Below are positions 1-64,000 of a stretch of DNA of 64,000 nt, piece by piece. How positions within the stretch are numbered: position 1 is the first letter of the stretch; the number at the start of each line of letters is the position of its first letter. Where the stretch lies: positions 1 to 64,000 of IMG/VR virus record IMGVR_UViG_3300017987_000001; one strand, given 5' to 3'. The position numbers and the translations under genes were made by a program. Under the pieces are notes generated by a model, which saw only the letters and a program-made list of their open reading frames with translations, did not search any database and had not been told where the DNA came from.

Positions 1-28
1 AGCATAAGCACGATCTGCAGTCGTGCGC

Positions 29-319
29 CTAGTCGTTCGGCCACCGACCCTCTTGAATCTCCTTCCAGTCCTTCTCGGACTGTTCCATGTCGATGATCTC
101 GCGGAGGAAGAACTTCCCCATCCACGACAGGATCGACAGTACGACTGCCACGGCCGCGACGAGCAAGAGTGCAGCAAGCGCGCGAATCTGGCCATACGGC
201 TCCGGCCACAGCTCATACCACGCGAACAGCCATCCCACCGTCACCGCCCCGGCCCAGCTGCAGATGCGCTCCGTCCGTTGCAACTTCTGCAGCCACCAGT
301 GCGGATCGGCCACAGGCAC
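29..319 (-). CDS. small membrane protein (2 TM)
   Basis: GTG start after GAAAGGA SD, directly downstream of tRNA; two hydrophobic segments. Confidence 0.6.
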   Translation of the reverse strand: MPVADPHWWLQKLQRTERICSWAGAVTVGWLFAWYELWPEPYGQIRALAALLLVAAVAVVLSILSWMGKFFLREIIDMEQSEKDWKEIQEGRWPND

Positions 320-326
320 TCCTTTC

Positions 327-404
327 TGGTAGGGAGGAAGGGACTTGAACCCCCAACCTGCGGATTATGATTCCGCCGCTCTGTACCAGTTGAGCTACCT
401 CCCC
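327..404 (-). tRNA. tRNA with CAT anticodon (elongator Met or Ile2)
   Basis: Cloverleaf: acceptor GGGGAGG/CCTCCCT, anticodon arm GCGGA-ATCATAA-TCCGC, T-loop TTCAAGT, encoded CCA. Confidence 0.9.
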
Positions 405-405
405 A

Positions 406-479
406 TGGCGGGCCAGCGAGGATTCGAACCCCGAAAGGTGGATTTGGAATCCACTGGTTTACCGTTAGCCTACTGACCC
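406..479 (-). tRNA. tRNA-Trp(CCA)
   Basis: Anticodon arm GTGGA-TTCCAAA-TCCAC, T-loop TTCGAAT, acceptor GGGTCAG/CTGGCCC, G73, CCA. Confidence 0.93.
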
Positions 480-535
480 GACCTTCTCAAATTACGCGTG
501 AACCACCGTTCCAGCCAACCGCGTTGGCGGCGGGA

Positions 536-775
536 CTAATAGTCCTCCGCGTCGTCTTCCTTCTCCTGACTTGCGAGCCTCATCTGATTCACCTTGTTCG
601 TCGCGCGAAGCTCGGTGATCGTGTGCTTCTTCTGGCAGTCCGGGCACACGGTCGTGCAGTCATACTGCAGCCAGCCCTTCGGCGTGCGTCGGCCGCCACT
701 GTACGACTGCTCGTGCTCGTGAACCTCTTCCTTCTTGCAGAAGTCGCACTTGATCTTCGTCGAGACGATATGCAT
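536..775 (-). CDS. small zinc-ribbon protein
   Basis: ATG after GAAAGGA SD; CDFC...CPDC. Confidence 0.6.
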   Translation of the reverse strand: MHIVSTKIKCDFCKKEEVHEHEQSYSGGRRTPKGWLQYDCTTVCPDCQKKHTITELRATNKVNQMRLASQEKEDDAEDY

Positions 776-789
776 CTCGTTCCTTTCGA

Positions 790-876
790 TGGCGGAGGGA
801 GCGGGACTCGAACCCGCGAGGGCTGTTAACCCCACCCGCCTTCCAAGCGGGCGCCTTGCCGCTAGACTACCCCTCC
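790..876 (-). tRNA. tRNA-Ser(GGA)
   Basis: Anticodon arm CCCGC-TTGGAAG-GCGGG, long variable arm, TTCGAGT T-loop, G73, CCA. Confidence 0.93.
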
Positions 877-1079
877 ACTCTCAGCTCCTTGATGATCTGG
901 AGATGCTGGTCCACGCTGTACGCTCCAGCATCCGCCAGTCTCTTCGCCACCTTCTCCATAAAGGCCCGCGTATGCGGTCCTTTGAATCGGCTCGGGCACG
1001 CTTCGAGCGACTTCTCGTATACAAGCCCACACGCCAGACATCTCACCATGTTGTGAACTCGCATTTGGGTCGCTATCAC
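867..1079 (-). CDS. small hypothetical protein; stop codon lies inside the 5' end of tRNA-Ser(GGA)
   Basis: GGAGG SD, GTGA coupling with upstream ORF, CLAC motif. Confidence 0.55.
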   Translation of the reverse strand: MIATQMRVHNMVRCLACGLVYEKSLEACPSRFKGPHTRAFMEKVAKRLADAGAYSVDQHLQIIKELRVEG

Positions 1080-1420
1080 GCCTCCTGAACCTCAAGCTCC
1101 AGCTCGAATTTCTCACGTCCTGTTGCCGAGATCTTCCTCGGTTCGCGCTTCTGCTTCAGCGAGCGCCACTTCGAAATGTCGTGCTTGAAGAAGCCCAACG
1201 ACGTCTGCGAAGTGCCGAGCGTTCCGTCTTCCTTCACGAAACGATACATGAACGACGTATGATGTCCCGGTCGTTGCGCCACGCCCACCACCTGTACGAG
1301 GCGCGGATACAATCCGTTGGGCGGCGCGTAGATGTAGCGCTGTCCGATATCGATCAGCTCGTCCGGAATGTACGGCATCGCTTTCACGAGAATCGACAGC
1401 TGCCGTGACGTAAGTACCAA
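1076..1420 (-). CDS. hypothetical protein
   Basis: TTG start after GAAAGGAG SD just downstream of tRNA-Ser(TGA). Confidence 0.55.
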   Translation of the reverse strand: MVLTSRQLSILVKAMPYIPDELIDIGQRYIYAPPNGLYPRLVQVVGVAQRPGHHTSFMYRFVKEDGTLGTSQTSLGFFKHDISKWRSLKQKREPRKISATGREKFELELEVQEA

Positions 1421-1433
1421 GCTTCTCCTTTCG

Positions 1434-1521
1434 TGGCGGCAGGCGGAGGACACGATCCCCACACCCGTAGGTGCCATCGGCTTTCAAAACCGCGCCGGTA
1501 CGCCTGTCCGGTTCACCTGCC
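1434..1521 (-). tRNA. tRNA-Ser(TGA), atypical T-loop
   Basis: Acceptor GGCAGGT/GCCTGCC, anticodon loop TTTGAAA, long variable arm, T-loop ATCGTGT, G73, CCA. Confidence 0.8.
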
Positions 1522-1523
1522 TG

Positions 1524-1610
1524 TGGCGGCGAGCGAGGGATTCGAACCCCCAAGAGTGATTAGCTCCACCCGCATTCGAAACGGGCGCCTTACCGTTAGA
1601 CTAGCTCGCC
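1524..1610 (-). tRNA. tRNA-Ser(CGA)
   Basis: Anticodon arm CCCGT-TTCGAAT-GCGGG, long variable arm, canonical T arm, CCA. Confidence 0.92.
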
Positions 1611-1703
1611 AATCCTGACGACTATGTACATCATCACATGGATTCCGATCCAGATCATCGGGATCCAGAACTCTCCGGCCTCCCTCAGTTCGTCGTCGGT
1701 CAT
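1596..1703 (-). CDS. 35-aa single-TM peptide; stop inside tRNA-Ser(CGA)
   Basis: MTDDELREAGEFWIPMIWIGIHVMMYIVVRIGELV, GAGGAG SD. Confidence 0.4.
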   Translation of the reverse strand: MTDDELREAGEFWIPMIWIGIHVMMYIVVRIGELV

Positions 1704-1715
1704 GTGTCTCTCCTC

Positions 1716-1789
1716 TCCGGGCGGCGGGACTTGAACCCACAACCGGCGGATTAAAAATCCGCTGCTCTCCCAATTGAGCGTACGCCCGG
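1716..1789 (-). tRNA. tRNA-Lys(TTT), CCA not encoded
   Basis: Acceptor CCGGGCG/CGCCCGG, anticodon arm GCGGA-TTTTTAA-TCCGC, TTCAAGT T-loop. Confidence 0.88.
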
Positions 1790-2053
1790 TTACGCCTCTG
1801 CGTCTGCCACCGCCATCTCGGCGCGACTCGCTGCGGCCATCGCGTCGTCGAGCGAGGTTGCGGCGTCATCACTCAGGTCGGCCATGCGCTTGAGCTTACT
1901 CTTGAGTGTCTCTGCCGCCTCAAGCTTCTCGCGCATCTCGCCGATCTTCTCCTCCAGTTGTGCCACTGCGTCTTCTGCGTCCGCCGCGATCTCCTGCGCC
2001 CGATCGAGCGCGGTATTGAGATCCGTCGTATCGAAGTCGATGTTGATCTGCAT
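1790..2053 (-). CDS. small coiled-coil protein
   Basis: MQINIDF start with GAGGA SD; A/E/K heptads. Confidence 0.65.
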   Translation of the reverse strand: MQINIDFDTTDLNTALDRAQEIAADAEDAVAQLEEKIGEMREKLEAAETLKSKLKRMADLSDDAATSLDDAMAAASRAEMAVADAEA

Positions 2054-2065
2054 CAATTCCTCTCG

Positions 2066-2155
2066 TGGCGGAGAGCCGGGGACTTGAACCCCGAAGCCAT
2101 CAAAGATGACCGGCAGATTAGCAATCTGCTGCCTTACCAATTAGGCAAGCTCTCC
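2066..2155 (-). tRNA. tRNA-Ser(GCT)
   Basis: Anticodon arm GCAGA-TTGCTAA-TCTGC, long variable arm, TTCAAGT, G73, CCA. Confidence 0.93.
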
Positions 2156-2196
2156 GCAGTGCTGTATGGGTATGCTGTAGCTGGTAGGTGTGGGCT

Positions 2197-2292
2197 GGTT
2201 AGCTGGTAGCCGGATTGTCCGGCCGTCGGTCCCGGGGGCACGGGAGACAGGGGAAATGTCTAGCGCCGCGTGCGCTACGTGCCCAGCTAACC
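2197..2292 (-). ncRNA. candidate multi-branched structured RNA upstream of the tRNA cluster
   Basis: 10-bp closing stem GGTTAGCTGG/CCAGCTAACC enclosing GCACG/CGTGC, TAGCGC/GCGCTA, GACA/TGTC and GCCGGA/TCCGGC helices; intergenic. Confidence 0.45.
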
Positions 2293-2307
2293 CCCCAACA
2301 AGTGACC

Positions 2308-2640
2308 CTACGCGAGCGAAACAGCAAGACCCAGTGCAGCTTTGAGGAGATCCGTCTTATACGTTCTCCTCGCTTCGTACGCGCGCTTCACGGCTTGACG
2401 CGCGTCCTTCAGGATCTGGGACGACAAGCTGTCCCGCTCGGATTCTGACATATGCTCGTAGAGCGTCCGATCGACACGGGACCAATCCTGCGACCCCATA
2501 GCCTCGACGACCTGATTGAAGGCCGTGGTACCGCACCGCTTCATGGCGGGCAGGTACGGGGCGATCGAGTCGACGATCGCCTTGACTTCTGGGTTCATGG
2601 ATTCGGTAATTGCGCCGAGCAGTTCGTTACTGACTGTCAT
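2308..2640 (-). CDS. hypothetical protein with C-terminal hydrophobic tail
   Basis: ORF overlapping the upstream lipoprotein gene. Confidence 0.65.
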   Translation of the reverse strand: MTVSNELLGAITESMNPEVKAIVDSIAPYLPAMKRCGTTAFNQVVEAMGSQDWSRVDRTLYEHMSESERDSLSSQILKDARQAVKRAYEARRTYKTDLLKAALGLAVSLA

Positions 2641-2899
2641 CGGCCGGTCCCTCTCGTTCGATCCAACGCCTTAAATTTTCGGTATGGGGTTTCAGGCGCC
2701 GCAACGCGCGAATCGCCTTCTCACCCATACGGCCCTTGTCGACGTCACTTGCTTCCTCGAAGCCTTCCGTCTCGGAGACTCCGGTCTGAACGACGGTATC
2801 GACGAAGTCAATCTCGGTCTTGATTGCTGCCGGGGTGCATCCAATCAGGAATAGCACGAGTCCGGCGCCGAGTACTGCTCGCACGATACCTCCGCTCAT
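2627..2899 (-). CDS. putative lipoprotein
   Basis: Signal peptide with lipobox LIG-C. Confidence 0.65.
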   Translation of the reverse strand: MSGGIVRAVLGAGLVLFLIGCTPAAIKTEIDFVDTVVQTGVSETEGFEEASDVDKGRMGEKAIRALRRLKPHTENLRRWIEREGPADDSQ

Positions 2900-2907
2900 C
2901 TGCCCGG

Positions 2908-2936
2908 ACTATATACAGTTCCGTCGGGGAAAGCAA
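2908..2936 (-). promoter_or_regulatory. sigma70-type promoter for the lipoprotein/tRNA transcript
   Basis: TTGCTT-17 nt-TATAGT, 9 nt before the ATG at 2899 (near-leaderless). Confidence 0.55.
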
Positions 2937-2953
2937 GCCCGTTGTTCAAGAAT

Positions 2954-5056
2954 TTACAGCCGGATGATGTGATCGAACACGGGAATAAGCTCCTCCCGGT
3001 GTGTGATCACAATCAGCTGCAGCCCCGCATTGAGCACGTACGAACGCACGGTGCTCAGCATGTCCGCGATAACGCCCACGTGATGACCGTCAAGCCACGG
3101 AGTTGGCTCGTCGAGTATGACGAACCCCAGTTTGGACGCGAACAGGTTGTAGATCGCGAAACGGAACGCGATGCTCAACATGATCCGCTGACCGCCGCTC
3201 AAGCGTCCTGCAGGCTTGTCGGGGAATCCATCGATCCGACAGATCACGTCCATCTCGTCAGTGATCGCGCACGAGAATGGAACGTTGAAGATCTGCAGGT
3301 ACTTGTCCAGCTCCGCATTGAGCGCCGACAGGTACTGCCGCATCACATACTGCGGAAGCACGTCGCGATGAAGCACTTCACGCGCTTTGACGCACAGTCC
3401 CTTGTACGTGCGCTTGGCCTCCATGGACCCCGCCTGCTGCTTCAGTCCTTCCAGCTCAGCGAGAATGCGCATGCGTGTGGTGTGCAGTTGTTGAAGCTGC
3501 CCGTCGATGCCGGAGACCTCCATCTGCGACTGGATGCGCGCCTGCAGTGTTGACAAGACCGCGTTGTAGCGTCCTTCACTGCACGGCGCCTCAAAATTGA
3601 GTTCAGCCAGCTGACTGTCGACGCTGGCGAGGAGCGCTCGATCGCGTGCGTCGTGCTCACGATGCTCTGCCAGCTGCTTGTCAATCTGCGCCAACTCAGC
3701 CGACACAACATCGTGCCGCTGAATGAGCGTATTCAGCTCCGCCTCATTGACGTCGGGGATCTCACGCCCCTCGTCCTTCGCCACCTCTTCCTGCAACCGC
3801 GCAAGCTGATTGGAGGCTTCGGTGTGCCGCTCGTGCCAGCGCGCTCGCGCTGCGTCGTAGGTTTCGAGCAGCTTCACGCTGTTGGCGATGATCTGCTCTA
3901 CATCCGCCAGCTTACTCGGCTGCGTGAGCAGGTAGGCATGCGCTTCGGAAACGCGCTCGTTCGTGAACTGCAGCGTCTGTCCGCACAGCTCGCACGGCCC
4001 GGTCTTGCCTTGCGTGAAGAGTTCAAGGTAGCGCTGAGTGCGTTCGATCTGCTCCCGCTCGACCGCAACCTGCCGACGTCCTTCGTTGACCTGATCCCAG
4101 CTGACCGGCGGTGCGGTCGGTGCTTCTTCAGCCATGACAGCCTGACAGCGCTCCAGCTCCCGACGAAGGTGTGCGCGCGCACCAGCAGATGCGAGTGCGA
4201 CGTTCGACTGGTCGATCTGCTTGCGCATCTCTTCGTACTGGTGCCGTAACTCAACGCCACGGGTCTCAACGGCCTCTATATCGCCGCGCGCGTGAATGGC
4301 TGTTCTGAGCTTCTCCTGCTGCGCGACCAGATCCGTGCGCCGATTCAGATCAGCTACGTATTGCTCGTAGCGCTTGCGCAAGCTCTCCAGCTCTTCCTGA
4401 TCTTCCGCAGCAAGGAACGCTTCGTGCTTCGCGCGACTATCGTTCAGCTCACGAAGCTGTGGATCGATTTCCTCGTCGAGCTGCTTCTGTAGTTCCTTGA
4501 TCCGATCGTCCGTCGGATCGGTGGTAATGAGCGCGGCTTCCTGATGCAGCAGCTGCCGAAGCTTCTCGACATTCTCGATGCCGAACAGCCCCTGCAGCTT
4601 CTTCGCCCGCTCGGAGGGTCTCTCGAAGAGTATCTCTTCAAGCTTGCCCTGCATCACGAAGATGATGCTCTCCATCACCCTCTTGCTTACGGTGCTGATG
4701 TCCAGCACACGCGCCGTTACTGGGTTCGCGCCGGTGAGCGCCTTGCCGGACCCGAACTTCAGCGACGTGCGCGTGGTGTTGACCGCGCGCTTGATCGTGC
4801 CGGGCTGCCCGGCCACGTCGAACTCCAGCTCCACGAAGCCGGGTTCTCCGTCGGCAGCCGCCTGCCAGTTCAGGTCTTCGACCTTTGCGCCTTCGTTGCC
4901 AGACTCGCCGATGTACGCGAACCGCATCCCTTTGATGAGGTTCGACTTTCCACGGCCGTTCCCGCCGAGAATCCCAATAACCTTTCCCGGCGGGAACTCA
5001 ACCGTGAGATCGGCATGCTGACAGAAGTTATAAAGATGCAACTTCCTGTTCTGCAT
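2954..5056 (-). CDS. sbcC: SbcC/Rad50-like SMC ATPase (gp46-like)
   Basis: Walker A GGNGRGKS, coiled coils, CELC zinc hook, LSGGQ signature, VILDEPT Walker B, ITH. Confidence 0.93.
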   Translation of the reverse strand: MQNRKLHLYNFCQHADLTVEFPPGKVIGILGGNGRGKSNLIKGMRFAYIGESGNEGAKVEDLNWQAAADGEPGFVELEFDVAGQPGTIKRAVNTTRTSLKFGSGKALTGANPVTARVLDISTVSKRVMESIIFVMQGKLEEILFERPSERAKKLQGLFGIENVEKLRQLLHQEAALITTDPTDDRIKELQKQLDEEIDPQLRELNDSRAKHEAFLAAEDQEELESLRKRYEQYVADLNRRTDLVAQQEKLRTAIHARGDIEAVETRGVELRHQYEEMRKQIDQSNVALASAGARAHLRRELERCQAVMAEEAPTAPPVSWDQVNEGRRQVAVEREQIERTQRYLELFTQGKTGPCELCGQTLQFTNERVSEAHAYLLTQPSKLADVEQIIANSVKLLETYDAARARWHERHTEASNQLARLQEEVAKDEGREIPDVNEAELNTLIQRHDVVSAELAQIDKQLAEHREHDARDRALLASVDSQLAELNFEAPCSEGRYNAVLSTLQARIQSQMEVSGIDGQLQQLHTTRMRILAELEGLKQQAGSMEAKRTYKGLCVKAREVLHRDVLPQYVMRQYLSALNAELDKYLQIFNVPFSCAITDEMDVICRIDGFPDKPAGRLSGGQRIMLSIAFRFAIYNLFASKLGFVILDEPTPWLDGHHVGVIADMLSTVRSYVLNAGLQLIVITHREELIPVFDHIIRL

Positions 5057-5068
5057 GCCCTGCTCCTT

Positions 5069-5851
5069 CTAGCACGATACGGAATTCAGCAGGTACGTGA
5101 GCAACGCCTTCGCGTACAGCCTCCGGCGGCCCTTGACCAGCTCCTTGGTGGCATCGTCGGCGTCGTCGGGGATGACCAGCATCGCCCGGCCGACCCACGG
5201 GAAGCCGCTGAGGACCATGTTGTTGCCGCGCACGATCCCGCTCATGCGTCCGGTGAGCCCGTCGCCGCGCCAGATGAACGCGACCTTGATGCCGCTCGGC
5301 TCCGGCACGTCGACGCCGTTCAGCAGCTCGAACGCGATGCTCGACGGTGCCGACATCGTCGACGCTGACACCGGAAGCACCTCGCGGATGAAGCAGTCGA
5401 CCCACGCCGTGAACTTCTTGGTGCTGGTGTAGACGTCTTCATGGTTGTTCCGGTTGATGTGGTTGGCCGCCGCCGTCATGTACTTGGTGACGATCTCGTC
5501 GAACGCCGCCAGCACGCCCTCGTTGATCGACTGCGAGAGTTCCGCGCTGTAATTCTCGTGGAGGCGCTCGTACATCCATTCGTTCGCTTGGGCCATCTTC
5601 ACGGCGCCCTCGCCGAACTTCTCGATGAGGAGCTTATCGACCTCGGCGCGAATGATCTTCTTGCGCGTACCGGCCGGAAGGAGATTCTGCGCCGTGTGAT
5701 TCAGCGCACCGATCCCTTCGTTGATCTGCTCCTCGATCGCGTCCAAGGTCGCGGTTGCCGGATCGATCGGCGGCGCCTCGGTCGTCTGATTCTGTGGCTG
5801 TTCCTGTTCCGTCTCGGTGCCGCTCGGAGCGGCGAATCCTGCTTCTGCCAT
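5069..5851 (-). CDS. hypothetical protein (N-terminal AGFAAP motif)
   Basis: 260-aa ORF with phage-like codon usage, located between sbcD and sbcC. Confidence 0.75.
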   Translation of the reverse strand: MAEAGFAAPSGTETEQEQPQNQTTEAPPIDPATATLDAIEEQINEGIGALNHTAQNLLPAGTRKKIIRAEVDKLLIEKFGEGAVKMAQANEWMYERLHENYSAELSQSINEGVLAAFDEIVTKYMTAAANHINRNNHEDVYTSTKKFTAWVDCFIREVLPVSASTMSAPSSIAFELLNGVDVPEPSGIKVAFIWRGDGLTGRMSGIVRGNNMVLSGFPWVGRAMLVIPDDADDATKELVKGRRRLYAKALLTYLLNSVSC

Positions 5852-5878
5852 AGGGCTTTCCAGTCCTCCTGTAAGGGC

Positions 5879-6133
5879 CTACAGACGACTCAAGGCATCA
5901 CCAACGTTCGCGGCACGCGTGTCCGCACGCGCGCGAGCATCGCGAAAGTCGGCAACCGTTGCGCGATGACGGCAGTTGACGCACTTGCAGCTCGCGTCGA
6001 TGTCGATGGTCACGTTCTGGTACTCGTAGACCGAGCCATTATCCAAGTACAGCTGGGCATGACCCTCGACCAAGAAGCGCCGGTTGTGCCCACACTTGGG
6101 GCACTGCAGGCGCGGCAGACTGTTGAGATCCAT
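5879..6133 (-). CDS. zinc-ribbon protein with C-terminal GDALSRL motif
   Basis: CPKC...CVNC; GAGAGGA SD. Confidence 0.7.
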   Translation of the reverse strand: MDLNSLPRLQCPKCGHNRRFLVEGHAQLYLDNGSVYEYQNVTIDIDASCKCVNCRHRATVADFRDARARADTRAANVGDALSRL

Positions 6134-6143
6134 CAGAGTCCTC

Positions 6144-7193
6144 TCAGCTTGTGATACCCATCTCGTTCTTGACTGCTGCAAGTTCCTCCGCTGCGTCTGC
6201 CGCGCGAAGGGTTCGCAGAAGGAACGAGTACAGCTCCGGTGTCTCTTCACGATTCACCACGCGCCCAAGGCACTGCTCAAGCCCAACCTCGAACTCCGTG
6301 GGTTTGTCGAGCTTGGCATCATCCCTCAGTACGGGCAGGTCGCGGATGCGCAAGTGCACGCTTCGCTCTCGACATGCGTCGCCAAGCCGCTTGTATGCCT
6401 CCGGCACGTCCGGGGACACGCGCGCGAGCATCAACGAATCGACAGCCAGCTCGGTTTCGATCAGCTCGACGGTGGCGTCGAGCGTCTCGGGACTATCGAT
6501 GGTCATGATGCTCGTAGGCCGCCCGTGAATCTTGTGCCGCTTGACGGTCATCTTCTTGCCCGAGTGGTGAACGGAGATGAACGACTTCTGCGGATTCTCC
6601 TTCATCGAGCGAATGTGCGTCGATCCGGAATAGTGGCACTTACCCACGGACGCTTCCACGTGGAGATCGCCAAGCAAAGCGACCTTCACGAAGTCCGGGA
6701 TCCACTCCTCGTCCAGATTCCAAGCACCTTCGATCGACATCACCGACTTCAGCGCCTGATGAAGCATGAGAATGTCGCACTCCTTCAGGGCTTCGAGCTT
6801 CTGCTTCACGTCGTCGGCATGCGTATTGTCGAAGCCGTAGAGCAGGTGATCCTTCCCGTCGAAGTTGAGCGTGATCGGATCGTACCCATCGATCGAACTG
6901 ACCTCCGGCACCAGCTCGAACCACGGAGGGCTGCTGCGATCGTGCTGTCCTTGAATCGCGAGCTTCCGTGTCTTCTTCGGGAGCCGTCCGATCTCGTCCT
7001 TGAATGTCCTAACCGACAAGCTATCCGGCTTGCTCTTGTCGAAGATATCGCCGCCGAGCAGGAGCGCCTCTGCCTTGTTCTTCAGGCAGTAATCGATGAT
7101 CTGATGAAGCGCGTTATACGCGTCGCCGCGCATGTCCGGCAGCTCTGCCCAGATCGTCGGCGACAGGTGGAGGTCGGCAGCGAAGGCGATCAT
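6144..7193 (-). CDS. sbcD: SbcD/Mre11-like metallophosphoesterase nuclease (gp47-like)
   Basis: ADLH, GDIFD, GQHD, LHQ, LGDLH, YSGS motifs; near sbcC. Confidence 0.9.
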   Translation of the reverse strand: MIAFAADLHLSPTIWAELPDMRGDAYNALHQIIDYCLKNKAEALLLGGDIFDKSKPDSLSVRTFKDEIGRLPKKTRKLAIQGQHDRSSPPWFELVPEVSSIDGYDPITLNFDGKDHLLYGFDNTHADDVKQKLEALKECDILMLHQALKSVMSIEGAWNLDEEWIPDFVKVALLGDLHVEASVGKCHYSGSTHIRSMKENPQKSFISVHHSGKKMTVKRHKIHGRPTSIMTIDSPETLDATVELIETELAVDSLMLARVSPDVPEAYKRLGDACRERSVHLRIRDLPVLRDDAKLDKPTEFEVGLEQCLGRVVNREETPELYSFLLRTLRAADAAEELAAVKNEMGITS

Positions 7194-7513
7194 TTCTGAA
7201 ATCCCGACTGATCGTTCTTGGCTACCTCCTCAGCCCGTACTGCGCCGATGGCGTGTCCCACCATGACGCTGTGTGCGTGAATGATGAACGCCGCACACTT
7301 GTCATTGTCTGCCCCGACGGACATGTTCTTCAAGTACGTCTCGACCTCGCGCTTCACCTCGCTGAGGCAGGAGGCGCAGAACTCCAACTCCTCCACATGC
7401 TTGATGTCCTTCTCGTCGTCGAGCAACCTCCCGCAGGAGTCGCACCGCGTAACGGTGACCTTCACCTTCAATACATCTCCTTTCAGTCCAACTTCGCCAG
7501 TCGCCGTCGGCAT
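7190..7513 (-). CDS. hypothetical zinc-binding protein
   Basis: CDSC...CASC; ATGA coupling to sbcD. Confidence 0.6.
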   Translation of the reverse strand: MPTATGEVGLKGDVLKVKVTVTRCDSCGRLLDDEKDIKHVEELEFCASCLSEVKREVETYLKNMSVGADNDKCAAFIIHAHSVMVGHAIGAVRAEEVAKNDQSGFQK

Positions 7514-7686
7514 GTGTCACATACCGCCATCTCGTCGGTGTCAGAGACCTCGACCAGCTCGTAGCAGTATTCACACATGACCCGAATACGGAAGCGACTT
7601 CGTTTTCTCGGTCGCATTTCAAGGGGAATCCGGAACCGACGGCTGGTTTTCAGTTCCGGATCCATCTCTTTCGTGAAGACCGCCAT
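7483..7686 (-). CDS. small zinc-ribbon protein
   Basis: CEYC...CDTC; TGATG coupling. Confidence 0.55.
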   Translation of the reverse strand: MAVFTKEMDPELKTSRRFRIPLEMRPRKRSRFRIRVMCEYCYELVEVSDTDEMAVCDTCRRRLAKLD

Positions 7687-8612
7687 CAGCGAGCCACCAG
7701 CCTCTGGGTTCGCTTACCCGGCGGCGTCTTCACAAGCTTGCGTCCGGCGCGGAAGGCATTCCAGCAGCCGATGCACACGTTGTACATGACTTCGGCTGGA
7801 ACCTGCGTCTTGTTGTTCGAGGCTCCGCGAGAGCCGAGAACCGTTCGATGCAGGTAGTCGGAGAGCACCTTCGCCGGATCGCTCTTGCTGCTGAACAATC
7901 CCTCGATGAGGGTGTTCCAGAACTCGATAGCTTTAGTCTTTGCCGCCTTGACCGTCTCCATCATTGCGGCAACGACCGGGCTGCGCCGCAGGTGATATGC
8001 CTGCTGCGCGTTCAGGTACGCGAGCAACTCCGCCACGGCTCGCCCGATCTCGGGGAACTCGAAGCGCAACGCTTCGTGGACCTTGTCGGCCTTCACACGT
8101 TCGTTGTGGAACTTCCAGTACTTCGCGCCTGCGCAGAGGTACTGGATGACCGACTTCTTGATTCCTTCGTACTCGGGCGTGTCGAACAGCGCCATCTTCG
8201 CGAGATGCGCCGCCGTCCGCACACGGTTCCGGTCGAAGTTCTTGTACAGCTGGCGATACTCGTCCTCGGTGTCGACCCGATACTTCACCACTCGGATCGA
8301 TGGTTGGTACTTCGGGATTTCGAGGTACGACCTCGCCCAGCTGATGTGTTGACCGTTCAGCTTCCGTGCCTTCTTGTCCCATCCACACACGGCGATGGAC
8401 ATAACGGCCTGAGCGGCAAGGAACTGTCCGGTCTCCATGGCGCGCACGAGCGTTCCGACATGCTCGTCGCTGACCTCACGCTCGATGTCACGGAACTCTT
8501 CCAGCGACAGGTAGTAGTCCGCAAGCATCTTGGTGAATGGCTTCCGTTTATCCGATACGATTCGGCTTATCCAATCGATCGGAGCGCCCGGAGCCGCCTG
8601 CTTCTTCGCCAA
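7686..8612 (-). CDS. ParB/DGQHR-like N-terminal domain protein
   Basis: R..V..L..AM..G.F...NGQH motif resembling the ParB/Srx DGQHR core. Confidence 0.55.
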   Translation of the reverse strand: MAKKQAAPGAPIDWISRIVSDKRKPFTKMLADYYLSLEEFRDIEREVSDEHVGTLVRAMETGQFLAAQAVMSIAVCGWDKKARKLNGQHISWARSYLEIPKYQPSIRVVKYRVDTEDEYRQLYKNFDRNRVRTAAHLAKMALFDTPEYEGIKKSVIQYLCAGAKYWKFHNERVKADKVHEALRFEFPEIGRAVAELLAYLNAQQAYHLRRSPVVAAMMETVKAAKTKAIEFWNTLIEGLFSSKSDPAKVLSDYLHRTVLGSRGASNNKTQVPAEVMYNVCIGCWNAFRAGRKLVKTPPGKRTQRLVAR

Positions 8613-8615
8613 GAA

Positions 8616-9728
8616 TCACCACCCCTCTTTCGTTCTGGCGTCGTTGCGATGCGCGAATATGTAGAAGCCGGTTTGCGCCCCGGCCATAACAAGGATGAAG
8701 ACAATGTACGTCCATCCCGGCGGCTCTACGCTGAGATAGTCGAACTTGTCCCAGTCCTTGATGATGTAGTTCGCCCGCACCTCCTTCTCGATCACCGGGA
8801 TCATGCCAGCCTCCAACGGCATGTCCCGAAGGAGCATTTCGAGATTGCGCTTCACGATCTCCTGCTCGGTCCAGCCGAACACGTAGACCCATTCGGGAAC
8901 CTGTCCAGCGAGTCCGGCCACGCAGATGACGAGGTCGTTCTTCTTACCGCCCAACCACTTCGCCTCCTGCTGCTGCCCGACGAACGAGTCGGTACCGGGT
9001 TCGAACCCGGCCATGACTACGTTCACCTTCTTCACAGGACCAAGCCGCGCGTTCATCTGATCCCACTTGTAGAGATCAACGGCACGCGCCGTACCCAGCA
9101 AGCGGCCTGAGCGCCAGATACTTGGGTTCCCCGGATAGTCATATACGGGCGCGTCTTCCGGAACTGCAGCGAACTTGAATACGCTCGGCGACGCCTGCAC
9201 CCGGTTCGTCCACCGTTTGGTAGTCGTGACGGGAATAACGTGTCCACTCTTGTTGCGGATCACATAGATGTTTGGATCGCCGCGTACCAGTCCGGACTTC
9301 CACGCCTTGGTCTTGACGGGCGCGCAATCGAACTTCTTGGAGAAGTCGTTGAATTGCGACTTGGAGATCCGGCAACCCATCATGAACCCAAGCGTGGTCC
9401 TGCACGTCCAGTGCTCTGAGTGCTCCCGATATCGCACAACGATGCGTGTGTGCGTTCTGCGGTTCTTTCCCGATCCGGTGGTGTACGTCTCGGTAGTCGT
9501 ATACCGCTCCTTCCACCACGGGTGGAACGTAGCTTGGGTCACGCGGCCCGACCATGTCTCAATATCGGACGTCATCGACGTCGCGATGGTGACATGGAAG
9601 GTAATGGCCAGCACGAAGCCGATCCCAGCTCCGGCCAGCCATTCCCACCACGTGACCTCTTTGTCCTTCACCCACAGGATCGCGCCCGCGACCACGGGGA
9701 TGAAGGCGAAGAGATAGAAGAACCACAT
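8616..9728 (-). CDS. membrane protein (2 N-terminal and 1 C-terminal TM)
   Basis: Hydrophobic termini, large extracytoplasmic loop; paired with the upstream LemA-like gene. Confidence 0.75.
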   Translation of the reverse strand: MWFFYLFAFIPVVAGAILWVKDKEVTWWEWLAGAGIGFVLAITFHVTIATSMTSDIETWSGRVTQATFHPWWKERYTTTETYTTGSGKNRRTHTRIVVRYREHSEHWTCRTTLGFMMGCRISKSQFNDFSKKFDCAPVKTKAWKSGLVRGDPNIYVIRNKSGHVIPVTTTKRWTNRVQASPSVFKFAAVPEDAPVYDYPGNPSIWRSGRLLGTARAVDLYKWDQMNARLGPVKKVNVVMAGFEPGTDSFVGQQQEAKWLGGKKNDLVICVAGLAGQVPEWVYVFGWTEQEIVKRNLEMLLRDMPLEAGMIPVIEKEVRANYIIKDWDKFDYLSVEPPGWTYIVFILVMAGAQTGFYIFAHRNDARTKEGW

Positions 9729-9731
9729 ACG

Positions 9732-10280
9732 CTACTCGAACAGGTCCACGTCGTCGTCGACGCCCGTCTCCATGGCCTTCTTGGCCCTCGTCGACGATAC
9801 GACGGTGATCTCGATCTCTGGACGCCCGCCGACGATCAGCGATGAAGGGAAGATCGTGCGCAGCGTATCGTGTTCGCGCTTGAGGTCGATCAGCTCCTTC
9901 TGCCGCATGGTCCAGCGGTCGCGCGCGGCCGTGACGATCGCCATCAGCTTCTCATATGTCTTGAGATCCTGATTCGGGATCGCTTCGTGCAGTGCGCTGA
10001 CGAGGCCGCCTTCCTTGACGCCGCCCCGCGCCTCCGCGTAGCCGGTGACGAGTTCGAGCGTCTTCTCGGCCTGTCGGTCCGTGATCTGGGCGGTCTGCTT
10101 GATCTTCTTCATCATGTTGTCCAGCTCGGACTCGTTGTCCATCACCTTGGCCTCGATGGCCCGCCTGAGGCGCACCTCCGCGTTGCTGGTACCGACCCAC
10201 CAGCTCAGCAGGATGATAAGGAACAGTACGACACAGCCGCCAATTGCCGTAGGGATGACCCACTTAGGGAGTTCGTTCAT
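9732..10280 (-). CDS. LemA-like membrane-anchored coiled-coil protein
   Basis: N-terminal TM, helical body, EAIPN..L and FPSS motifs; GAAGGAG SD. Confidence 0.6.
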   Translation of the reverse strand: MNELPKWVIPTAIGGCVVLFLIILLSWWVGTSNAEVRLRRAIEAKVMDNESELDNMMKKIKQTAQITDRQAEKTLELVTGYAEARGGVKEGGLVSALHEAIPNQDLKTYEKLMAIVTAARDRWTMRQKELIDLKREHDTLRTIFPSSLIVGGRPEIEITVVSSTRAKKAMETGVDDDVDLFE

Positions 10281-10358
10281 CGTCTCCTTCTTCCGATCCT
10301 TCCGACGAAGCGAACCCCGCCTCGCCGGTATCGCCCGTGAAACGACCGGGACAAACAA

Positions 10359-11441
10359 TCAGGCATTCTCTTCTTCCGCCATCATTTCGGAGCAGCTTTC
10401 GCAGAGGTTGTCTATGTTGAGGTCGTTCACGTTGAACTCGCCTCCGCACTCGCTGCACGTATCGAACTCCGCCGCACAATCCTCGCAGCGGTTGTTCCAG
10501 TCGAGACTGTCCACGTGCGTTTCGTCGCCACACTCCGCGCAGGGGCGGAAGTTTGCTTCGCAGTTCTCGCAGCGTCCGGAGGCGTTGAGTTCATCGGCGG
10601 GGAATGTGTTCCCGCAGTGCTCGCACTCCTCAGGCGCTTCGCAGTTCTCGCAGTAGCCGTCGTCGAGATCGTCGTCGCTGTGCCACGTGCCGCAGCCTTC
10701 GCAGCGTGACATGTAGTTGTCCCGACAATCCTCGCAGTAGCCGTCTTCGAGTTCGTCTTGGGTACGCGCAGAAGAGCAGCGATCGCAGAATACGCGGCAG
10801 CTCTCGCACAGCTCGTCGTCAAGCTCATCCGGCTCGAACATACCCTCGCACTCACGGCACGGGATCAATTCGTCCTCGTCGTCATCCGCGTCTTCTCCGG
10901 CCGAATCCCCGGATGTCTGGATGCGGATGTCGTTCAGGTTCAGGCCGTGTTCGAGACCACCCGTGCCATTCGTGCAAATGCAACGAAGCGTCGCCACCGG
11001 CAGTTGCACCGTGCGTAGTTCGATTTCCTCATCGAGGTGGAGATCGATTTCGAATGCGAGATACGCCACGTCGGCGACGGCGCGCATCGTATCGATATTG
11101 AGCCGGAACATGCTCAGCAACGCGAACTGTTCCGGCGAGAAGTGCACGAAGACGAATTCCGTGCCGTCGTGCAGCCTGTCGATGACCCCACTGGTCAGGT
11201 GCTTCCACATGTGCTCTGGAATCACCATGGCGTCGGGGTATGGATTGACCACAGATTCTGCCTCCGACAGATCTCCGACGTCGAAGTCCTCGAAGTCGAG
11301 AACCGCTGCGTCGCCCGTGAGTGCATCGACGGCATTCATGATCGGGCGCATACGGTCGGCCTCCAGATTGATCAGCGCGTAGAGTCTACTCGTGCCGTAC
11401 CACAGCATCGTAGCACAACCGAGAAATGGCTCGTTCGACAT
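10359..11441 (-). CDS. protein with C-terminal tandem acidic CxxC zinc-ribbon repeats
   Basis: About six units of CxxC-(11-13)-CExC. Confidence 0.75.
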   Translation of the reverse strand: MSNEPFLGCATMLWYGTSRLYALINLEADRMRPIMNAVDALTGDAAVLDFEDFDVGDLSEAESVVNPYPDAMVIPEHMWKHLTSGVIDRLHDGTEFVFVHFSPEQFALLSMFRLNIDTMRAVADVAYLAFEIDLHLDEEIELRTVQLPVATLRCICTNGTGGLEHGLNLNDIRIQTSGDSAGEDADDDEDELIPCRECEGMFEPDELDDELCESCRVFCDRCSSARTQDELEDGYCEDCRDNYMSRCEGCGTWHSDDDLDDGYCENCEAPEECEHCGNTFPADELNASGRCENCEANFRPCAECGDETHVDSLDWNNRCEDCAAEFDTCSECGGEFNVNDLNIDNLCESCSEMMAEEENA

Positions 11442-11451
11442 GATGTCCTTT

Positions 11452-12747
11452 CTAGCCTACTGAGAGTCCTTGCTCCAGCTCACGGTACCACTGCACCACG
11501 TCCGGATCGGCCTCTACGGCGTTTGCCGTGACCGGACGTACCAGCGACAAGCCGTCGAGCGTCTTGACGCGAGATAGCGCAACGTACACGTGACCCGGAC
11601 TGAAGCATTCCGATACGTCGCAGCGCATGGCGCTCAGCGTCATGCCTTGAGACTTGTGGATTGTGATAGCCCACGCGAGTTTCAGCGGGAACTGCTCCAT
11701 CGCAGCAACTTCCTTGTGCTGATGGTTGTACAAGCCCCACCGCTCGGGTTCGACGAATACGATCTCGCCGGTGTCCTTCTTAACCGTGATGGTGTCATCT
11801 GCCAGTTCCTCTATGACACCCCTCTCGCCATTGATGAACAGAGTCTCGACTGGCGGACCGTATTCGTACTTGTTCCGCGCGAACAGCACCGGAGCGCCCG
11901 GCTTCAGCCGAAGCTTGTCGGGCACGATGCAGTCGCGTGCCAGCTTGCTCCACAGGCGCTGGTCGCCGCTGAACTCGGCTTCGTACAGCTTCGCGGCGCC
12001 GGGCAGCTTCGCAAGCTCGCGGTTGTTGACGGCATCTACTGCCGCATTCTTCGCATACAGCTGGACAGGCAGCTTCAGCGGCGCACCGACGCGCGCGTTG
12101 AAGTAGTCGATGGTCTCGCTGCTGGGATTACCGTATCGGATCCCGTTCAGGTGACGGATGAACTCCTTGTCATCCTGCCTGAAGATCTTCGTCAGATAGA
12201 TGATCTTCGGGTTCAGCTTCTGCCACGACTTTGACGCTGGCGCGTACTCGTCGCGAACGGGCTGATCGTATCGAATCACCGGAGGCAGCTGAAGGAAGTC
12301 GCCGGAGAAGATCACCTGTATCCCTCCGAACGGCTTCTTCGTACCTCCGAGCAGTGTCCTGAGCCACCAGTCCATCATCGTGATGTAGTCCCCGCTGAGC
12401 ATGGAGACCTCGTCGAGGATGATGGTATCGAGAGCGCCGAGCTTCCAAGTCGCGCGATCGAGATTGAGCTTCCCGTGCTTGATCGCGACCTTCAGGTCAT
12501 CGACGCTATTGATGATGTTGGTGCCCAGACACGAGTGGATCGTGCACCCGCCGATGCGAACGGCGGCGATCCCTGTTGACGCGCACACGGCGAAACGTCT
12601 GCCCTGTAGCGTCAGCTCTTCGATGATTCGGTTGATCGTCTCCGACTTGCCGGTGCCCCCGGGACCGGTCAGGAAGATGCTCTCACCGGTCGTCACGCAG
12701 TCGAGTGCCTGTTGCTGCTCGTCACTCAACTGGAATGGCGTCTGCAT
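11452..12747 (-). CDS. Pif1-family SF1B DNA helicase
   Basis: TGPGGTGKS, ILDEVSML, GDFLQLPPV, QFPLKLAWAITIHKSQGMTL, YVALSR. Confidence 0.95.
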   Translation of the reverse strand: MQTPFQLSDEQQQALDCVTTGESIFLTGPGGTGKSETINRIIEELTLQGRRFAVCASTGIAAVRIGGCTIHSCLGTNIINSVDDLKVAIKHGKLNLDRATWKLGALDTIILDEVSMLSGDYITMMDWWLRTLLGGTKKPFGGIQVIFSGDFLQLPPVIRYDQPVRDEYAPASKSWQKLNPKIIYLTKIFRQDDKEFIRHLNGIRYGNPSSETIDYFNARVGAPLKLPVQLYAKNAAVDAVNNRELAKLPGAAKLYEAEFSGDQRLWSKLARDCIVPDKLRLKPGAPVLFARNKYEYGPPVETLFINGERGVIEELADDTITVKKDTGEIVFVEPERWGLYNHQHKEVAAMEQFPLKLAWAITIHKSQGMTLSAMRCDVSECFSPGHVYVALSRVKTLDGLSLVRPVTANAVEADPDVVQWYRELEQGLSVG

Positions 12748-13150
12748 CCTGTTCGGTCACCTCCTTCTTTTCGGTGAGCGCTTCGGCCACCCGCGCGGAC
12801 AGCTCTTCGATCTTCGCGCTGCGCTTCTCGCACTCCTCGCGCATCTTGTGCACGACCTCGCCGTGCCGATGATTCAGCTCCGCGATACGCCCCTCGAACT
12901 CCTTGCGCATTGCGTCAGCCGCTTCAAGCGCCTGCTCCAGAGCCGAGCGCTTCTGGGCAACGACAGCAGCCTGCTCTTCGAAACGCGACTTGTAGTCGGC
13001 AGCCATATCAAGGCTCGACTTCTTGAGCTTGGTCAGCTCGGCCTGCAGCTTCTCGATCTCGGCATCGCGCGACTTCACCGCGCGATCGTGCTCGTCTGCC
13101 GGTACGACGTCGGCGTGCTGCATGGTCTTCTTGGACTTGCCCTTCTTCAC
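12722..13150 (-). CDS. coiled-coil protein
   Basis: Heptad-rich, Lys-rich N-terminus. Confidence 0.65.
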   Translation of the reverse strand: MKKGKSKKTMQHADVVPADEHDRAVKSRDAEIEKLQAELTKLKKSSLDMAADYKSRFEEQAAVVAQKRSALEQALEAADAMRKEFEGRIAELNHRHGEVVHKMREECEKRSAKIEELSARVAEALTEKKEVTEQDADAIPVE

Positions 13151-13488
13151 GCCGTCGCTCCCTTCTGCAGCTTCTTGAGTTCCACCGCCACGACAATCAG
13201 TTCTGCCTTGGTATCCCGCAGTTCTTCTTTGAGTCGTTCGATATAGTCGTGCGCCTTCTTGAGGCTTCGATCACGGCGTCCGATCATATCGTCCTTCTGC
13301 TTGTGCCGGTTCTGGCACGCATTGAGCTTGCGCTGCAGCGCTGATACGTTGGCACGAAGGCCGTCCAGTTCGTCGAGAAGGTAGCTGAGATCATTCTGAC
13401 GAACCGGCACGGGGAACGGACTGCCTTCGGCCTTCAGCGAATCAAGCCCATTGGCTACACGTGCGCGAATGCTCTGGATCCTACTCAC
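13147..13488 (-). CDS. coiled-coil hypothetical protein
   Basis: GTG start overlapping the upstream stop. Confidence 0.55.
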   Translation of the reverse strand: MSRIQSIRARVANGLDSLKAEGSPFPVPVRQNDLSYLLDELDGLRANVSALQRKLNACQNRHKQKDDMIGRRDRSLKKAHDYIERLKEELRDTKAELIVVAVELKKLQKGATA

Positions 13489-13870
13489 TGATTGGGGTCC
13501 ACCCAACCAGTCGCCAGACCAGCATGTAGAGCTTCCCGCAGTCGTGGCACTCCCACGCTTCCTTGAGCTGCTGATTGGTCGTGACCTCGTCGTGCATAGG
13601 AGCAACGTTGTGCCCACCGCAGTGCGGACACGTTCGCGCGTCCTCTACTGCCTCCAGCTTGTCGTCCGACGTCTCTGGCTTCTTCTCCGCTCGTTCCTTG
13701 ATCTCAACATCGAGCTGCGACCGCATCCAGTGAACGTCCTCAGCGACGCTCACGACGGACGCGGCTAGCCCTTCGAGCACGATGAGTTCCCGGGACTTAC
13801 GCCCTCGGGAAGAGCTGGTCGAACCAGTCCCCCTCTTCTTCGCCTTCTTCTTCCTCTTCGCCTTTGCCAC
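13481..13870 (-). CDS. zinc-ribbon protein with Lys-rich N-terminus
   Basis: GTG-AKAKRKKK start, CPHC...CHDC. Confidence 0.55.
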   Translation of the reverse strand: MAKAKRKKKAKKRGTGSTSSSRGRKSRELIVLEGLAASVVSVAEDVHWMRSQLDVEIKERAEKKPETSDDKLEAVEDARTCPHCGGHNVAPMHDEVTTNQQLKEAWECHDCGKLYMLVWRLVGWTPISE

Positions 13871-14513
13871 AATCACCTTCCATTCCGCATATCGGTCGAA
13901 ACTCACAGCCCTCGCAGTCCGGCCCTTCCTCTGGATCGTCGTCGATGAGGATGCGCGAGTAGATCATCTTGTCCACGGGGGACATACGATCAATTACCTC
14001 ACACACCTGCACGAGCCACGCCTGCGCTTCGTTGAATGCACACTCGATATTGCCCGTCGTCTTGATCTTCTTCGACGCTACTGTCCTGACGGTCCGTGTG
14101 ATCGGATTCAGCAGTCCGTAGACCAGCAGAACGCCGTAGCGATCCTTGCGCGCGGGCTTGTCGAGCACAAGCGATACGATGTTGTGCTTGGCGCTCCGAA
14201 ACGCATATGCAAGCTTCGCGAAACTCGGGCTGGGGAGCGAACTGGTCACCTCTTCCATGTCGGACTGCTGAACCAGCGACCTGATGTCCGCTGCTTCGAG
14301 CGTATAGAAGATCTTAGTGCCGGGCTGAATCTCTTCGCCCAACCGCTTGCTCAGCTTCTGAGGATCCGTGAATGACTCATCGACAGCGTCGGCCTCATCG
14401 CGGAACACGTACGGTTGCCGGAAGATGCTCTTCCCGTCCCGGGATACCTGCAGCAAGTAGTCTCCCGTGACCGCTTCGAACGCGATCAGTCTGCTGATGT
14501 TGATGGTCGTCAC
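13797..14513 (-). CDS. degenerate Cas4/RecB-like (PD-(D/E)XK) protein
   Basis: C-terminal CEGCEFRPIC cluster motif and acidic tail; catalytic motif not evident; GGAGGAG SD. Confidence 0.4.
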   Translation of the reverse strand: MTTINISRLIAFEAVTGDYLLQVSRDGKSIFRQPYVFRDEADAVDESFTDPQKLSKRLGEEIQPGTKIFYTLEAADIRSLVQQSDMEEVTSSLPSPSFAKLAYAFRSAKHNIVSLVLDKPARKDRYGVLLVYGLLNPITRTVRTVASKKIKTTGNIECAFNEAQAWLVQVCEVIDRMSPVDKMIYSRILIDDDPEEGPDCEGCEFRPICGMEGDCGKGEEEEEGEEEGDWFDQLFPRA

Positions 14514-15058
14514 TTCTCCTCCAGTGAAGCTATACGTAACGTACGCGCAGCCTTCGGATCGACGCTCACAACAACGGACAGCAGGTGGTTCCAGAGTTCG
14601 TGCTCGTGGCAGTCTTCGAACGTGCCCTTCAGGAGCCGAACCGTGTTCTTGACGTACCGCTGTACCCATTCGCTGTCGAACGTCTTCACTCCGTCGCTGA
14701 GGTTGTCGATCCTGTCGGCGAGCTTGATCAGAAGTCCTTCCCGATCACGCGACGCGCAGATTCGATCGACCATTCGACTCTTGTTCTCGTAGTCCTTCAC
14801 GGTGAGCAGATCGACGAGCTGCTCCACCCGAAGCGGGAACTGTTCGATCCCATGGTCAGTATCTTCGAGGACGTCGTGAAGCAGGGCAGCAGCAACACCC
14901 GCCGCCGACACGTGTGGGAATACCAGCACGGCCACACGCAGCGGGTGCTGCACGAACGGCTCATGAACGCCTTTCCGGAACTGGCCTTCATGCGCCATCA
15001 CTGCCCATTTATACGCCTCGTGTATGAGGCCGCCCTCTTGGAACGGGAACTCACTCAT
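14510..15058 (-). CDS. HD-domain small alarmone hydrolase (Mesh1/SpoT-HD-like)
   Basis: AHEGQFRK, HPLRVA, LLHDVLEDT, IKLADRIDNL. Confidence 0.88.
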   Translation of the reverse strand: MSEFPFQEGGLIHEAYKWAVMAHEGQFRKGVHEPFVQHPLRVAVLVFPHVSAAGVAAALLHDVLEDTDHGIEQFPLRVEQLVDLLTVKDYENKSRMVDRICASRDREGLLIKLADRIDNLSDGVKTFDSEWVQRYVKNTVRLLKGTFEDCHEHELWNHLLSVVVSVDPKAARTLRIASLEEK

Positions 15059-15362
15059 GGATGGTTGCACTCGCATTCTGCTGTGCTCGCTGCTGATCCA
15101 GTCTACGCGGCCGTTGAATCACTACGTGGCTGCGCGGTATCGTGAGGATTTCCACGTTCGGTATCTTCGCCGTGCCAATCTGCGCACCGACGCTCATCAC
15201 AACCGAGCGCGTGCCGTCCGTGATCCCCTCCTTGCGATATGCCGGGCCTTCGTAGAGCACGAGACCCGTTATGCCTTTGGGGATCACCCGATCAGCTAGC
15301 GCAAACTTGACGGCGGTCTTGGGGATTCGGAAGTCCCTGACGACCCTTGCTACTAGATCCAT
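15051..15362 (-). CDS. hypothetical protein
   Basis: MDLVARV start; fills the operon gap. Confidence 0.5.
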   Translation of the reverse strand: MDLVARVVRDFRIPKTAVKFALADRVIPKGITGLVLYEGPAYRKEGITDGTRSVVMSVGAQIGTAKIPNVEILTIPRSHVVIQRPRRLDQQRAQQNASATIHE

Positions 15363-15549
15363 TCCTGTCCAATCTGTCCAGCGCGTCGCCGAGATCTTTC
15401 GACTCCTCTCGCTTGGTACTCTTTGCGGGTTCAGCCCACGCCCACTGAACGCCACAACTCGGGCAGTAGTTCCCGATCTGCATGTAGGCGTAGCCGGGGC
15501 GCTTAACCAACGCGCCACAGTGTCCGCAACGGCCTAGTGAGAACCGCAT
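15292..15549 (-). CDS. zinc-ribbon protein with GDALDRL motif
   Basis: CGHC...CPSC; AAGGAG SD. Confidence 0.6.
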   Translation of the reverse strand: MRFSLGRCGHCGALVKRPGYAYMQIGNYCPSCGVQWAWAEPAKSTKREESKDLGDALDRLDRNGSSSKGRQGLPNPQDRRQVCAS

Positions 15550-15550
15550 A

Positions 15551-16018
15551 TTACTCCTTCAGACTGAAGGCGACGACGGTGTTCTTCAGGATCTTCTTCA
15601 GCTGCGCGGAGATGCCCTTCTTCTCCGCCAGCTCCTCGATCGACTTCATGATGTTTCCGTCGTTGTGGCGCTCCGATGCCGCCTTGCAGTCGGCGAGGAA
15701 CTCCACGAGATCGATGAGGTTCATGTCATCGATACCGTTCTCGAAGTGCTCCGGATGATGCCGGTTACGCGCGTAGTGGTGCGCGAGAGCGTCGCCCAGA
15801 GCCTCCACCTTCTGCTGCTCATACTCTGGCGTGCCGAACGTCATCGCGTTCAGCTTCTCCGTGTTCGCTTCGAACTTCTCGCGCTCCGGCGATTCGAGCT
15901 TGGTGCTGTCGTGCTCGTTTGCCCGCTTCAGCAGTTCGACAACGAACAGGGTGAGGATTTGCACAACACGAGCCTTGTGCTTCCGCGTCTCACACGTCGG
16001 GCAGAAGTCTTCGCTCAC
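15551..16018 (-). CDS. DUF5662-like (HD-fold-related) protein
   Basis: HD..K, HHY..NRHHPEH, DL.E..AD motifs. Confidence 0.75.
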   Translation of the reverse strand: MSEDFCPTCETRKHKARVVQILTLFVVELLKRANEHDSTKLESPEREKFEANTEKLNAMTFGTPEYEQQKVEALGDALAHHYARNRHHPEHFENGIDDMNLIDLVEFLADCKAASERHNDGNIMKSIEELAEKKGISAQLKKILKNTVVAFSLKE

Positions 16019-16239
16019 GGCGTACCTCCTAGCTTCTTGATGCGCTCTTCGAGATACTCGGTGACAGCGTCCACGTCCTGTCGAGCAGCGTCGAGCGTAT
16101 CCTTCGCGTTCTCCAGCTCCATCTCCGCATTATCGAGGGCGCTACTCGCACCTTCGACAGCGTCCTTCACTCGCTTCAGCGCACGCTCGGTCTCGACAAT
16201 CGGCTTAGTGCGGCGCTTCCGCTTCTTCTTTTTCGCCAT
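16015..16239 (-). CDS. small coiled-coil protein, basic N-terminus
   Basis: MAKKKKRKRR. Confidence 0.6.
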   Translation of the reverse strand: MAKKKKRKRRTKPIVETERALKRVKDAVEGASSALDNAEMELENAKDTLDAARQDVDAVTEYLEERIKKLGGTP

Positions 16240-16540
16240 CCAGCTCTCCGGGGTCGATCAACCCCATGCCCTCGCTGCACAGGTCGCACAGCTGACTCCA
16301 CCCGGTCATGTAGTGAATCGACCGGTCATCCGGAGCATCCTCCCACGCCTGCTGGAGGATCTTCCAGAGTTCGTACAGCTTGTCGGGCGGCGAGTCGGCC
16401 GGGAGGTTCTTGAACTTGTCGAGCGCATTGCCCGCCGGGGATCCGCTGTAGAAGCGGACGAGCGGACGCACCACGTCGAAATGCTCATTGAAGAACCCGA
16501 TCCAGCCTTCCCGCGTCTGGTACCACTTATCGTTTGACAT
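16205..16540 (-). CDS. hypothetical protein
   Basis: MSNDKW start with GAGGAGG SD. Confidence 0.65.
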   Translation of the reverse strand: MSNDKWYQTREGWIGFFNEHFDVVRPLVRFYSGSPAGNALDKFKNLPADSPPDKLYELWKILQQAWEDAPDDRSIHYMTGWSQLCDLCSEGMGLIDPGELDGEKEEAEAPH

Positions 16541-16574
16541 CCGATCCTCCTCGATTGTTGAACGCGTCCAACTA

Positions 16575-16808
16575 TCAGAGCAGCTCGCTGCACTTGTCGA
16601 CAGCATTATTCAGGCTTCGCAAGCCGTACTCCAATTCGTCGACGCCGTCGTTGAGGCTATCGATGATATCCTCGACATCGCTGACTGCCTCACGCAGCTC
16701 GTCACGCTTCGCTGCGATCTGCTCCTTGAGTTTCTCTATCTTTTCAAGCCGCTGGCTGAGTGCAGCAACCCACGTAGGCTTCTCCGGCTTTACGCGCTTA
16801 GCTGTCAT
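16575..16808 (-). CDS. small coiled-coil protein
   Basis: Operon context, heptads. Confidence 0.6.
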   Translation of the reverse strand: MTAKRVKPEKPTWVAALSQRLEKIEKLKEQIAAKRDELREAVSDVEDIIDSLNDGVDELEYGLRSLNNAVDKCSELL

Positions 16809-17112
16809 CGCATATCACCAGCACTTCCGTTCCGTCCGGCTTGCCGTTGTGGGTCCAGCCAATGCCAACCCACTCGCGCCGCTCGCCGTGCAGCTCGATG
16901 GCGTGCGGAAGCTTGGGGCTATTGCAGACCGAGAGCCGCTTCAGCGTTGCGAACTTGATCGTCTTGCGTTTGCCTTTCCGCTTGGCGGTCTCTTCGTCGA
17001 AGATCTCCTTCTCCAGCTTCTTGATCTCCTGCTCGTGCCGACGGATGTCCGCACGCATCTGCCGAACGGTGCGTTTCTTCGCCTTCTTCTTCGCAACCTT
17101 CTTCTTGGCCAT
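16798..17112 (-). CDS. hypothetical protein, Lys-rich N-terminus
   Basis: MAKKKVAKKKAKK; TGATG coupling. Confidence 0.6.
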   Translation of the reverse strand: MAKKKVAKKKAKKRTVRQMRADIRRHEQEIKKLEKEIFDEETAKRKGKRKTIKFATLKRLSVCNSPKLPHAIELHGERREWVGIGWTHNGKPDGTEVLVICDDS

Positions 17113-17321
17113 CAGGCCCTCGAATTCAGGTTGAGGTTCAGCCACATGTCACCCTGTCCGGGGATCGTGGCAAAGCCGTGCGTCGTGGCGACCGTGATCG
17201 ACCGCCCGTTCTTGGACGGCCCGTGTCGCTCGGTCAGGTTGCACCGAATGATGAGAATGTCATCTTCGATCGTCATCCTGACGTTCGTTGGTGGCTTCTT
17301 TTCCTTCCTCGACTCCGCCAT
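17112..17321 (-). CDS. small conserved-type beta-rich protein
   Basis: GPSKNGRSITVATT.G motif. Confidence 0.6.
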   Translation of the reverse strand: MAESRKEKKPPTNVRMTIEDDILIIRCNLTERHGPSKNGRSITVATTHGFATIPGQGDMWLNLNLNSRA

Positions 17322-18150
17322 ACACGTCCCTTCTGATTCCCTTGTTCGTCTCGATCGCACCAAACATCGTATTCGGCGTGACGCCGATACTGTGTGCGAG
17401 ATCCGCAAACGCAGCCAAATCCTTGGGCAGGCACGCTCCGCCGAATCCGTACTTCCCGTCCGGTCCGGGCACCTGCGTGTGCATCTTGTTGACCCACCCA
17501 CTGGTGAGCATGCCCTGCAACACGCGACCGTAATCGATCTTCAGCGTGTCACACATGAGTGCCACTTCGTTCATGAACGACAGCTTCGTCGCGAAGAACG
17601 AATTGCAGGCACACTTGATCATGGCTGCCTCATCGTGCGAGACGATCAGGATAGGTGTATCCGCCTTGACCATGCTGCGGTAGATCGCCCACAGCGCCAT
17701 CGTCGCGAGCGTCTTGCTGTGCTCGTCGGTTCCGATGACCACGCGCGACGGCTTTGCGAAGTCGTCGCGTGCCGTACGCTGCGTAAGGAACTCGGGGTTC
17801 GAGATGAAGCGCTGCGCCGGGTACCTGCCGCGATACCCCTCCACGACGCCCGGAAGCACCGTGGACTTGATCACGATCGTACCGGGTTCACGCCCCTCTA
17901 CTCGCAGCTTCTGAATCTGCTTAACGACTGAATCGAGGATGACGAAATCCATCGAACCGTCGGAACGGGATGGCGTGGGCACGCAGACGAAGACGAACTC
18001 CTGCGTAGCGGCACGCTCGAAGCTCACCTCCGATCGATCCGGCTTGGCATCGTAGATGTAGGGGGTCAGCCCGTGGCGCGCGAAACCGTGCGCTACTGCA
18101 TCTCCTACGAATCCGTGACCGATGATCCCGATGCCCATCTCCATCTTCAT
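17260..18150 (-). CDS. ugd: UDP-glucose/GDP-mannose 6-dehydrogenase (short phage type)
   Basis: GHGFVG Rossmann, CVPTP, KSTVLPG, NPEFL, K..N.F...K..F.NE, GFGGACLPKD; lacks the C-terminal UDP-binding domain. Confidence 0.92.
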   Translation of the reverse strand: MKMEMGIGIIGHGFVGDAVAHGFARHGLTPYIYDAKPDRSEVSFERAATQEFVFVCVPTPSRSDGSMDFVILDSVVKQIQKLRVEGREPGTIVIKSTVLPGVVEGYRGRYPAQRFISNPEFLTQRTARDDFAKPSRVVIGTDEHSKTLATMALWAIYRSMVKADTPILIVSHDEAAMIKCACNSFFATKLSFMNEVALMCDTLKIDYGRVLQGMLTSGWVNKMHTQVPGPDGKYGFGGACLPKDLAAFADLAHSIGVTPNTMFGAIETNKGIRRDVYGGVEEGKEATNERQDDDRR

Positions 18151-18374
18151 GTACCATCCCCGTTCGTTTCGAGTTCGACCTCATCCACTTCGTGCTCGAT
18201 GTTCAGCCACTCGGCTTCCTCGCCGGTCTCAAGGGCTTCGAGCGCCATCGTGTGCGCGTCGTCCTTGTCGGCAGCCGTGACTGTGATCATTCCGTACGAG
18301 ATGCGACGTACGTACGCAATGTAAGTGTGCTCACTGGCTATGGCTTCTCTCCTTGTGTGCCCTACGACAATCAC
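18147..18374 (-). CDS. small acidic hypothetical protein
   Basis: ATGA coupling to ugd; start uncertain. Confidence 0.45.
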   Translation of the reverse strand: MIVVGHTRREAIASEHTYIAYVRRISYGMITVTAADKDDAHTMALEALETGEEAEWLNIEHEVDEVELETNGDGT

Positions 18375-18567
18375 TGAGCATCACGCGCTTCTCCATCTCG
18401 ATCAGATCCAGATTGATCTCGAAGTACTCGGCGAGGAGCACTTCGATTCGCTCCGGGAGGATCACGCCCTTCTCGCACTGCAACCAGTCGAGGAAGGTTC
18501 CGATCGGCTGCGACTCGGCGTGAACCGCAGCCAGCTTGTCGTGCTCAGGGTAGACTCGCTTTGCCAT
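18331..18567 (-). CDS. hypothetical protein
   Basis: MAKRVYPEHDKL start. Confidence 0.55.
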   Translation of the reverse strand: MAKRVYPEHDKLAAVHAESQPIGTFLDWLQCEKGVILPERIEVLLAEYFEINLDLIEMEKRVMLSDCRRAHKERSHSQ

Positions 18568-18569
18568 TG

Positions 18570-18833
18570 TTATACCTTGAAGATGTGCCAGACGAACGGC
18601 GGGGTGTGTACCGTTCCAAGGTAGTCCCAATCCGCCACTTCGCGCGGCAGTTCCCATCCTGTGCCGATGATCCGAATTTCGATCTCGGTATCCGGGAACT
18701 CGGGGTCGACCAGCGCCCACAGCGTGGGCACGTCATTCTGTGCGTGTACCTTCAGTAGCCGATGCCGGGTGGGGAGCTTGACTTTCTGTACGTCCTCCAC
18801 CGTCAGCGGGTACTTGTAGATCGTCATGGCCAT
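18570..18833 (-). CDS. conserved phage hypothetical protein (DUF7352-like)
   Basis: TIYKYPL...LWALVDP...IIGTG...YLGTV..FVWHIF. Confidence 0.7.
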   Translation of the reverse strand: MAMTIYKYPLTVEDVQKVKLPTRHRLLKVHAQNDVPTLWALVDPEFPDTEIEIRIIGTGWELPREVADWDYLGTVHTPPFVWHIFKV

Positions 18834-18997
18834 ATGTACACCACGTTGGGCTTCTTCATCGCTTCTTCGCCTTCTTCCGTTTCGGCCGCGCCTTCAACTG
18901 CGCGCGCAACTCCCTGTTCTCCTTCTGTAGCTTGCGTATCTTGGCGCGCAGCTCCGGGCAGGTCTGACACGGGCCATAGAGCGATTCGAAGTAACGG

Positions 18998-19396
18998 TCA
19001 ACCCCCACGGCACGCTCCGCATCCGGAGCACGACGGGCCGCCGTATATCTCGCGCATCGCACTCCTTGTAGCAGCCACGACACGCTCATACTCCTCGTCC
19101 GTGATCATGCCCAAGTCGTGCTGCTTGGAGGCATCGATGATCTTCTCGCTGAGTATGTTGACTTCGCGCATCTTGTCGAACGTCTTCGCGGTATTGATCG
19201 CCGAGGCGAGCGTGGAGCGAATCACGAAATAGTGCATGACCGCCCAGAGCGTGATAATGATAAGCTTGTACGCGATATGCCCGGTCGGGTTAGTCGCGTG
19301 ATCTACGACGGCAATCCAGCCGAGTACCGCGAACAGTGTCGGCGCGTACAGCGACCATTTGATCAGCGTATGCATCGGATCGCGTGAAGCACTCAT
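18998..19396 (-). CDS. membrane protein (2 TM, SHOCT-like C-terminus)
   Basis: Two hydrophobic segments; G.ITDEEY motif. Confidence 0.55.
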   Translation of the reverse strand: MSASRDPMHTLIKWSLYAPTLFAVLGWIAVVDHATNPTGHIAYKLIIITLWAVMHYFVIRSTLASAINTAKTFDKMREVNILSEKIIDASKQHDLGMITDEEYERVVAATRSAMREIYGGPSCSGCGACRGG

Positions 19397-19584
19397 GTAC
19401 TCTCCTGAACTTCAACATCTTCGGGGAACACGCCATCGCAGACGAGGCCGCTACCGTGCGTGCCCTCCAAGCGATATGCGAGGCGCTGTGCCCATTTGTC
19501 CGCCTTCTCGCGCGCCGACTCCTCATCCTTTGCTTCGATGGTAAGATCGGCGTGCATCGGTACCTGTACGAGGTACTGCTTCAT
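19393..19584 (-). CDS. small hypothetical protein
   Basis: ATGA coupling at both ends. Confidence 0.55.
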   Translation of the reverse strand: MKQYLVQVPMHADLTIEAKDEESAREKADKWAQRLAYRLEGTHGSGLVCDGVFPEDVEVQEST

Positions 19585-19955
19585 ACTTCCACCTCGCTAC
19601 TCTGTGCTGATTCCGCCAGTCCCGAGCAAACGGCGCGAACGAACGCTGCGACTTCGTCCACGAAGTCCAGCACCTGCTGCGCCGTCTCGAACTTCCGATG
19701 CTGGTAACGAATGCGCGTGCCCGCAACCCAGAAGTGGTGACCGTCCGAGCGCAGGGATTCATACCGTGAGGTCAGCCCCGCCTGCTTTGCGAGGAAATGC
19801 ACGATGCCCGGAATGATGCTCGACGACCCGGTCGACGGCTGCACCTGCAGCACCTTCGGCTCGGGATCGTTCCAGCGCTTCATCTCCACGCGGACGTATT
19901 CGCCACGAACGTACGCGGTCGTGGCTACGGTTGCTTGAGGTTTGTAGGTTCCCAC
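19581..19955 (-). CDS. hypothetical protein
   Basis: GAGGAG SD, GTG start. Confidence 0.55.
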   Translation of the reverse strand: MGTYKPQATVATTAYVRGEYVRVEMKRWNDPEPKVLQVQPSTGSSSIIPGIVHFLAKQAGLTSRYESLRSDGHHFWVAGTRIRYQHRKFETAQQVLDFVDEVAAFVRAVCSGLAESAQSSEVEV

Positions 19956-20596
19956 TCAGGCTCCTCCATGAGTTGGATTGACTCCAACTTCTGTCGGATC
20001 TCAGCAAGCCTGTTGCTTGCTTCCATCCTAGGCTTCTCGATGACCGTGTCAACCATGTCACCGTGCCCCTCTGCTATCAGCTCGCCCTCGTCCTGCACGA
20101 GCTGATCGAGCTTGGTTTGAAGCTGATGGTACTCCTCAGCCAGCTTCATTGCGGTCTGCTTGCCCAAGTGCCTTCCTTTCTTGTCGAATCGTTCGATGGC
20201 CGCGCGCACGTCGGAGTAATCGCCAGAATACTCCTCATATGACACACACCGCTCCGGACGATAGTCCATCCACGGCGCTGCCCTATTGAGCAGTGCTACC
20301 AGCTCTGCAATCTCCTCCTCGCGACGGCCATGCTGATGGCCGCACGCCGACAAGTCACCCTTCAGTTCCTCGATCTCCTGTTCCTGCTCTTCCATGGCTT
20401 TCCGGAGTTCGATAGCCTCGTTGAGCAACTTGACGATGTATTCGGCCTTGCGCTTGTCTTCGTTGAAGTAGCAGTAGACGTAACCGACTTGGCGGTCGTC
20501 CGCATCAACAAGGCACCATCCGTGCCCCTGCACGGGCTTCCGCCACATGCGAATGGGGAACGTGATCTTGTACCCGATGTTCGATAGGTCTTTCAT
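19925..20596 (-). CDS. coiled-coil hypothetical protein
   Basis: 223 aa, ATGA coupling. Confidence 0.65.
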   Translation of the reverse strand: MKDLSNIGYKITFPIRMWRKPVQGHGWCLVDADDRQVGYVYCYFNEDKRKAEYIVKLLNEAIELRKAMEEQEQEIEELKGDLSACGHQHGRREEEIAELVALLNRAAPWMDYRPERCVSYEEYSGDYSDVRAAIERFDKKGRHLGKQTAMKLAEEYHQLQTKLDQLVQDEGELIAEGHGDMVDTVIEKPRMEASNRLAEIRQKLESIQLMEEPEWEPTNLKQP

Positions 20597-20904
20597 GCCA
20601 GTCGATCCAATGCATCGCCGAGCCGTACCACCTGCTTGGGGTTCAGCTTGCGCACCAGCTCGTCGGCGAGCTTGGGGTAGGCGTACCGGATCGCATCGAT
20701 CAGCCCGGGGTGGTGCTCTATATGCTGCAGCTGTGGGTTTTCGAGCGGGACGCTTACCGACTGCGATCGCGAGTTACCCCATCGAGCTACCGCATAGAGG
20801 TAGTTGTAGCTGCCCATGTTGCACGCGTACAGATCGTCATCGCCGTGCATGCCGACGAACTGGCAGTACGTGCAATCATGTTCGTAACGCGGGGCACCCC
20901 TCAT
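20593..20904 (-). CDS. hypothetical protein with C-terminal GDALDRLA motif
   Basis: PRYEHDCTYC.F.G....DLY.C N-terminal domain. Confidence 0.7.
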   Translation of the reverse strand: MRGAPRYEHDCTYCQFVGMHGDDDLYACNMGSYNYLYAVARWGNSRSQSVSVPLENPQLQHIEHHPGLIDAIRYAYPKLADELVRKLNPKQVVRLGDALDRLA

Positions 20905-21185
20905 TTCGCCTTCTTCTTCGCCTTCTTCTTATGCTCCAGCTGCGAGCGAAGCGGCTCGGCCTTCTTGATCAGCTGGTAGACACCGTTGAGATGGATCCAC
21001 AACTCGGGCTTGTTGGACTGCAGTGCATCGCGCATCGCCTGCTTGAACGCGGCGGTCACTGCAACCCACGCCGGGATGTCGCCCTGATACTTCTCGCAGA
21101 CGTCGCAGCGTTGGATCTCATCGCGTTCGAGCGTACTGGAGTAGACCCAGCCGGTTCCTTCACACGCCTTGCACGTGACGCTCAT
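20901..21185 (-). CDS. zinc-ribbon protein with Lys-rich tail
   Basis: CKAC...CDVC; KKKAKKKAK. Confidence 0.65.
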   Translation of the reverse strand: MSVTCKACEGTGWVYSSTLERDEIQRCDVCEKYQGDIPAWVAVTAAFKQAMRDALQSNKPELWIHLNGVYQLIKKAEPLRSQLEHKKKAKKKAK

Positions 21186-21496
21186 TTCAGCCTTTCCAAG
21201 GCATCGCCGAGAACGGTCCTCGCGGCCTTGATCAGCCCGTCCTCCATCATGCGCGAGAGCGGGCCGAGGTAGAACACACGCCGATCGTGCTCGTCGGCGA
21301 AGAACGTGCGCTTCTCGGTCGAGTAGATGTGCCGCAGTTTCGACCCCGGGTGGTAAACGCGCCCGCCGATGCTTACCGGCGAGGGCAATCTTCCCCCGTA
21401 CTTGAGCCGCGTTGCGGTCTTCAGCTCGTACACTGGGGCCATCGAGCTGATGGGGATGAACTTGACGAGCTCATCCCCGCGAATGGTGCTAGCCAT
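21182..21496 (-). CDS. paralog family A member 4, C-terminal GDALERLK
   Basis: GGRLPSP...Y.PG..LRHI.ST..FFADE shared with neighbours. Confidence 0.7.
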   Translation of the reverse strand: MASTIRGDELVKFIPISSMAPVYELKTATRLKYGGRLPSPVSIGGRVYHPGSKLRHIYSTEKRTFFADEHDRRVFYLGPLSRMMEDGLIKAARTVLGDALERLK

Positions 21497-21801
21497 TACG
21501 CAAGCCTTTCCAGCGCATCGCCGAGAATGACGCCTACCTGTTCGAACCGACCAGTCCTGAGCGTGTCTTCGAGCTGCCCGCACAGGAAGCAGCGGCGCTG
21601 CTCCTCGTCTGCGAACACGGTGACGTGCTTCGTCGACGCGATGTGTCGCAATATCACACCCGGCTCGTAGCGACGAGATCCCTCGTTCAGCGGATCGGGC
21701 AGCGTGCCGCCCACGTACATGACCGTTCGCTTCAGCACCCGATACATCGGCGCACCGTCGGGAATGGGTGTACGATTGACACGACAGGTAAGGCTAGACA
21801 T
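21496..21801 (-). CDS. paralog family A member 3, C-terminal GDALERLA
   Basis: GGTLPDP...YEPGVILRHIAST..VFADE. Confidence 0.7.
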   Translation of the reverse strand: MSSLTCRVNRTPIPDGAPMYRVLKRTVMYVGGTLPDPLNEGSRRYEPGVILRHIASTKHVTVFADEEQRRCFLCGQLEDTLRTGRFEQVGVILGDALERLA

Positions 21802-22168
21802 CACGCAACCTTTCCAGCGCGTCCCCGATGATGTACTTGGGGGGTACCGCCTCAAGATAGCCGTCACTGATGAGGGCGCTGATGCCATAATTGTAGGTGA
21901 GGTAGCCGATGCGCCCTACGTCGTACGCGAAGAAGACGTAGATGCCCGTGTAGCCGATGTACCCGATGATGGTTCCCGGGTCGAGGTAGTAGCTGTCAGC
22001 TGCTACCGGTTCGGGCAGGCGCCCGCCGCGCAACGCCCGCAGCGCGCTCAATACCCGGTAGCGCTTCACGTCGCCCGGGACTTCGAGCGTGTCGACATTG
22101 CAGCGCTTATCCGACAAGTCCAGCGGATCGGCGGCTTGCGCAGGTCCGGAACTTGGTGCGATGTCCAT
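21794..22168 (-). CDS. paralog family A member 2, C-terminal GDALERLRDV
   Basis: RCNV..LEV....YRVL...GGRLPEP. Confidence 0.7.
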   Translation of the reverse strand: MDIAPSSGPAQAADPLDLSDKRCNVDTLEVPGDVKRYRVLSALRALRGGRLPEPVAADSYYLDPGTIIGYIGYTGIYVFFAYDVGRIGYLTYNYGISALISDGYLEAVPPKYIIGDALERLRDV

Positions 22169-22497
22169 TACTTCAACCTTTCCAATGCGTCACCAACGAA
22201 GTTTGGCGGATTCACGTGCTTGAGGTGGTTGTAATTCACGAGCGACTCGACGCCGCCCGCCTCGTAGCAGTAGCAGCGGATGCCCGTATTCACGGTCGAG
22301 AAGAAGTGATAGTACCCCGCCGTGCCGAGATAGCGCAGCTTCTCGTCGCGCTTGACGAATATGTAGGTACTGCTCGACGGCAGGGGTAGGAAGCCGTTGG
22401 TGCCCAACCGCATCTCCGTCAGCACTTGAAGCCACGGTGCGTCCTCGTGCACCTCCAGCTCATTGACGTCGCAGCGCAGCGTCGTCAGATCCTGCAT
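22168..22497 (-). CDS. paralog family A member 1, C-terminal GDALERLK
   Basis: RCDVNELEV..DAP..QVL...G.LPLP. Confidence 0.7.
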   Translation of the reverse strand: MQDLTTLRCDVNELEVHEDAPWLQVLTEMRLGTNGFLPLPSSSTYIFVKRDEKLRYLGTAGYYHFFSTVNTGIRCYCYEAGGVESLVNYNHLKHVNPPNFVGDALERLK

Positions 22498-22793
22498 CAG
22501 TCATTCTTTCCTTGTATGAGCGCCGGGTCGGTCCTCACGCTGAGGAGTCCGTCGATGCCGTAGATGTACCACGTGTTGCAATGCGTGCAGATGCAGTACT
22601 GCAACCCCGGTGCCATTGGTGCGTCTGTTTCGATTCGTTCTATCTCGTCCGGCCTGCGGAACTGCTGCAGTGCGTTGCAGATCGCGCAGTACTCGCGGAA
22701 GTTCCACCAGTCCTTGATGCCCTGCCAGAGAGACCGATCGTCGCGCTTCTGGAACCGGAGGGTTTGCGCCTGTATGAAGTCGAACAGGTCCAT
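22497..22793 (-). CDS. zinc-ribbon protein
   Basis: CAIC...CTHC; AGGAG SD. Confidence 0.6.
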   Translation of the reverse strand: MDLFDFIQAQTLRFQKRDDRSLWQGIKDWWNFREYCAICNALQQFRRPDEIERIETDAPMAPGLQYCICTHCNTWYIYGIDGLLSVRTDPALIQGKND

Positions 22794-22795
22794 GG

Positions 22796-23005
22796 CTACT
22801 CCTGCTTCCTGCGCGCGGCGAAGCCGAGCAACAGGACCATTCCGATCAGTGCGGTCGCCGCTGGCAGCGCCGTCCACACTTGGTTGCCGCCGTTCGGCCC
22901 CGCCGAGTTGTAGTGCATCACCGCCACCATGCCCAAGGACATGACGATGACGATTGCCGTTACGGCGAGCATGCCGTTCTTGAAGTCATCACTTTGTCCG
23001 TACAC
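22796..23005 (-). CDS. small membrane protein (2 TM)
   Basis: Hydrophobic segments; AAAGGA SD. Confidence 0.5.
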   Translation of the reverse strand: MYGQSDDFKNGMLAVTAIVIVMSLGMVAVMHYNSAGPNGGNQVWTALPAATALIGMVLLLGFAARRKQE

Positions 23006-23006
23006 G

Positions 23007-23210
23007 TCACTTGTCCTTTCTCGGGAAGACGGCGTAGATGATCCCGCCCAGTACCGGTATGCCGAAAATGATACCAAGCATGATCGCGGCGCCCGGTTCT
23101 CTGCTACACAACTCGACTACCGTGTAACCTATGGCGACGACGATCACCACGACGGCCAACGCGCAGAATGTTTTCAAGCCTCCTTCAACAAACTGATCCC
23201 AGAAGCTCAC
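23007..23210 (-). CDS. small membrane protein (2 TM)
   Basis: GTGA coupling, GGAGG SD. Confidence 0.55.
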   Translation of the reverse strand: MSFWDQFVEGGLKTFCALAVVVIVVAIGYTVVELCSREPGAAIMLGIIFGIPVLGGIIYAVFPRKDK

Positions 23211-23587
23211 TTGAGTACCTCCAGCTCCGCCACACCATCGTGGCACCACCAATCGAGCACGCCATCGTTGTGGGCGGAGTCGAAGTTGATCTCGCTATTG
23301 ATCCGGCGCATTCGCGTGGCGAAGATCTGCCGCGTGGTGAGCGACAGTTCGATGTCTTCGCGATCGTCGATGAGCTTGAAGTAGCTCTTCAGCGCCGCGT
23401 GCTCGGCGATGATCTCCGCGCCCTCTTCCTGCTCGACGATCATGACGACGCCCATGATGAACAGGACGCAGGCGCCGACCGATGCGAGCATGACGCCGGT
23501 GACGTGCCACCATTCGTACGTCTCGTAATTGACGGCGCAGTAGATGCCGATGAGCAGCATCACGAGCGGGATGGCCAGAATGATCAT
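23207..23587 (-). CDS. membrane protein (2 TM)
   Basis: ATGA coupling; hydrophobic N-terminus. Confidence 0.6.
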   Translation of the reverse strand: MIILAIPLVMLLIGIYCAVNYETYEWWHVTGVMLASVGACVLFIMGVVMIVEQEEGAEIIAEHAALKSYFKLIDDREDIELSLTTRQIFATRMRRINSEINFDSAHNDGVLDWWCHDGVAELEVLK

Positions 23588-24165
23588 CCCTGCCCCTTCA
23601 TGACTTCGTCCGCCGCAGGGCACTCACCCTGCGAGCGGCAGAAGCGTTCGATGCGTATCACCAGATTGATCCCGAGAACCCTCATGTTCTGGTCCGGGCT
23701 GTTCGCCAACGCGCCTGCGGCGAGCGCGACGAACGCCATGACGTCGTCGAACTCCCGCATGACGCCTGCCGCCGTCGCCAGCAGCATCACCTCGTCGAAG
23801 GAATCCACGGCGCATTGCCACAGTTCCTTGTCCAGAGGATCCTTGCCCTCGACCTTCAGCGGCGGCGGGAACGAGGTGAACGCCCGGCTGATCCTGCGCA
23901 GCACCGCCCACGTGAGACGGGTCGCTGCGGCGTAGGATTCGATCTTGTCCACCGCCTCCGTGATCGACATGTTCTCGTCCGGCTTATCGAGCACCAGCTC
24001 TCCGAAGGCGACCTTCGCGCCTTCGAAGTGCACGTCCTCGGCGATGTCGGTGGGCAGCTTCTTGAGTGTCTCGGCGTAGTCCTTGTCGCACATGTTGAAG
24101 TGTGCGCGCATTTCGGCGGGAGCGCCGCATACGATGCACTTCATATCGTTCGGTTCTTCTCCCAT
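23584..24165 (-). CDS. hypothetical protein
   Basis: CIVC N-terminus; TAATG coupling. Confidence 0.65.
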   Translation of the reverse strand: MGEEPNDMKCIVCGAPAEMRAHFNMCDKDYAETLKKLPTDIAEDVHFEGAKVAFGELVLDKPDENMSITEAVDKIESYAAATRLTWAVLRRISRAFTSFPPPLKVEGKDPLDKELWQCAVDSFDEVMLLATAAGVMREFDDVMAFVALAAGALANSPDQNMRVLGINLVIRIERFCRSQGECPAADEVMKGQG

Positions 24166-24473
24166 TAGTCTCCGTCCATCTCATCGAAGTCCTTGAGTGC
24201 GGCGAGGATGCGAGCCTTCTGCTCGGGCGTGGTCTTCTGATGAATGATCTCGCCCTTCTCCTCGTCCCACCCGACCGTGAACTCGCCCTGCTGCATCATG
24301 GCCAGCAGCCAGATGCTGACCTTGGCGAGGTCGAACTCTTCGATGATCTTTTCGAGGTTCCCGTGTGTCTCCCCGCCGTCCTTGCACGTCGCGGCGGAGA
24401 AGAGTCCCGCGAATTCGCGCGGCTCCAAGAACTGCGCCTTTGCTAGCAGGTCCGCCGGATTTGGCGCGACCAT
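24165..24473 (-). CDS. hypothetical protein
   Basis: GGAGG SD. Confidence 0.6.
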   Translation of the reverse strand: MVAPNPADLLAKAQFLEPREFAGLFSAATCKDGGETHGNLEKIIEEFDLAKVSIWLLAMMQQGEFTVGWDEEKGEIIHQKTTPEQKARILAALKDFDEMDGD

Positions 24474-24794
24474 CTATGCCTCCATTCCTAGTTCAACCTG
24501 AATTCGGTGCGCGCGGTCGGACAGCTCTTCCCATCCGCCCCGGCGCAGGTCGGCAGCCGTCTCCTTGCACTTCTCCCACGATCGGGCGCTCATTGGCTCC
24601 ACGCGAACGCTGGCTACCCACTGCTCCGGGTTGCGGATGCTTTCGCTCCACGATACGGATTGCACTTCGCGGCTGTTGATGGACTCGCCGACGCGCGGTA
24701 CTGCGGGCATCTCCGTGTCCCGGCACATGATGAGCGCCGCCATGCCGTCTTCGTTGGCGATCGGGAGCTGGATGGTGACCATTACAGCGCCCAC
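24474..24794 (-). CDS. hypothetical protein
   Basis: GGAGG SD; abuts the next gene. Confidence 0.55.
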   Translation of the reverse strand: MGAVMVTIQLPIANEDGMAALIMCRDTEMPAVPRVGESINSREVQSVSWSESIRNPEQWVASVRVEPMSARSWEKCKETAADLRRGGWEELSDRAHRIQVELGMEA

Positions 24795-25276
24795 AGGTCA
24801 TCCTCCGTGAAGGAGAACCCGCTCAGTGCGGTGTGGATGTCGATCATCACGCGCGACTCGGCCGTGTCGATCTCCACCACCCCGTCGTTGAACGTGTACT
24901 TCACCTGCTGTACCTGCGTCTGCCCCTTGGCGAACGCGACGCCGGAGCGGGTGACGCGCCAGAAGCCCCGGCGTCCCCTGACCGAGTTCGGGCACTCTTC
25001 GATCAAGCCCCAGTACTTCAGACGGGGCCAGTCCCGACCGGTCTTGACGCCGAGCTTGTTGAGTAGGCGGGTGACGTGTATCCACTCGTCCGCCGGGTAC
25101 TTCTCGCGGTACTTGCACATGAGGACGAGTACCTTCGCCATGTCGCGATTGAAGCGCCTGCGGTCGGCGTGACAGCGCTTGCTGCAGCAGGGGCACTTCA
25201 CGGTGCGTCTTGAGCTTACCGCACGCCGCACATACTCCACGGCGTCGGCAAGCAGTGTGATCTTCGGCCTTCCCAT
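24782..25276 (-). CDS. zinc-ribbon plus winged-helix-like phage protein
   Basis: CPCC, LKYWGLIE, G.WRVT.SG..F. Confidence 0.65.
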   Translation of the reverse strand: MGRPKITLLADAVEYVRRAVSSRRTVKCPCCSKRCHADRRRFNRDMAKVLVLMCKYREKYPADEWIHVTRLLNKLGVKTGRDWPRLKYWGLIEECPNSVRGRRGFWRVTRSGVAFAKGQTQVQQVKYTFNDGVVEIDTAESRVMIDIHTALSGFSFTEDDLWAL

Positions 25277-25311
25277 CTATTGCTCCTTGATCTCCAGCAG
25301 GTATGTCGGAA

Positions 25312-26733
25312 TCACTTGCGAACCCTGTATAGGTGCCGTAGTGCTTGTTCATCCACATCCGGCCCCTTCTCGAACGGTCCGCGCCATTTCACGATCATCT
25401 TCGCATTGCGGAGGGGTGTTACAGTGCCGCACTCCTTACATGGCTCCACCTTCAGCAACTCCTTGATGGTGCGCCGCTTGTCACAGTTGGGACAGTAGCG
25501 ATACCTCACCTTGTGGCGCTGGACGCTGACTCTGTGGTCCAGCTTCGTTCCGGTGCCGGTCGCTATCTGGTCCCGTATCCGCAGTACGTAGTCGTTGCGC
25601 ACTTCGGTCACGTGATACGGCTTGGGCGGATTCTTTCTCTTGACCTTCGATGAGCCGGTATACTGCCGGGTCTGCAGCTCGTAGGTGATGTTCTTCGACA
25701 TCAGGTACTTTATGATTCGCAGCGGCATCCGCGTTTCGGTGGCCGTTCTCAGATCTTCGCCACCAAGAGTAAGCAGCACGATGCCATCGTCGTCGTATCC
25801 CTGATACGCTTCAGGCGCGTACCACGTACTCTGGTTTGGGACGGTGTATGTATTTGCCGTGGTCGTAATCTTCTTACGCAGTTTCAACATCCCACGATAG
25901 GCATGCCGCACGTTATCCGCCATCAGGTACAGATCGCAGAAGGACCAGCCGCCGTAGTCGACAGCGCCTCGATGTGCTGGTTCCACCCATACACTCTTGA
26001 ATGGCAATTCCAGCGGCTCATCGCTGGGGTACACGACCGTGTTCTCGATCGCATTCAATAGCTCATTGTCGAGGATGAAGAGCTTGGCCTTGAGAAGCGC
26101 TATGTGGCTCTCTATGATCACCCACTGGTCTACGATACCGTTCCGCTGGTCTCTCGGGATATCTAGCTCTTTCGATCCAGCGATTTCCCCGCAGCAGTGC
26201 AGTGTCACGCTGGTTATCCATGACATATAGACGCTCAGCGACGCACGTGTCAGTTCCACCGCTCGCGTGCCGTGCTTGCCTATTGTTGTGGGGATTATGA
26301 GGGCGTCGCCACGCAACTGCTTGCCCGCAGCTGTTTCCGCTGAGTGCACCTCTACGCCGCTCTCCTCCATCTTCGCTACCACTTTTTTGCCGCTCCCCAG
26401 CAGCGGAGCTGTAAATGCGTGTACCAAGCTCAGCTGGGTCTGCGTAGTTGTGATATACCCCTCCGGCCCGGCTATTCCGGCCAGTCCGGCTATGAGCTGC
26501 GCCTGTAGGAACAGGAACTTCTCTTTTGGCGTCATGAGATGCATTGCTCGGCTGAGCGGGAGCATGACCGTGGCAAGGATGAGGATTGCATTCGTCTGCT
26601 CTGTGGTCGTCACCTTGGCATCTATGAGCTTGCTCATCGCATTTATTCGATTTGTGGTTTCGTCCTCCGAACACTCTCGATCTACCGATCGTATTAGTTC
26701 GGCGATCGTATCATCGTAGTTGAGTGTCCTCAC
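25312..26733 (-). CDS. hypothetical protein with C-terminal H.V..H zinc-ribbon region
   Basis: 473 aa; HRVSVQRH...CPNC...CKEC...WRGPF.KGP; visibly more AT-rich codons than the neighbours. Confidence 0.7.
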   Translation of the reverse strand: MRTLNYDDTIAELIRSVDRECSEDETTNRINAMSKLIDAKVTTTEQTNAILILATVMLPLSRAMHLMTPKEKFLFLQAQLIAGLAGIAGPEGYITTTQTQLSLVHAFTAPLLGSGKKVVAKMEESGVEVHSAETAAGKQLRGDALIIPTTIGKHGTRAVELTRASLSVYMSWITSVTLHCCGEIAGSKELDIPRDQRNGIVDQWVIIESHIALLKAKLFILDNELLNAIENTVVYPSDEPLELPFKSVWVEPAHRGAVDYGGWSFCDLYLMADNVRHAYRGMLKLRKKITTTANTYTVPNQSTWYAPEAYQGYDDDGIVLLTLGGEDLRTATETRMPLRIIKYLMSKNITYELQTRQYTGSSKVKRKNPPKPYHVTEVRNDYVLRIRDQIATGTGTKLDHRVSVQRHKVRYRYCPNCDKRRTIKELLKVEPCKECGTVTPLRNAKMIVKWRGPFEKGPDVDEQALRHLYRVRK

Positions 26734-26858
26734 GTTGAGTCACCCCCCATCTCCCAGTCTGTATATAGTATGGTCCAAGCACTCTACGGGCGTAGAATGC
26801 TATCGCGCCCCCGTCACCAGCCTGTGTAGACGTCAGCATCGCTAACGCCAGCCGGTAC

Positions 26859-27374
26859 TTACGACGGGGCAGCTCTGAGGTTGTTGCTGACGGCGATTCG
26901 GCCGTTTCCGGGGCGATACTTCTTGGCGAGGTAGGCAGTGCCGCGCATGTAGGGTTTGTAGATCTCGACCAGTCCGTCACCGGCGAGTCGGGACCAAGCC
27001 TGCTGTGCGAACTCCGGCGTCAGCGTTCTGCCGAAGGGCGCGATGACTGGTCCGTGCCCGATCAGGACATGGTAGTGGATCACATCCCTGCGCTGCAGTT
27101 CCTCCCCGCGAACCCAGCGTAGCCCCGTGTGATGCTTCCAATACGTCTGGCCGTACAGCCGCCTGTTGAGCTTGTGAATCAGTTTGTGGAAAGCGTCCTC
27201 CGCACGACGACAGGAGGGAGTACCGCGAAACGTGAGGTGGCCGTAGAGATCCCACGAATACCGCCGTAGGAACTGGTCCCATGCTTCGATGTACTCATTG
27301 ACGTCAAGACTCACCGACGCTTCCCGATGCAGCTCCGCGAGGAACAACTCTAGACTTTGTGAGGTCTGTGTCAA
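26859..27374 (-). CDS. HUH endonuclease, rolling-circle Rep-like
   Basis: Motif I HLTFR, motif II E.QRR.VIHYHVLI, motif III YLAK. Confidence 0.75.
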   Translation of the reverse strand: MTQTSQSLELFLAELHREASVSLDVNEYIEAWDQFLRRYSWDLYGHLTFRGTPSCRRAEDAFHKLIHKLNRRLYGQTYWKHHTGLRWVRGEELQRRDVIHYHVLIGHGPVIAPFGRTLTPEFAQQAWSRLAGDGLVEIYKPYMRGTAYLAKKYRPGNGRIAVSNNLRAAPS

Positions 27375-27747
27375 GAGTTTCTTCGAGATCTCCGACGGCG
27401 TCGATCACCATCCGGACGAGGTTATCGCCATCGACCTCGGCTATCGAGAACGGTGTCACGGCGTGGAGGCGTATCGGGTTGCCGAACACGTCGACATCCA
27501 CGGTCTCGCCGAAGAGCATCCACTCACCGTCCTTGAGCAGTGGCTGCAGTTGTCGCATGAGTGCCGGGGCGGAGAACCCGGAGTCGTAGGGCACGACGAG
27601 CTTGATGTGCATCGGCAGCGGCCCCTCCCAATGCACGACCGACTCCTCCTTCGCCTTGAATCGGTTCCACGCCCAGTACAGCTTGCTCGTCACGGCGTCC
27701 TTCTGGTCTATGGTTGTCGATCGAAGTAGCTGGAACATCCAACTCAT
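27304..27747 (-). CDS. hypothetical protein
   Basis: ATGA coupling. Confidence 0.55.
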   Translation of the reverse strand: MSWMFQLLRSTTIDQKDAVTSKLYWAWNRFKAKEESVVHWEGPLPMHIKLVVPYDSGFSAPALMRQLQPLLKDGEWMLFGETVDVDVFGNPIRLHAVTPFSIAEVDGDNLVRMVIDAVGDLEETLDTDLTKSRVVPRGAASGSVGES

Positions 27748-28496
27748 AGGATCTCACCTATCTTCGTGATGACGGCACTGACGCCTCCGTGCACGGTATG
27801 CCCTGCGGCACCCCGATTGTTGAACGCGTCCAACACTTTGTTCTGGGTATCGTGCGGGGTGAACCGCGAATTGATGATCGCCACATCCGCCTGTGGGATC
27901 CCTCGCTCGTGGCCATCCGACGGCAGGAACAGCAGTTCCGCACGTCCCTTGAATCTCGCGCTGATCTCGTGCGACTGGCTGGCGAGCATGCCCACCACCA
28001 GTACGCGCGGCAGCTTCTTCTCCGGCTTCGGTTTCGGAATCTCGACCTTCACGGGAACGGCACGACCCTCCAGCCGCGCTAGTCGCTGCAGGATCTCCTG
28101 ATGCTGGGTCTCCACACGCGCCATGATCTCTATCAGAAGATCCTCCGTGCTCGTCTTCTTGATGGCGTCGCGGCGTGCGTCGCTGACCATGTCCGTAAGC
28201 CGTTGCTTCAGGTCCGACTGCGTCTTCTTTGCCGTCGTTGCTTCCGTCTTGGCGCTCTCTAGAGCACGCGCCTTCTCCCGCATATCGCGGAACTTGGTCT
28301 TCAGCGCCTCGCTCAACCATGGGATGACCTTCACCGATGGAATGGTGCGTTGCCGATCCTTGGGTAGCTGAGCTTGGGCGCGGTTGATGATTGAGATCAG
28401 TGATGAGTCCGGATCATTCTGGCGCATTACGAACACGGCGTCGATCAGCTTGTGCTTCTCGTCGTCGTTCCAGTAGATCCGCTCCTTTTCAGCCAC
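27744..28496 (-). CDS. hypothetical protein (HTH-like N-terminus, coiled coil, Rossmann-like C-terminus)
   Basis: AGGAGG SD; 250 aa. Confidence 0.7.
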   Translation of the reverse strand: MAEKERIYWNDDEKHKLIDAVFVMRQNDPDSSLISIINRAQAQLPKDRQRTIPSVKVIPWLSEALKTKFRDMREKARALESAKTEATTAKKTQSDLKQRLTDMVSDARRDAIKKTSTEDLLIEIMARVETQHQEILQRLARLEGRAVPVKVEIPKPKPEKKLPRVLVVGMLASQSHEISARFKGRAELLFLPSDGHERGIPQADVAIINSRFTPHDTQNKVLDAFNNRGAAGHTVHGGVSAVITKIGEIL

Positions 28497-28546
28497 ACAC
28501 CCTCCTATGGAAATGGCCCGACCATTACTGGCCGGGCCATCTCTTG

Positions 28547-28753
28547 TCAGTACCTCGCGTCAGTCGTGTAGTCGGTCAGGCCGTGCATACGAATCCACTG
28601 CACGACGAATTCTGGCGGCGGGATCTTGGCGTCGAACGCCTCCCGCAACCGCTTCGGCTCGCAGTTCAGCTCGTCACACGCCTTGCGCGTTCGGATACGG
28701 AACTGCCTGTCGACTTCGAACCTCCACTCGGCAAAGGTTTTGTAGTTTGCCAC
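28547..28753 (-). CDS. small hypothetical protein
   Basis: GGGAG SD; followed by a hairpin at about 28513-28540. Confidence 0.6.
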   Translation of the reverse strand: MANYKTFAEWRFEVDRQFRIRTRKACDELNCEPKRLREAFDAKIPPPEFVVQWIRMHGLTDYTTDARY

Positions 28754-28762
28754 GGCTGCTCC

Positions 28763-29425
28763 CTACATCGTCGTGGTGCTGAGACCACACTGGGGGCATG
28801 TCGCTTCAGATGGTAACCTCGGAGCCTGACAGTGAGCGCACTTGATGACCTTGACCTTCACTTCCTCAAGCGTGTCACCTGCGTCAGGCAGTAACTGGAA
28901 CAGTTCTTGGTCGGGTACGAGGATGGGCTTCAGCGCCTTCCGCGCGTTGCCGGACAACTGATCGGCCTTCGCGTGCAACGGGTTGCTGTTGCGCGGAACC
29001 CACCGCCAGCGGATTCGGTACCCGCGCGTCTCGTACCAATCCACGACGGTCCACAAGTCCAAGTTGGCCTTACGTCCGTATTCGCGGGAGCCGCACTTGA
29101 TCGTGTACTCCGAGTCGGAGAAGACCCAGACACGGTACGGCGGATCCTTCACGGATTCGCTGAGCAACTTGTAGTAGTGGTAGCTGAGCGCCTCAGTATA
29201 CGCCGTCAGCTCCATCCTGTTCACGGTTGAGTGCGACCGTCCGCCAATGACGACTGCACGCGCGTGAAGCCGTCTATCGACTAGGAACGCTGAATACCCT
29301 CCCGCGCCCTTCCAGTCCAGCCCACTGCCGTCTCCGAAGAGCAGGAGATCCCACTGTGAGAGCGGGATCTCCTGACTCTTCAGGAAAGCGGCAAGCGGCA
29401 TCTCAGGCGAGGTTTTCTGAGTCAT
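28763..29425 (-). CDS. rnhA: ribonuclease HI with C-terminal zinc ribbon
   Basis: FGDGS, TVNRMEL, SDSEY, KANLDLW, WRWVP, ADQLS; CAHC...CPQC. Confidence 0.9.
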   Translation of the reverse strand: MTQKTSPEMPLAAFLKSQEIPLSQWDLLLFGDGSGLDWKGAGGYSAFLVDRRLHARAVVIGGRSHSTVNRMELTAYTEALSYHYYKLLSESVKDPPYRVWVFSDSEYTIKCGSREYGRKANLDLWTVVDWYETRGYRIRWRWVPRNSNPLHAKADQLSGNARKALKPILVPDQELFQLLPDAGDTLEEVKVKVIKCAHCQAPRLPSEATCPQCGLSTTTM

Positions 29426-30170
29426 GCAGTACGTCGCCGGACAGGATATTGAGCAGCGTATCCCGATTCGGGCGCATCCCTCTCAGCCATCTGGTGAATG
29501 TGCCGACCACCAGTCCTGCGGCAATGTTCGCGCAGTAGATGGTCGACTTCGCGGTACAGGACTGCTGCAGCCCCTCGCCCTCACTGAAGAGCGTGCGCTC
29601 GTAGTAGTCCCGCTCGTCCGTGGCACTCACGGCGAGCACGCGCGCGATTTCGGAAGCCATGCGCGAGTCGATGAACAGGGCGTTGCTGTTGCCCTTGAAC
29701 TTCTCCGCGTACGCCTCCCATATTTCCTTCCGAACCTCCATCTTGTCAACAGCGGATATCACGACGAACCGCTGCGGCTCGGGCGGATCCTCTCCGTCCT
29801 CGACCGGCTCCGGCTCCTCGATCTTGATGTTCGAGATCATCTCGGGCCGGAACTTGTTCTTGGAGGTCTTGAGCGTGACCGCGCTGTTGATCTGGAGACA
29901 CGCCTCGGCCACGGCTTCGACCTTCAGCTTGCCCAGATCGGACTCGATGAATCCCTGAACGGCGAGGTTCTCGACGTCCACGGTGTCGAAGTCGACGATG
30001 CGGATGTTCTCGACACCGATGTGTGCCAGCTGCTTTGCGACGAGCGAGCCGATTGCGCCAACGCCGATCAGCGTGACGCTGGCCGACGCGACCTTCTCCG
30101 GCTTGATGATGTCGCGGTGCCGAATCGCGCGATTGCTAAGGTCCGGCGAATCCGGCGGCGTCGTCGTCAT
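29403..30170 (-). CDS. E1-like ThiF adenylyltransferase
   Basis: GVGAIG nucleotide loop, VDFDTVDVENL..QG, SAVD, IDSRM, SCTAKSTIYC; start could be as far upstream as 30269. Confidence 0.9.
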   Translation of the reverse strand: MTTTPPDSPDLSNRAIRHRDIIKPEKVASASVTLIGVGAIGSLVAKQLAHIGVENIRIVDFDTVDVENLAVQGFIESDLGKLKVEAVAEACLQINSAVTLKTSKNKFRPEMISNIKIEEPEPVEDGEDPPEPQRFVVISAVDKMEVRKEIWEAYAEKFKGNSNALFIDSRMASEIARVLAVSATDERDYYERTLFSEGEGLQQSCTAKSTIYCANIAAGLVVGTFTRWLRGMRPNRDTLLNILSGDVLHDSENLA

Positions 30171-31917
30171 CTCCGAGTTCGACGAGTCCTCCGGTTCTGA
30201 CGGTGTACTCTGCTGTAGCGTGCTCTCCAGCAGTGACTGCGTCTCCTCCATCGTCTGCTCTTGCGGCAAGCTCCGCCTCCACTTCCTTGCGAACTTCGCT
30301 GATGGTGATTACGTCAGTGTCGCGGCGGGCGAGCGCGGCGTCCGTTACGTCCGCTTTCTTCTCGTCTGCCGTCTTGGTGGCGTCATCGGGTTCCGCGAAA
30401 CCGGGCGCCCCGTTCGACCCCGAGCTGCATGTTGCTGCGGATACGGCTCCCGTCGCGCCGGTTTCGGCCTTCTTCTCGGACTTGTTCGCGTCCTTCGGAT
30501 TGCCCAGACACAGTTCGAGGTCTGCGGCTTCCTCGTCCTCGCGCAGGTCGATGATGTGCCCCACATTGGTGAGACGGGTGATCTTCAGCGGAGCGTACTC
30601 GCCATCGACGAATCGCCATGTGATCTCGCCGTATGCGACCGGCGATTCGGTGGCGATATCGCACAGGCTGTCGATGTCGTCCTCTTCCGAGGCATACACG
30701 TCGATGCCTTCGGCGTACTCGTACCACCCGAAGTCGGTGATGACGATGGTGCCGTTCTTGTAGCGCTCGATCTGCCAGATCTGCTCTACGCTTTCGCTGA
30801 CGAGCTTCTGCGCAGGATCATCTTCACCAGACGCGAGACGATGGCGCCCACCCCAGTCAGGAATCTCCTCCTGATCGAAGATGGAGCGGGAAGCGACGCG
30901 ACGGCGGGCGGACGAAAAGGACGAATCCGAGTTCGCCGGTGTCTTGGTCTCGAATCCCTCCGTCCCCTCATTGTCGCCACGATTCCACTGGTTGCGCCAC
31001 TCGCGCCAGTCCTGCTCGTCCATGTAGTGGCCGTAGTGCCTGCCACCGTAGTTGTCGTAGCAGCCGCCGTAGCTTCCGCCGCCGTGAACCGTGACGGACG
31101 AGCCGGACGTGTACGAGCGCGTGAGGATGTTCGCCTGATACTCCTCCTCCCACGCCTCGTAGTCCTCCTGCGTCACGCCGAGGAACGGCGGGTTGATGTC
31201 CAGCTGCACCTTCAGATCGGCCTCTCGACCTCCGCCGAAGACTTCGCCGACAATACCCTGCTCTTGGATGTTGTAGCGGAACTTGGCCTTGAACTCCCCG
31301 CCCTTCGCGAGGATGGCCATGATCGACCAGTCGCTCCCACCGAACACGTCGCGGAACGTAGCCACGTCCGTGCTGCTGGGACTGGCCGAGTTGCCCGGAT
31401 GCGTGTGCAACCAGATCCGGAGCACCTCCGACGGGTGCCATCCGACCTTGACCATGTCGTCGAGGTACTTGTTCAGCGCATCGTCGTCGAACTCGACCGA
31501 CGCGGCGCTCGCCTTCTGCTTGATGGTCAGGAAGTCGGCCACGTACAGAAGCTCGCTGCGATAGCTGAGGCCGAAACCGCTGATCTCGGTGGATCCCCGG
31601 TCCCTGAACCACTGCAGCTTCGCGTATGCTCGCGGACCGAGACGCAATGCGCCCGGAACGTTCGGGCGCGTGGCAACCTCCTTGCGCTCCGGCGTCTTCC
31701 ACGAGCTGATGGCCGAGTGCTGGCTCGCTGCGGAGCCACTGCTTCCACGCGACGTCTGCGCTGCGGCAGACGGTGTCGACGCGGACGAATTCGCCGGTAC
31801 GCTTGACCGCCCCTGATTGGGGTGGCCAAGCGTCGGCGTGTTACCGGCAAATCCTGCGGACGGGTTACTGATGATATTCTCCTCTCGTCGCCTTCTTCGA
31901 CGCCTTCGCCTACCCAT
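30136..31917 (-). CDS. JAB/MPN (JAMM) isopeptidase with long disordered extensions
   Basis: TEISGFG catalytic Glu; WLHTHPGNSASPSSTD (HxH-x7-S-x2-D); ATG overlaps the E2 stop. Confidence 0.88.
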   Translation of the reverse strand: MGRRRRRRRRREENIISNPSAGFAGNTPTLGHPNQGRSSVPANSSASTPSAAAQTSRGSSGSAASQHSAISSWKTPERKEVATRPNVPGALRLGPRAYAKLQWFRDRGSTEISGFGLSYRSELLYVADFLTIKQKASAASVEFDDDALNKYLDDMVKVGWHPSEVLRIWLHTHPGNSASPSSTDVATFRDVFGGSDWSIMAILAKGGEFKAKFRYNIQEQGIVGEVFGGGREADLKVQLDINPPFLGVTQEDYEAWEEEYQANILTRSYTSGSSVTVHGGGSYGGCYDNYGGRHYGHYMDEQDWREWRNQWNRGDNEGTEGFETKTPANSDSSFSSARRRVASRSIFDQEEIPDWGGRHRLASGEDDPAQKLVSESVEQIWQIERYKNGTIVITDFGWYEYAEGIDVYASEEDDIDSLCDIATESPVAYGEITWRFVDGEYAPLKITRLTNVGHIIDLREDEEAADLELCLGNPKDANKSEKKAETGATGAVSAATCSSGSNGAPGFAEPDDATKTADEKKADVTDAALARRDTDVITISEVRKEVEAELAARADDGGDAVTAGEHATAEYTVRTGGLVELGDDDDAAGFAGP

Positions 31918-33649
31918 TGTTGTCGGCCGGAGGCCCGAAGCCTGTTCCTGCGTTTGCGCCCGGATCGATCGCGCCGATGTACTGCGGTGCTTCGCTGCTC
32001 GGCAGCTCTTCATAGCGACCGTTTGCGCCCAGCCGTCGCAGCATATGACCGTACGCACACTGGCGCGTGGGGTCTTCGCAGCACGGCTCGTTGTCGTTGA
32101 CGGCGTTTTCGAGACAGCCAGCACAGAAGTACACGTCGCTGCAGTCGTACATCTCGTTTACGTCGAACGACTCACTGCACGTCGCGCACATGCGCGTGCC
32201 GGTTGGTGCTGCGATCAGTGTTTCTACGTTGAAGTTCAGCGGGTTGACCTCATCCTGCGGGATCGTCGGGATCGAGTCGATCGTGATTCCCCGTCGCGGT
32301 GGGATGTTCACGTAGTTCGGGTGATTGGAATCCTCACCCCGCCCGGTCTCGGGCTGCTCGGGCGGCGCGAAACCGGTACCGGCTTCGTTGCGCGCCTGAT
32401 TCTGCTGCGCCCGCTGCGTGATCTCGCGATGCCATGGATGACGCGTGGCGGCAAGCCAGTTGCCAAGCGGACAGTACTGCGAGAAGTCTGCGCAGCATGT
32501 TCTGCGATCGTCCGCACGCCGCTGCACACACGCCGTGCAGCGCCATACGCTACGACACTGAATCGCATCATGTGCGTTCACGCTCGTGCCGCACTCCCCG
32601 CATTCTATGGATTCGCGAATTGCACAACCGGTCGTGCCGAACCCGTCACAGTCCTCGCAGCCCTCGTTGCGCATATCTTCGTCGGTGCGGCAGTTGCCAC
32701 AGATCGACACGTCGCCGATATCGCAGTAGTGCGAACAGTCGCGACACACCGCGTTCTCGCAGACCGCGCACGTGTACATGTCGTCCGGGTAGCCGCGATG
32801 GCCACAAACGATACACGTGTGCGTGCGCCGGTGATTTGCAGGCGGGGGCGCCGTGCCCACATTTGGGTTACGCCGCTTGAACTCCTTCGCGAAGTACTCC
32901 AGTCGCAGGAACGGCGACCTGTGGTTGTACGTTCGAAGTACCTGATCGATGAGGATGAAGAAGGTGAACAGGTCGCCTCGCTTCAGTGCATCGCCGATCT
33001 GCAGCTCGCCGTCGCCCTCGCACATCGACGCGTCCCGCACGTGCGGGTGACAGATCGTTGAGTGATCGGGAGCCAATAGTGGGGTCTCGGCGTAGACGCG
33101 GTACGGGCGCACCACGCCACGCAAGACCTGATTCATGTTCAGCTTGACCATGTACCGGCCGAACTCGACATTGAGTTGATTAACCTCACAGTAGAGTGCA
33201 ACCGGACGGGTGAGCACGACGAGGTACCAGCCGTCGATCGAACGCTCCATCCTCCAACCGTCGAAATCGCCGGTCAGCCGCTGAAGCATTCGCGTCATGC
33301 TGGTCTTTGTGATCGGAGTCAGCTGCTTATCGTCCTTGTTGTCCGTCTTTGTGATCGTCCGACGACATGACTCGACCTGATTCTGCAGGAACGCGTGATG
33401 ATTGCGCAGAAGCGTCAACCAGTCACGGATCTCGTCGAGAAGCACGCACGCCGAGTTGACCTCACCTTTCCCGGTGTAGAGAAAATCTGCGCGGTCGCAG
33501 ATCGCCATGTACTCTTGGCTCTCCTCCACGAGGGACTGAATCATAACCTTGAGGTCTTCTGGGCGACGGGCGTTCCTGCGGCGCAGCACATCCTGCAGAA
33601 TTTCCGCAGCTTGTGCCGTGTCCGTCAGTGTCTCCATCGTTTCAGACAA
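31910..33649 (-). CDS. E2-like (UBC fold) conjugating protein with C-terminal Cys-rich zinc domains
   Basis: HPHV-x4-MCEGDG (HPH plus catalytic Cys), L.TYN..SP; many downstream CxxC; TTG start after GGAGG. Confidence 0.75.
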   Translation of the reverse strand: MSETMETLTDTAQAAEILQDVLRRRNARRPEDLKVMIQSLVEESQEYMAICDRADFLYTGKGEVNSACVLLDEIRDWLTLLRNHHAFLQNQVESCRRTITKTDNKDDKQLTPITKTSMTRMLQRLTGDFDGWRMERSIDGWYLVVLTRPVALYCEVNQLNVEFGRYMVKLNMNQVLRGVVRPYRVYAETPLLAPDHSTICHPHVRDASMCEGDGELQIGDALKRGDLFTFFILIDQVLRTYNHRSPFLRLEYFAKEFKRRNPNVGTAPPPANHRRTHTCIVCGHRGYPDDMYTCAVCENAVCRDCSHYCDIGDVSICGNCRTDEDMRNEGCEDCDGFGTTGCAIRESIECGECGTSVNAHDAIQCRSVWRCTACVQRRADDRRTCCADFSQYCPLGNWLAATRHPWHREITQRAQQNQARNEAGTGFAPPEQPETGRGEDSNHPNYVNIPPRRGITIDSIPTIPQDEVNPLNFNVETLIAAPTGTRMCATCSESFDVNEMYDCSDVYFCAGCLENAVNDNEPCCEDPTRQCAYGHMLRRLGANGRYEELPSSEAPQYIGAIDPGANAGTGFGPPADNNG

Positions 33650-33658
33650 GGTGCCTCC

Positions 33659-33707
33659 AAAAAAAGAAGAGAAGAGCGCCCGCCCGGCCGAAGCCGAGCG
33701 GGCGCCC
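33659..33707 (-). terminator. intrinsic terminator between the Ubl and E2 genes
   Basis: GGGCGCCCGCTCGGC-TTCG-GCCGGGCGGGCGCTC hairpin followed by TTCTCTTCTTTTTTT. Confidence 0.7.
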
Positions 33708-33737
33708 TGTACACATCAGACGACGTGCGTCAGACGA

Positions 33738-34046
33738 CTAACCCGCGAAGCCGGGGAGGTCCGCTCCCGCGACCTTGTGCGGGCTGATGGTGACCCTGTC
33801 ACCGTCCTGCAGGACGAAGTCGGCGGGCATCCGGCCGCCCGTGAACCGCTCGCAGCGGATCACGTACTTGGCCGGATCCTGCGTGCCCATGTGGCGCTCC
33901 CAGAGCGTCTTGACGGTGGAGCCTGCGGGCAGCGAGACGAAGTCCGCGAAGCCCGTGTCGGAGGTGGACGTCAGGAAGATGCGCATCTCGCCTTCGGGAG
34001 CCGGGGCCATCTCGGGGGCGGCGGGGGTCTCGTTCTGATCGGTCAC
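33738..34046 (-). CDS. ubiquitin-like beta-grasp protein (ThiS/MoaD-like) with C-terminal extension
   Basis: MRIFL...GSTVK.L...Y.IR...DFVLQDGDRVTISPHKVAGA-DLPGFAG; GTG after GAAAGG. Confidence 0.85.
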   Translation of the reverse strand: MTDQNETPAAPEMAPAPEGEMRIFLTSTSDTGFADFVSLPAGSTVKTLWERHMGTQDPAKYVIRCERFTGGRMPADFVLQDGDRVTISPHKVAGADLPGFAG

Positions 34047-34104
34047 GATGAAACCTTTCGCGAAAGTAAGGGTGAATGATACGAGGAGCGCGCGCTCCTC
34101 ACGG

Positions 34105-35502
34105 TTACGGCATAAACGGGGAATTGAGGCGGTCCTTCTTGACGATAATCGTCTTACCCCACGGAACGATGCTCCGTTCAAACTCGTCCGTGGTCATACA
34201 GTCCTCGGGCAACAACCACAGTGTGGGGAAGCCGTCTGGACTCTTGTCGGGACGGGACGCGGTATACGTGTCCCACCATGACTGGCCGCGCTCTTTCAGG
34301 ATGTTTGCCTTGTACGTGGCGATGGTACCGTAGCCGTCCGTGTAACCGACTATGTAGTGTGGCCTCGGGTGCATTTGTCGAATATGCATGAGGGCACTAC
34401 TGTAGTCGGTCCCACCGCGTCCAAAGAATCGCTCAAGTGGTTCGCCCGGGCGATATGGGTGAACCTTCGCGACACGCGCGTCACTCTGTACGACAGTGAT
34501 CGTCGCGCCCCGCGCACACATGCCCCGAAGTTCGGGGTCAACGAGCTTGAGTTCTTCTGCTCCCATGGACCCGCTGGTATCGATCAAGAATGCTACGCGC
34601 AATCCGCCGGTCCACGTATAGCCGCGATACGCTGGATGGCGCCGCGACGGTCGTCTACGTGTTTCGGTCCGGATCTGATGACTGTGCTGGGTTTCCATAG
34701 CGCGCAAGTGTCTGTACCACGGAACTACCGCGTCCCGCTTGGACGCCTTCATGAGTTGCTCGTGATCAGCACCGAGAGTGCCGCGCCATTTCTTGTGCAC
34801 CTCATCGCCGAACATCTTGAGTGCTTCGGACACCGACGTGATGATGTTCCTCGTGCGTTCGTCTGCGAACGTACCGTCGCTCTCACTGAGGCGGAGCACC
34901 TCACTCATGAGATACGGTACGTTCTTGCCCGGGAATCCATCCGACTGACCTGCAGTGCCAGTCGACAAGGCGGAGTTGGGTGACTGGAATTTCGGAAGCT
35001 TCAGCTTGCCTTCATTGACGAGCGTCTGGATGACTTCTGCATACTGCATTGACGTCATGCCCATCGGCACGCCCTGAAGGTGCTGTAATTGAAAACCTAC
35101 CAACCCCTCTTGCGACAAGTGCGGACTGGGATGCTTCTGGTTGACGTAGACGTCCATCGCTGCGGTTGCGATCTCTGGACCGAATCGATCAATCAGGAAT
35201 CTCCCATAGCTGGTGAAGTGCCCCTCAATGATGTGTGCTGCCTGATGTTCGAGGACTTCCAGCCGTGCTTCGAAGCTCAGCTCCTTCATAATTGGCCAGT
35301 ACAGCGTGATCTGCAATTGGCCATCGACGACGTCACAGCCCGCGTGAATCGGATAGGATCCACTGTAGCCGATCGGTGCCGATGTAGCGACGATATTGAC
35401 GTTGTGCAGGACGTAGCACAGGTCATGCCTCTTCGTCGTTACGAGATAGTAGAGGAGTTCGCTGAGCCAGTTACCGTCACCGCTGTGCTGCTCTGCGTCC
35501 AC
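34105..35502 (-). CDS. DUF2201-type metallopeptidase-like plus vWA domain protein
   Basis: LEHQAAH (degenerate HExxH), RRPSRR, IDTSGSM MIDAS, GRGGTD, TDGYG. Confidence 0.85.
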   Translation of the reverse strand: MDAEQHSGDGNWLSELLYYLVTTKRHDLCYVLHNVNIVATSAPIGYSGSYPIHAGCDVVDGQLQITLYWPIMKELSFEARLEVLEHQAAHIIEGHFTSYGRFLIDRFGPEIATAAMDVYVNQKHPSPHLSQEGLVGFQLQHLQGVPMGMTSMQYAEVIQTLVNEGKLKLPKFQSPNSALSTGTAGQSDGFPGKNVPYLMSEVLRLSESDGTFADERTRNIITSVSEALKMFGDEVHKKWRGTLGADHEQLMKASKRDAVVPWYRHLRAMETQHSHQIRTETRRRPSRRHPAYRGYTWTGGLRVAFLIDTSGSMGAEELKLVDPELRGMCARGATITVVQSDARVAKVHPYRPGEPLERFFGRGGTDYSSALMHIRQMHPRPHYIVGYTDGYGTIATYKANILKERGQSWWDTYTASRPDKSPDGFPTLWLLPEDCMTTDEFERSIVPWGKTIIVKKDRLNSPFMP

Positions 35503-36734
35503 TAGCCGAGTACCTTCTCGAACTTCTTGACGAAGTCGTGGTACACTTTGCCCATCTGCGCGACGACATCCGATTTCTTGAAGACGTCCATGATCGGACT
35601 GCGCACGAATCTGGGCGCGCGATACACCGCATCGCACAACGACGATACGATGTCCGCAGCGTTGTTCAGCATCAGCACCTGACAGAAGCCGGTGAATCGC
35701 TCTCCCGCTTCCGGGTACTGGGTCGTGAACGTGTTGTCGGACTGTGCGATCACGCGAATCACATCGAGCTGCGTCGCACCAATGTATCCGCGTGCCTTGG
35801 TCCCACCACTGAACCAGCGCTGAACACGCTCTAGTTGCGCCGCGAACTGCTCCACGCTACTTCCGAGCAGCTCACGACCGAGAATAGGCACCTTGTCCGG
35901 CTGGTACCCACTCTGAAGGAACGTCAGCAACGGTGGCGAGATCGTATCGTCAATGACCGCTCGTGCGCTCTTGACGATGTTCGCGGCCGATTCGCCAGCG
36001 GCCCGTTGCGCCTCGACATGCACCGCCAACCCCATCCAACCACGCGGTGTGAGCTGGTTGAAGAAGCTGTCGTGGTTGAGGATGAACTGGTAGACCGTCG
36101 GCTTCATGATGATCGACCAGACGGCCAGCAGTTCAGCCTTCTCCGGTACGACGATGTACGGGTGCAGTCGTTCTTCGATCGAGTGGCACAGCTCGGCCTC
36201 AACCGTCGTGTAGTCGGCGGTCAGTGGGTTGCCGGTTGCCACGAGGATGCAGTTGGGGCTTACCTCGCGGTTATTGAACTTGGCCTTTCCCGCCGTCGAG
36301 TCGACGATCTGTCGCAGCTGGTTGAGCACCTTCTTGCTGGCCGTGGGAAGCTCGCTGATCTCCAGCAGCAGCGCTTCCTGTTCGAAGATCGGAAGCATCG
36401 CAGCTTCCATGTTCTCGGTGACCTTCTTGGTGGTCCCGTCCGGATTCGTGACAATCTTGCCCGCTGGGTCGGGAACGCCAAGGTTGTCATCGAAGAGTTG
36501 TGCGTCGGGATCCCAGCGACAGTACGGTATGCCGAGGTCGTCGGCGATGCACGTACACGTTGTCGACTTACCGTCTCCCGACTCACTGAGCATGATCGGG
36601 ATCTTGTTCACCCGTTCGCGCTTCGGCTGGCTCAGCAGGTACTTCGCGTGATTCGTGATCGCTCGGCGAGCGAACCCGAGGCTCACTTGGTACTTGTTCT
36701 GCTGATTCCAGACCGTCGTGAGCAGCCTGCCCAT
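35502..36734 (-). CDS. MoxR-like AAA+ ATPase
   Basis: Walker A SESGDGKST, atypical Walker B LLEISE, VATGNP sensor 1, arginine finger EERL; partner of the vWA gene. Confidence 0.8.
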   Translation of the reverse strand: MGRLLTTVWNQQNKYQVSLGFARRAITNHAKYLLSQPKRERVNKIPIMLSESGDGKSTTCTCIADDLGIPYCRWDPDAQLFDDNLGVPDPAGKIVTNPDGTTKKVTENMEAAMLPIFEQEALLLEISELPTASKKVLNQLRQIVDSTAGKAKFNNREVSPNCILVATGNPLTADYTTVEAELCHSIEERLHPYIVVPEKAELLAVWSIIMKPTVYQFILNHDSFFNQLTPRGWMGLAVHVEAQRAAGESAANIVKSARAVIDDTISPPLLTFLQSGYQPDKVPILGRELLGSSVEQFAAQLERVQRWFSGGTKARGYIGATQLDVIRVIAQSDNTFTTQYPEAGERFTGFCQVLMLNNAADIVSSLCDAVYRAPRFVRSPIMDVFKKSDVVAQMGKVYHDFVKKFEKVLG

Positions 36735-36990
36735 TACGATCTCCTGTCAGTCCGCGAGCTAGCACGCTGATGTGTTCCGAGAGCCGTACGATAGCCTTAA
36801 GCAATGTGTCGGCCCCTTGGTGCTGCTTGTCGTAAATGATGACCCCGAGAGGGACGTCGTCGTCCCCCACGTGCGTGATGAGTACAGCGTTGATCCCCGG
36901 GACTTTCAGGATCTTCTGCCCCGCATCTCTACTGATTTCGATTGCGAGGTCGTTCAGATTGGTCCTGTCCGTCGGGTTCATTGGAATCAC
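36583..36990 (-). CDS. hypothetical protein
   Basis: Operon context; 3' end overlaps the AAA gene. Confidence 0.45.
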   Translation of the reverse strand: MIPMNPTDRTNLNDLAIEISRDAGQKILKVPGINAVLITHVGDDDVPLGVIIYDKQHQGADTLLKAIVRLSEHISVLARGLTGDRNGQAAHDGLESAEQVPSEPRVRSPSDHESREVPAEPAEARTGEQDPDHAQ

Positions 36991-37147
36991 CCTTCACAAC
37001 GGCATACACGACTCCGAAGAGCACGAGCATGCCGCCGATGAAGAAGCCTATGGATTTTCCGAGGATCGCGCCACCCGCTATGCCGATGAGCGCTCCGAGG
37101 AAGGCAAAACCGATCGTTTCGTCACTCGGTCGATATGGTTCGCTCAA
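36929..37147 (-). CDS. small membrane protein (2 TM)
   Basis: Gly-rich hydrophobic hairpin. Confidence 0.5.
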   Translation of the reverse strand: MSEPYRPSDETIGFAFLGALIGIAGGAILGKSIGFFIGGMLVLFGVVYAVVKGDSNEPDGQDQSERPRNRNQ

Positions 37148-37343
37148 TCTCGCCCTTCACTTGATTGAGCGGCTTCGTCGCTAGTCGGTTGTCTGGTTCC
37201 TCCAGATTCCGAAGCTCCGGCAGTAAGTCGTGCGGCCGGAAGTGCGTCTTCAGCCGCCCCGGCGGGAAGCGTGGCAGGTCATCGAGTTCCTGTAGCACCA
37301 CCTTCTTGCGTTCGAGGTAGAGCATGGATGATCTTGTTGCCAT
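37122..37343 (-). CDS. small hypothetical protein, first gene of the leftward operon
   Basis: AGGAGG SD. Confidence 0.55.
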   Translation of the reverse strand: MATRSSMLYLERKKVVLQELDDLPRFPPGRLKTHFRPHDLLPELRNLEEPDNRLATKPLNQVKGEIERTISTE

Positions 37344-37482
37344 AATGTGTGCCTCCTGCTACACTTCCACTAGAGGTCTTTCGCGATACCACGCAGGATG
37401 CTGAGGATGGATCGAAAGTACACACCAACCTTGTCAGCAAAGTTATCCCACATGATTCTGACCCTCCAATTGTACATTATCG

Positions 37483-39303
37483 ATGCACCGAAGGGAAGGC
37501 GTGATGGTAATCACTGAAGCACAGACGCCGCAAGCGCCGAAGTCTGTGGCGGAAGCGATCACCTCGCTTGCCCATCAGTACACGGAGCACACAGTCGACA
37601 CCTTGGTGCCACTGTTGCCCCTTCTGACCTTAAAGGGCGAGCCGTACACGCTCAGTCACCACGCGCCGTTCGAGCCGCTCTTCGATTTGAGCTTGCCCAA
37701 GCGGACGACGTGGAAGACCGGACGGCAGGTCTCGAAGACGACAGGGCTATCGTCGCAGTCGGTCCTTCACTGCGCGATTCAGCCCTACTTCGCCACCCTT
37801 TTCGTGGCTCCACGCTTTGAGCAGATCCGCCGCGTCTCGGCGAACTACGTGAAGCCGTTCATTGAGAACAGCATACTGGACAAACTGATCGCGGGGAAAT
37901 CCGTCGAACGGTCTGTCCTTCAGAAGACCTTCCGCAACGAGGCGCGGATGTACTTCAGCTTTGCGTTCCTCGACGTCGACCGCATTCGTGGTCTGTCCGT
38001 CGACTGCGTGAAGTACGACGAGATCCAAGATATCGATACTGACTTCATCCCGATTATCAAGGAGTGTATGTCCGCGTCGCGCTATGGAATCGAAATGTTC
38101 TTCGGCACGCCCAAGACTCTCGACAACACCATTCAGGTGCTGTGGGAGCGCTCATCGCAGGCCGAATGGGTCACACGATGTCAGGCGTGCAACCACGAGA
38201 ATATTCCGGGGCTTGAGTATCACCTTCTCAAGATGATCGGCCCGCGCGGGCCGGTCTGTGCCAAATGCGGACGTGACATCCAGCCTAGGACTGGGCGCTG
38301 GATACACGCTAACCCCGATGAGCTTCCGTTGAACGTCGGGTACCATGTTCCCCAGATCATCATGCCGATGCACTATGAGGATCTGGACGAACCGTGGAAG
38401 CTACAGGAACATCCTACCGAGAAGTGGTTGGATCTGCTCGGTAAGCGGGAAGGCCGCAACAACTACACTGAGGCCAAGTTCCTGAACGAGGTTTTGGGCG
38501 AGTCATGTGATGTCGGCACCAAACTGGTTACGCTCACCGACATCAAACGCGTCGCCACGTTGAACAAGAACACCGAGAAAGACGCACTTCGCAGCATCCA
38601 TAACTACCTGTACCGGGCCATGGGCGTTGACTGGGGCGGCGGCGGTGAGGACGAAATCTCCTTCACTGTCGTCACCGTCGTCGGCATGAACCCACAGAGC
38701 GGTAAGATGGAGTGCATCTTCGCGAAACGACTACACTTGGGCTACTCCCATATCGAGGAAGCACAGGAGGTGATGCGCCTGTTCAAGGCGTTCCAGTGCC
38801 ACTACTTCTGCCACGATTACGGAGGTTCGGGATCTGTCCGTGAGGCCCTGATGATTCAATCCGGGTTCCCCATAGAGAAGATCCTGCCCTTCATGTACGT
38901 TCGCGCGACCGTGAACAAGATGGTCGAAGCCAAGCGTCCCGGCGGCTTCAACCAACGCGCCTACTACACGGTCGACAAGGCGCGATCGCTGGTCCTGCAG
39001 GCTCAGTGCATCAAGACCCAAGCCATTCAGCTGTTCAAATACGACTCTGAATCGCAGGAAATCCTACACGACCTACTCGCTCTCATTGAGGCCAAGAGCG
39101 AGCGCCCCGGTGCCGCAGACGTATTCCTCATCACGCGCAATGCGAAGATGCCCGACGACTTCGCACACGCTCTGAATTTCGCCTGCATCGGCATCTGGCA
39201 CGTCCACAAAGCGTATCCAGACCTGACAAAGCTCACCCAAATCAAGCTTACGCCCGAGCAGCGGAACTTCGCTGACCCGGTCGTACAGGACTGGAACGAG
39301 TAG
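37483..39303 (+). CDS. terL: terminase large subunit (GpA-like)
   Basis: GRQVSKTT Walker A, RIRG...YDEIQD Walker B, GTPK, CxxC pairs, MGVDWG nuclease, DDFAHA; likely start 37501 or 37504. Confidence 0.9.
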   Translation: MHRREGVMVITEAQTPQAPKSVAEAITSLAHQYTEHTVDTLVPLLPLLTLKGEPYTLSHHAPFEPLFDLSLPKRTTWKTGRQVSKTTGLSSQSVLHCAIQPYFATLFVAPRFEQIRRVSANYVKPFIENSILDKLIAGKSVERSVLQKTFRNEARMYFSFAFLDVDRIRGLSVDCVKYDEIQDIDTDFIPIIKECMSASRYGIEMFFGTPKTLDNTIQVLWERSSQAEWVTRCQACNHENIPGLEYHLLKMIGPRGPVCAKCGRDIQPRTGRWIHANPDELPLNVGYHVPQIIMPMHYEDLDEPWKLQEHPTEKWLDLLGKREGRNNYTEAKFLNEVLGESCDVGTKLVTLTDIKRVATLNKNTEKDALRSIHNYLYRAMGVDWGGGGEDEISFTVVTVVGMNPQSGKMECIFAKRLHLGYSHIEEAQEVMRLFKAFQCHYFCHDYGGSGSVREALMIQSGFPIEKILPFMYVRATVNKMVEAKRPGGFNQRAYYTVDKARSLVLQAQCIKTQAIQLFKYDSESQEILHDLLALIEAKSERPGAADVFLITRNAKMPDDFAHALNFACIGIWHVHKAYPDLTKLTQIKLTPEQRNFADPVVQDWNE

Positions 39304-39326
39304 CTGATATCAAAAAGGGGATTCAG

Positions 39327-39361
39327 CCATGCCCCGGTCGCGCAAGGCGACCGGGGCGTGG
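39327..39361. terminator. strong hairpin between convergent genes
   Basis: CCATGCCCCGGTCGC/GCGACCGGGGCGTGG 15-bp stem. Confidence 0.55.
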
Positions 39362-40033
39362 TCAGGTGTAAAGAAGCCCCTAGTGGATGGCCCGGCTAGC
39401 CCGGGCCGACGACGGATCGAGAAGACCCGGCGTGAGTGAAGACATCAGTGCAATGTCGTCCGTGTAATCATCGGACGACCTGCCACACGCGTGACACACC
39501 TCACCGATTGTATCATTGGTGAGTTGCTCCCCGCATTCACAAACCTTGTCGTTCCGCAGTTGCAGTTCGAGCAACCTCAGTTCGACACGATCTCTCTGAC
39601 GCTCCGCCCAGTCCTGCATGACAGTCCCATTCCACCCCCCACGGTAGAAAAGACTTGGGCCGTCCCTACGTAGTAGGGGCGGCCCAACACCCGAAAAACA
39701 GCCATTTGCCGATGCGCGCATAGCACGATCGGCGGTCCATATCATTATAACGCGAAAATGGCCCGAATTTAGGCTCTCAGGACTACTTTCGGCCCCCAAC
39801 GCCCTTTGCACTTGTAGAGCGTCGCGGACCACAATCTGCGGCATCGTTGACACCTACAGACCGCCTTCAGCTTGCGCTGCTTGGACGGAATGCCGTCTAT
39901 CACGATGCGCAAGCGTCGATGACAGCATGGGGAGACAACTATGAGCAGCGTGTCGGACCATTGGGTGACCCGACCATTGAATGACTGCCCCATCGAGACG
40001 GTTGCAGGGGGTGGCGTGCGCGGGATCTTGATC

Positions 40034-42682
40034 TTACGGTCGGGTGTTTGACCAGCGGCGCGCTTCGTTCTCCCAGTAGTCGAGGTTGAGGATGAAGCCG
40101 TTCGACCCTGATTCGAAGCCGTTTTGCCGGGAGTTGACTGCCAGCTCCCGGATCGCGGTTTCAGTATCCGGTTTTGGATACGCTTTGAGCGCTTTGAGGA
40201 GCGCTGGCTCGTGGACAAAGACTTTCTCGGCACCATCGTCAATAACGACAAGGGTGCTTTGAGAGCGAACGTCGCCAGCGCCGCGTCGCTGGAAGTCTGC
40301 ATAGATGTCGTCATGGTCTACCCTCAATTTCTGATCTTCCCGCACCCAAAAGATCAGCTGCAGCAGCTTCAGGTCAGGGCTGCCGATGTCCGGCGTCTGA
40401 ATCAGCTTCGCAGCTTCGGAGAATACGCCCATATCGAGAGCATGTAGCTCTTCGTCCGCCCACTCTGTGAGCGCAGTCAGTACGCTAGACTGAAGGTTGG
40501 ACCCGAATCCCAGTTGGAATCCCCGAGCCTGCAGCCATGCGACAAAGCGCATGGCGCCCTGCAACTTCGGGAGGGCCGTACGCTGTGAAATCACCTCCGA
40601 ACTGTGGATGAAGACCCAGCTATCTCCGACGGCCAGCGCCACGGCCTGCGGCTTCGCGAACTGCGTCATGATGTTGACCTGATCCGTGGCGCTGAGTCGG
40701 GCGAGGATGTGCGTGGCTTGCGGGTCGAAGTCGACCCAGATCGGGTAGCCGTGCTGGTTGCTCTCCTTGTGGACATCCTGAAGTGCGTAGGCGGGCTGCT
40801 TGCGCGCCATCCGCTCGTGCTGGAACGTCGGCATGTCGAGCTGTCGGGCGAAGTGCCGACCGACAATGCTCGCTATGGAGCCTACACCCCCCACGAACGC
40901 GATCGGGGATACCTCATCGCCCACGACCGGGGCCAAGAGGTTTGCCATGAAGCAAGCCAATCCGGCCCAGATCGTGGCGTTCTCCTTCGTGTTCGTCATC
41001 GCCGCGTCCCAGTCCCCCTGACTCAGTGGCTCCGAGGTCAGGTTGGCTGCCGGGAGCTTCGACCCCATGGCATACAGCGTGTCATCGATGCGTCCGTCCC
41101 GAATACTGAAGTTCGGGAAGATGAATGCCTGCTGGTCCGGGTACCACCCGATGCGACTGTACCCCTGCGCATAGACGGGGGGACAGAACTGCTTCGCGAT
41201 CTCGATGATGTGCCGTCCCATGATCCGCTGCAGCGTCGGAACGCCCAGACCTCCGGCCATCATCGTCTTGCGCAGCCAGTCGGCCGGGCGCCGCTCGACA
41301 ACATCGATGTGCTCTTGGAAGCGGACCGTCTTGCCTTCGGCAGTGATCGTGCCCTCGTACTGATCGACCCCGGAGTCCTGCGCGTGAATGGCGCGGGTGA
41401 TTCGGATGACGGCATTGCACAGCAGCTCGCGGTGTCCGTCGCGCACGATCCACCACGCTCCGTCCGCTTCGACGACGCGCTGCTTGTTGACATAGACCGC
41501 CTGCTCGATCGGCTTCTCGCCAATAACCTGCTTCACCATCTCGCGCTCGATGGTCGAGCACAGCTCGTAGACGCGATTCATGTCGTATGCGGTCAGGTCG
41601 AGGCTCTTGATCGTGTCATAGATCTCGCCGCGATCGTCGTGCGTCAGAATGTACTGCTTCAGTGCTTCCGACCACGGCACCGCCGAGTCGGACATCAGCG
41701 TGAGCACCTTCGGGACCGTCGTATGTCGCAGATACTCGTAGGCGTCCGAGAAGCGCGGCCTCGTCGCGACGTGCGCGCGTGCATGCTTGCGCGACTGGAA
41801 GAACATCCGGAAGCTGAGTTCGTGGTCCCAGAAGATCACGCGCCGCGCGTAGATCGACATCCACGACTTGTCCGTCATCGTCCCATACACCACGACCTTC
41901 AGCGGCTCGTTCTCACAAACGAAGTTCCGCCGCTGCAGCTGAAGTGCGAACAGCGGGTCGCTGACGGCGAGAACGATGTCGTCCTCCAGTCCAGTCGAGT
42001 CGAGCATCATGAGACCGTCGTCGCGCGGGGCGTCCCACAGGTGCACGCGCGCCGTACCGCTCTTCCCGATCAGCAGGAACGATACGATGCGCCCGGGCAC
42101 GTCGTAGTACGGGCACACGAAGAAGTACGTGTTGAAGCCGTTCGGGACGTCGAGGCCAGCCCTGCGGGCCGTTGCCTTGTCAGCACAACCGAGGAAGCGC
42201 CCAAGCGTAGCTGCCCACTCGGCCGGTACGCTGCGCCCGATCCAGAGCTGGTGCGCTTGGAACAGCTCCAGCCAATGCTGGTTAATGTTGAGCACCTGCT
42301 GGCGGGCATTCTCGAAGAACTGCTGGAACTGCTTGCGCCTCGTGATGTAGTACTTGACGTATGACTCGACGCACTCACGGGTTAGCTCACTGACCGTCAT
42401 GGGGATCAGGCGCTGCTTCGCCAGCTCAAGCACCGCAGCGTGTAGGTCGTGGAAGCCGTGTCCGGCCGCGTACAGCTCGATCGAGTCCCCGTTGAAGTTG
42501 CAGGCACGACAGGTGTACCAGCGACCGCCCGCGCCGGGAGACACGTAAACGTAGAGCGATTCACGCCTACAGAGCGGGCATACGGTAGCGGAGGGGAGAT
42601 GATTCTTGACCGGCACGTCGAAAGACTGTAATATCTGGTCGTGACCTATGTGAACATTCAAGTCCGTTGGAGGGTTTACCAT
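40034..42682 (-). CDS. primase-like protein (N-terminal zinc-binding domain, degenerate TOPRIM, DUF927-like region)
   Basis: CPLC...WYTCRAC..GD.IEL zinc domain; G..RIGW....FIFPN; true start probably about 42616. Confidence 0.6.
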   Translation of the reverse strand: MVNPPTDLNVHIGHDQILQSFDVPVKNHLPSATVCPLCRRESLYVYVSPGAGGRWYTCRACNFNGDSIELYAAGHGFHDLHAAVLELAKQRLIPMTVSELTRECVESYVKYYITRRKQFQQFFENARQQVLNINQHWLELFQAHQLWIGRSVPAEWAATLGRFLGCADKATARRAGLDVPNGFNTYFFVCPYYDVPGRIVSFLLIGKSGTARVHLWDAPRDDGLMMLDSTGLEDDIVLAVSDPLFALQLQRRNFVCENEPLKVVVYGTMTDKSWMSIYARRVIFWDHELSFRMFFQSRKHARAHVATRPRFSDAYEYLRHTTVPKVLTLMSDSAVPWSEALKQYILTHDDRGEIYDTIKSLDLTAYDMNRVYELCSTIEREMVKQVIGEKPIEQAVYVNKQRVVEADGAWWIVRDGHRELLCNAVIRITRAIHAQDSGVDQYEGTITAEGKTVRFQEHIDVVERRPADWLRKTMMAGGLGVPTLQRIMGRHIIEIAKQFCPPVYAQGYSRIGWYPDQQAFIFPNFSIRDGRIDDTLYAMGSKLPAANLTSEPLSQGDWDAAMTNTKENATIWAGLACFMANLLAPVVGDEVSPIAFVGGVGSIASIVGRHFARQLDMPTFQHERMARKQPAYALQDVHKESNQHGYPIWVDFDPQATHILARLSATDQVNIMTQFAKPQAVALAVGDSWVFIHSSEVISQRTALPKLQGAMRFVAWLQARGFQLGFGSNLQSSVLTALTEWADEELHALDMGVFSEAAKLIQTPDIGSPDLKLLQLIFWVREDQKLRVDHDDIYADFQRRGAGDVRSQSTLVVIDDGAEKVFVHEPALLKALKAYPKPDTETAIRELAVNSRQNGFESGSNGFILNLDYWENEARRWSNTRP

Positions 42683-43814
42683 GCCCGTTGCCCAGATCGT
42701 TGATGTTGCCAGCGATGCGAGCCATCAGACACTATTCAAGCTCGCCAAGCTTGTCGACTTCCCCGCCTTCGTGAAGGATGCGGACGCCGACGATGCCGAG
42801 ACGGTCAGCAAGCTCCCTCCAGCGGTATTCGCCGACCCGATCAACCGCAAGTTCCCGTGCCACACGAAGGCAGCAACGTGGCTCTCGCAGCTGTACTTCC
42901 TCGACTCCCGGCATCAGTACCCTACCCGCCGGATTTCAGAAGTTCAAGACCGAATCAGCAAGGCTGCTGCTTTCTTCGCGATCGACGAGGACGTGAAGCA
43001 GGCAATGGCCCGCTGGGGCGACCACGAGAAGACCACGCAGGAGCTGACAGACCGCGATTTCGCCATCATCGCCGACTTCGACGACCAGCGTCATCGCGCG
43101 CTGCCCATCAACAACGCCGAGAGCATCAAGGCAGCTGCACGGGAGATCTCCGAGAAGAAGGCCAACTACCCCTTCGAGATTCGCCACCTCGCCGCTCGTC
43201 GTATCCTGCACGCCGCCAAGGAGCAGCAGGTGCAGCTCCCACTGGAGACCACCGAGTATCTGCACAAGGCCGCAGGCTTCGGCATGACGCTGCCCGAGCG
43301 CGCCGCCGAGAAGCTTGGCCTTCGCGTGCTCATGATGCCGAAGAGTGCATCCGCCGAGCGGCTCACCGGCGCGAAGCTCGCTCAGACCATCTCGAAGATG
43401 GAAGAGATCTCGAACTCCGAGCTTGTGAAGCTCGCGCACATCGTCGATCGCATCGACCTTGAGTTCGGACTGCATCACCACTACGACGAGGGTGTCGACA
43501 CCCCCGAGGAGATCTTCTTCGAGCTGACCTCCAACAAGGCTGCGTCTCTTCGTGACGACTACGTCGAGCTGACCACCGGTACGATCGTCCCGATCAGCGC
43601 GCTGGAGAACATCCCCATCGCCAAGGTCGCTGCAGCGCTCGGTGACGACTTCATGAAGTCGATCACCGCTGACGGCAATCTCGACATCGACTTCGACAAG
43701 TTCGCGCGCATCGCTCCGACGCTTCCACGCAGCGACGCTGAACTGCTTGAGCGCGCGATCGCGTCTTGCGGCGTCAACCTCGACGCGCTCGGCATGGACG
43801 AGCTGGTGAGCTGA
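42681..43814 (+). CDS. putative virion head-associated protein with two FA..P..R.(F/L)P motifs
   Basis: LPPAVFADPINRKFPCHT and LTDRDFA...RALPINN; same strand as terL. Confidence 0.6.
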   Translation: MPVAQIVDVASDASHQTLFKLAKLVDFPAFVKDADADDAETVSKLPPAVFADPINRKFPCHTKAATWLSQLYFLDSRHQYPTRRISEVQDRISKAAAFFAIDEDVKQAMARWGDHEKTTQELTDRDFAIIADFDDQRHRALPINNAESIKAAAREISEKKANYPFEIRHLAARRILHAAKEQQVQLPLETTEYLHKAAGFGMTLPERAAEKLGLRVLMMPKSASAERLTGAKLAQTISKMEEISNSELVKLAHIVDRIDLEFGLHHHYDEGVDTPEEIFFELTSNKAASLRDDYVELTTGTIVPISALENIPIAKVAAALGDDFMKSITADGNLDIDFDKFARIAPTLPRSDAELLERAIASCGVNLDALGMDELVS

Positions 43815-44041
43815 TGCCTGCAACGAACGGTCTTCCTATCAATCCGGCGCTCAGTCCGATGAAGATGAAGATCCGGGCGATGATGAACGCGTCCAAGCAG
43901 AACCCGAACAGTCAGAAGACCAAGGCGAACATGAGCCTGCTCACGCAGACCGGCGGTATCACGCCGCAGGCTGCCGCACTCGCACTCGTCGAGAAGCGCG
44001 CACAGATCGATCGCTTCGTCGATCACATCCTGTTTGGATAA
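43814..44041 (+). CDS. small hypothetical protein
   Basis: TGATG coupling. Confidence 0.6.
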   Translation: MPATNGLPINPALSPMKMKIRAMMNASKQNPNSQKTKANMSLLTQTGGITPQAAALALVEKRAQIDRFVDHILFG

Positions 44042-44043
44042 CC

Positions 44044-44796
44044 ATGCCCCTGCTCCGCAAGGACCAACTCGCTGCTGTCATCGAGAACGAGGAGTCGCTT
44101 GCGACTACGCTCCTCGTCGCGTGTATCGATCAGTTCGGCACCGACTTCTTCGAGTGGGAGCCTCAGACATTCGACCTCGAACTGAAGGGCGCCTTCGGCA
44201 CCGAGATGCCGCAGGTCAATCGCGACAAGCTCTGGGCACTCATCACGTCTCTCACCACGAACCTCTTCTACATCAGCCTTGAGACGTTCATCCCCACCTG
44301 CAACTCACTGAACGACGCCGAGGCGAACTTCCAGTATTACGACCCCGTCACCAGCGAAGAGGCGGCGTGGGCGATCACCGAGGTGCTTCTCAACAGCCCG
44401 CCGGAGGGTGACGAAGATCCGGCCGATCGCTTTAGCCACGAGATCAAGCAGTACATCGGGTACACGCTCGAATCGGAGGGGATCACCGAGCCTCCGGCAT
44501 CGCTGGAACCCTACGTCGAGATGCGCGCGAAGCCCGGCGAAGATCTCGGGATTACCGTCGGCCCGGACGAGACGATGGTGAAGATGTACGCTGATCGGCA
44601 GGCTGGTGAGAAGGAGAACATCGAGAAGTACGTTACGGACCGTCTGGACCAGCTGGCTGCTCAGCTTCAACAGCTTCCGCTTGTGCACGGCGAGGTTGCC
44701 GGGCTTGTTGATCACCTACGACAAGCGCGAGTAGCCGCGACAGCGATATCCCAACCTGCAGAATCGGCGGCCCCCAACCCTCTGCCACTTCTGTAG
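44044..44796 (+). CDS. acidic hypothetical protein (putative virion-associated)
   Basis: 250 aa, strong codon bias. Confidence 0.7.
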   Translation: MPLLRKDQLAAVIENEESLATTLLVACIDQFGTDFFEWEPQTFDLELKGAFGTEMPQVNRDKLWALITSLTTNLFYISLETFIPTCNSLNDAEANFQYYDPVTSEEAAWAITEVLLNSPPEGDEDPADRFSHEIKQYIGYTLESEGITEPPASLEPYVEMRAKPGEDLGITVGPDETMVKMYADRQAGEKENIEKYVTDRLDQLAAQLQQLPLVHGEVAGLVDHLRQARVAATAISQPAESAAPNPLPLL

Positions 44797-45136
44797 CCTT
44801 CCTGAAGTCGAAGTAGCTCCGATTGGTCAGCAGGTCTGCCAGCAACGACGTCACCTGATTGTCGAGCACCGTCAGCAGCAGCGGAGTACGCTTCGTCTGC
44901 CCCCACTGCTCCATCGTCTCCCTGTAGTGCCGGAAGATCGCCTGCACGTGCTGGAGCGTATGCCCTACGTCGAGCAGTAGCTGCGAGCCGAGCACCGCCA
45001 TCGTCTCGGTCTCGCTGAGCTTGTCATCGTCGGTGACGTCGCGATTGAACACAGAAGCGACAACAGTCCGAACAAGCCCACTGCCGGGCTTGATCGGACT
45101 GTCGTTGAGCTGCTTCTGTGAGATGTCGTAAGACAT
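44633..45136 (-). CDS. hypothetical protein
   Basis: TGATG coupling; 3' end overlaps the convergent gene. Confidence 0.5.
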   Translation of the reverse strand: MSYDISQKQLNDSPIKPGSGLVRTVVASVFNRDVTDDDKLSETETMAVLGSQLLLDVGHTLQHVQAIFRHYRETMEQWGQTKRTPLLLTVLDNQVTSLLADLLTNRSYFDFRKATEVAEGWGPPILQVGISLSRLLALVVGDQQARQPRRAQAEAVEAEQPAGPDGP

Positions 45137-45534
45137 CAGATACCCGGAGTGAGCCGGAAGTCGCGCCGCCAGACCTGCGGGTTGCGCTGCTCTTCCTTCG
45201 CCGCAGCCATCTCCTCCTCGGGCACGTACATGCCCGCGAGCGCCTCGATACCGGCGTTGGTCAGTCCGAACTCGAAGCGCTGGGCATAGGCAAGGTTCCG
45301 CGCCTTCGTCGACATCAGCTGCTCGGGGTCTGCGCACTCCACCGTCACGTGCAGCTTGCCGCCCTCGAACTTCGACTCGACGACCTTGACGTCCCCGTCC
45401 TCTTTCGGGATGCCCTTCCCGCCCGACTGATTCTTCGCCTCCGCCTGCTGCCCCTGCTCGCCTACCGGCTTCGGCTGCAGGATGTTCCCAACCCGTCTTC
45501 CTTCAGTGTCGTGAGAGTCGAATGGATCGCCCAT
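45136..45534 (-). CDS. hypothetical protein
   Basis: GAAAGGAG SD; upstream TTGACC-18-TACACT promoter-like sequence (45560-45589). Confidence 0.7.
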   Translation of the reverse strand: MGDPFDSHDTEGRRVGNILQPKPVGEQGQQAEAKNQSGGKGIPKEDGDVKVVESKFEGGKLHVTVECADPEQLMSTKARNLAYAQRFEFGLTNAGIEALAGMYVPEEEMAAAKEEQRNPQVWRRDFRLTPGI

Positions 45535-45604
45535 AACGATCTCCTTTCAAGGTTCGTTCAGTGTAAATCAACCCTCATGCTCAGGTCAAGCGGAACTGAT
45601 AGCT

Positions 45605-45634
45605 AAAAAAAGCCCGGGCTAGAATGCCCGGGCT
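45605..45634 (-). terminator. intrinsic terminator
   Basis: AGCCCGGGC/GCCCGGGCT stem plus T7. Confidence 0.75.
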
Positions 45635-45741
45635 GTGAGTTCATGCCACATCCAGCTGAGTACGTGAAAGAAGATCCACGCACCTAAGATCCAGCCAACC
45701 ACACGGGCCGTCCACGTGTCGGACGCGTCCATCTTGGCCAT

Positions 45742-46032
45742 CTAGACCTCTCGTCGCTGCGTCTTGCCTTTCGGTCCCCGTATGTAGAGGACAAGCTTGT
45801 CGGCCTTCAGCAGCTGCTTCAGCGCCAGCAGCGAGGCTGGCGTTTTCGCGAGCGCAGTACGCACCGCGATGACGGACTGTGAGAGCTTGGCGCGCTTCGC
45901 GCACGTCCCACATCCGCCCTTCTTCTTTCTCATTGCGTTGTAGACGGCCTGTAGCAGCGGTACGCGCTTCCGCGCATTGCTGTCTTTGGCTAGGTTCAGT
46001 AGCGTCGCATCTGATACTGTGACCGTCTTCAT
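45742..46032 (-). CDS. small basic protein with GCGTC motif
   Basis: GGAGG SD; K/R-rich. Confidence 0.65.
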   Translation of the reverse strand: MKTVTVSDATLLNLAKDSNARKRVPLLQAVYNAMRKKKGGCGTCAKRAKLSQSVIAVRTALAKTPASLLALKQLLKADKLVLYIRGPKGKTQRREV

Positions 46033-46055
46033 ATGTATCCTCCGGGGTGGGAAGA

Positions 46056-46083
46056 TGCCCTCGCTCACCCGAGAGCGAGGGCA
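46056..46083 (-). terminator. hairpin at the 3' boundary of the candidate ncRNA
   Basis: TGCCCTCGCTC/GAGCGAGGGCA 11-bp stem. Confidence 0.5.
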
Positions 46084-46086
46084 AAG

Positions 46087-46425
46087 AGACTGCCGACGAA
46101 GGTATGGAGAGAGGGTCCGGGTACCGCACAGAACACCTGTACGAACTAACCGGGAACAATTGGTTAACGATGATCACGAGGGTCGTTCACTCCCTTGGAC
46201 GAACTACCTTCGGGTAAGATAGGCGCCCTGTTCACACCGAACTGCGCTTGAGCCTTCACTTAGTTGTACGCGTCCAACTATCCAGCTCATTGGGTACGCT
46301 GACCCTTGGTTTGCATGTAATCGATGGTACGATCACACACGCAGTCGACTCACCAAGGGCGGTCAAAGCATCACGACCACCTTAACCTTGATCGCTATGT
46401 ACTCCCTCCGGCCATTCGGCAGACT
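46087..46425 (-). ncRNA. candidate large Ro60-associated (Y-like) structured RNA
   Basis: 5'/3' ends pair (CTGCCGA/TCGGCAG; GGAGGGAG/CTCTCTCC); GCCGAATGG at the 5' end; many internal helices; no credible ORF; adjacent to the TROVE gene. Confidence 0.6.
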
Positions 46426-46432
46426 TCCCCCC

Positions 46433-46465
46433 AAAGAAACGGCCCGCGAACGACGCGGGCCGTTT
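46433..46465 (-). terminator. terminator after the TROVE gene
   Basis: AAACGGCCCGCG/CGCGGGCCGTTT stem plus CTTT. Confidence 0.6.
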
Positions 46466-46469
46466 GCTT

Positions 46470-48137
46470 CTACATTTTAGCCGTCAGCTTGTCCAGATCA
46501 ATGGCCTTGATCTGATCGAGCCAGTAATCGGCTGCACGTCCGGCGCTCCAGTCACCGATGTACGTGAAGACCTGATCGGAGAAGCCGCCGATCTGGTACA
46601 CGTCCGGATGATTCTCCGGCATCTGGTTGCTGGTGTTGGCGTACACGTTAATGTTCACCAACTGCGCCTTCGGGTTGCGCTTCTTGTAAGCCGCCCACGC
46701 CGTGGCCATCCCAGTGGCTCGGGAGCCATAGATGGATCCGAACTCGGCGTACGGCGTCTCGACCCACGCCTCGTTGTCCGAGACGTAGATCACCAGATTG
46801 CCCTTGTGCTTCTGGGCGTTCAGGTGCTTCAGCGCGACGGAGCAGTCCGTGCCTCCACCATGGAGCGCCAACTTGCGCGCGTTGGTCATGACCGAATCGC
46901 GCGGGTTGGCGGCAACCCGATGCACGCGCGTGTCGAACGGTACGATCGTCGTGGCGTCCGGGTTCTTGCGCAGCAGCGACGCTGCGACAAGCCCGGCCAC
47001 ATCCACGGCGAGCACCTTCGACGTTGCGCCTCCGCGCATGCCCGTGACAGGCCACGTCATCGATCCGCTCGTGTCAATGCAGACCGCGACGTTACCTTCG
47101 ATCGCCGGAACGTTCTCGCACGCGACTTCCATCGCGTCCTGTAGGGCGTTCGTGATCTTGGTCGGCGCCGAGCCTTCGTTCATCTTGAAGGCCATGAGGA
47201 TCTGGTACGGGAAGACCCGCGCCTTCCGGATCACGTCCGGGTCGCGCAGCTTCGCCGCGATCAGATCCACCATCGCAGGGTCGTTGTAGACCCCGTGACG
47301 GAGCGCCGTCTGCAGGTTCATCCTGCAGAAGTGCCAGCCGCCCTTCTTGAACAGTTCGCCCCATTCCGCCGTCGTCAGCGGGGAGGGGAGGCCGTCGAGC
47401 CGCTGGAACGGAACGGCCGGTACTTCCATGGCCAGTCCGCTCTCGGGCATCTTCGCACCGTTCGCAACCACCTGCTTCATGGCCTTGAACGCTTCGAACT
47501 GCTGAACCAGCTCGGGCAGCTGACTCAGATACTTCGACACCGGATCCCCGTCCTTCTTCAGGAAGTACCTGTAGATGGCCGAGTGCTGCGGCGTCGCGGG
47601 CTTCGGGTGCATCATCGTGATGACGTCCTTCATGGACGGCTTCCCGATGTCCCATCTGAAGAGCATCTCCGGGGACGTCCGGTCGAGCATCTGCTGGAGC
47701 AGACGTCGCGGACGGTGACCGATGTTGTCGCGACCGGTCACGTTGCTCCAGAGGATCTCGAAGAACCTCAGGAACATCTTCCCATTGTCGATGATCTTCG
47801 GGAACGCCTTCTCCAGATGGCGCATTCCCTCATTTCCGAGAGTCGTGAGGTAGCACGCCAGCAACGCTGGCATGTCCTTCATGTACCCTCGCTGACGGGC
47901 GAAGACTGCGATCTTCGCCACTAGTTCAGCTGAGACCTTCGGGAGCAATCCCACGATGGCCTTCAGCTGGTCCTCGGCTGAGCTGTAGTACGCATCACCG
48001 AACGTGCACGTCGCAGCCATCTGCGCCAGTGCCAGTTCGGGCGACAATGCGTACGCAGCTCCCCCAGCCTCGTTGGCTGCGGTTGCCGCCGGTGCAGCGA
48101 ACCCACCTCGCTGCGATCGAAAGACTCGGTTACTCAT
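46470..48137 (-). CDS. rsr: Ro60/Rsr TROVE-domain RNA-binding protein with vWA domain
   Basis: NEAGG.AY, RQRGYMKDMPA, HPKP, RMNL, ARVFPYQ, IDTSGSM, GGGTDCS, SDNE. Confidence 0.93.
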   Translation of the reverse strand: MSNRVFRSQRGGFAAPAATAANEAGGAAYALSPELALAQMAATCTFGDAYYSSAEDQLKAIVGLLPKVSAELVAKIAVFARQRGYMKDMPALLACYLTTLGNEGMRHLEKAFPKIIDNGKMFLRFFEILWSNVTGRDNIGHRPRRLLQQMLDRTSPEMLFRWDIGKPSMKDVITMMHPKPATPQHSAIYRYFLKKDGDPVSKYLSQLPELVQQFEAFKAMKQVVANGAKMPESGLAMEVPAVPFQRLDGLPSPLTTAEWGELFKKGGWHFCRMNLQTALRHGVYNDPAMVDLIAAKLRDPDVIRKARVFPYQILMAFKMNEGSAPTKITNALQDAMEVACENVPAIEGNVAVCIDTSGSMTWPVTGMRGGATSKVLAVDVAGLVAASLLRKNPDATTIVPFDTRVHRVAANPRDSVMTNARKLALHGGGTDCSVALKHLNAQKHKGNLVIYVSDNEAWVETPYAEFGSIYGSRATGMATAWAAYKKRNPKAQLVNINVYANTSNQMPENHPDVYQIGGFSDQVFTYIGDWSAGRAADYWLDQIKAIDLDKLTAKM

Positions 48138-48263
48138 TCTGCCCTCCTCTCGAATAGCAGACAAAGCACGCGCTCGAAATGAGCGCATGGCGAACCGGGT
48201 CCAACATATAGTAACGCGATATGGGCCTGTTTTAACCCCGGCCTAGGGCGTTCCACGGGTGTC

Positions 48264-48291
48264 AGATTACAGCAAGTAGGTTGCTTGTCAA
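48264..48291 (-). promoter_or_regulatory. putative promoter of the TROVE gene, giving a structured leader of about 120 nt
   Basis: TTGACA-16 nt-TAATCT. Confidence 0.4.
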
Positions 48292-48623
48292 TAGGGACTG
48301 TCGGCAAAAACGATGGTCTTCGCGTTGACCCATTTCCGCCGCAGCAGGAAGGTTCGGAGGGCGTCGTAGTCCGACGGTTTGAAGAGGCGGTGGAAGTGCC
48401 GCACGATATCCTGATACTTCTCCCGGGTCTCCGGCCGGAGCGCCCCGCGCGTGGTTTCACGGAGCTTGGTCATGTGTGCGGTCAGCTTCAGGACCGGCCC
48501 CTTCAGCGGAGCAAGGGATGGCACGTCGTCGTAGATGCGCAGGTCGGCGAGCAGCTTGCAGATCAGCCGATCGTCGATGAGATAGATGTCGTGATGCTTT
48601 ACTGCTCGTCCTGCTTTATGCAT
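48288..48623 (-). CDS. hypothetical protein
   Basis: Last gene of the GT operon; start uncertain. Confidence 0.5.
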   Translation of the reverse strand: MHKAGRAVKHHDIYLIDDRLICKLLADLRIYDDVPSLAPLKGPVLKLTAHMTKLRETTRGALRPETREKYQDIVRHFHRLFKPSDYDALRTFLLRRKWVNAKTIVFADSPY

Positions 48624-50065
48624 GGGCGCACCACCGGAATCTGTACGTCTGTCCCGACCGGCAGGAAGTGATCCTGCGAGATCTGTCGGAACAGGTCTGT
48701 ATACGTCTCCGCCTCCTTGTCCAGCTGCTGTGCCGGGGCGATGAAGAAGCCCGGGTGGGGGTAGTGTCGACCCCCCGCTGTACGGTAGATCCTACCACAG
48801 ACAGTAGCTGGAGCCACGGCGTTGGTCATCATGCGCAGCCAGTACGCGGAGGTCGGCTTGGCTCCCTGCTCGAACCAGAACAGGTGCCCGGACGTTCCTG
48901 CCGCGATCTCCTTGATGTCCTTCACCAGCTCACCGTCCCGCCGCACGATCGGGCTATCATCCCCGCTCTCACGAATCAGCGAGACCATGGAGTCGTACCA
49001 CTCCCCCTCGGGACCGTGGAGGCAGAAGACGTGCGACGGCAATGACGGCGGCTTGGCCACGACGTTCAGCCCACGCTCGATGGTCCCCTCCTTGTAGTAG
49101 GAGAAGATCGAGTCGATGACCTTGTCGGGCGTGATCATCGCCAAGCACTTCGGGAGCGACTGCTTGCCAATCTGTACGATGTTCTGACACTTCGAAGAGC
49201 CACCAGCCAGCTTCGACTTCCAGCAGCCCTTGCCCTTGCAGCAAGATAGCTGATCCTGCGTGTGTAGAAACCGGTGCTCGACGTAGTTGTCGTCGGCCGG
49301 GATCTGCCAGTGCGGGTCGCCGACCCGCATGTTGAAGAGCCGGTTCTCGTTGTTGTACGCCTCCCACCACCATGGCTCCCGACCCCCTGCTATGACCACG
49401 CAGGGCTTGTTGAAGGCCGCAGCGATATGCATGGCCGCCGTCACCGCACAAACCACACCCTCGGCATGATAGATCAGCCGGATGAACTCGCGCAGACCGG
49501 TCTTCTTGACCATGTAGTGCGCGACCCCGTCGATCTTCTCGTGCATGATGTGGTTCTTGCTACCTCCGCCGCACTGCACCCAGTCGATCTGGTCCTTCGT
49601 AGCAGTGATCACATCCTGCCAGTACTTCCGTGCCCAGATCTTTGTTCTGAAGTCCGTCTTGCCGCCGGAGAGGAAGAGCCAGTACGGAGGCTCGATGACT
49701 GGGTTCGTCTTCTCTTCTAGGGATAGGTGCAAGTCGGGCCTGAAGTCGGTCAGCTTGATGTCCGTCTTCAGTTTGTTGTTCATGTGCTCGATGAAGCCCC
49801 AGAGGAAGTGCTTCTTCGCTTGGTTCGACTTGTGGATCAACGGGTAGTGCGCGACGAACTGCTGCCCCTTCGGTGCCGGGCGCTTCGCCTTCTGCGCGTG
49901 CTTGATGTACGGGTTGTTCCTGAAGACATGCTCGGAGCCGGGAGAGACCGTCATCGTCACGTCGAACTTCCCCGGGTGGCGGAGCGCGAGATCGCGGATG
50001 GCTGCCGACAGTACGACGATGTCACCGGGACTCTGGGTGTTACGGACAATCAGTGGGGAACCCAT
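48599..50065 (-). CDS. GT9-like (heptosyltransferase-type, GT-B) glycosyltransferase with extra C-terminal domain
   Basis: SPGD...SAAIRDL, PDLHLS, TAAMHIAAAFNKPCVVI.GGRE. Confidence 0.8.
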   Translation of the reverse strand: MGSPLIVRNTQSPGDIVVLSAAIRDLALRHPGKFDVTMTVSPGSEHVFRNNPYIKHAQKAKRPAPKGQQFVAHYPLIHKSNQAKKHFLWGFIEHMNNKLKTDIKLTDFRPDLHLSLEEKTNPVIEPPYWLFLSGGKTDFRTKIWARKYWQDVITATKDQIDWVQCGGGSKNHIMHEKIDGVAHYMVKKTGLREFIRLIYHAEGVVCAVTAAMHIAAAFNKPCVVIAGGREPWWWEAYNNENRLFNMRVGDPHWQIPADDNYVEHRFLHTQDQLSCCKGKGCWKSKLAGGSSKCQNIVQIGKQSLPKCLAMITPDKVIDSIFSYYKEGTIERGLNVVAKPPSLPSHVFCLHGPEGEWYDSMVSLIRESGDDSPIVRRDGELVKDIKEIAAGTSGHLFWFEQGAKPTSAYWLRMMTNAVAPATVCGRIYRTAGGRHYPHPGFFIAPAQQLDKEAETYTDLFRQISQDHFLPVGTDVQIPVVRPCIKQDEQ

Positions 50066-51047
50066 GCGTCTCCTCTTCAATCAACTGTAGTACCTTCTCG
50101 ACCACAACCGCCGGATTGATCCGCTCCAGCGCGAGACAGCCCTTCCGGCACGACGGCTTGCACCCGTACGAAGCGCGGCGGTAGCAGGGCATCGTGCACT
50201 CAAGTCCGACACGCTCGCGCTCTCCCGCCATGATCGCATGACACGTGCGGTAGTCACTGCCAATAGCCTCCCCGTTCGTCTGCGCGAACAGTCCCACGGT
50301 GGGCCGTTCGAGGAAGCCACCGATGTGGAAGAACGCGCTATCGCCGGTTATGATCGCGTCGCAGATCCGCACGGTCTCTACGATCATCCTCGGATCGGCA
50401 CCAATCATCGCCCATGCGTCCATCTCCTCTGCCCACTCCTGCATGAACTTCTCGTGGTGAAAGAGGATGCACTTCGCGCCCTCCAAGCGGAAGGCGTCGA
50501 CCATACCGGCAACCTGCTCCTTGCTGAGCGAGCGCCACTTCCAGTGCGACAGCGGCTGGATGCCGACCAGATATCGCTCCGGCAAGTCCTTCTGCTTGTG
50601 AAGCCACCCCGCCGTGCGCAGTACCCACTCGCGCCGACGCGGGATCTTGATGTGACACAGCGGCAGCTCCTCGCCGAGGATGTTCGACGCAACCTCACGC
50701 CACTTCTGCCAGCGGCTGTGGTTGATCGGGCTGAAGGCTGCATTCTCGTACGACTCCGCCGGGTCGTACAGGTCTACGACGCGATCGAAGTCTACGTTGA
50801 TGTCGAGGTAGGGATACCGCGCCGGGTCAGGTGGTTGACTCAGGCCACGGCGTGCGCCGGAGTTCACGACCACCAGCGGCGAGGCGACCGGATCGAGCTG
50901 CGCCCAACTAAGCAGGCTATCCTGTACGAACGTCCATACCTCCGCGTTCGGTATGGCTTCGCGAATTGAGTAGGCGATACTGAGGCGTCGGAGGACGTCA
51001 CCGATGCCTCCGCCCTCACTCAGCAGCTGGATCTTCGGGTTTCGCAT
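50040..51047 (-). CDS. GT9-like glycosyltransferase
   Basis: GGIGD, IITGDSAFFHIGG..RPTVGLF, C.PC...C...CL..I.P..V. Confidence 0.82.
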   Translation of the reverse strand: MRNPKIQLLSEGGGIGDVLRRLSIAYSIREAIPNAEVWTFVQDSLLSWAQLDPVASPLVVVNSGARRGLSQPPDPARYPYLDINVDFDRVVDLYDPAESYENAAFSPINHSRWQKWREVASNILGEELPLCHIKIPRRREWVLRTAGWLHKQKDLPERYLVGIQPLSHWKWRSLSKEQVAGMVDAFRLEGAKCILFHHEKFMQEWAEEMDAWAMIGADPRMIVETVRICDAIITGDSAFFHIGGFLERPTVGLFAQTNGEAIGSDYRTCHAIMAGERERVGLECTMPCYRRASYGCKPSCRKGCLALERINPAVVVEKVLQLIEEETHGFPTDCP

Positions 51048-51702
51048 CGTCAATAGCTCTTGTCCCAAGGGCTATACGGAGCAGCTCCATCGAAGCCCAT
51101 CGCGCCTTGTTCGGCGTACCCGGGAAGTGGATCAGTCGCGCATCGGCAACCTCGTCGTAGCTGGAGTGCACAAGACAGTGCACGTTCCCCGGCAGCCAGT
51201 GCACCTTGAAGTTCACCTGTATGAGGTGGTTCATCGGCATCTGCTCGTACGTACCGTTGTACGGATCCCTGAAGCCCATATTGAGCATGAAGCCTTTGAG
51301 CTGTTCGAATACCGGCTTCGTGTCTCGTCGCATAACGAAGAAGCCCGCATTGAACACGTGCTTGTTCCTCGCAAACAGCGGGTGCGCCGCACACATCTGA
51401 CTGACCCACCACGGGGCGTCCGGCACCGCCGCGAACGGAACATCGGGGATCTCCGGCATAGCGCGGATCGGCGCAGCATCGAAGTCGATGTACATGATGC
51501 GCTGCGTATCCTCCGGAACGACGTCCCACAGCCATGCCTTCGCGTAGGTCGGGTGGCCAAGAAGCGCCTCGTCAGGGAGCATATCCCGACGGATGATCAG
51601 CATCTTACGGTTGTTCAGCGCTTCGAACCGATCCGCGATCCACTGCTCGATCTTCGGGTACGGGTGGTCAACAGAGAGCAGCACCGGCAGGTAATCAGTC
51701 AC
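51016..51702 (-). CDS. GT8-like (GT-A) glycosyltransferase, paralog 3
   Basis: KAWLW, YIDFD (DxD), FAAVPD, FNAGFFV, EQ..MN, LIHF.G. Confidence 0.75.
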   Translation of the reverse strand: MTDYLPVLLSVDHPYPKIEQWIADRFEALNNRKMLIIRRDMLPDEALLGHPTYAKAWLWDVVPEDTQRIMYIDFDAAPIRAMPEIPDVPFAAVPDAPWWVSQMCAAHPLFARNKHVFNAGFFVMRRDTKPVFEQLKGFMLNMGFRDPYNGTYEQMPMNHLIQVNFKVHWLPGNVHCLVHSSYDEVADARLIHFPGTPNKARWASMELLRIALGTRAIDDAKPEDPAAE

Positions 51703-52366
51703 GGTCTTCCTCCTCCGGCAGAGGGTCCAGTCCGATCGTGTGTCGCAGCAAGTTCATCATGACGAGGTTCGTATCCATGGGGAGCGCGCAGAAGTGCACG
51801 GCGATCGCCGTCTTCATCATCTCGGGATCGGCGCAGAGCATGACCGTGTTCAGGTCGTGTGACATCCACTCAACCCCTACCGTCGACTGCATGATGTGGT
51901 TGAAGTGGGTCTGCAGGAACTCGCCGTTCGTGTAGTCGTCCTGCCCGTTCCACACTGCGAACGACTTGAGCTGGTCGAAGAGTGGTTGCGTGTCTCGCCG
52001 GGCCACGAAGAAGCCAACGTTGAAGAAGCACGGCAGGCTCGGGTACAGCCCAGCCATGTACTCGATCTGCATCTCCGCGTCGCGCGCCGCGACGAATGGC
52101 GCATCCGGGATCTCCGGCAGCGGGCGCAACGGGACCATATCGGTGTCGACGAACAAGACCCTGCGCGTGAACTTCGGGACCACATCCCAGATCCACGCTT
52201 GGCGATACGGTCCGTAGACCTCCTTCGCCACGTCCGGTAGGTCGTCACGCTCGACAATGTGTACGCGCTTGCCGTTCAGCCTCTCGAAGCGCTCCGCTAT
52301 CCACTGCTGCAGATCAGGATGCGGTTGGTCAATAGACAGCATGACAGGCAGGTAGTCGGAAGCCAT
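51695..52366 (-). CDS. GT8-like glycosyltransferase, paralog 2
   Basis: FVDTD, FVAARD, FNVGFFV, Q..FN, VHF. Confidence 0.75.
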   Translation of the reverse strand: MASDYLPVMLSIDQPHPDLQQWIAERFERLNGKRVHIVERDDLPDVAKEVYGPYRQAWIWDVVPKFTRRVLFVDTDMVPLRPLPEIPDAPFVAARDAEMQIEYMAGLYPSLPCFFNVGFFVARRDTQPLFDQLKSFAVWNGQDDYTNGEFLQTHFNHIMQSTVGVEWMSHDLNTVMLCADPEMMKTAIAVHFCALPMDTNLVMMNLLRHTIGLDPLPEEEDRD

Positions 52367-52383
52367 TGCTACCTCCGTCGAGG

Positions 52384-53112
52384 TTACTTAGCGTCGCGCG
52401 GATGCGCTACCCACCCGGGGGTTGGGGGGCCGTCAAGATTCCCGCCGAACGCCTCGATTCGTTCGGTGAGATGCTTGACGTATCTGTGGTAGGCCCACGT
52501 GCCGTGCTCGTTGGCGTTGAAGTTGATCATGTACGGGTAGTCGTAGTAGTACTGCTTCTCGTACGTGATATTCCAGTTCCACTCGCGTGGTAATTCGTGG
52601 ACCTCAAACCGAGACTGAATCTCTTCATTCAGCGGGGTGTAACACGCCCGGCCATCGAAGCCGAGACCACCCTGCTTCTCGAACTTGGGCGTGCCCTCCA
52701 GAAGCTTCACCTTGTCAAAGGCAACGCGCGTATCGCGATGTGCGACAAACATATGCATCTGGAAGTACTTCTGCGTCTGCTTGATGACCTCTGAGTGGTA
52801 CATCCCCTGATTGACGCGATCGTGCCGATCCATGACAGCCGCGAACTTCAGCTCCGGCAGTGGTGGTAGCGTACGGATCGGAAGCACCTTCGAGTCCAAG
52901 ACCATGATGTACTCCACGTCGTCCGGAACCATGTCCCAGACCCACAGGAAGTACCAGTACTTATTGACCTCTTTGGGGAAGTCGGCCGTCGTCAGAAGCT
53001 GCGGCCTGATATCGTTCAGCCGCTCGAACTGATCTACCGTATCCCGGGCGCGCGCTACTGACTCCTTGCGCGTCTCTGTCGTATGAACGACTACCGGGTG
53101 ATACGCGATCAT
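52384..53112 (-). CDS. GT8-like glycosyltransferase, paralog 1 (divergent DxD)
   Basis: WVWDMVP, VLDSK, FAAVMD, LPREWN shared with the other paralogs. Confidence 0.6.
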   Translation of the reverse strand: MIAYHPVVVHTTETRKESVARARDTVDQFERLNDIRPQLLTTADFPKEVNKYWYFLWVWDMVPDDVEYIMVLDSKVLPIRTLPPLPELKFAAVMDRHDRVNQGMYHSEVIKQTQKYFQMHMFVAHRDTRVAFDKVKLLEGTPKFEKQGGLGFDGRACYTPLNEEIQSRFEVHELPREWNWNITYEKQYYYDYPYMINFNANEHGTWAYHRYVKHLTERIEAFGGNLDGPPTPGWVAHPRDAK

Positions 53113-56100
53113 TATGCCGTTCCGCTCACGCAGCAGCTTCCCGAAGCGCCGGACTGACCCGACGTACCGGAGAGGCCCGACGCACCGGAGAGGCCCGAGG
53201 CGCCCGACAACCCGGAAGCGCCCGACAAGCCCGATTCTCCCGACTGACCGGATGCACCAGACTGGCCCGACTGTCCGGACTGACCCGACTGACCCGACTG
53301 GCCAGACTCACCGGACTCACCGGACTCACCCGATTGGCCAGACTCACCGGACTCACCCGACTGGCCGGACTCTCCGCCACCGCCACCGGGGACCGGCGGG
53401 CAACAGAGAATCACCGGCTCAGGCGGAACCGGGATGTCACAGTCTTCGACTAGCGCACCAGTGATGCGACGGACGTACGGGATCTCGCATCCTGCCCGCC
53501 GCCAGTATGCGGGCATCGCGAATTCGACGGGCAGGTACGCGAACACCTCGGCTGCGTACGTGTACGGATCGTCGACGTCGCTGCGAGTCCGTATCTTGAG
53601 GGTGGTGCGGTAATCCTCCTCGTTGTCAGAAAATGGTACTTCTGTCGGGAAGAGTGTCAACACCTGATTCTCGTAGTTGGGACTGTCGTCGTTGATCGTG
53701 TACTGCAGCCAGTACGGAATCGGGTATGCCGGGTCTCCCGTGATGACCGAGATTGCTTCCTTGCCCGTGCCGCGCACCAAGTTGAAGAGTACGTACTGAG
53801 GAAGCGGGATCTGCCAGTCCGCTGTCGGCTCGAAGTAGATCGATCGCGGGTTGTAGTCGTAAAGTTCCGACTCTTCCCAGTTCACCGTGATGGTGACGGT
53901 AGCCGGGATGATTGTCGACAGTTGCGTCTGCCCCTCCGCGTACGCATTCGCTGCGGACACGTCGATGTCCTGCGAGTACGACGACGCAGGAGGATCAGCG
54001 AGGCCGGTCATCACTCCGATATCGACAGTTAGGTCTACGTACTGGTCGTTCCCCGAACCGCCGTAGCTGTCCACGGACAACCACGTGCCGAGGCTGCTCA
54101 CAGCGATCGGGTCGAGGATGAAGTCCCCGATGTTCGTCACTGGAACGCGGATCGTCAGCGACGTGTCCTCCCCGGCAATGAACGTGGCAGACACATCTTC
54201 GACGCCAAGCACCGGCGCCTGAATGTACAGGTTGACCGGCACGTCCAGCTCGATCGCGCACCCGGGCGATGACGACGAGTGGAAGGATGACGAGCTGTCC
54301 GAATTGTCGGGGGCGCAGATCTTGAAGGTGCCTTGATAGAGTCCCTGTGGCACCGTCACGCCAGCCACCGTCGGGCGTACGTGCAGGTAACCGACCCGGT
54401 CCTGATAGCGCGACTCGGTGAACGACGCGGTCAGCCACGCCGGGACGTCCTGCACCGTGATCGGTGAGCCGATCGGGACGCTCTCCGGCCAGTACTTGTC
54501 ATACACCGGGATGATCTGCTCATCCGGCTGAACGCCAAGCGGCGTGACGAACTGGATCGGCAGGTTGTCAATCTCGAACGTGGGCGCTGGTTCGATGTCG
54601 TAGCGAACGTAGTACTTGCGCGGGGTGTTCAGCGCGTTCGGGACCGAGATCTGAATGATCGCCTCGTACGGTGAGTTCTCGGGAGCCAGCTCCGTCGTGT
54701 TCGGTTGGAAGTTGAGGTACTGGTCGTCACCGCTTCCGATGCGTGTCAGGTCAAGCCAACCGGGTTTCGATACGACCGCGTCCAGCAGCGTGTCGGTCGC
54801 CCCCGGTTCGGGTGTGACGTGGATCGTCTCCATGGGCGGTGCGGGATCGCCGTAGACCGCGTCAAACTGGATGATCGGCTGCGGCGGCCACGGGTTCCTG
54901 AAGTACGTACCAACCCGCGTCGGCGTGTCCGGACAGCCGTTGAAGTCAGTACCGCTGCTGGAGATTCCGGTACAGGCGGCAACAGTGTTGGTATCGGAGC
55001 CAGCCTCCCAGTTCTTTCCATCGATACCATTCTTTGACTTCAGCGTCGTGTTAACGTCTGAAAAGCGCGCATACTCAGGCTTCGGCGTAGTTTCAGCAGT
55101 GAGCGTTACGTCGTTTGCCGCTGCAGCGATCCATGGCCGTGCTGTTAGGGTAAGCGGGCAACGAGTTCCTTGTCCTTGCGCGTCGATCTCCTTGGCGGCA
55201 ATCCACGCATAACCCGGACCCTCGCTAGGATTCGATCCGTCGTTGGGCAAATGCACAAGAAAGTCACCGCTTGTCGCCTTGAACGACAGCTTGTTGCGCA
55301 CGTACAACTGAGCACCAGTCTTCGCGATCGTCATGTCCTGCGGCGCGATACCGCCAGCCCCGGCAACATCACGAATCGTGAGGTCGTAGAAGTTGTAGAC
55401 CGATGAGTCACCCGTCCCGAACGTATAGGTGCGGCCGTGCGTCAGTGCCGCGTGCAGCTCAACGAGGCTGCCGTTGGCGCAGTCGATCTCGACGTTGGTG
55501 AAGTCGACGTTCGAGCCGCCGGTTGCATCCTCGCTGAGCGTAAGCAGCGCACCGGCCTCGACCGAGATTGTGATGTCGGCCGTGGTAGCCCCGAAGCGCT
55601 GGAAGTCCCTGCACTTCACGCCCTCCTGTAGTGCAATACCTCCGATAGGTGGCTTTACCACGATGTCGACAGTCTTACCAGCCGCCCCGGTATGGGAGAC
55701 TCTTAGTTCAGCGCTGATGTCGAAGTTGCCGTGGAAGTTGATCGTACCGCCGTCTGCAGCTACGACTCCAGAGCCAACAGAGAGGTAGTTCGTCACCTCA
55801 GCAACGAAGACGTGCTCCGTTGGGTCATCGCCCTGATCGTACGGATACAGATCGATCGTCTGGCCAGTCCCGTTCAACAGGCAAGCTATTATATTACTCC
55901 TAATCGTGCCTCGCGGCAGCCGCACCGTGACTGCAGCATTGGGATACGCAGCGAACATGCTCAGCGCGAATGAGTTGATCCTGTTCGTAGACGTGTCGAA
56001 CGGCTCGCCACCGCCGATATTGCGCATGTCGCTGATGTCGCCGTCCTGACCGCTGACGAGGAAGTTCCGCGTCCCGTCCGCGTCCGGAGCGATCTGGTAC

Positions 56101-56297
56101 TGATAGCCCGAGAATGTAACCGTGCGCGCGTTCCCGTTCGTGTTCAGCACGCAGCCGCCGGGCGCGTTCTCGTTGAAAATGACGTGGTCGGATAGTGTGG
56201 GTATGGCTCCCGCAGGCGTACTAAGGCTGGCGTCCGTGTACCACTTGGTGGTATCGGACCAGTTGTCGCCGTTGCCACCCCAGTACAGCGTTGCCAT
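53112..56297 (-). CDS. large virion/tail fibre protein with BACON/Ig-like units, poly-Ser and C-terminal collagen-like repeat
   Basis: YW.G....WSD..KW N-terminus, repeated P.WL units, SSSS linker, (G-x-S)n tail. Confidence 0.7.
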   Translation of the reverse strand: MATLYWGGNGDNWSDTTKWYTDASLSTPAGAIPTLSDHVIFNENAPGGCVLNTNGNARTVTFSGYQYQIAPDADGTRNFLVSGQDGDISDMRNIGGGEPFDTSTNRINSFALSMFAAYPNAAVTVRLPRGTIRSNIIACLLNGTGQTIDLYPYDQGDDPTEHVFVAEVTNYLSVGSGVVAADGGTINFHGNFDISAELRVSHTGAAGKTVDIVVKPPIGGIALQEGVKCRDFQRFGATTADITISVEAGALLTLSEDATGGSNVDFTNVEIDCANGSLVELHAALTHGRTYTFGTGDSSVYNFYDLTIRDVAGAGGIAPQDMTIAKTGAQLYVRNKLSFKATSGDFLVHLPNDGSNPSEGPGYAWIAAKEIDAQGQGTRCPLTLTARPWIAAAANDVTLTAETTPKPEYARFSDVNTTLKSKNGIDGKNWEAGSDTNTVAACTGISSSGTDFNGCPDTPTRVGTYFRNPWPPQPIIQFDAVYGDPAPPMETIHVTPEPGATDTLLDAVVSKPGWLDLTRIGSGDDQYLNFQPNTTELAPENSPYEAIIQISVPNALNTPRKYYVRYDIEPAPTFEIDNLPIQFVTPLGVQPDEQIIPVYDKYWPESVPIGSPITVQDVPAWLTASFTESRYQDRVGYLHVRPTVAGVTVPQGLYQGTFKICAPDNSDSSSSFHSSSSPGCAIELDVPVNLYIQAPVLGVEDVSATFIAGEDTSLTIRVPVTNIGDFILDPIAVSSLGTWLSVDSYGGSGNDQYVDLTVDIGVMTGLADPPASSYSQDIDVSAANAYAEGQTQLSTIIPATVTITVNWEESELYDYNPRSIYFEPTADWQIPLPQYVLFNLVRGTGKEAISVITGDPAYPIPYWLQYTINDDSPNYENQVLTLFPTEVPFSDNEEDYRTTLKIRTRSDVDDPYTYAAEVFAYLPVEFAMPAYWRRAGCEIPYVRRITGALVEDCDIPVPPEPVILCCPPVPGGGGGESGQSGESGESGQSGESGESGESGQSGQSGQSGQSGQSGASGQSGESGLSGASGLSGASGLSGASGLSGTSGQSGASGSCCVSGTA
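53137..53375 (-). repeat. collagen-like (G-[E/Q/A/L/T]-S)n tandem repeat, 9-nt period
   Basis: GESGQSGESGESGQS...GASGLSGASGLS, about 26 triplets. Confidence 0.9.
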
Positions 56298-57367
56298 CAG
56301 ACATCGACCTCACAAATACCTTCATCCTCGAAGCGAACCACAATACGATTCTTGTCGGGCTGCGGGTCAATCACGACCCCCGGACCGCCGACAAGCTGCA
56401 ATTGATCCACTCCAAAGCCAACACCATTCAGAGCGAACACGAGGCCATCACACGTCACACAGCTGTTCGGGCTGAGATCGCCCGTTGGCGTCATGCGTAG
56501 ATCCTCGCACTGCATCCCTTCACCTTCGTCCACGCCTGCACCAAGCGTAATTGCGTTCTGCAGCTCGTCCACCTCAACCAAGAAATTGTATCCAGCCTTG
56601 ATCGCTACGTCACCAAGGAACAGTCCGGCTGGGAGTGGCGTGCGCTCTGGCGCGGAAACATCCGCTGGCTCAGGCTCAAGCGGATCCTCGCACGAAGCTA
56701 TTGATGAGGATGAAGATGACGATAAGGATGGCGATGAAGACGAGGATAGCGATGAAGACGAGGATAGCGATGACAAGCTGCTTGAAGAACTTGAATCGCA
56801 CGGGCATTCCGGTGGACACGGTCGTGGTTCGTTTGCCACGCTGATTCCCGCTACATGTGCCAGCATGTCCGACTGAATGACTCCCGGCTCGACCTGTGGT
56901 TGCAACACGAAGATACCATCGTCCACGCCGAAGGTAGCAACGATGATATTCACATTGCCGGTGGTCATGAAGCCCAGCCCAAGCGCGGGGTTCTCCGCTC
57001 CCGGCTGCGCGAGATCATCAGTGATTCGTGTCGGGATGGCGTACTGCGTAATGAAATTGCCGTCCGCAATATTGAACTCGAACACGAACTGGTAGCACTT
57101 TAGCGGATCCCACGTTGCCGCTGCGCCATACGCTACGCGAAACGCGAAGTACAGCTTATCCGCTGTTGCCTTCCACGCGTCGAGGTAGACCGTATCGCGC
57201 CCCGGCTCGAAGTTGCTATCAACCCCAAGCGTGAATCCTGCATCAGCGAAGATCTCGTTACCGGGCGGCTCAATCAGCCCAGCCCCGCCAAACATTGTGA
57301 AGTCCGAGCCAGCGAGAAGCGGGTAGGCGCGCTGGGTATTCTGTGTGAGCCAATCAGTCTGAGGCAT
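56297..57367 (-). CDS. virion structural protein, paralog family B, with long poly-Ser tract
   Basis: DWLTQNTQRAYPL; CPCD-S-rich-C. Confidence 0.75.
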   Translation of the reverse strand: MPQTDWLTQNTQRAYPLLAGSDFTMFGGAGLIEPPGNEIFADAGFTLGVDSNFEPGRDTVYLDAWKATADKLYFAFRVAYGAAATWDPLKCYQFVFEFNIADGNFITQYAIPTRITDDLAQPGAENPALGLGFMTTGNVNIIVATFGVDDGIFVLQPQVEPGVIQSDMLAHVAGISVANEPRPCPPECPCDSSSSSSLSSLSSSSSLSSSSSPSLSSSSSSSIASCEDPLEPEPADVSAPERTPLPAGLFLGDVAIKAGYNFLVEVDELQNAITLGAGVDEGEGMQCEDLRMTPTGDLSPNSCVTCDGLVFALNGVGFGVDQLQLVGGPGVVIDPQPDKNRIVVRFEDEGICEVDV

Positions 57368-58206
57368 TACGTCCCCCTGAGCCGACGCTCGCCAAGCATT
57401 TCGATCTTCACCGTCGCTACCTTGAGCGACGTCTCACCCTCAAGGTGCTCCGTGACATCCGACCCCGACTCGGACCCCGGCGTGATACGCAGGATCGGCG
57501 TCAGCGACTGGTTGCTGCCTACGATGAGCTGAAAATTTCCCTTCCCGTCCGGTGTAATGCCGTTGAGTGTCTTGATCGGGCAGTACGGCCGCAGCGCTGG
57601 CAGCTCCTCGTTCGCGTCCGATTCGGCACACAGCTTTCGATTGGCAAACGGGTCACCAATCACGTCGATACGTAGGTCGGAGCCATCACGACGGATCACC
57701 ACGCCATCCTCGCCCACCAGCCACACGTTCCCCGTCACCAGCTCGCCCGACGGGAGAATGAAGCCACGAACACCGGCCTCGGGCTGAGGTACGTTCACTG
57801 CCGCCGCGAACTCGGTCTGGCTGAGCAGGAACGTGTACACACCAACATTGACACCTGAGAAGGACTGCAATGCCGTCTTGCTGGAAACCAATACGCCAGC
57901 AGGTCGCCCGTACGTATCAAAGAAGGCAAGCTGTCCATTCTCCGGGATATCGGTCAGCTCAAAGGATGCGGTAGCTAGCTCGTCTGTACCTGTCGCACGA
58001 ATCGCGAACGTGATCTCGTTGGTGTCCTTGGTGATCCGGCTCAGGTACAGCTGCTCGTTGCCGCCGATCGGGTACAGCCGCCCATCCACGAACAGATCAT
58101 CGGGGATATCGAGCGTGCCATTCGACGCAGGTACGTGGTCCGCGAAGGGGTACTTTCTCCGCGAGTTCGTGTCACGCCAGTCGTGGAAGCGAACACCGAG
58201 AGCCAT
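57367..58206 (-). CDS. virion structural protein, paralog family B
   Basis: DWRDTNSRRKYPF; IKTLNGITPDGKGN. Confidence 0.75.
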   Translation of the reverse strand: MALGVRFHDWRDTNSRRKYPFADHVPASNGTLDIPDDLFVDGRLYPIGGNEQLYLSRITKDTNEITFAIRATGTDELATASFELTDIPENGQLAFFDTYGRPAGVLVSSKTALQSFSGVNVGVYTFLLSQTEFAAAVNVPQPEAGVRGFILPSGELVTGNVWLVGEDGVVIRRDGSDLRIDVIGDPFANRKLCAESDANEELPALRPYCPIKTLNGITPDGKGNFQLIVGSNQSLTPILRITPGSESGSDVTEHLEGETSLKVATVKIEMLGERRLRGT

Positions 58207-58208
58207 AG

Positions 58209-59876
58209 CTAGATCCCAAAGACACCGAAATTATCGTAGTGCGCTTCACATCCTACAGCGCCCACACCACATATGCCAGATAGATCGAAACCAGTGACGA
58301 GTTTGGCCGTATTGAACGGATCCGTGGGGTTCGGGAACCCCTGTCCGCTCCTGTTCCAGTACCACTCAACCGTAACAAGCTTCAGCTCGCTGGCCGCCTC
58401 AACCGGCTCAACTCGCACATCCACACGCACGTCGACATCGATCACTCCGTCCGAGGAGATGATGCCAGCTCCGGCGTCCATGTCCGGAGCGCCCGATAGG
58501 TCGAACTGGTAGCCGAACTCCAGCCCATACGGCCAAGCATCGAGCGAGCTTCCGAGATCTCCGGTCTTGTGCCCGAAGTAGAGCAGACCATTCGTAGCGC
58601 GCTCCGTATTGACGCTGACTCCGGCGTACCAGAAGTCGTCGAGGCCCTTGTAGCCGAAGATCACGTGGCCGTTCGCAGCAGCGCTGAACGGGCGGATCAC
58701 GCTGAACGTGCGGTATCCGATCGTGTCCACCTTCGGTACGCGTGGGACCACGATCACCGACGGGGCGTCGCTCTCCGTACAATAGAGCCGTGAGATGCCG
58801 GAAGTAGCCTCCGACGGTTCGACCTCCTTGATCGACCAGATCCCCTGCTGCGGTATCATCCATTCGAACGTGCGCTCCGGATCGGTGAAGTCGTCGAAGT
58901 ACGAGTCGTACACCGGCTCCGGGGTTGCGGATGACGACGACGGAGGGATCTCGGATGACGAGGAGTCCGACGACTCGCTGGACGATGGCTGTTCCTCGCA
59001 CAGATCGTTCGGGTCGTAGCGCTCCGGGTCGAACTCGGTACATACGTCGTCCAGCCCGATAGGGACATCAACCACAAGCCCTGCGTCGACGCCCGTAAGC
59101 TGCGCGTCGAGACCCTCAAAGATGATGTCCACGTTCCCATCACAGTCAGGCGGCACGCCATTGATCGTCAGGAACGCCTTACCCTGCTCGCACGTCTCAT
59201 CTTCGGGGCGTGTCCCGCAGGCTCCGGCATACTCCCGGAGCTTCTCCGCAGCCTCCGTGGTCAGATCGAGGCCGATGGTAATCACGTTGCGCTTGCGTCC
59301 GTTGATCGTGCGCACACTCTTGTTGATCACGATGTCGTCGCCCGCGAAGAGCTGTACGAGGCCGGTCAGCTCCGTGAGGCGCCCGGCCTTCTTGAGCGAG
59401 GATACCGGGTAGTCCCGATAGCTTCGCGCGGCTTTGGCGTCGAGCACCGATTGGCTAGCCTCCGTGAACCGGAACGCGAGATTGTCGTTCTCCTCCACGT
59501 CGCTGCCGAACGCCACCCAGCCCGCAACACCCGGGTAGAGCGGCGTGATCGGGTAATTTTTGAACGCGTCCAACGGTCTCGTCACCACGATCGAGGCGAG
59601 CGGTACGAATCCAGCGCCGGATGAGGACGACTGCCCGGCGGAGCTGAAGGGGTCTTCGTCGGTTGCGAGGAACGTAACGCTGACCAATCCGGGCGTCACG
59701 ACCAGCGAGCTGACGAACACGAAGCGTCCGGCCGACTCGGGTACCATGATATTGGCATCCGCAATCAGGCCATCAGGCATGACGGCTCCGGTCGCCGACT
59801 GCTTCGACGCGTAGTCGTGCAGCGGGTAGTTCCGCAGCTCGTTCGTATTCGACCAGCCTGTGAATACCGTAGGCAT
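58209..59876 (-). CDS. virion structural protein, paralog family B, with lectin-like C-terminal domain
   Basis: GWSNTNELRNYPL; LTINGVPPDCDGN; Ser-rich linker. Confidence 0.75.
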   Translation of the reverse strand: MPTVFTGWSNTNELRNYPLHDYASKQSATGAVMPDGLIADANIMVPESAGRFVFVSSLVVTPGLVSVTFLATDEDPFSSAGQSSSSGAGFVPLASIVVTRPLDAFKNYPITPLYPGVAGWVAFGSDVEENDNLAFRFTEASQSVLDAKAARSYRDYPVSSLKKAGRLTELTGLVQLFAGDDIVINKSVRTINGRKRNVITIGLDLTTEAAEKLREYAGACGTRPEDETCEQGKAFLTINGVPPDCDGNVDIIFEGLDAQLTGVDAGLVVDVPIGLDDVCTEFDPERYDPNDLCEEQPSSSESSDSSSSEIPPSSSSATPEPVYDSYFDDFTDPERTFEWMIPQQGIWSIKEVEPSEATSGISRLYCTESDAPSVIVVPRVPKVDTIGYRTFSVIRPFSAAANGHVIFGYKGLDDFWYAGVSVNTERATNGLLYFGHKTGDLGSSLDAWPYGLEFGYQFDLSGAPDMDAGAGIISSDGVIDVDVRVDVRVEPVEAASELKLVTVEWYWNRSGQGFPNPTDPFNTAKLVTGFDLSGICGVGAVGCEAHYDNFGVFGI

Positions 59877-59877
59877 G

Positions 59878-61323
59878 CTACACCGATATCGAAGCCGAGC
59901 CGCTTAGTGCCTCGGCATTAGACCCAGAGGTGATAACGGTGACCTCCACCGTCTCGCCCGTGATGTCACCCAGCGTGAACTGTCCGACCCAATACAGCAT
60001 CGTATGCGGCTGCACCTCCATGTTGTTCACTTCGATCACCGGCTCCCAGTCCGTGGACATGTCGGGATTGAGTGGCATTGCCGCAGAACTCGAACTGACC
60101 ACGCGCCCGGAGTTCGCTACGTAGCTGAGTGACTTACCTTCAATCTCGTCGAACGTCAGGTTGAACGTCATCGGATCCGTATCCCAGTCGGTAGCCGGAT
60201 TGACCACGTTCTCCGTGTCATTCAGGTATGCGATCGTGACCGTGACGACCTGCGAGTCGTTCACCGCCAGCGATAGGATCGACGGTCCGCTGCGGTTCTT
60301 GTATGTGTCAATGAGGCTGGTGACTGCGCCGCGCAGCGCATTGATCTGGTCTGACACGACCTTCGCGCGATCCCAGATGCCCTGCAGGTGCAGGTACGTA
60401 TCGACGTACGCCTCGCACGAGCAGCACGGGCCGCAGCCGTTCTTGATCTGCAGCTCATTCGGCTTGAGCGTCGCGTTGTAGCGGATCCCGTGGGAGCCGT
60501 CCGCCGACACAGGCTCTCCTTCGAGCGCGCGCTCCAGCCAGTAGCACTCGATCGGCTTCAGCTGTGTGTCGCCCTGCTGGTTCGGCCCAACACCGTTGAG
60601 CGTCAGGAGGTAAAGCGAGCCGGGGCACAGGAGGTACTGGCCGCGTCCGGCCCCCGGGACCGCGTTGATGGCAACGCGCGTCTGCGGACGCCCCTCCTGC
60701 ACCGTAAAGGTCTCGGCTTGGAACCCCGTCGTCTCTTCCTCCTGCTGCTCAATCTCCATGTTGAAACCAGCCTGCAAAACCAGCTCTTCGCCCCTATCGG
60801 CCACCAGCTCCAGCGTGCTCCCGCGCTTCCAGTAGACGCGGCGAACCTCGTTCGGTCCCTGCTTCACGACCGACGGCTGGAACGGGACGTCTCCGTAGAG
60901 ATCCTCCATCTGGATGTAATAGGTGCCCGCGAGATCCTCCACCGCCGACGTAGGGAAGACCATGCGAACGGACGTGGTCTCACCTGCCGCCATGTCCGTC
61001 TCATCGGCGAACCAGTCGACGACGATCCACGTGCCATACGCGTAGGCTTTCGCATACGCCGTACCTACAATGGCAACCTCCTCGCCAGCGGTCTCCCACT
61101 CCATGCGGATCTCTGCAGTGGTGAGGGTAGCGAAGTCGGCAGATGCCGAGCGCAGGTCGACCTTCGTCAGCTTCAGCGTGTCGTCGCGCTGGTCGACCGT
61201 CCTGATCTGAGCACCGGCGCAGAACGGCGCCACGTCCCCCGCAGCGGACAGGCGTTCGATCTGAACGCTCTCCTTGAAGGGGTACGGAATCTGAAGGTTG
61301 CTCGACAGGAACTCAAATCCCAT
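59878..61323 (-). CDS. virion structural protein, paralog family B
   Basis: EFLSSNLQIPYPF; LTLNGVGPN; PCCSC. Confidence 0.75.
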   Translation of the reverse strand: MGFEFLSSNLQIPYPFKESVQIERLSAAGDVAPFCAGAQIRTVDQRDDTLKLTKVDLRSASADFATLTTAEIRMEWETAGEEVAIVGTAYAKAYAYGTWIVVDWFADETDMAAGETTSVRMVFPTSAVEDLAGTYYIQMEDLYGDVPFQPSVVKQGPNEVRRVYWKRGSTLELVADRGEELVLQAGFNMEIEQQEEETTGFQAETFTVQEGRPQTRVAINAVPGAGRGQYLLCPGSLYLLTLNGVGPNQQGDTQLKPIECYWLERALEGEPVSADGSHGIRYNATLKPNELQIKNGCGPCCSCEAYVDTYLHLQGIWDRAKVVSDQINALRGAVTSLIDTYKNRSGPSILSLAVNDSQVVTVTIAYLNDTENVVNPATDWDTDPMTFNLTFDEIEGKSLSYVANSGRVVSSSSAAMPLNPDMSTDWEPVIEVNNMEVQPHTMLYWVGQFTLGDITGETVEVTVITSGSNAEALSGSASISV

Positions 61324-61326
61324 AGC

Positions 61327-62265
61327 TTACCCTGAGCACGTTCCGAGTGTGGTCATCAGCGTCTGCATGATCGCTACGACGCCTTCCAGTCTGGAGGCGA
61401 GGTTCTCCAGCGTCTGGACCTGATCACGCATCCTGTTCTGATCATCCACGAGCGTTTCGAGTTCGGGGCATCCGCAGCACGGCTTCGAGCAGACGTCCGA
61501 GATCTCTACCGCGTTCTCATCGGCTTTCGCCTCAGGGACAAGACAGTCGTCGCCAAGGAGATTGATGTTCCCCAGCGCATCCGGTGGGACATTGTTGATC
61601 GTGCGAATAGCCGGAGTCGCGGCTGCCTCCCCCTCGCAGACACAATCGGCGATCGTACCCTCGCCGTCGATTGCGCTGAACTGCAGAACGGTCACGCCGT
61701 TGAAGTTGGACTTCGTGATGCGGAAGTTCGAGCCAGCTTCGAAGGCGATATCGCCCTGATACAACTCTCCGAGATCGTCGCCGTCGAGAATGCGCATCCC
61801 GGCAACGCCCCGGATATCTGGAACGACAACCGTCGATTCGATACGTCCGCCCGCCAGTGCGAACGCGAAAACGCCCGGAGTCAGCAGGACAGTGTCGAGT
61901 GTTCCGATCACGACCTTGCCCGTCACGCCTTCGAAGTCATCGTCACCCTCGATCGTGAACGTATCGAATCGCTCGAACGTCGAGGTCTGGATCGATACGC
62001 GCCCGAGCAACGACGCTTGCGTACCCGTCCAGTACGAGATCTCCATCACCACGCCAGTACCGAAAACCGACAATTGCGACAGGTAGAAGTTCGCGGGGCT
62101 GTAGTTGAGGCCGCCGTTCACCGAGATCACCATGTCGGCGAGGAAATTGTTCGGTAGCGTGTATGTTGACGTCGTGTCCTGCCGCGTGGCAGCCTCGCTG
62201 AGCGGATACGCGCGCAGCTCGTTCTGATTCAGCCAGCCGACGTTAACAACGCCCTGCGCAGGCAT
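61327..62265 (-). CDS. virion structural protein, paralog family B
   Basis: GWLNQNELRAYPL; IRTINNVPPD..GN; PCCGC.EL plus coiled coil. Confidence 0.75.
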   Translation of the reverse strand: MPAQGVVNVGWLNQNELRAYPLSEAATRQDTTSTYTLPNNFLADMVISVNGGLNYSPANFYLSQLSVFGTGVVMEISYWTGTQASLLGRVSIQTSTFERFDTFTIEGDDDFEGVTGKVVIGTLDTVLLTPGVFAFALAGGRIESTVVVPDIRGVAGMRILDGDDLGELYQGDIAFEAGSNFRITKSNFNGVTVLQFSAIDGEGTIADCVCEGEAAATPAIRTINNVPPDALGNINLLGDDCLVPEAKADENAVEISDVCSKPCCGCPELETLVDDQNRMRDQVQTLENLASRLEGVVAIMQTLMTTLGTCSG

Positions 62266-62277
62266 AGGAACTCCTCG

Positions 62278-63999
62278 TTACGTTTTGACGACGCGTGCTC
62301 CGAAGCGCATGATGCCGAAGCCGTCGGACGGGCCGCCAGTGCCATCCCATCCAATTGTGAAGTCCACTGTATCGCCCATCGCCACGCTGAAGAAGTCCGT
62401 TTCTGCCGGACCATACTCACCTGCGGCAAGGGTCAACCCCGGCGTCCAGTCGCCACCGCCGCCTTCGATATCCGTGTCCGCAACCGGAAGGGCGGTAGCT
62501 GCTGTCGGCTGCGCGTAGCGACGGTACGTCGCTTCCAGCGCGGGGATGGCCCCGGCAGAGCGGCCTACGAACCAGAACCACAGCTGCAGCTCTAGTGGGC
62601 TGGACAGACCGAGGCGGGGGATCTCGACCCGCCCACGCATGCTCGAAGGACGCCCTGCCGGGAAATGGAGGTAATAGAACAGATTCGCACTGTCGTATGC
62701 CTCAAGGATGTCATTCAGCGCGACGATCGTGATCTGGTATTCTTTCGGATCCCCGGTTGTGTCTTCGAGCTGGACCTGCAGATCTCCATGGTAGAAGCCT
62801 TCGTCGTCTACCGACCAATCGGTATCTTCCGTGCCGACGCCGACCACTTCCGCGCCCGTACCGGCCTTCAGCCCGATCACGGCCGGACCGCGCTGGACCT
62901 TGTCGGTGCTGAAGCTCTTGACTACGGCGATGCCCGCAACAGGCTCTTCGACCTCCAAGAGGCTGAGGTCGAGGTAGCTGAAGATCCTGCCTGCGCTGGC
63001 CTCATTGCCGTCACAGTCCACGTACCGAATCGGCGTGGTGTCGCTGAGCGGAGACAGCTCGTTGACCACGTTCGGATCGGTCTTGTAGACCATCTTCGAG
63101 TACCACAGAATGAGCCGCTTCTCGTCGAGCCACGTGTCGTCGAGGCCGAGGTACTCAAGCGGCGTGTGACAATGGTACTCCGGCTCCCCGGAAGAGGTCG
63201 AGGGGTCCGGGCCGAACGACTGCGAGGATGAGGACGACTCACACTCGGGGTAGCTCGGCGCCCACGGAGCCGCACCGTAACAGTTCTCCATCCACCACAG
63301 CCCACTGCAGTCGATGATCGCCGTCGGGCGCTCTGTGGCATTGATCGGCAGTCCGTAGCCGTTCTGCTCCAGATAGACGCTGCCACTCGGGTTCGGCGGC
63401 CACACCTTCTGCAGTTCCGGATGCTGCGCGAGGTTGTAGCCGAACTTGGCACCGTCCGGAGCTGCGCCTTGGAACAGCGGGTGATCGGCCGGTAGCCAGC
63501 CCTGCTGGGTCGGGTCCGGGTCGACCACCTGATGAACTTGGCCGTCCCCCCGCACGACGCAGTTCGCCTCGCCTGCGGGCTTGGCGTACAGCTCAAACTT
63601 GTAGTGCACGTGATCTTCGAGCAGGTCACGCGGCGTCGGCATGAAGTGGAACGTGTCGTCGCCACGATTGTAGAGCACGTAGACGCTGATGGCGGGCTTC
63701 TGCAGCGTCAGCTTACCCGGCGTCTGCATCGATAGGAAGTACGGACCTACCTCGTCCGGACCGCCGTTGACGATCGCGTTCGTCAGGTCGAAGTCGCGCA
63801 GCGTACCAGCCGTCAGGATGTGGCCCGCTTCCGTACCAGTCTTCGCGTACACCATACCGACAACGAAGGCGGACGGTGCGAGCATGTACCAGCCCGCCGT
63901 CTGGTTGAACTCGACGGCAGCCAGCGCGCGCTTGTACCCGTTGTAGGTCTCGTCGAAGTAGACGAGATCGCCCGGAGCCGCGTCGGCTTCGATCTTCTG
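62278..63999 (-). CDS. virion structural (tail/baseplate-like) protein, 5'-partial
   Basis: Frame stays open to the window end; Ser-rich linker ECESSSSSQS. Confidence 0.7.
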   Translation of the reverse strand, partial: QKIEADAAPGDLVYFDETYNGYKRALAAVEFNQTAGWYMLAPSAFVVGMVYAKTGTEAGHILTAGTLRDFDLTNAIVNGGPDEVGPYFLSMQTPGKLTLQKPAISVYVLYNRGDDTFHFMPTPRDLLEDHVHYKFELYAKPAGEANCVVRGDGQVHQVVDPDPTQQGWLPADHPLFQGAAPDGAKFGYNLAQHPELQKVWPPNPSGSVYLEQNGYGLPINATERPTAIIDCSGLWWMENCYGAAPWAPSYPECESSSSSQSFGPDPSTSSGEPEYHCHTPLEYLGLDDTWLDEKRLILWYSKMVYKTDPNVVNELSPLSDTTPIRYVDCDGNEASAGRIFSYLDLSLLEVEEPVAGIAVVKSFSTDKVQRGPAVIGLKAGTGAEVVGVGTEDTDWSVDDEGFYHGDLQVQLEDTTGDPKEYQITIVALNDILEAYDSANLFYYLHFPAGRPSSMRGRVEIPRLGLSSPLELQLWFWFVGRSAGAIPALEATYRRYAQPTAATALPVADTDIEGGGGDWTPGLTLAAGEYGPAETDFFSVAMGDTVDFTIGWDGTGGPSDGFGIMRFGARVVKT

Positions 64000-64000
64000 G

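What the first reader, a model, noticed from the sequence alone, without database searches (positions are those of the whole stretch)
46087..48137. Phage Ro60 with an unusually large (~340 nt) Y-like structured RNA
Seen: immediately downstream of the TROVE gene, between two strong hairpins (46437-46465 and 46056-46083), lies a non-coding stretch whose ends pair (CTGCCGA 46422-46416 with TCGGCAG 46096-46090; GGAGGGAG 46409-46402 with CTCTCTCC 46113-46106). It begins GCCGAATGG. Internal helices include GTGGTC/GACCGC, CCCTTGGT/ACCAAGGG, TGTGATCG/CGATTACA, TAGTTG/CAACTA, TGAGC/GCTCA, TACC-CGAA-GGTA, TAACC/GGTTA and GTACAG/CTGTGC. Known: bacterial Y RNAs are encoded next to rsr, carry a GNCGAAN(0-1)G-type motif in the Ro-binding stem, are much shorter, and YrlA types mimic tRNA. 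Inference: a new Y RNA class with a Ro-binding stem and a large, ornate effector domain lacking a canonical TTCRA T-loop, possibly tethering Ro60 to an unknown partner or acting as a decoy for host anti-phage RNases.
Basis: partly seen in the sequence, partly recalled or inferred. Interest (0 to 1): 0.8.

Follow-up and report, generated by a model that had tools for sequence, protein, structure and literature searches.

The report
Oversized Y RNA beside phage Ro60
A jumbo phage carries a Ro60 gene followed by a 335-base RNA whose two ends form the signature Ro60-binding stem of bacterial Y RNAs, but whose middle is a roughly 280-base insert with no known relative, about three times larger than typical Y RNAs.

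Summary
A Ro60/TROVE gene (46470-48137, minus strand) sits in a 208-kb phage contig. It is followed by a 340-nt ORF-free stretch bounded by two strong hairpins.

These ends are a full bacterial Y-RNA Ro60-binding module. They carry GCCGAAUG, a 7-bp stem 1, and an 8-bp stem 2 with the family's G.U wobble in register. UACAU follows stem 2, and a YUU(C)G-UCG 3' strand closes the module.

I surveyed 126 Ro60 loci and found 201 unique, un-nested modules (median 115 nt, 95th percentile 148 nt). The window's 335-nt RNA is the third largest.

Relatives with the same gene order carry other large Y-like RNAs of about 245 and 375 nt, each followed by a GC-rich hairpin. Their inserts show no sequence similarity to this one.

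The weak part is the 'ornate effector domain':
- The insert has no homologue in any locus I could reach.
- It has no Rfam hit and no tRNA-like element.
- No RNA-seq run was listed.
- Its folding energy is only modestly better than that of other genome windows.

Verdict: a credible new size variant of Y RNA. Its middle is unvalidated.

Separately, the Ro60 mRNA leader holds a covarying, RBS-sequestering hairpin that resembles Y-RNA stem 1 and includes the start codon. This may be an autoregulatory site.

The parts
46470..48137 (-). Ro60 / TROVE (Rsr-like) gene, 555 aa
   Evidence: Pfam vWA_Ro60 and TROVE. PHROG 850. PDB 2NVO, 9KOP and 9L5Y. 44.9% identical to the Myxococcus phage Mx1 TROVE protein. 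More than 6000 homologues found.
46437..46465 (-). 12-bp GC-rich hairpin followed by UUUCUUU, between the Ro60 stop codon and the RNA. Terminator-like; read-through or processing would be needed if the RNA is co-transcribed.
   Evidence: -24.1 kcal/mol, z -5.8. Weak Rfam terminator-type matches only.
46090..46422 (-). Large Y-like RNA: 333 nt from the first to the last base of stem 1, about 335-346 nt with flanking pairs (46430-46085).
   Evidence: Module scan. Pair probabilities. Shuffle control. Profile score above 5000 decoys.
46413..46420 (-). GCCGAAUG, which matches the GNCGAAN(0-1)G motif. The CGAA core is at 46418-46415.
   Evidence: Sequence. Motif definition in PMC4201824. CGAA point mutants weaken phiLo Ro60 binding to Yrl2 3-4 fold (PMC12135203).
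46416..46422 (-). Stem 1, 5' strand (CUGCCGA). It pairs with 46096-46090 (UCGGCAG), which is preceded by CCUUCG.
   Evidence: p = 0.99.
46397..46409 (-). Stem 2, 5' strand (GGAGGGAG, 46409-46402) plus the conserved UACAU (46401-46397). Stem 2 pairs with 46113-46106 (CUCUCUCC). The G.U wobble is the 4th pair from UACAU, as in 49 of 61 small Y RNAs.
46114..46396 (-). 283-nt insert in place of the apical loop. Predicted elements: a 22-bp long-range helix (46396-46372 with 46178-46155), a distal multi-branch region with hairpins at 46340-46313 and 46289-46249, and a 3' arm hairpin at 46153-46117.
   Evidence: Thermodynamic prediction only. No homologue, no Rfam match, no repeat elsewhere in the window.
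46056..46083 (-). GC-rich hairpin without a U tract, a few nt after the RNA's 3' strand. Equivalent hairpins follow the large Y-like RNAs of L007, L008 and L009.
45742..46032 (-). Conserved 96-aa ORF of unknown function (CGxC motif), syntenic in relatives.
   Evidence: 55% identical to L009:5475-5762. Homologues P0122 and P0123. AF2 pLDDT 85 with no PDB fold match.
48135..48165 (-). Ro60 translation-initiation hairpin: UUUG (48165-48162), UCUGC (48161-48157), a loop holding the GGAGG RBS (48147-48143), GCAGA (48142-48138) and AUG (48137-48135). It has the same closing pairs and flanks as Y-RNA stem 1, in circularly permuted order.
   Evidence: Alignment A4. RNAalifold predicts it independently. 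4 of 7 pairs change on both sides; 89% paired against <=51% for slid controls. It sits at the start codon only in this clade plus L050.
48167..48189 (-). Upstream leader hairpin, which covaries in the clade. It lies inside a conserved ~150-nt leader that runs from a TTGACA box (48291-48286) through GCGTTACTATA (48217-48207).

Best explanation
The stretch 46422-46090 (minus strand) encodes a Y RNA of the bacterial YrlA/YrlB lineage that is the partner of the phage's own Ro60.

Shown:
- Its 5' and 3' ends form the family's two-stem Ro60-binding module. The order is stem 1, GNCGAAUG, stem 2 with the conserved G.U, then UACAU on the 5' side, and stem 2', YUU(C)G and stem 1' on the 3' side.
- The short apical hairpin of YrlB, or the tRNA-like domain of YrlA, is replaced by a roughly 280-nt insert.

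Inferred:
- The RNA is made either by read-through of the hairpin after Ro60 or from a sigma-70-like site inside the end of the gene (46501-46474).
- The GC hairpin at 46083-46056 defines or protects its 3' end.
- Ro60 binds the module through the CGAA-containing 5' strand, as shown for other Ro60/Y pairs.
- The long rod and distal branches then gate the Ro60 ring or tether it to another factor, by analogy with the Ro60-Y RNA-PNPase complexes of Deinococcus, Salmonella and Thermus phage phiLo.

Relatives of this phage keep a large Y-like RNA between Ro60 and the next downstream gene while the insert sequence differs between them. The size of the RNA is therefore probably a lineage trait rather than an accident of this one genome.
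For: - Module in the right place and on the right strand. It occurs once in the window, against 0.02 per 64-kb strand in shuffles.
- The module agrees column by column with 61 small Y RNAs collected next to Ro60 genes: the A-U and G-C closing pairs, the G.U wobble in register, and UACAU.
- An HMM of the 5' half has its best hit in the whole window at 46420-46397.
- The spliced module scores above all 5000 composition-matched decoys.
- Stem probabilities are 0.99 and 0.94 in every context tried.
- The stretch is non-coding.
- Ro60 is intact and is an orthologue of proteins known to bind such RNAs (PMC4201824, PMC12135203).
- Gene order is conserved on both sides with L009. There a 375-nt Y-like RNA occupies the same position.
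- L007 and L008 have a 245-nt Y-like RNA starting at the Ro60 stop codon.
- All four large RNAs are followed by a strong GC hairpin.
- The contig of the 56%-identical Ro60 P0003 also has a 395-nt gene-free gap at this position.
Against: - No expression data: no RNA run was listed.
- No homologue of the insert exists, so there is no covariation for about 85% of the molecule.
- The MFE is only in the top 10% of same-size windows of this genome.
- Rfam YrlA and YrlB do not match, and my own covariance model cannot span the insert.
- The window's module is the only one of 215 with G instead of C after AUG. It has the rarer UUCG linker, seen in 6 of 215.
- The closest relative with DNA (L006, 61% Ro60 identity) has an ORF, not an RNA, directly after Ro60.
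- The family alignment was gathered with a scanner that demands pairing, so its paired fraction is partly circular.
Confidence: 0.68

Rival explanations
1. This is a small YrlB-type Y RNA gene whose apical loop was invaded by unrelated DNA, either a mobile or palindromic element or simple spacer expansion. The insert would then be neutral baggage rather than an effector domain, and the RNA may be impaired or only tolerated.
For: - In another locus (L060) a Y module encloses a near-perfect long palindrome (z -15.9), a clear insertion event.
- The inserts of window, L009 and L007/L008 share no sequence.
- The MFE is modest relative to the genome.
- The module carries two unusual letters.
Against: - The insert is not repeated elsewhere in the window.
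- It is not palindromic.
- It matches no intron, IS or other Rfam family.
- Three lineages of the same clade keep 245-375-nt versions with the same 3' hairpin arrangement. This argues for maintenance of a large RNA.
Confidence: 0.17
2. The insert is a self-splicing or host-processed intervening sequence. It would be removed to give a conventional small Y RNA.
For: Phage structured-RNA genes such as tRNAs often carry group I introns (general knowledge). The insert sits exactly in the apical loop.
Against: No match to any intron family, nor to any other Rfam family in the insert, at E<=10 with permissive filters. No recognisable P1/omega-G arrangement was sought or seen.
Confidence: 0.05
3. There is no RNA gene. 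The stretch is an ordinary intergenic spacer or 5' UTR of the next ORF between two terminators, and the resemblance to a Y RNA is chance.
For: No expression evidence. No Rfam hit. A GC hairpin lies on each side.
Against: - Shuffle expectation is 0.02 per strand.
- None of 5000 decoys reaches the module's profile score.
- The position is next to Ro60 on the same strand.
- Large Y-like RNAs occupy the same position in relatives.
Confidence: 0.05

Closest known systems
YrlB (Rfam RF02565) and the small hairpin-type bacterial Y RNAs (S. Typhimurium YrlB, M. smegmatis YrlB, D. radiodurans Yrn2)
   Same: - Encoded beside Ro60 on the same strand.
- Stem 1 with GNCGAAUG, an internal loop, stem 2 ending in GGGNN-UACAU, and a 3' strand NNCUC...YUUG-UCG.
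- A rod-like continuation after UACAU.
- Relatives L008 and L013 give sub-threshold YrlB hits of 33 and 30 bits.
   Different: - 335 nt against 60-80 nt.
- The apical loop is replaced by a roughly 280-nt multi-helix insert.
- G instead of the otherwise invariant C after AUG, and a UUCG linker.
- No Rfam hit.
YrlA (Rfam RF02553), the tRNA-like Y RNAs of more than 250 bacteria and 22 phages (PMC4201824)
   Same: The same Ro60-binding module, with an effector domain inserted at the same point.
   Different: No T-arm, D-arm, TTCRA loop or tRNA-model match. About three times longer. In this locus it appears to be the only Y RNA, whereas characterised species have at least two, one of them tRNA-like.
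Thermus phage phiLo Ro60 with Yrl1/Yrl2 (PMC12135203)
   Same: A phage-encoded Ro60 with phage-encoded CGAA-motif RNAs next to the gene. That paper proposes hijacking of host PNPase.
   Different: The phiLo RNAs lie upstream of the gene and were picked by the authors as conventional stem-bulge-stem Y-like RNAs. The Ro60 proteins are only about 22% identical.
Large Y-like RNAs found here in relatives: L009 4990-5364 (375 nt), L007 2064-2307 and L008 4629-4875 (~245 nt), L099 6210-6535 (326 nt)
   Same: The same closing module and the same position downstream of Ro60. L009, L007 and L008 also share a GC hairpin right after the 3' end. L009 shares gene order on both sides.
   Different: No sequence similarity in the inserts. 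L099 contains three T-arm-like hairpins and one D-arm-like hairpin, so it is a multi-tRNA-like type.
Large ornate phage-associated RNAs (ROOL, GOLLD, raiA, OLE, HEARO)
   Same: Size range and phage or metagenome setting.
   Different: No match to any Rfam family in this stretch at E<=10. Those RNAs are not closed by a Ro60-binding module.

Membership tests
Bacterial/phage Y RNA (YrlA/YrlB lineage, Chen et al. 2014) | Encoded within about 4 kb of a Ro60 orthologue, on the same strand | tested here: met
   The RNA starts about 50 nt after the Ro60 stop codon, on the minus strand.
Bacterial/phage Y RNA (YrlA/YrlB lineage, Chen et al. 2014) | GNCGAAN(0-1)G motif near the 5' end, in the 5' strand of the terminal stem | tested here: met
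   GCCGAAUG at 46420-46413. Motif as defined in PMC4201824.
Bacterial/phage Y RNA (YrlA/YrlB lineage, Chen et al. 2014) | 5' and 3' ends pair into a two-part stem interrupted by an internal loop. As seen in my 61-sequence alignment: invariant A-U and G-C closing pairs, a G.U wobble in stem 2, UACA(U), and YUUG before the 3' strand. | tested here: met
   Deviations: AUGG instead of AUGC (1 of 215) and UUCG instead of YUUG (6 of 215).
Bacterial/phage Y RNA (YrlA/YrlB lineage, Chen et al. 2014) | Score above the Rfam gathering threshold for YrlA (69 bits) or YrlB (97 bits) | tested here: not met
   No hit even at E<=10. The positive control, the Salmonella locus L002, scores 105.5 and 70.9 bits. 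The 283-nt insert exceeds what these models, and my model R1, can span, so the failure is expected and says little.
Bacterial/phage Y RNA (YrlA/YrlB lineage, Chen et al. 2014) | Stable RNA that is bound by, and depends on, Ro60 | not testable with these tools
   No RNA run was listed. Testing needs immunoprecipitation, EMSA or Northern blotting.
YrlA subtype | tRNA-like domain (T-arm with a UUCRA loop, D-arm) | tested here: not met
   No tRNA-model or ARAGORN hit. No TTCRA anywhere in the RNA (sequence).
YrlB subtype | Short hairpin RNA of about 60-80 nt with a small apical loop | tested here: not met
   335 nt. The 61 small modules found here are 60-80 nt.
Known large structured RNAs (ROOL, GOLLD, raiA, OLE, HEARO, group I/II introns, tmRNA, RNase P, 6S) | Covariance-model match | tested here: not met
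   Nothing at E<=10 in 45900-46600 on either strand apart from terminator-hairpin look-alikes.

The most novel reading that the evidence does not exclude
A clade of jumbo phages shares the gene order glycosyltransferase, ~110-aa ORF, Ro60, ncRNAs, ~95-aa ORF. In this reading the clade has remodelled the Ro60/Y system in two ways.

1. The Y RNA rod has been expanded into 250-390-nt multi-branched, non-tRNA-like RNAs. These act as lineage-specific adaptors that bring Ro60 to host or phage partners.

2. Ro60 synthesis is feedback-controlled. Free Ro60 binds a hairpin in its own mRNA that copies Y-RNA stem 1 (UUUG-UC...GA-AUG), hides the ribosome-binding site and uses the start codon as the AUG of the GNCGAAUG motif. 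The Y RNA would then set Ro60 output by competing for the protein.
Probability: 0.25. Interest if true: 0.75.

Novelty: new variant of a known kind. Interest (0 to 1): 0.55.

Why it matters
Y RNAs are thought of as roughly 70-130-nt RNAs. Their variable half decides what Ro60 is tethered to: PNPase in Deinococcus, Salmonella and phage phiLo.

A 335-nt Y RNA with a non-tRNA-like, multi-helix variable half, plus 245- and 375-nt counterparts in related phages, would widen the known size and architecture range of the family. It would also point to partners other than those recruited by tRNA mimicry during phage infection.

The survey shows that the Rfam Y models miss most of the family. It found 201 unique, un-nested modules, up to six in tandem per locus, almost none of which reach the Rfam thresholds. 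It also yields a simple, specific signature for finding them.

The Y-like hairpin over the Ro60 start codon, if real, would be the first proposed autoregulatory circuit for a Ro60 gene. It can be tested directly with a reporter fusion.

Tried and rejected
- Rfam at the gathering threshold on the window, and at E<=10 on 45900-46600: only terminator-type look-alikes.
- blastn against phage genomes in distant mode: no match.
- Exact-pattern and protein scans of IMG/VR: only the contig itself plus relatives no more than 46% identical.
- Metagenome scan with a clade alignment: 80 loci, none closer than 51%.
- blastn and nhmmer of the RNA against all 126 loci: only self, plus one 28-nt hit to the 5' motif of a bacterial Y RNA.
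- The closest Ro60 relatives. P0003 (56% identity, with a syntenic 395-nt gap) has no DNA available. L006 (61%) has an ORF after Ro60 and the contig then ends. L012 and L013 are cut short.
- Homologues of the downstream 96-aa ORF: two Logan contigs without DNA and with too little upstream sequence. One IMG/VR contig (L128) is cut 192 nt upstream and shows T-arm-like hairpins instead.
- Other assemblies of the same phage: identical over 3.1 kb.
- Sequencing runs: four DNA runs hold the phage, no RNA run was listed, and a relative about 93% identical in run X8 has no contig over the RNA.
- Covariance model R1 built from 61 small Y RNAs: it cannot span 335 nt and returns only generic hairpins.
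- Mini Y-like match at 37398-37440(+): z -0.15, dismissed as chance.
- GTTACTATA as a repeated phage promoter: it occurs only once in the window.
- Structure of the 96-aa ORF: confident model, no PDB fold match. PHROG and Pfam give nothing for the small neighbours.
- The Annual Review on bacterial Ro60 (PMC10870794) is not held.
Full report
**What the window is**

The window is the first 64 kb of IMG/VR contig IMGVR_UViG_3300017987_000001, which is 207,857 bp long. It encodes a terminase large subunit (37483-39303), tail-fibre-like proteins and six tRNAs. The same phage turns up, base for base, in sediment and seawater assemblies.

The gene at 46470-48137 (minus strand) is a full-length Ro60 orthologue:
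- Pfam vWA_Ro60 and TROVE and PHROG 850.
- Sequence matches to the solved structures of D. radiodurans Rsr and Thermus phage phiLo Ro60.
- 44.9% identity to the TROVE protein of Myxococcus phage Mx1, and about 45% to Salmonella Rsr.

**The observation**

- The two flanking hairpins are strong: -24.1 and -23.9 kcal/mol, z about -6.
- The two closing helices have pair probabilities of 0.99 and 0.94. These do not change when 440, 610 or 900 nt of context are folded.
- GCCGAAUGG starts at 46420.
- No minus-strand ORF longer than 36 aa lies wholly inside the stretch; the only longer frame overlapping it is the GTG-started upstream extension of the next gene (45641-46177).
The main difference is a 22-bp long-range helix (46396-46372 with 46178-46155) that continues the rod beyond UACAU.

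**What it is**

Reading the loci of the nearest Ro60 relatives showed obvious small Y RNAs. One example is GGCGAAUGCUCGCAGGGAUUACAU...CUCUGCAAUUCUUGUCGCC in L008. Rfam scores these below threshold as YrlB, at 33 and 30 bits.

From these and Salmonella YrlA/YrlB (the positive control) I derived a signature. The 5' side is stem 1 ending in (C/G)GA, then AUG(C), then stem 2 ending in GGGNN, then UACA(U). The 3' side is the stem 2 partner NNCUC, a 4-9-nt linker ending in YUUG, and the stem 1 partner starting with UC.

I scanned 126 Ro60 loci.
- The scan gave 215 unique modules in 85 loci, up to six in tandem; 201 of them enclose no other module.
- An alignment of the 61 smallest shows changes on both sides in 13 of 15 pairs, and 96% of cells paired against at most 49% for slid controls.
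- It also shows a G.U wobble conserved in 49 of 61 sequences.
- The scanner itself requires pairing, so the paired fraction is partly circular. The diversity of pair types is not.

The window's RNA fits this module position by position, including the wobble as the fourth pair from UACAU. The supporting numbers are:
- The module is expected 0.02 times per 64-kb strand by chance and occurs once, right after Ro60.
- A profile of the 5' half has its best hit in the whole window there.
- The spliced module outscores 5000 decoys.

It has two deviations. It is the only one of 215 modules with G rather than C after AUG, and it uses the rarer UUCG linker.

**Size and relatives**

Among 201 un-nested unique modules the median length is 115 nt and the 95th percentile is 148 nt. 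Seven are 231 nt or longer. The window's 335 nt ranks third.

The other long ones are heterogeneous:
- L060 (389 nt) encloses a near-perfect palindrome and is clearly an insertion.
- L099 (326 nt) contains three T-arm-like hairpins.
- L009 (375 nt) and L007/L008 (~245 nt) are multi-branched and not tRNA-like.

These last three belong to the window's own Ro60 clade (50-53% identity) and share its gene order: glycosyltransferases, a ~110-aa ORF, Ro60, then non-coding RNAs. In L009 the flanking small ORFs are homologous on both sides, at 55% and 34% identity. The 375-nt and 335-nt RNAs are therefore positional counterparts.

In all four cases a 10-13-bp GC-rich hairpin without a U tract follows the RNA within a few bases. 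When L009 is folded with the module enforced (-153.3 against -157.4 kcal/mol unconstrained), it also continues as a long-range helix after UACA. The architecture is shared: module, rod extension, distal branches, 3' hairpin. The insert sequences are not.

**What remains unproven**

The middle 283 nt have no homologue anywhere I could reach, no Rfam relative, no tRNA-like element and no second copy in the window. All independent assemblies of this phage are identical. A relative about 93% identical is too thinly covered, and no RNA run was listed.

The MFE z-score of -3.1 against shuffles shrinks to -1.4, rank 56 of 554, against real windows of the same genome after GC correction. So the 'ornate effector domain' is a thermodynamic prediction only. 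The alternative that it is tolerated insert DNA cannot be excluded. It is made less likely by the persistence of large versions in three lineages.

**Mechanism**

*Shown:* a Ro60 gene lies next to an RNA with the family's binding module.

*From the literature:* the GNCGAA motif overlaps the sequences needed for Rsr binding (PMC4201824). Each base of CGAA contributes 3-4 fold to phiLo Ro60 binding to Yrl2, and that RNP recruits host PNPase (PMC12135203).

*Inferred:* the phage Ro60 binds the module, and the long rod and distal branches gate the ring or tether it to a partner. Because the RNA lacks tRNA mimicry, the partner or mode may differ from YrlA. Transcription may come from read-through of the 46465-46437 hairpin or from the sigma-70-like site at 46501-46474. 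The ends are not determined.

The ~150-nt Ro60 leader is conserved across the clade. It ends in a hairpin that encloses the GGAGG ribosome-binding site. The hairpin's stem is UCUGC/GCAGA in the window, UCUAUGG/CCAUAGA in L007 and L008, and UCCAUG/CAUGGA in L009, L012 and L013.
- 4 of 7 pairs change on both sides, and 89% of cells are paired against at most 51% for slid controls.
- RNAalifold finds the hairpin unaided.
- Its invariant closing pairs (U-A, C-G) and flanks (UUUG before, AUG after) are those of Y-RNA stem 1 in circularly permuted order. The AUG is the Ro60 start codon.
- It occurs at the start codon in the clade and in one other locus out of 107.

I read this as a possible Ro60 operator that mimics the Y RNA. 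It could equally be an ordinary RBS-sequestering hairpin. I found nothing on Ro60 autoregulation in the paper library.

**Verdict**

The RNA is best filed as a new, oversized, non-tRNA-like variant of the known bacterial/phage Y RNA kind. It is probably a trait of a small jumbo-phage clade. The Ro60-binding end is well supported and the large middle is unvalidated.

Noticed in passing
window 48135-48165 (-), with L006-L009, L012, L013 (alignment A4): A covarying hairpin hides the Ro60 ribosome-binding site. It has the same closing pairs and flanks as Y-RNA stem 1 (UUUG-UC...GA-AUG), and the AUG is the start codon. It may be a Ro60 autoregulatory operator that mimics the Y RNA.
   Followed up: partly
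window 48166-48291 (-): The conserved Ro60 leader has a TTGACA box, invariant blocks GGAACG and GCGTTACTATA (the latter unique in the window), and a covarying hairpin at 48189-48167. Its function is unknown.
   Followed up: partly
126 Ro60 loci (L014-L126): Y-RNA modules occur in tandem arrays of up to six per locus and fall into two size classes, 60-80 and 100-150 nt. They share a conserved G.U wobble and UACAU. Rfam YrlA and YrlB gave no hit at gathering threshold in the 20 viral loci tested, and only sub-threshold YrlB hits in the clade relatives.
   Followed up: partly
L060:5290-5678: A Y module encloses a near-perfect long palindrome (MFE -177 kcal/mol, z -15.9). It looks like a mobile or palindromic insertion into a Y RNA gene.
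   Followed up: no
L099:6210-6535 (IMGVR_UViG_3300034782_000062): A 326-nt Y module contains three T-arm-like hairpins and one D-arm-like hairpin, so it is a multi-tRNA-like Y RNA. No tRNA model hits it at gathering threshold.
   Followed up: no
L008:5000-5260 and L009:4600-4985: Further structured-looking non-coding stretches lie between Ro60 and the next ORF. L008, for example, has closing complementarity CAGCUGUGCGGCG...CGCCGCACAGCUG without a Y module. L008 also has a third small Y RNA at 6083-6153.
   Followed up: no
L001:6085-6264 (Myxococcus phage Mx1, OR576727.2): A degenerate Y-like 5' motif (UUCGGAAUGCGGUGGGACGUACAG) has a matching stem 2 partner and lies directly upstream of the annotated tRNA-Gly. 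The record does not annotate it.
   Followed up: no
L095-L115 (IMG/VR jumbo-phage loci): In many jumbo phages Ro60 sits inside tRNA gene clusters. One locus (L113) also has a tmRNA next to it.
   Followed up: no
L002, L003 (OR845705.1, OR851267.1): These GenBank records are labelled Escherichia and Salmonella phage (UNVERIFIED_ORG). They are fragments of the enterobacterial rsr-yrlB-yrlA-rtcB operon, so they are probably host DNA.
   Followed up: no
L128:1-192 (IMGVR_UViG_3300009149_007827): Upstream of a 55%-identical homologue of the window's 96-aa ORF lie two T-arm-like hairpins inside a GGGCGGC...GCCGCCC stem. The contig ends there.
   Followed up: no
window 34105-35637 (-): A 510-aa protein matches PHROG 1314 ('HNH endonuclease'). 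The vWA region of Ro60 also hits this family weakly, so this may be a second vWA-containing protein.
   Followed up: no
window 37398-37440 (+): A short stretch upstream of the terminase gene resembles a mini Y module (GCUGA-GGAUGG...UACAC...CCUUG-UCAGC). Its folding z-score is -0.15, so I take it as chance.
   Followed up: yes
window 45710-47235, run X8: A relative about 90-96% identical to this phage exists at roughly 2x depth in a 2023 metagenome. Deeper assembly would give the first sequence variation for the RNA.
   Followed up: partly

Follow-up and report, generated by a model that had tools for sequence, protein, structure and literature searches.

Organization of the fibre module and its glycosyltransferase genes

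The window considered here is a 64,000-nucleotide stretch, positions 1 to 64,000 of the IMG/VR record IMGVR_UViG_3300017987_000001, which we read as part of a complete 207,857-bp jumbo phage from marine sediment and seawater. All genes between 46 and 64 kb lie on the minus strand, and the segment 48.6-64 kb shows a distinctive organization: an array of fibre-module genes is followed, at the 3' end of the operon, by three GT8-like paralogs and two GT9 enzymes. The genes overlap or abut from the collagen-like fibre gene through both GT9s, and the stop of the fibre gene overlaps the start of the next gene in a TAATG at 53112. No terminator-like site appears between the cassette genes and the fibre gene, the next ones being a weaker site at 48189-48167, at the Ro60 start, and a strong one at 45634-45611.

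The fibre module comprises seven proteins, all on the minus strand. The first encodes a 629-aa protein (62278-64000, running on to 64167 beyond the window) with the pattern C-E-SSSSS...STSS...H-C; its orthologs occur in GT9-positive genomes (38% identity), with an expanded Ser tract in that of the genome labeled G005. It is followed by a 312-aa protein (61327-62265; paralog B) with an N-terminal W-x-N-x-N-E-x-R-x-Y-P domain and no Ser tract, and by a 481-aa protein (59878-61323) with only a weak SSSS run lacking an adjacent Cys. The 555-aa paralog D (58209-59876) has Ser tracts (SSSSGAG; C-EEQP-SSSESSDSSSSEIPPSSSS), which are found at the same position in most orthologs (those from the relatives' loci L002, L006 and L008) but are absent in L007 and L009. 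The 279-aa paralog E (57367-58206) has no Ser tract, whereas the 356-aa paralog F (56297-57367) has the longest one, at residues 192-222 (56702-56794): 24 of its 31 residues are Ser, it is bounded by C-P-C-D and S-C, and all six Ser codons are used. The ortholog of this protein in the related locus L004 has a Cys-flanked Ser tract at the same place. The last member is a 1061-aa tail-fibre-like protein (53112-56297) with an internal C...SDSSSSFHSSSSPGC tract and a C-terminal collagen-like array (53133-53375) of 26 G-x-S triplets plus G-S-C, with a CC pair on each side. The array recovers the Pfam Collagen profile (PF01391; E 1.5e-11, 44.3 bits against a cut-off of 27.2) with 27 uninterrupted triplets, but is atypical in having no proline and Ser at the Y position in 26 of the 27; the X position is Q in nine, E in seven, A in five, L in four and T and S in one each.

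Six of these seven proteins have no Pfam or PHROG hit, only the collagen part of the 1061-aa protein hits tail-fibre PHROGs, and a structural model of the N-domain (pLDDT 70) finds nothing in structure searches; their virion role is inferred from their position between a baseplate wedge gene (phrog_6) and the collagen-like fibre. Ser tracts next to Cys occur in four of them, namely the 629-, 555-, 356- and 1061-aa proteins. Whereas 0.65 runs of four or more Ser are expected by chance in the whole proteome, eleven proteins have one, ten from the gene calls plus the 356-aa protein, whose ORF was missed by the gene caller. All but one of these, a likely spurious plus-strand ORF, lie on the minus strand between 53 and 108 kb.

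Of the GT8-like paralogs, paralog 1 (51016-51702; 228 aa) recovers the Pfam GT8 profile (PF01501, E 9e-7, 29.1 bits against a cut-off of 24.3) and retains D-F-D and the H-F...K..W motif. Paralog 2 (51695-52366; 223 aa), which retains D-T-D and H-F, and paralog 3 (52384-53112; 242 aa) have no Pfam hit but are clear paralogs of it in BLASTP searches (E 7e-59 and 2e-20). A profile of this family hits GT8 structures weakly (3tzt, 5e-3). Paralog 3, which is translationally coupled to the fibre gene, has D-S-K in place of the DxD and N-F, with Asn in place of the C-terminal His, and is probably inactive. Of the two GT9 enzymes, the conserved one (48599-50080; 493 aa, or 488 aa from the likely start at 50065) recovers PF01075 at 1.2e-12 (48.1 bits against 22). 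The second, divergent one (50040-51068; 342 aa, likely start at 51047) is marginal in Pfam (23.2 bits against 22), but is supported by the ESM Atlas (feature score 0.97, structure TM 0.77 to viral GT9 clusters) and has G-I-G-D and a Cys-rich segment before the last helix.

The observation made in the first-pass annotation, of five tightly linked glycosyltransferase genes behind a G-x-S-ending fibre, with poly-Ser tracts usually next to Cys in four of seven structural proteins, is thus confirmed. It had also pointed to a UDP-glucose dehydrogenase at 17260-18150 (minus strand); however, this NDP-sugar dehydrogenase is truncated, with only the N-terminal and central domains and no UDP-binding domain, and its link to the cassette is doubtful.

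Sequence and structure features of the conserved GT9

The 493-aa GT9 belongs to a large family with over 1,400 homologs, many of them on viral contigs of 160-550 kb. It is predicted to comprise two domains: a GT9 (GT-B) domain with a Cys cluster (residues 1-330) and a GT-A-like domain without a conserved DxD (residues 337-488). An AlphaFold2 model (pLDDT 93) aligned with VIA-align is closest to solved GT9 structures (Z 24.7 to 3tov, 22.3 to WaaF, 21.3 to TibC and 21.2 to WaaC), with the next family at Z 11. TibC is a heptosyltransferase that modifies serines of proteins (PMC4358343), and its catalytic base D110, K230 and R286 align with the invariant or near-invariant D15, K142 and R192 of the phage family. 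D15, in a P-G-D motif, is nearly invariant in 114 sequences and aligns with the G-D of both WaaC (D13) and TibC, whereas TibC T226 and W305 are replaced by D138 and H213. A family-conserved Cys cluster (C275/C276, C281, C293, C307) lies in an insertion before the last helix, which WaaC lacks and which is placed like the iron finger of TibC: C281 and C293 align with the TibC iron ligands C358 and C370, with the same x11 spacing, but the other two of the four ligands do not align.

The tie of the fold similarity to TibC with that to the LPS heptosyltransferases WaaC and WaaF (Z 21-22) means that the fold does not identify the acceptor. The TibC/Aah model TIGR04414 scores only 15.6 bits (E 0.0058) against a cut-off of 200, and the N-terminal β-barrel of TibC (residues 1-97) is absent, with the phage protein starting at the catalytic domain and its model aligning from TibC residue 95 onward. 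A rival possibility is that the transferases act on host envelope glycans such as LPS core or capsule, thereby masking receptors, blocking superinfection or preventing progeny from sticking to debris, with the poly-Ser tracts being unmodified flexible spacers. GT9 and GT8 are the two families that build the LPS inner and outer core, the best sequence hits of both GT9s are WaaC and WaaF, and the phage carries sugar-nucleotide enzymes, methyltransferases and sulfotransferase-like genes typical of polysaccharide loci. Further, jumbo-phage glycosyltransferase clusters have been read as surface-polysaccharide modifiers (PMC7824862), and poly-Ser linkers averaging about 40 residues and about 80% Ser exist in marine gammaproteobacterial carbohydrate-active enzymes with no known glycosylation (PMC2699552). 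Against this, the Cys-knuckle insertion is shared, in its position and in two of the four ligands, with the protein-acting TibC and not with WaaC, and the GT9 is translationally coupled to late structural genes. It is also a conserved core gene at the end of the fibre module across phages of 160-550 kb, whereas surface-modification genes are usually accessory and variable. We regard this alternative as unlikely, though it is the strongest of the rivals.

Association of the GT9 with poly-Ser proteins across phages

In relatives, the fibre array and this GT9 are kept while the genes between them change: L004 has two GT8s, a methyltransferase and a sulfotransferase-like gene, whereas L002 has no GT8. 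The co-occurrence of the transferases with Ser tracts across related phages had been suggested as a check on the initial proposal, and the comparison yielded a statistical association, which partly reflects shared ancestry. Dense poly-Ser proteins occur in 21 of 49 de-duplicated GT9-anchored loci (32 of 899 ORFs) as against 0 of 79 terminase-anchored control loci (0 of 1333 ORFs; Fisher p 6e-11), although the control samples head and packaging neighborhoods rather than fibre modules. They lie nearer the GT9 than expected by chance (permutation p 0.0065), but strict adjacency is not significant and 28 of the 49 GT9 loci show no dense poly-Ser protein within 10 kb. Conversely, 41 viral loci with poly-Ser ORFs had no such GT9 within the retrieved flank, which argues against exclusivity and is also consistent with the spacer alternative. 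In a divergent locus the poly-Ser proteins are bona fide tail proteins (phrog_1101, 1.6e-47; phrog_1082, 1.4e-65).

A second form of Ser tract is terminal. ORFs ending in four or more Ser plus Ala occur in 9 of 54 GT9 loci, but in only 1 of 79 terminase loci and 0 of 118 poly-TCN loci (p 0.0013 and 1.8e-5), and are often directly beside the GT9. The genome labeled G000 has two such proteins just downstream of its major capsid gene. A terminal tail cannot be an interdomain linker, and the fact that these tails track the GT9 again disfavors the spacer alternative. At the level of whole genomes, ORFs with a run of five or more Ser number 25 of 823 in four GT9-positive genomes and 3 of 601 in three GT9-negative relatives (p 3.7e-4). 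However, this contrast compares only two clades and the fibre array itself is absent from the GT9-negative clade, so the signal partly reflects shared ancestry.

Domain fusions offer further contextual information. The GT9 is fused to GT4 domains in four loci, while in one locus, L034, it is fused to an FkbM methyltransferase plus an Erv1/Alr sulfhydryl oxidase, an enzyme that acts on protein thiols, and is abutted by a poly-Ser gene. While the fusion to a protein-acting enzyme speaks against an envelope-glycan target, it also counts in favor of another alternative, in which the Ser tracts and tails serve a different chemistry (phosphorylation, O-acylation, thioether or disulfide stapling with the adjacent Cys, or a degradation or sorting tag) or a purely structural role, with the neighboring transferases being unrelated to them. 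Cys flanks most tracts and CC pairs bracket the collagen-like array, which fits inter-chain disulfide knots in trimeric fibres, and C-terminal Ala is a common feature of bacterial degradation tags. However, no kinase, dehydratase or cyclase was found beside the tracts, the only enzyme class recurring next to them is glycosyltransferase, and no Erv1 was found in this phage, albeit in a search without a positive control. We consider this alternative improbable. Least likely of all is glycosylation of phage DNA, as in hypermodified-base systems: although phage glycosyltransferases are classically DNA-modifying (cited in PMC12619734), the genes sit in the structural operon rather than with replication or nucleotide-metabolism genes, no hydroxymethylase context was seen in the window, and no GT9 or GT8 enzyme is known to glycosylate DNA.

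Functional interpretation

We propose that the region is the 3' end of the baseplate and tail-fibre operon to which a glycosylation cassette is attached. In this view, late in infection in the host cytoplasm, the clade-conserved 493-aa GT9 would transfer a first sugar, from host ADP-heptose or another NDP-sugar, onto serine hydroxyls. The acceptors would be exposed poly-Ser tracts and C-terminal poly-Ser-Ala tails of fibre and head-decoration proteins, with the Cys-knuckle insertion perhaps helping to grip the protein substrate, as it does in TibC. The variable enzymes between the fibre gene and this GT9, here a second GT9, two intact GT8-like enzymes and one degenerate GT8-like copy, would extend the glycan, while other phage clusters would supply further transferases (GT32-like, GT4, GT2), modified nucleotide sugars, and methyl and possibly sulfate groups. 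In this phage a GT32-like gene and a GT4 gene sit inside the structural region. The likely result would be stiffened, protease-resistant, hydrophilic linkers and tails on the virion surface.

The gene content, predicted folds, conserved residues, synteny and statistical association are established by our analysis, whereas the acceptor, the donor, the order of the steps, the benefit and the transfer of sugar to serines itself are inferences from comparative evidence alone: there is no isolate or proteome, and no RNA runs contain this phage. Its lack of heptose-pathway genes also counts against this reading. Virion protein O-glycosylation is the best available reading, but one held tentatively and short of even odds. 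The interpretation offered in the first-pass annotation, that the Ser tracts and the collagen Y-position Ser are dedicated glycan acceptors giving a mucin-like or LPS-mimicking coat, is partly supported: the placement of the transferases, the association of the conserved GT9 with poly-Ser proteins and Ser tails across divergent phages, and the features shared with TibC favor it, but the LPS-mimicking component rests only on the family names and has no support. Moreover, Ser or Thr at the collagen Y position is common in bacterial collagens anyway (PMC8968730), so the G-x-S array is not by itself an acceptor signature.

A more far-reaching possibility, compatible with the evidence but more tentative still, is that a large, phage-specific branch of GT9, related in mechanism to TibC, recognizes homopolymeric serine as a portable glycosylation tag, in the form of either internal Cys-bracketed tracts or C-terminal poly-Ser-Ala tails. 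This would let jumbo and other phages coat fibre and head-decoration proteins with self-made, lineage-variable glycans. If so, virion protein glycosylation would be a widespread and genomically predictable trait of environmental phages rather than a mycobacteriophage curiosity.

Relationship to known glycosylation systems

The closest precedent is presented by the bacterial autotransporter heptosyltransferases (BAHT) TibC/Aah (PMC4358343), with which the 493-aa GT9 shares the predicted GT-B fold, the catalytic Asp, the Lys and Arg that bind the sugar nucleotide, and a Cys-rich, putatively metal-binding knuckle before the last helix, in which only two of the four ligands align. The proposed acceptor is likewise many serines on a fibrous surface protein modified in the cytoplasm. 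However, beyond the missing β-barrel and the sub-threshold profile score, the viral enzyme differs in its Cys arrangement (CC-x4-C-x11-C-x13-C against C-x2-C-x15-C-x11-C), in having His in place of TibC W305, as in WaaC, and in its extra GT-A-like C-terminal domain, and its proposed acceptor is disordered poly-Ser rather than a β-helix repeat. The LPS core heptosyltransferases WaaC and WaaF, with the GT8 core transferases, represent the same two CAZy families and the same fold, but their NCBIfam equivalog scores are far below cut-off (at most 31 bits against 135-185), and the phage enzyme differs from them in the Cys insertion, the GT-A-like domain and the virion-operon context.

Among phages, glycans are reported at the C-termini of mycobacteriophage capsid and tail-tube subunits, with the phage encoding its own glycosyltransferases (Freeman 2023, as cited in PMC12619734). 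The cassette described here is likewise phage-encoded and linked to structural genes, and the Ser-Ala tails occupy a comparable terminal position. The host phylum and the target proteins differ, a homopolymeric Ser acceptor has not to our knowledge been described in that system, and virion glycosylation is experimentally shown there but inferred here.

In the serine-rich repeat adhesins of Gram-positive bacteria, long Ser-rich repeats are densely O-glycosylated in the cytoplasm by GtfA/GtfB and extended by further enzymes including GT8, with the catalytically dead paralog GtfB assisting the active one, a possible parallel to the degenerate GT8 copy here; SdgA/SdgB similarly act on Ser-Asp repeats (PMC3794999). 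The initiating enzymes there are GT4 rather than GT9, and the substrates are exported by an accessory Sec system. The glycosylated collagen-like spore proteins, BclA of Bacillus and BclA3 of C. difficile, the latter modified by SgtA, combine a G-x-(Thr/Ser) array on a surface fibre with a dedicated glycosyltransferase (PMC8968730, PMC7157674), and the L004 ortholog of the fibre has a (GPT)n array like BclA. In our case Y is Ser in all but one triplet, there is no proline and the transferase families differ; Thr at position Y is also common in bacterial collagens with no glycosylation. Finally, the polyserine linkers of Cellvibrio, Saccharophagus and Teredinibacter enzymes (PMC2699552) are tracts of about 30-45 residues at about 80% Ser in extracellular proteins of marine bacteria. 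Those are interdomain linkers of secreted enzymes with no known modification, whereas the tracts described here are Cys-flanked, sit in predicted virion proteins, also occur as terminal tails and co-occur with a GT9.

Genomic context and gene order

The window is the first 64 kb of a complete virus record of 207,857 bp with direct terminal repeats and a GC content of about 60%. The same DNA was detected in marine sediment and seawater metagenomes and in no RNA run. The genome encodes a large terminase (phrog_675, 1e-54), a major capsid protein 31% identical to that of Salmonella phage Arash and 38 tRNAs, but no near relative was recovered among cultured phages by megablast or by tblastn with the 481-aa protein of the fibre module. 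Three of the tRNA genes, at the window start (327-2155), are tRNA-Ser (anticodons GGA, CGA and GCT), whereas another, at 173136-173210, has a CUA anticodon of the amber-suppressor type; the GT9 ortholog of the related genome G007 has one in-frame TAG. Rfam searches of the window returned only tRNAs.

All genes between 46 and 64 kb lie on the minus strand. Upstream, beyond the window, are a baseplate wedge gene (66401-68056; phrog_6, 7e-15) and two further genes, followed by proteins of 629, 312, 481, 555, 279 and 356 aa, none of which has a Pfam or PHROG hit. The 312-, 555-, 279- and 356-aa proteins share an N-terminal domain of about 90 residues with the motif W-x-N-x-N-E-x-R-x-Y-P, and orthologs of each occur in related phages, indicating that this is an old paralogous array. 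The predicted model of the shared domain (pLDDT 70) found nothing in BFVD, the ESM Atlas gave only weak fibre-like leads for the 312-aa protein, and a locus search with the 279-aa paralog alone found nothing. The 1061-aa fibre protein that follows ends in a proline-free collagen-like array of 26 G-x-S triplets plus G-S-C, with a CC pair on each side, and its stop codon overlaps the start of the first GT8-like gene (TAATG at 53112). Three GT8-like paralogs, a 342-aa GT9 and a 493-aa GT9 (48599-50080) then follow with overlaps or gaps under 20 nt. No terminator-like site appears between these cassette genes and the fibre gene, the next being a weaker one at 48189-48167 and a strong one at 45634-45611. 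The weaker site coincides with the start of a minus-strand gene (46470-48188) for a Ro60/TROVE plus vWA RNA-binding protein homolog (phrog_850, 1.7e-35), two genes downstream of the GT9, after a 111-aa ORF; no Y-RNA-like Rfam hit was found in the window. The first-pass annotation, which reported five glycosyltransferases next to Ser-rich structural proteins, described a real arrangement.

Serine tracts

Ser tracts flanked by Cys occur in the 629-, 555-, 356- and 1061-aa proteins. The longest, at 56702-56794 in the 356-aa protein, has 24 Ser in 31 residues and uses all six Ser codons. Whereas 0.65 runs of four or more Ser are expected by chance in the whole proteome, eleven proteins have one, and all but one, a likely spurious plus-strand ORF, lie on the minus strand between 53 and 108 kb. 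Codon use inside the tracts is shifted: TCA accounts for 22% there against 7% elsewhere, and AGC for 7% against 26%. The mixed, AT-richer Ser codons of the long tract drop local GC3 (56676-56819) enough that a composition-based gene caller rejected the true 356-aa ORF and called a spurious 47-aa ORF instead, which constitutes an annotation hazard for such genes; with the 356-aa protein, the ten other proteins that have a Ser run make up the eleven. As evidence against a role as glycan acceptors, poly-Ser linkers exist in marine bacterial enzymes with no known glycosylation (PMC2699552), and Thr at collagen position Y is common in bacteria (PMC8968730), so the G-x-S array is not by itself an acceptor signature.

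The predicted glycosyltransferases

The 493-aa protein has more than 1,400 homologs, many on viral contigs of 160-550 kb. Its structural model (pLDDT 93) has two domains, of which residues 1-330 form a predicted GT9 domain, with Z 24.7 to 3tov, 22.3 to WaaF, 21.3 to TibC and 21.2 to WaaC, the next family scoring Z 11, while residues 337-488 form a GT-A-like domain (Z about 10) with no conserved DxD. PDB sequence searches with the two GT9 proteins gave only weak WaaC and WaaF hits. The catalytic Asp and two nucleotide-sugar ligands of TibC and WaaC are conserved. A family-conserved Cys cluster lies in an insertion before the last helix, at the place where TibC carries its four-Cys iron finger and where WaaC has no such insertion; two of these Cys align with TibC C358 and C370 with identical spacing, whereas the other two TibC ligands do not align (PMC4358343). 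The fold does not separate protein-acting from LPS-acting GT9 enzymes. Action on host envelope glycans is the main rival to action on virion proteins, although we consider it less likely.

The 342-aa protein is a separate, divergent GT9, which hhalign could not link to the 493-aa family. Of the three GT8-like genes one passes the Pfam cut-off and the other two are its paralogs; the copy beside the fibre gene has lost the second Asp of the DxD and the C-terminal His, and is probably not catalytic.

Elsewhere in the genome, the structural region holds a GT32-like gene, a GT4 gene, a weak methyltransferase hit below the Pfam cut-off and a weak sulfotransferase-like gene. A second glycan-biosynthesis cluster (146414-157866) holds two NAD-dependent epimerase/dehydratases, FkbM and Methyltransf_24 methyltransferases, a sulfotransferase-like gene, a full-length NDP-sugar dehydrogenase (470 aa), a GT2 and a weak third GT9-like gene, and lies next to a 924-aa gene of unknown role. 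In contrast, the UDP-glucose dehydrogenase that the first-pass annotation placed at 17260-18150 lacks its UDP-binding domain. Searches for heptose-pathway genes in this phage found none. The window further encodes, on the minus strand, a DUF2201 protein (vWA-like plus metallopeptidase-like) next to an ATPase gene (phrog_1297) at 34105-36734, which looks like a MoxR/vWA-type pair of unknown role, and an SbcC-like SMC/ABC ATPase at 2954-5056 (phrog_77, 3e-37).

Comparative associations of the GT9 family with poly-Ser proteins

In the loci of two relatives, L002 and L004, the fibre array and the 493-aa-type GT9 are kept, but the genes between the fibre and that GT9 differ, and the other cassette genes of L004 have no homologs in this phage. 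Cys-flanked Ser tracts recur at the same positions, while the L004 fibre has (GPT)n instead of (GxS)n. Of 49 de-duplicated GT9-anchored viral loci, 21 hold a dense poly-Ser protein within 10 kb (32 of 899 ORFs), against none of 79 terminase-anchored loci without the GT9 (0 of 1333 ORFs; Fisher p 6e-11), leaving 28 of the 49 GT9 loci with no dense poly-Ser protein nearby. The poly-Ser genes lie closer to the GT9 than permutation expects (p 0.0065), although strict adjacency is not significant. The association is also not exclusive: in a reverse test, of the 80 listed viral loci with nine consecutive TCN codons (118 stretches matched), 41 had a poly-Ser ORF and none had a member of this GT9 family within the fetched flank, which we count against exclusivity. 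In a divergent GT9 locus, L051, the poly-Ser proteins are clear tail proteins.

The GT9 is fused to GT4 domains in four loci, and downstream of the GT9 in three loci, L043, L044 and L048, proteins of 900-1150 aa, made largely of (SSSSSSSSI)n repeats hundreds of residues long, are encoded right after a GT9-GT4 fusion. In L034, a 70-kb viral contig, a 1172-aa protein (7793-11311) fuses the GT9 to an FkbM methyltransferase and an Erv1/Alr sulfhydryl oxidase, with a poly-Ser gene abutting it, which suggests cytoplasmic disulfide formation coupled to glycosylation of virion proteins. A search for Erv1 in the present phage was negative, but its control was likewise silent.

A further signature is presented by proteins ending in poly-Ser plus a final Ala. 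It occurs in 9 of 54 GT9 loci, against 1 of 79 terminase loci (a 63-aa ORF, probably spurious) and 0 of 118 poly-TCN loci (p 0.0013 and 1.8e-5, respectively). The tails use mixed codons and all three stop codons, and the genes often sit directly beside the GT9, including in unrelated phage loci. This phage has two such proteins just downstream of its major capsid gene, on the minus strand at 104538-107900 of the complete genome (positions 538-3900 of the extracted locus L066): an 81-aa protein ending ESCCSSSSA, and a 998-aa protein with two N-terminal repeats, an internal poly-Ser linker and about 45 P/T/G-rich ten-residue repeats (TGPTGDPSxI), ending GETSSSSSSA. A terminal tail cannot be an interdomain linker.

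At the level of whole genomes, five Arash-like genomes lack the GT9 family and five relatives of this phage have it. ORFs with runs of five or more Ser number 25 of 823 in four GT9-positive genomes and 3 of 601 in three GT9-negative ones (p 3.7e-4). However, the fibre array is also confined to the GT9-positive clade, and this contrast is therefore not independent of ancestry.

Functional interpretation and relationship to known systems

Taken together, the gene order, Ser tracts, conserved residues, predicted folds and statistical associations are observations of this analysis, whereas transfer of sugars to virion proteins, and hence the acceptor, is inferred from them. The best-supported reading, which we propose only tentatively, is a virion protein O-glycosylation system built around a conserved, TibC-like phage GT9 with a variable extension cassette. 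The interpretation in the first-pass annotation, that the Ser tracts and collagen-position Ser are dedicated glycan acceptors forming a mucin-like or LPS-mimicking coat, is supported in part; the LPS-mimicking coat was considered and dropped for lack of any specific evidence. As far as our literature searches reach, neither this GT9 branch nor the Ser-Ala tail has been described, and they found no account of phage GT9 enzymes acting on fibres or of poly-Ser virion glycosylation. If this reading is right, a sequence-recognizable enzyme family plus a simple acceptor motif would let glycosylated virions be predicted from metagenomes, would explain a puzzling class of poly-Ser virion proteins, and would offer a compact enzyme-and-tag pair for engineering glycosylated proteins or phages.

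Virion protein glycosylation is established for a few mycobacteriophages and for giant eukaryotic viruses, but is otherwise almost unexplored in phages. Despite the conserved residues shared with TibC, the 493-aa protein is not a member of the TibC/Aah family, as it scores 15.6 bits against a cut-off of 200 and has no N-terminal barrel. The Ser-Ala tails, for their part, recall the C-terminal glycans of mycobacteriophage capsid and tail-tube subunits (cited in PMC12619734).
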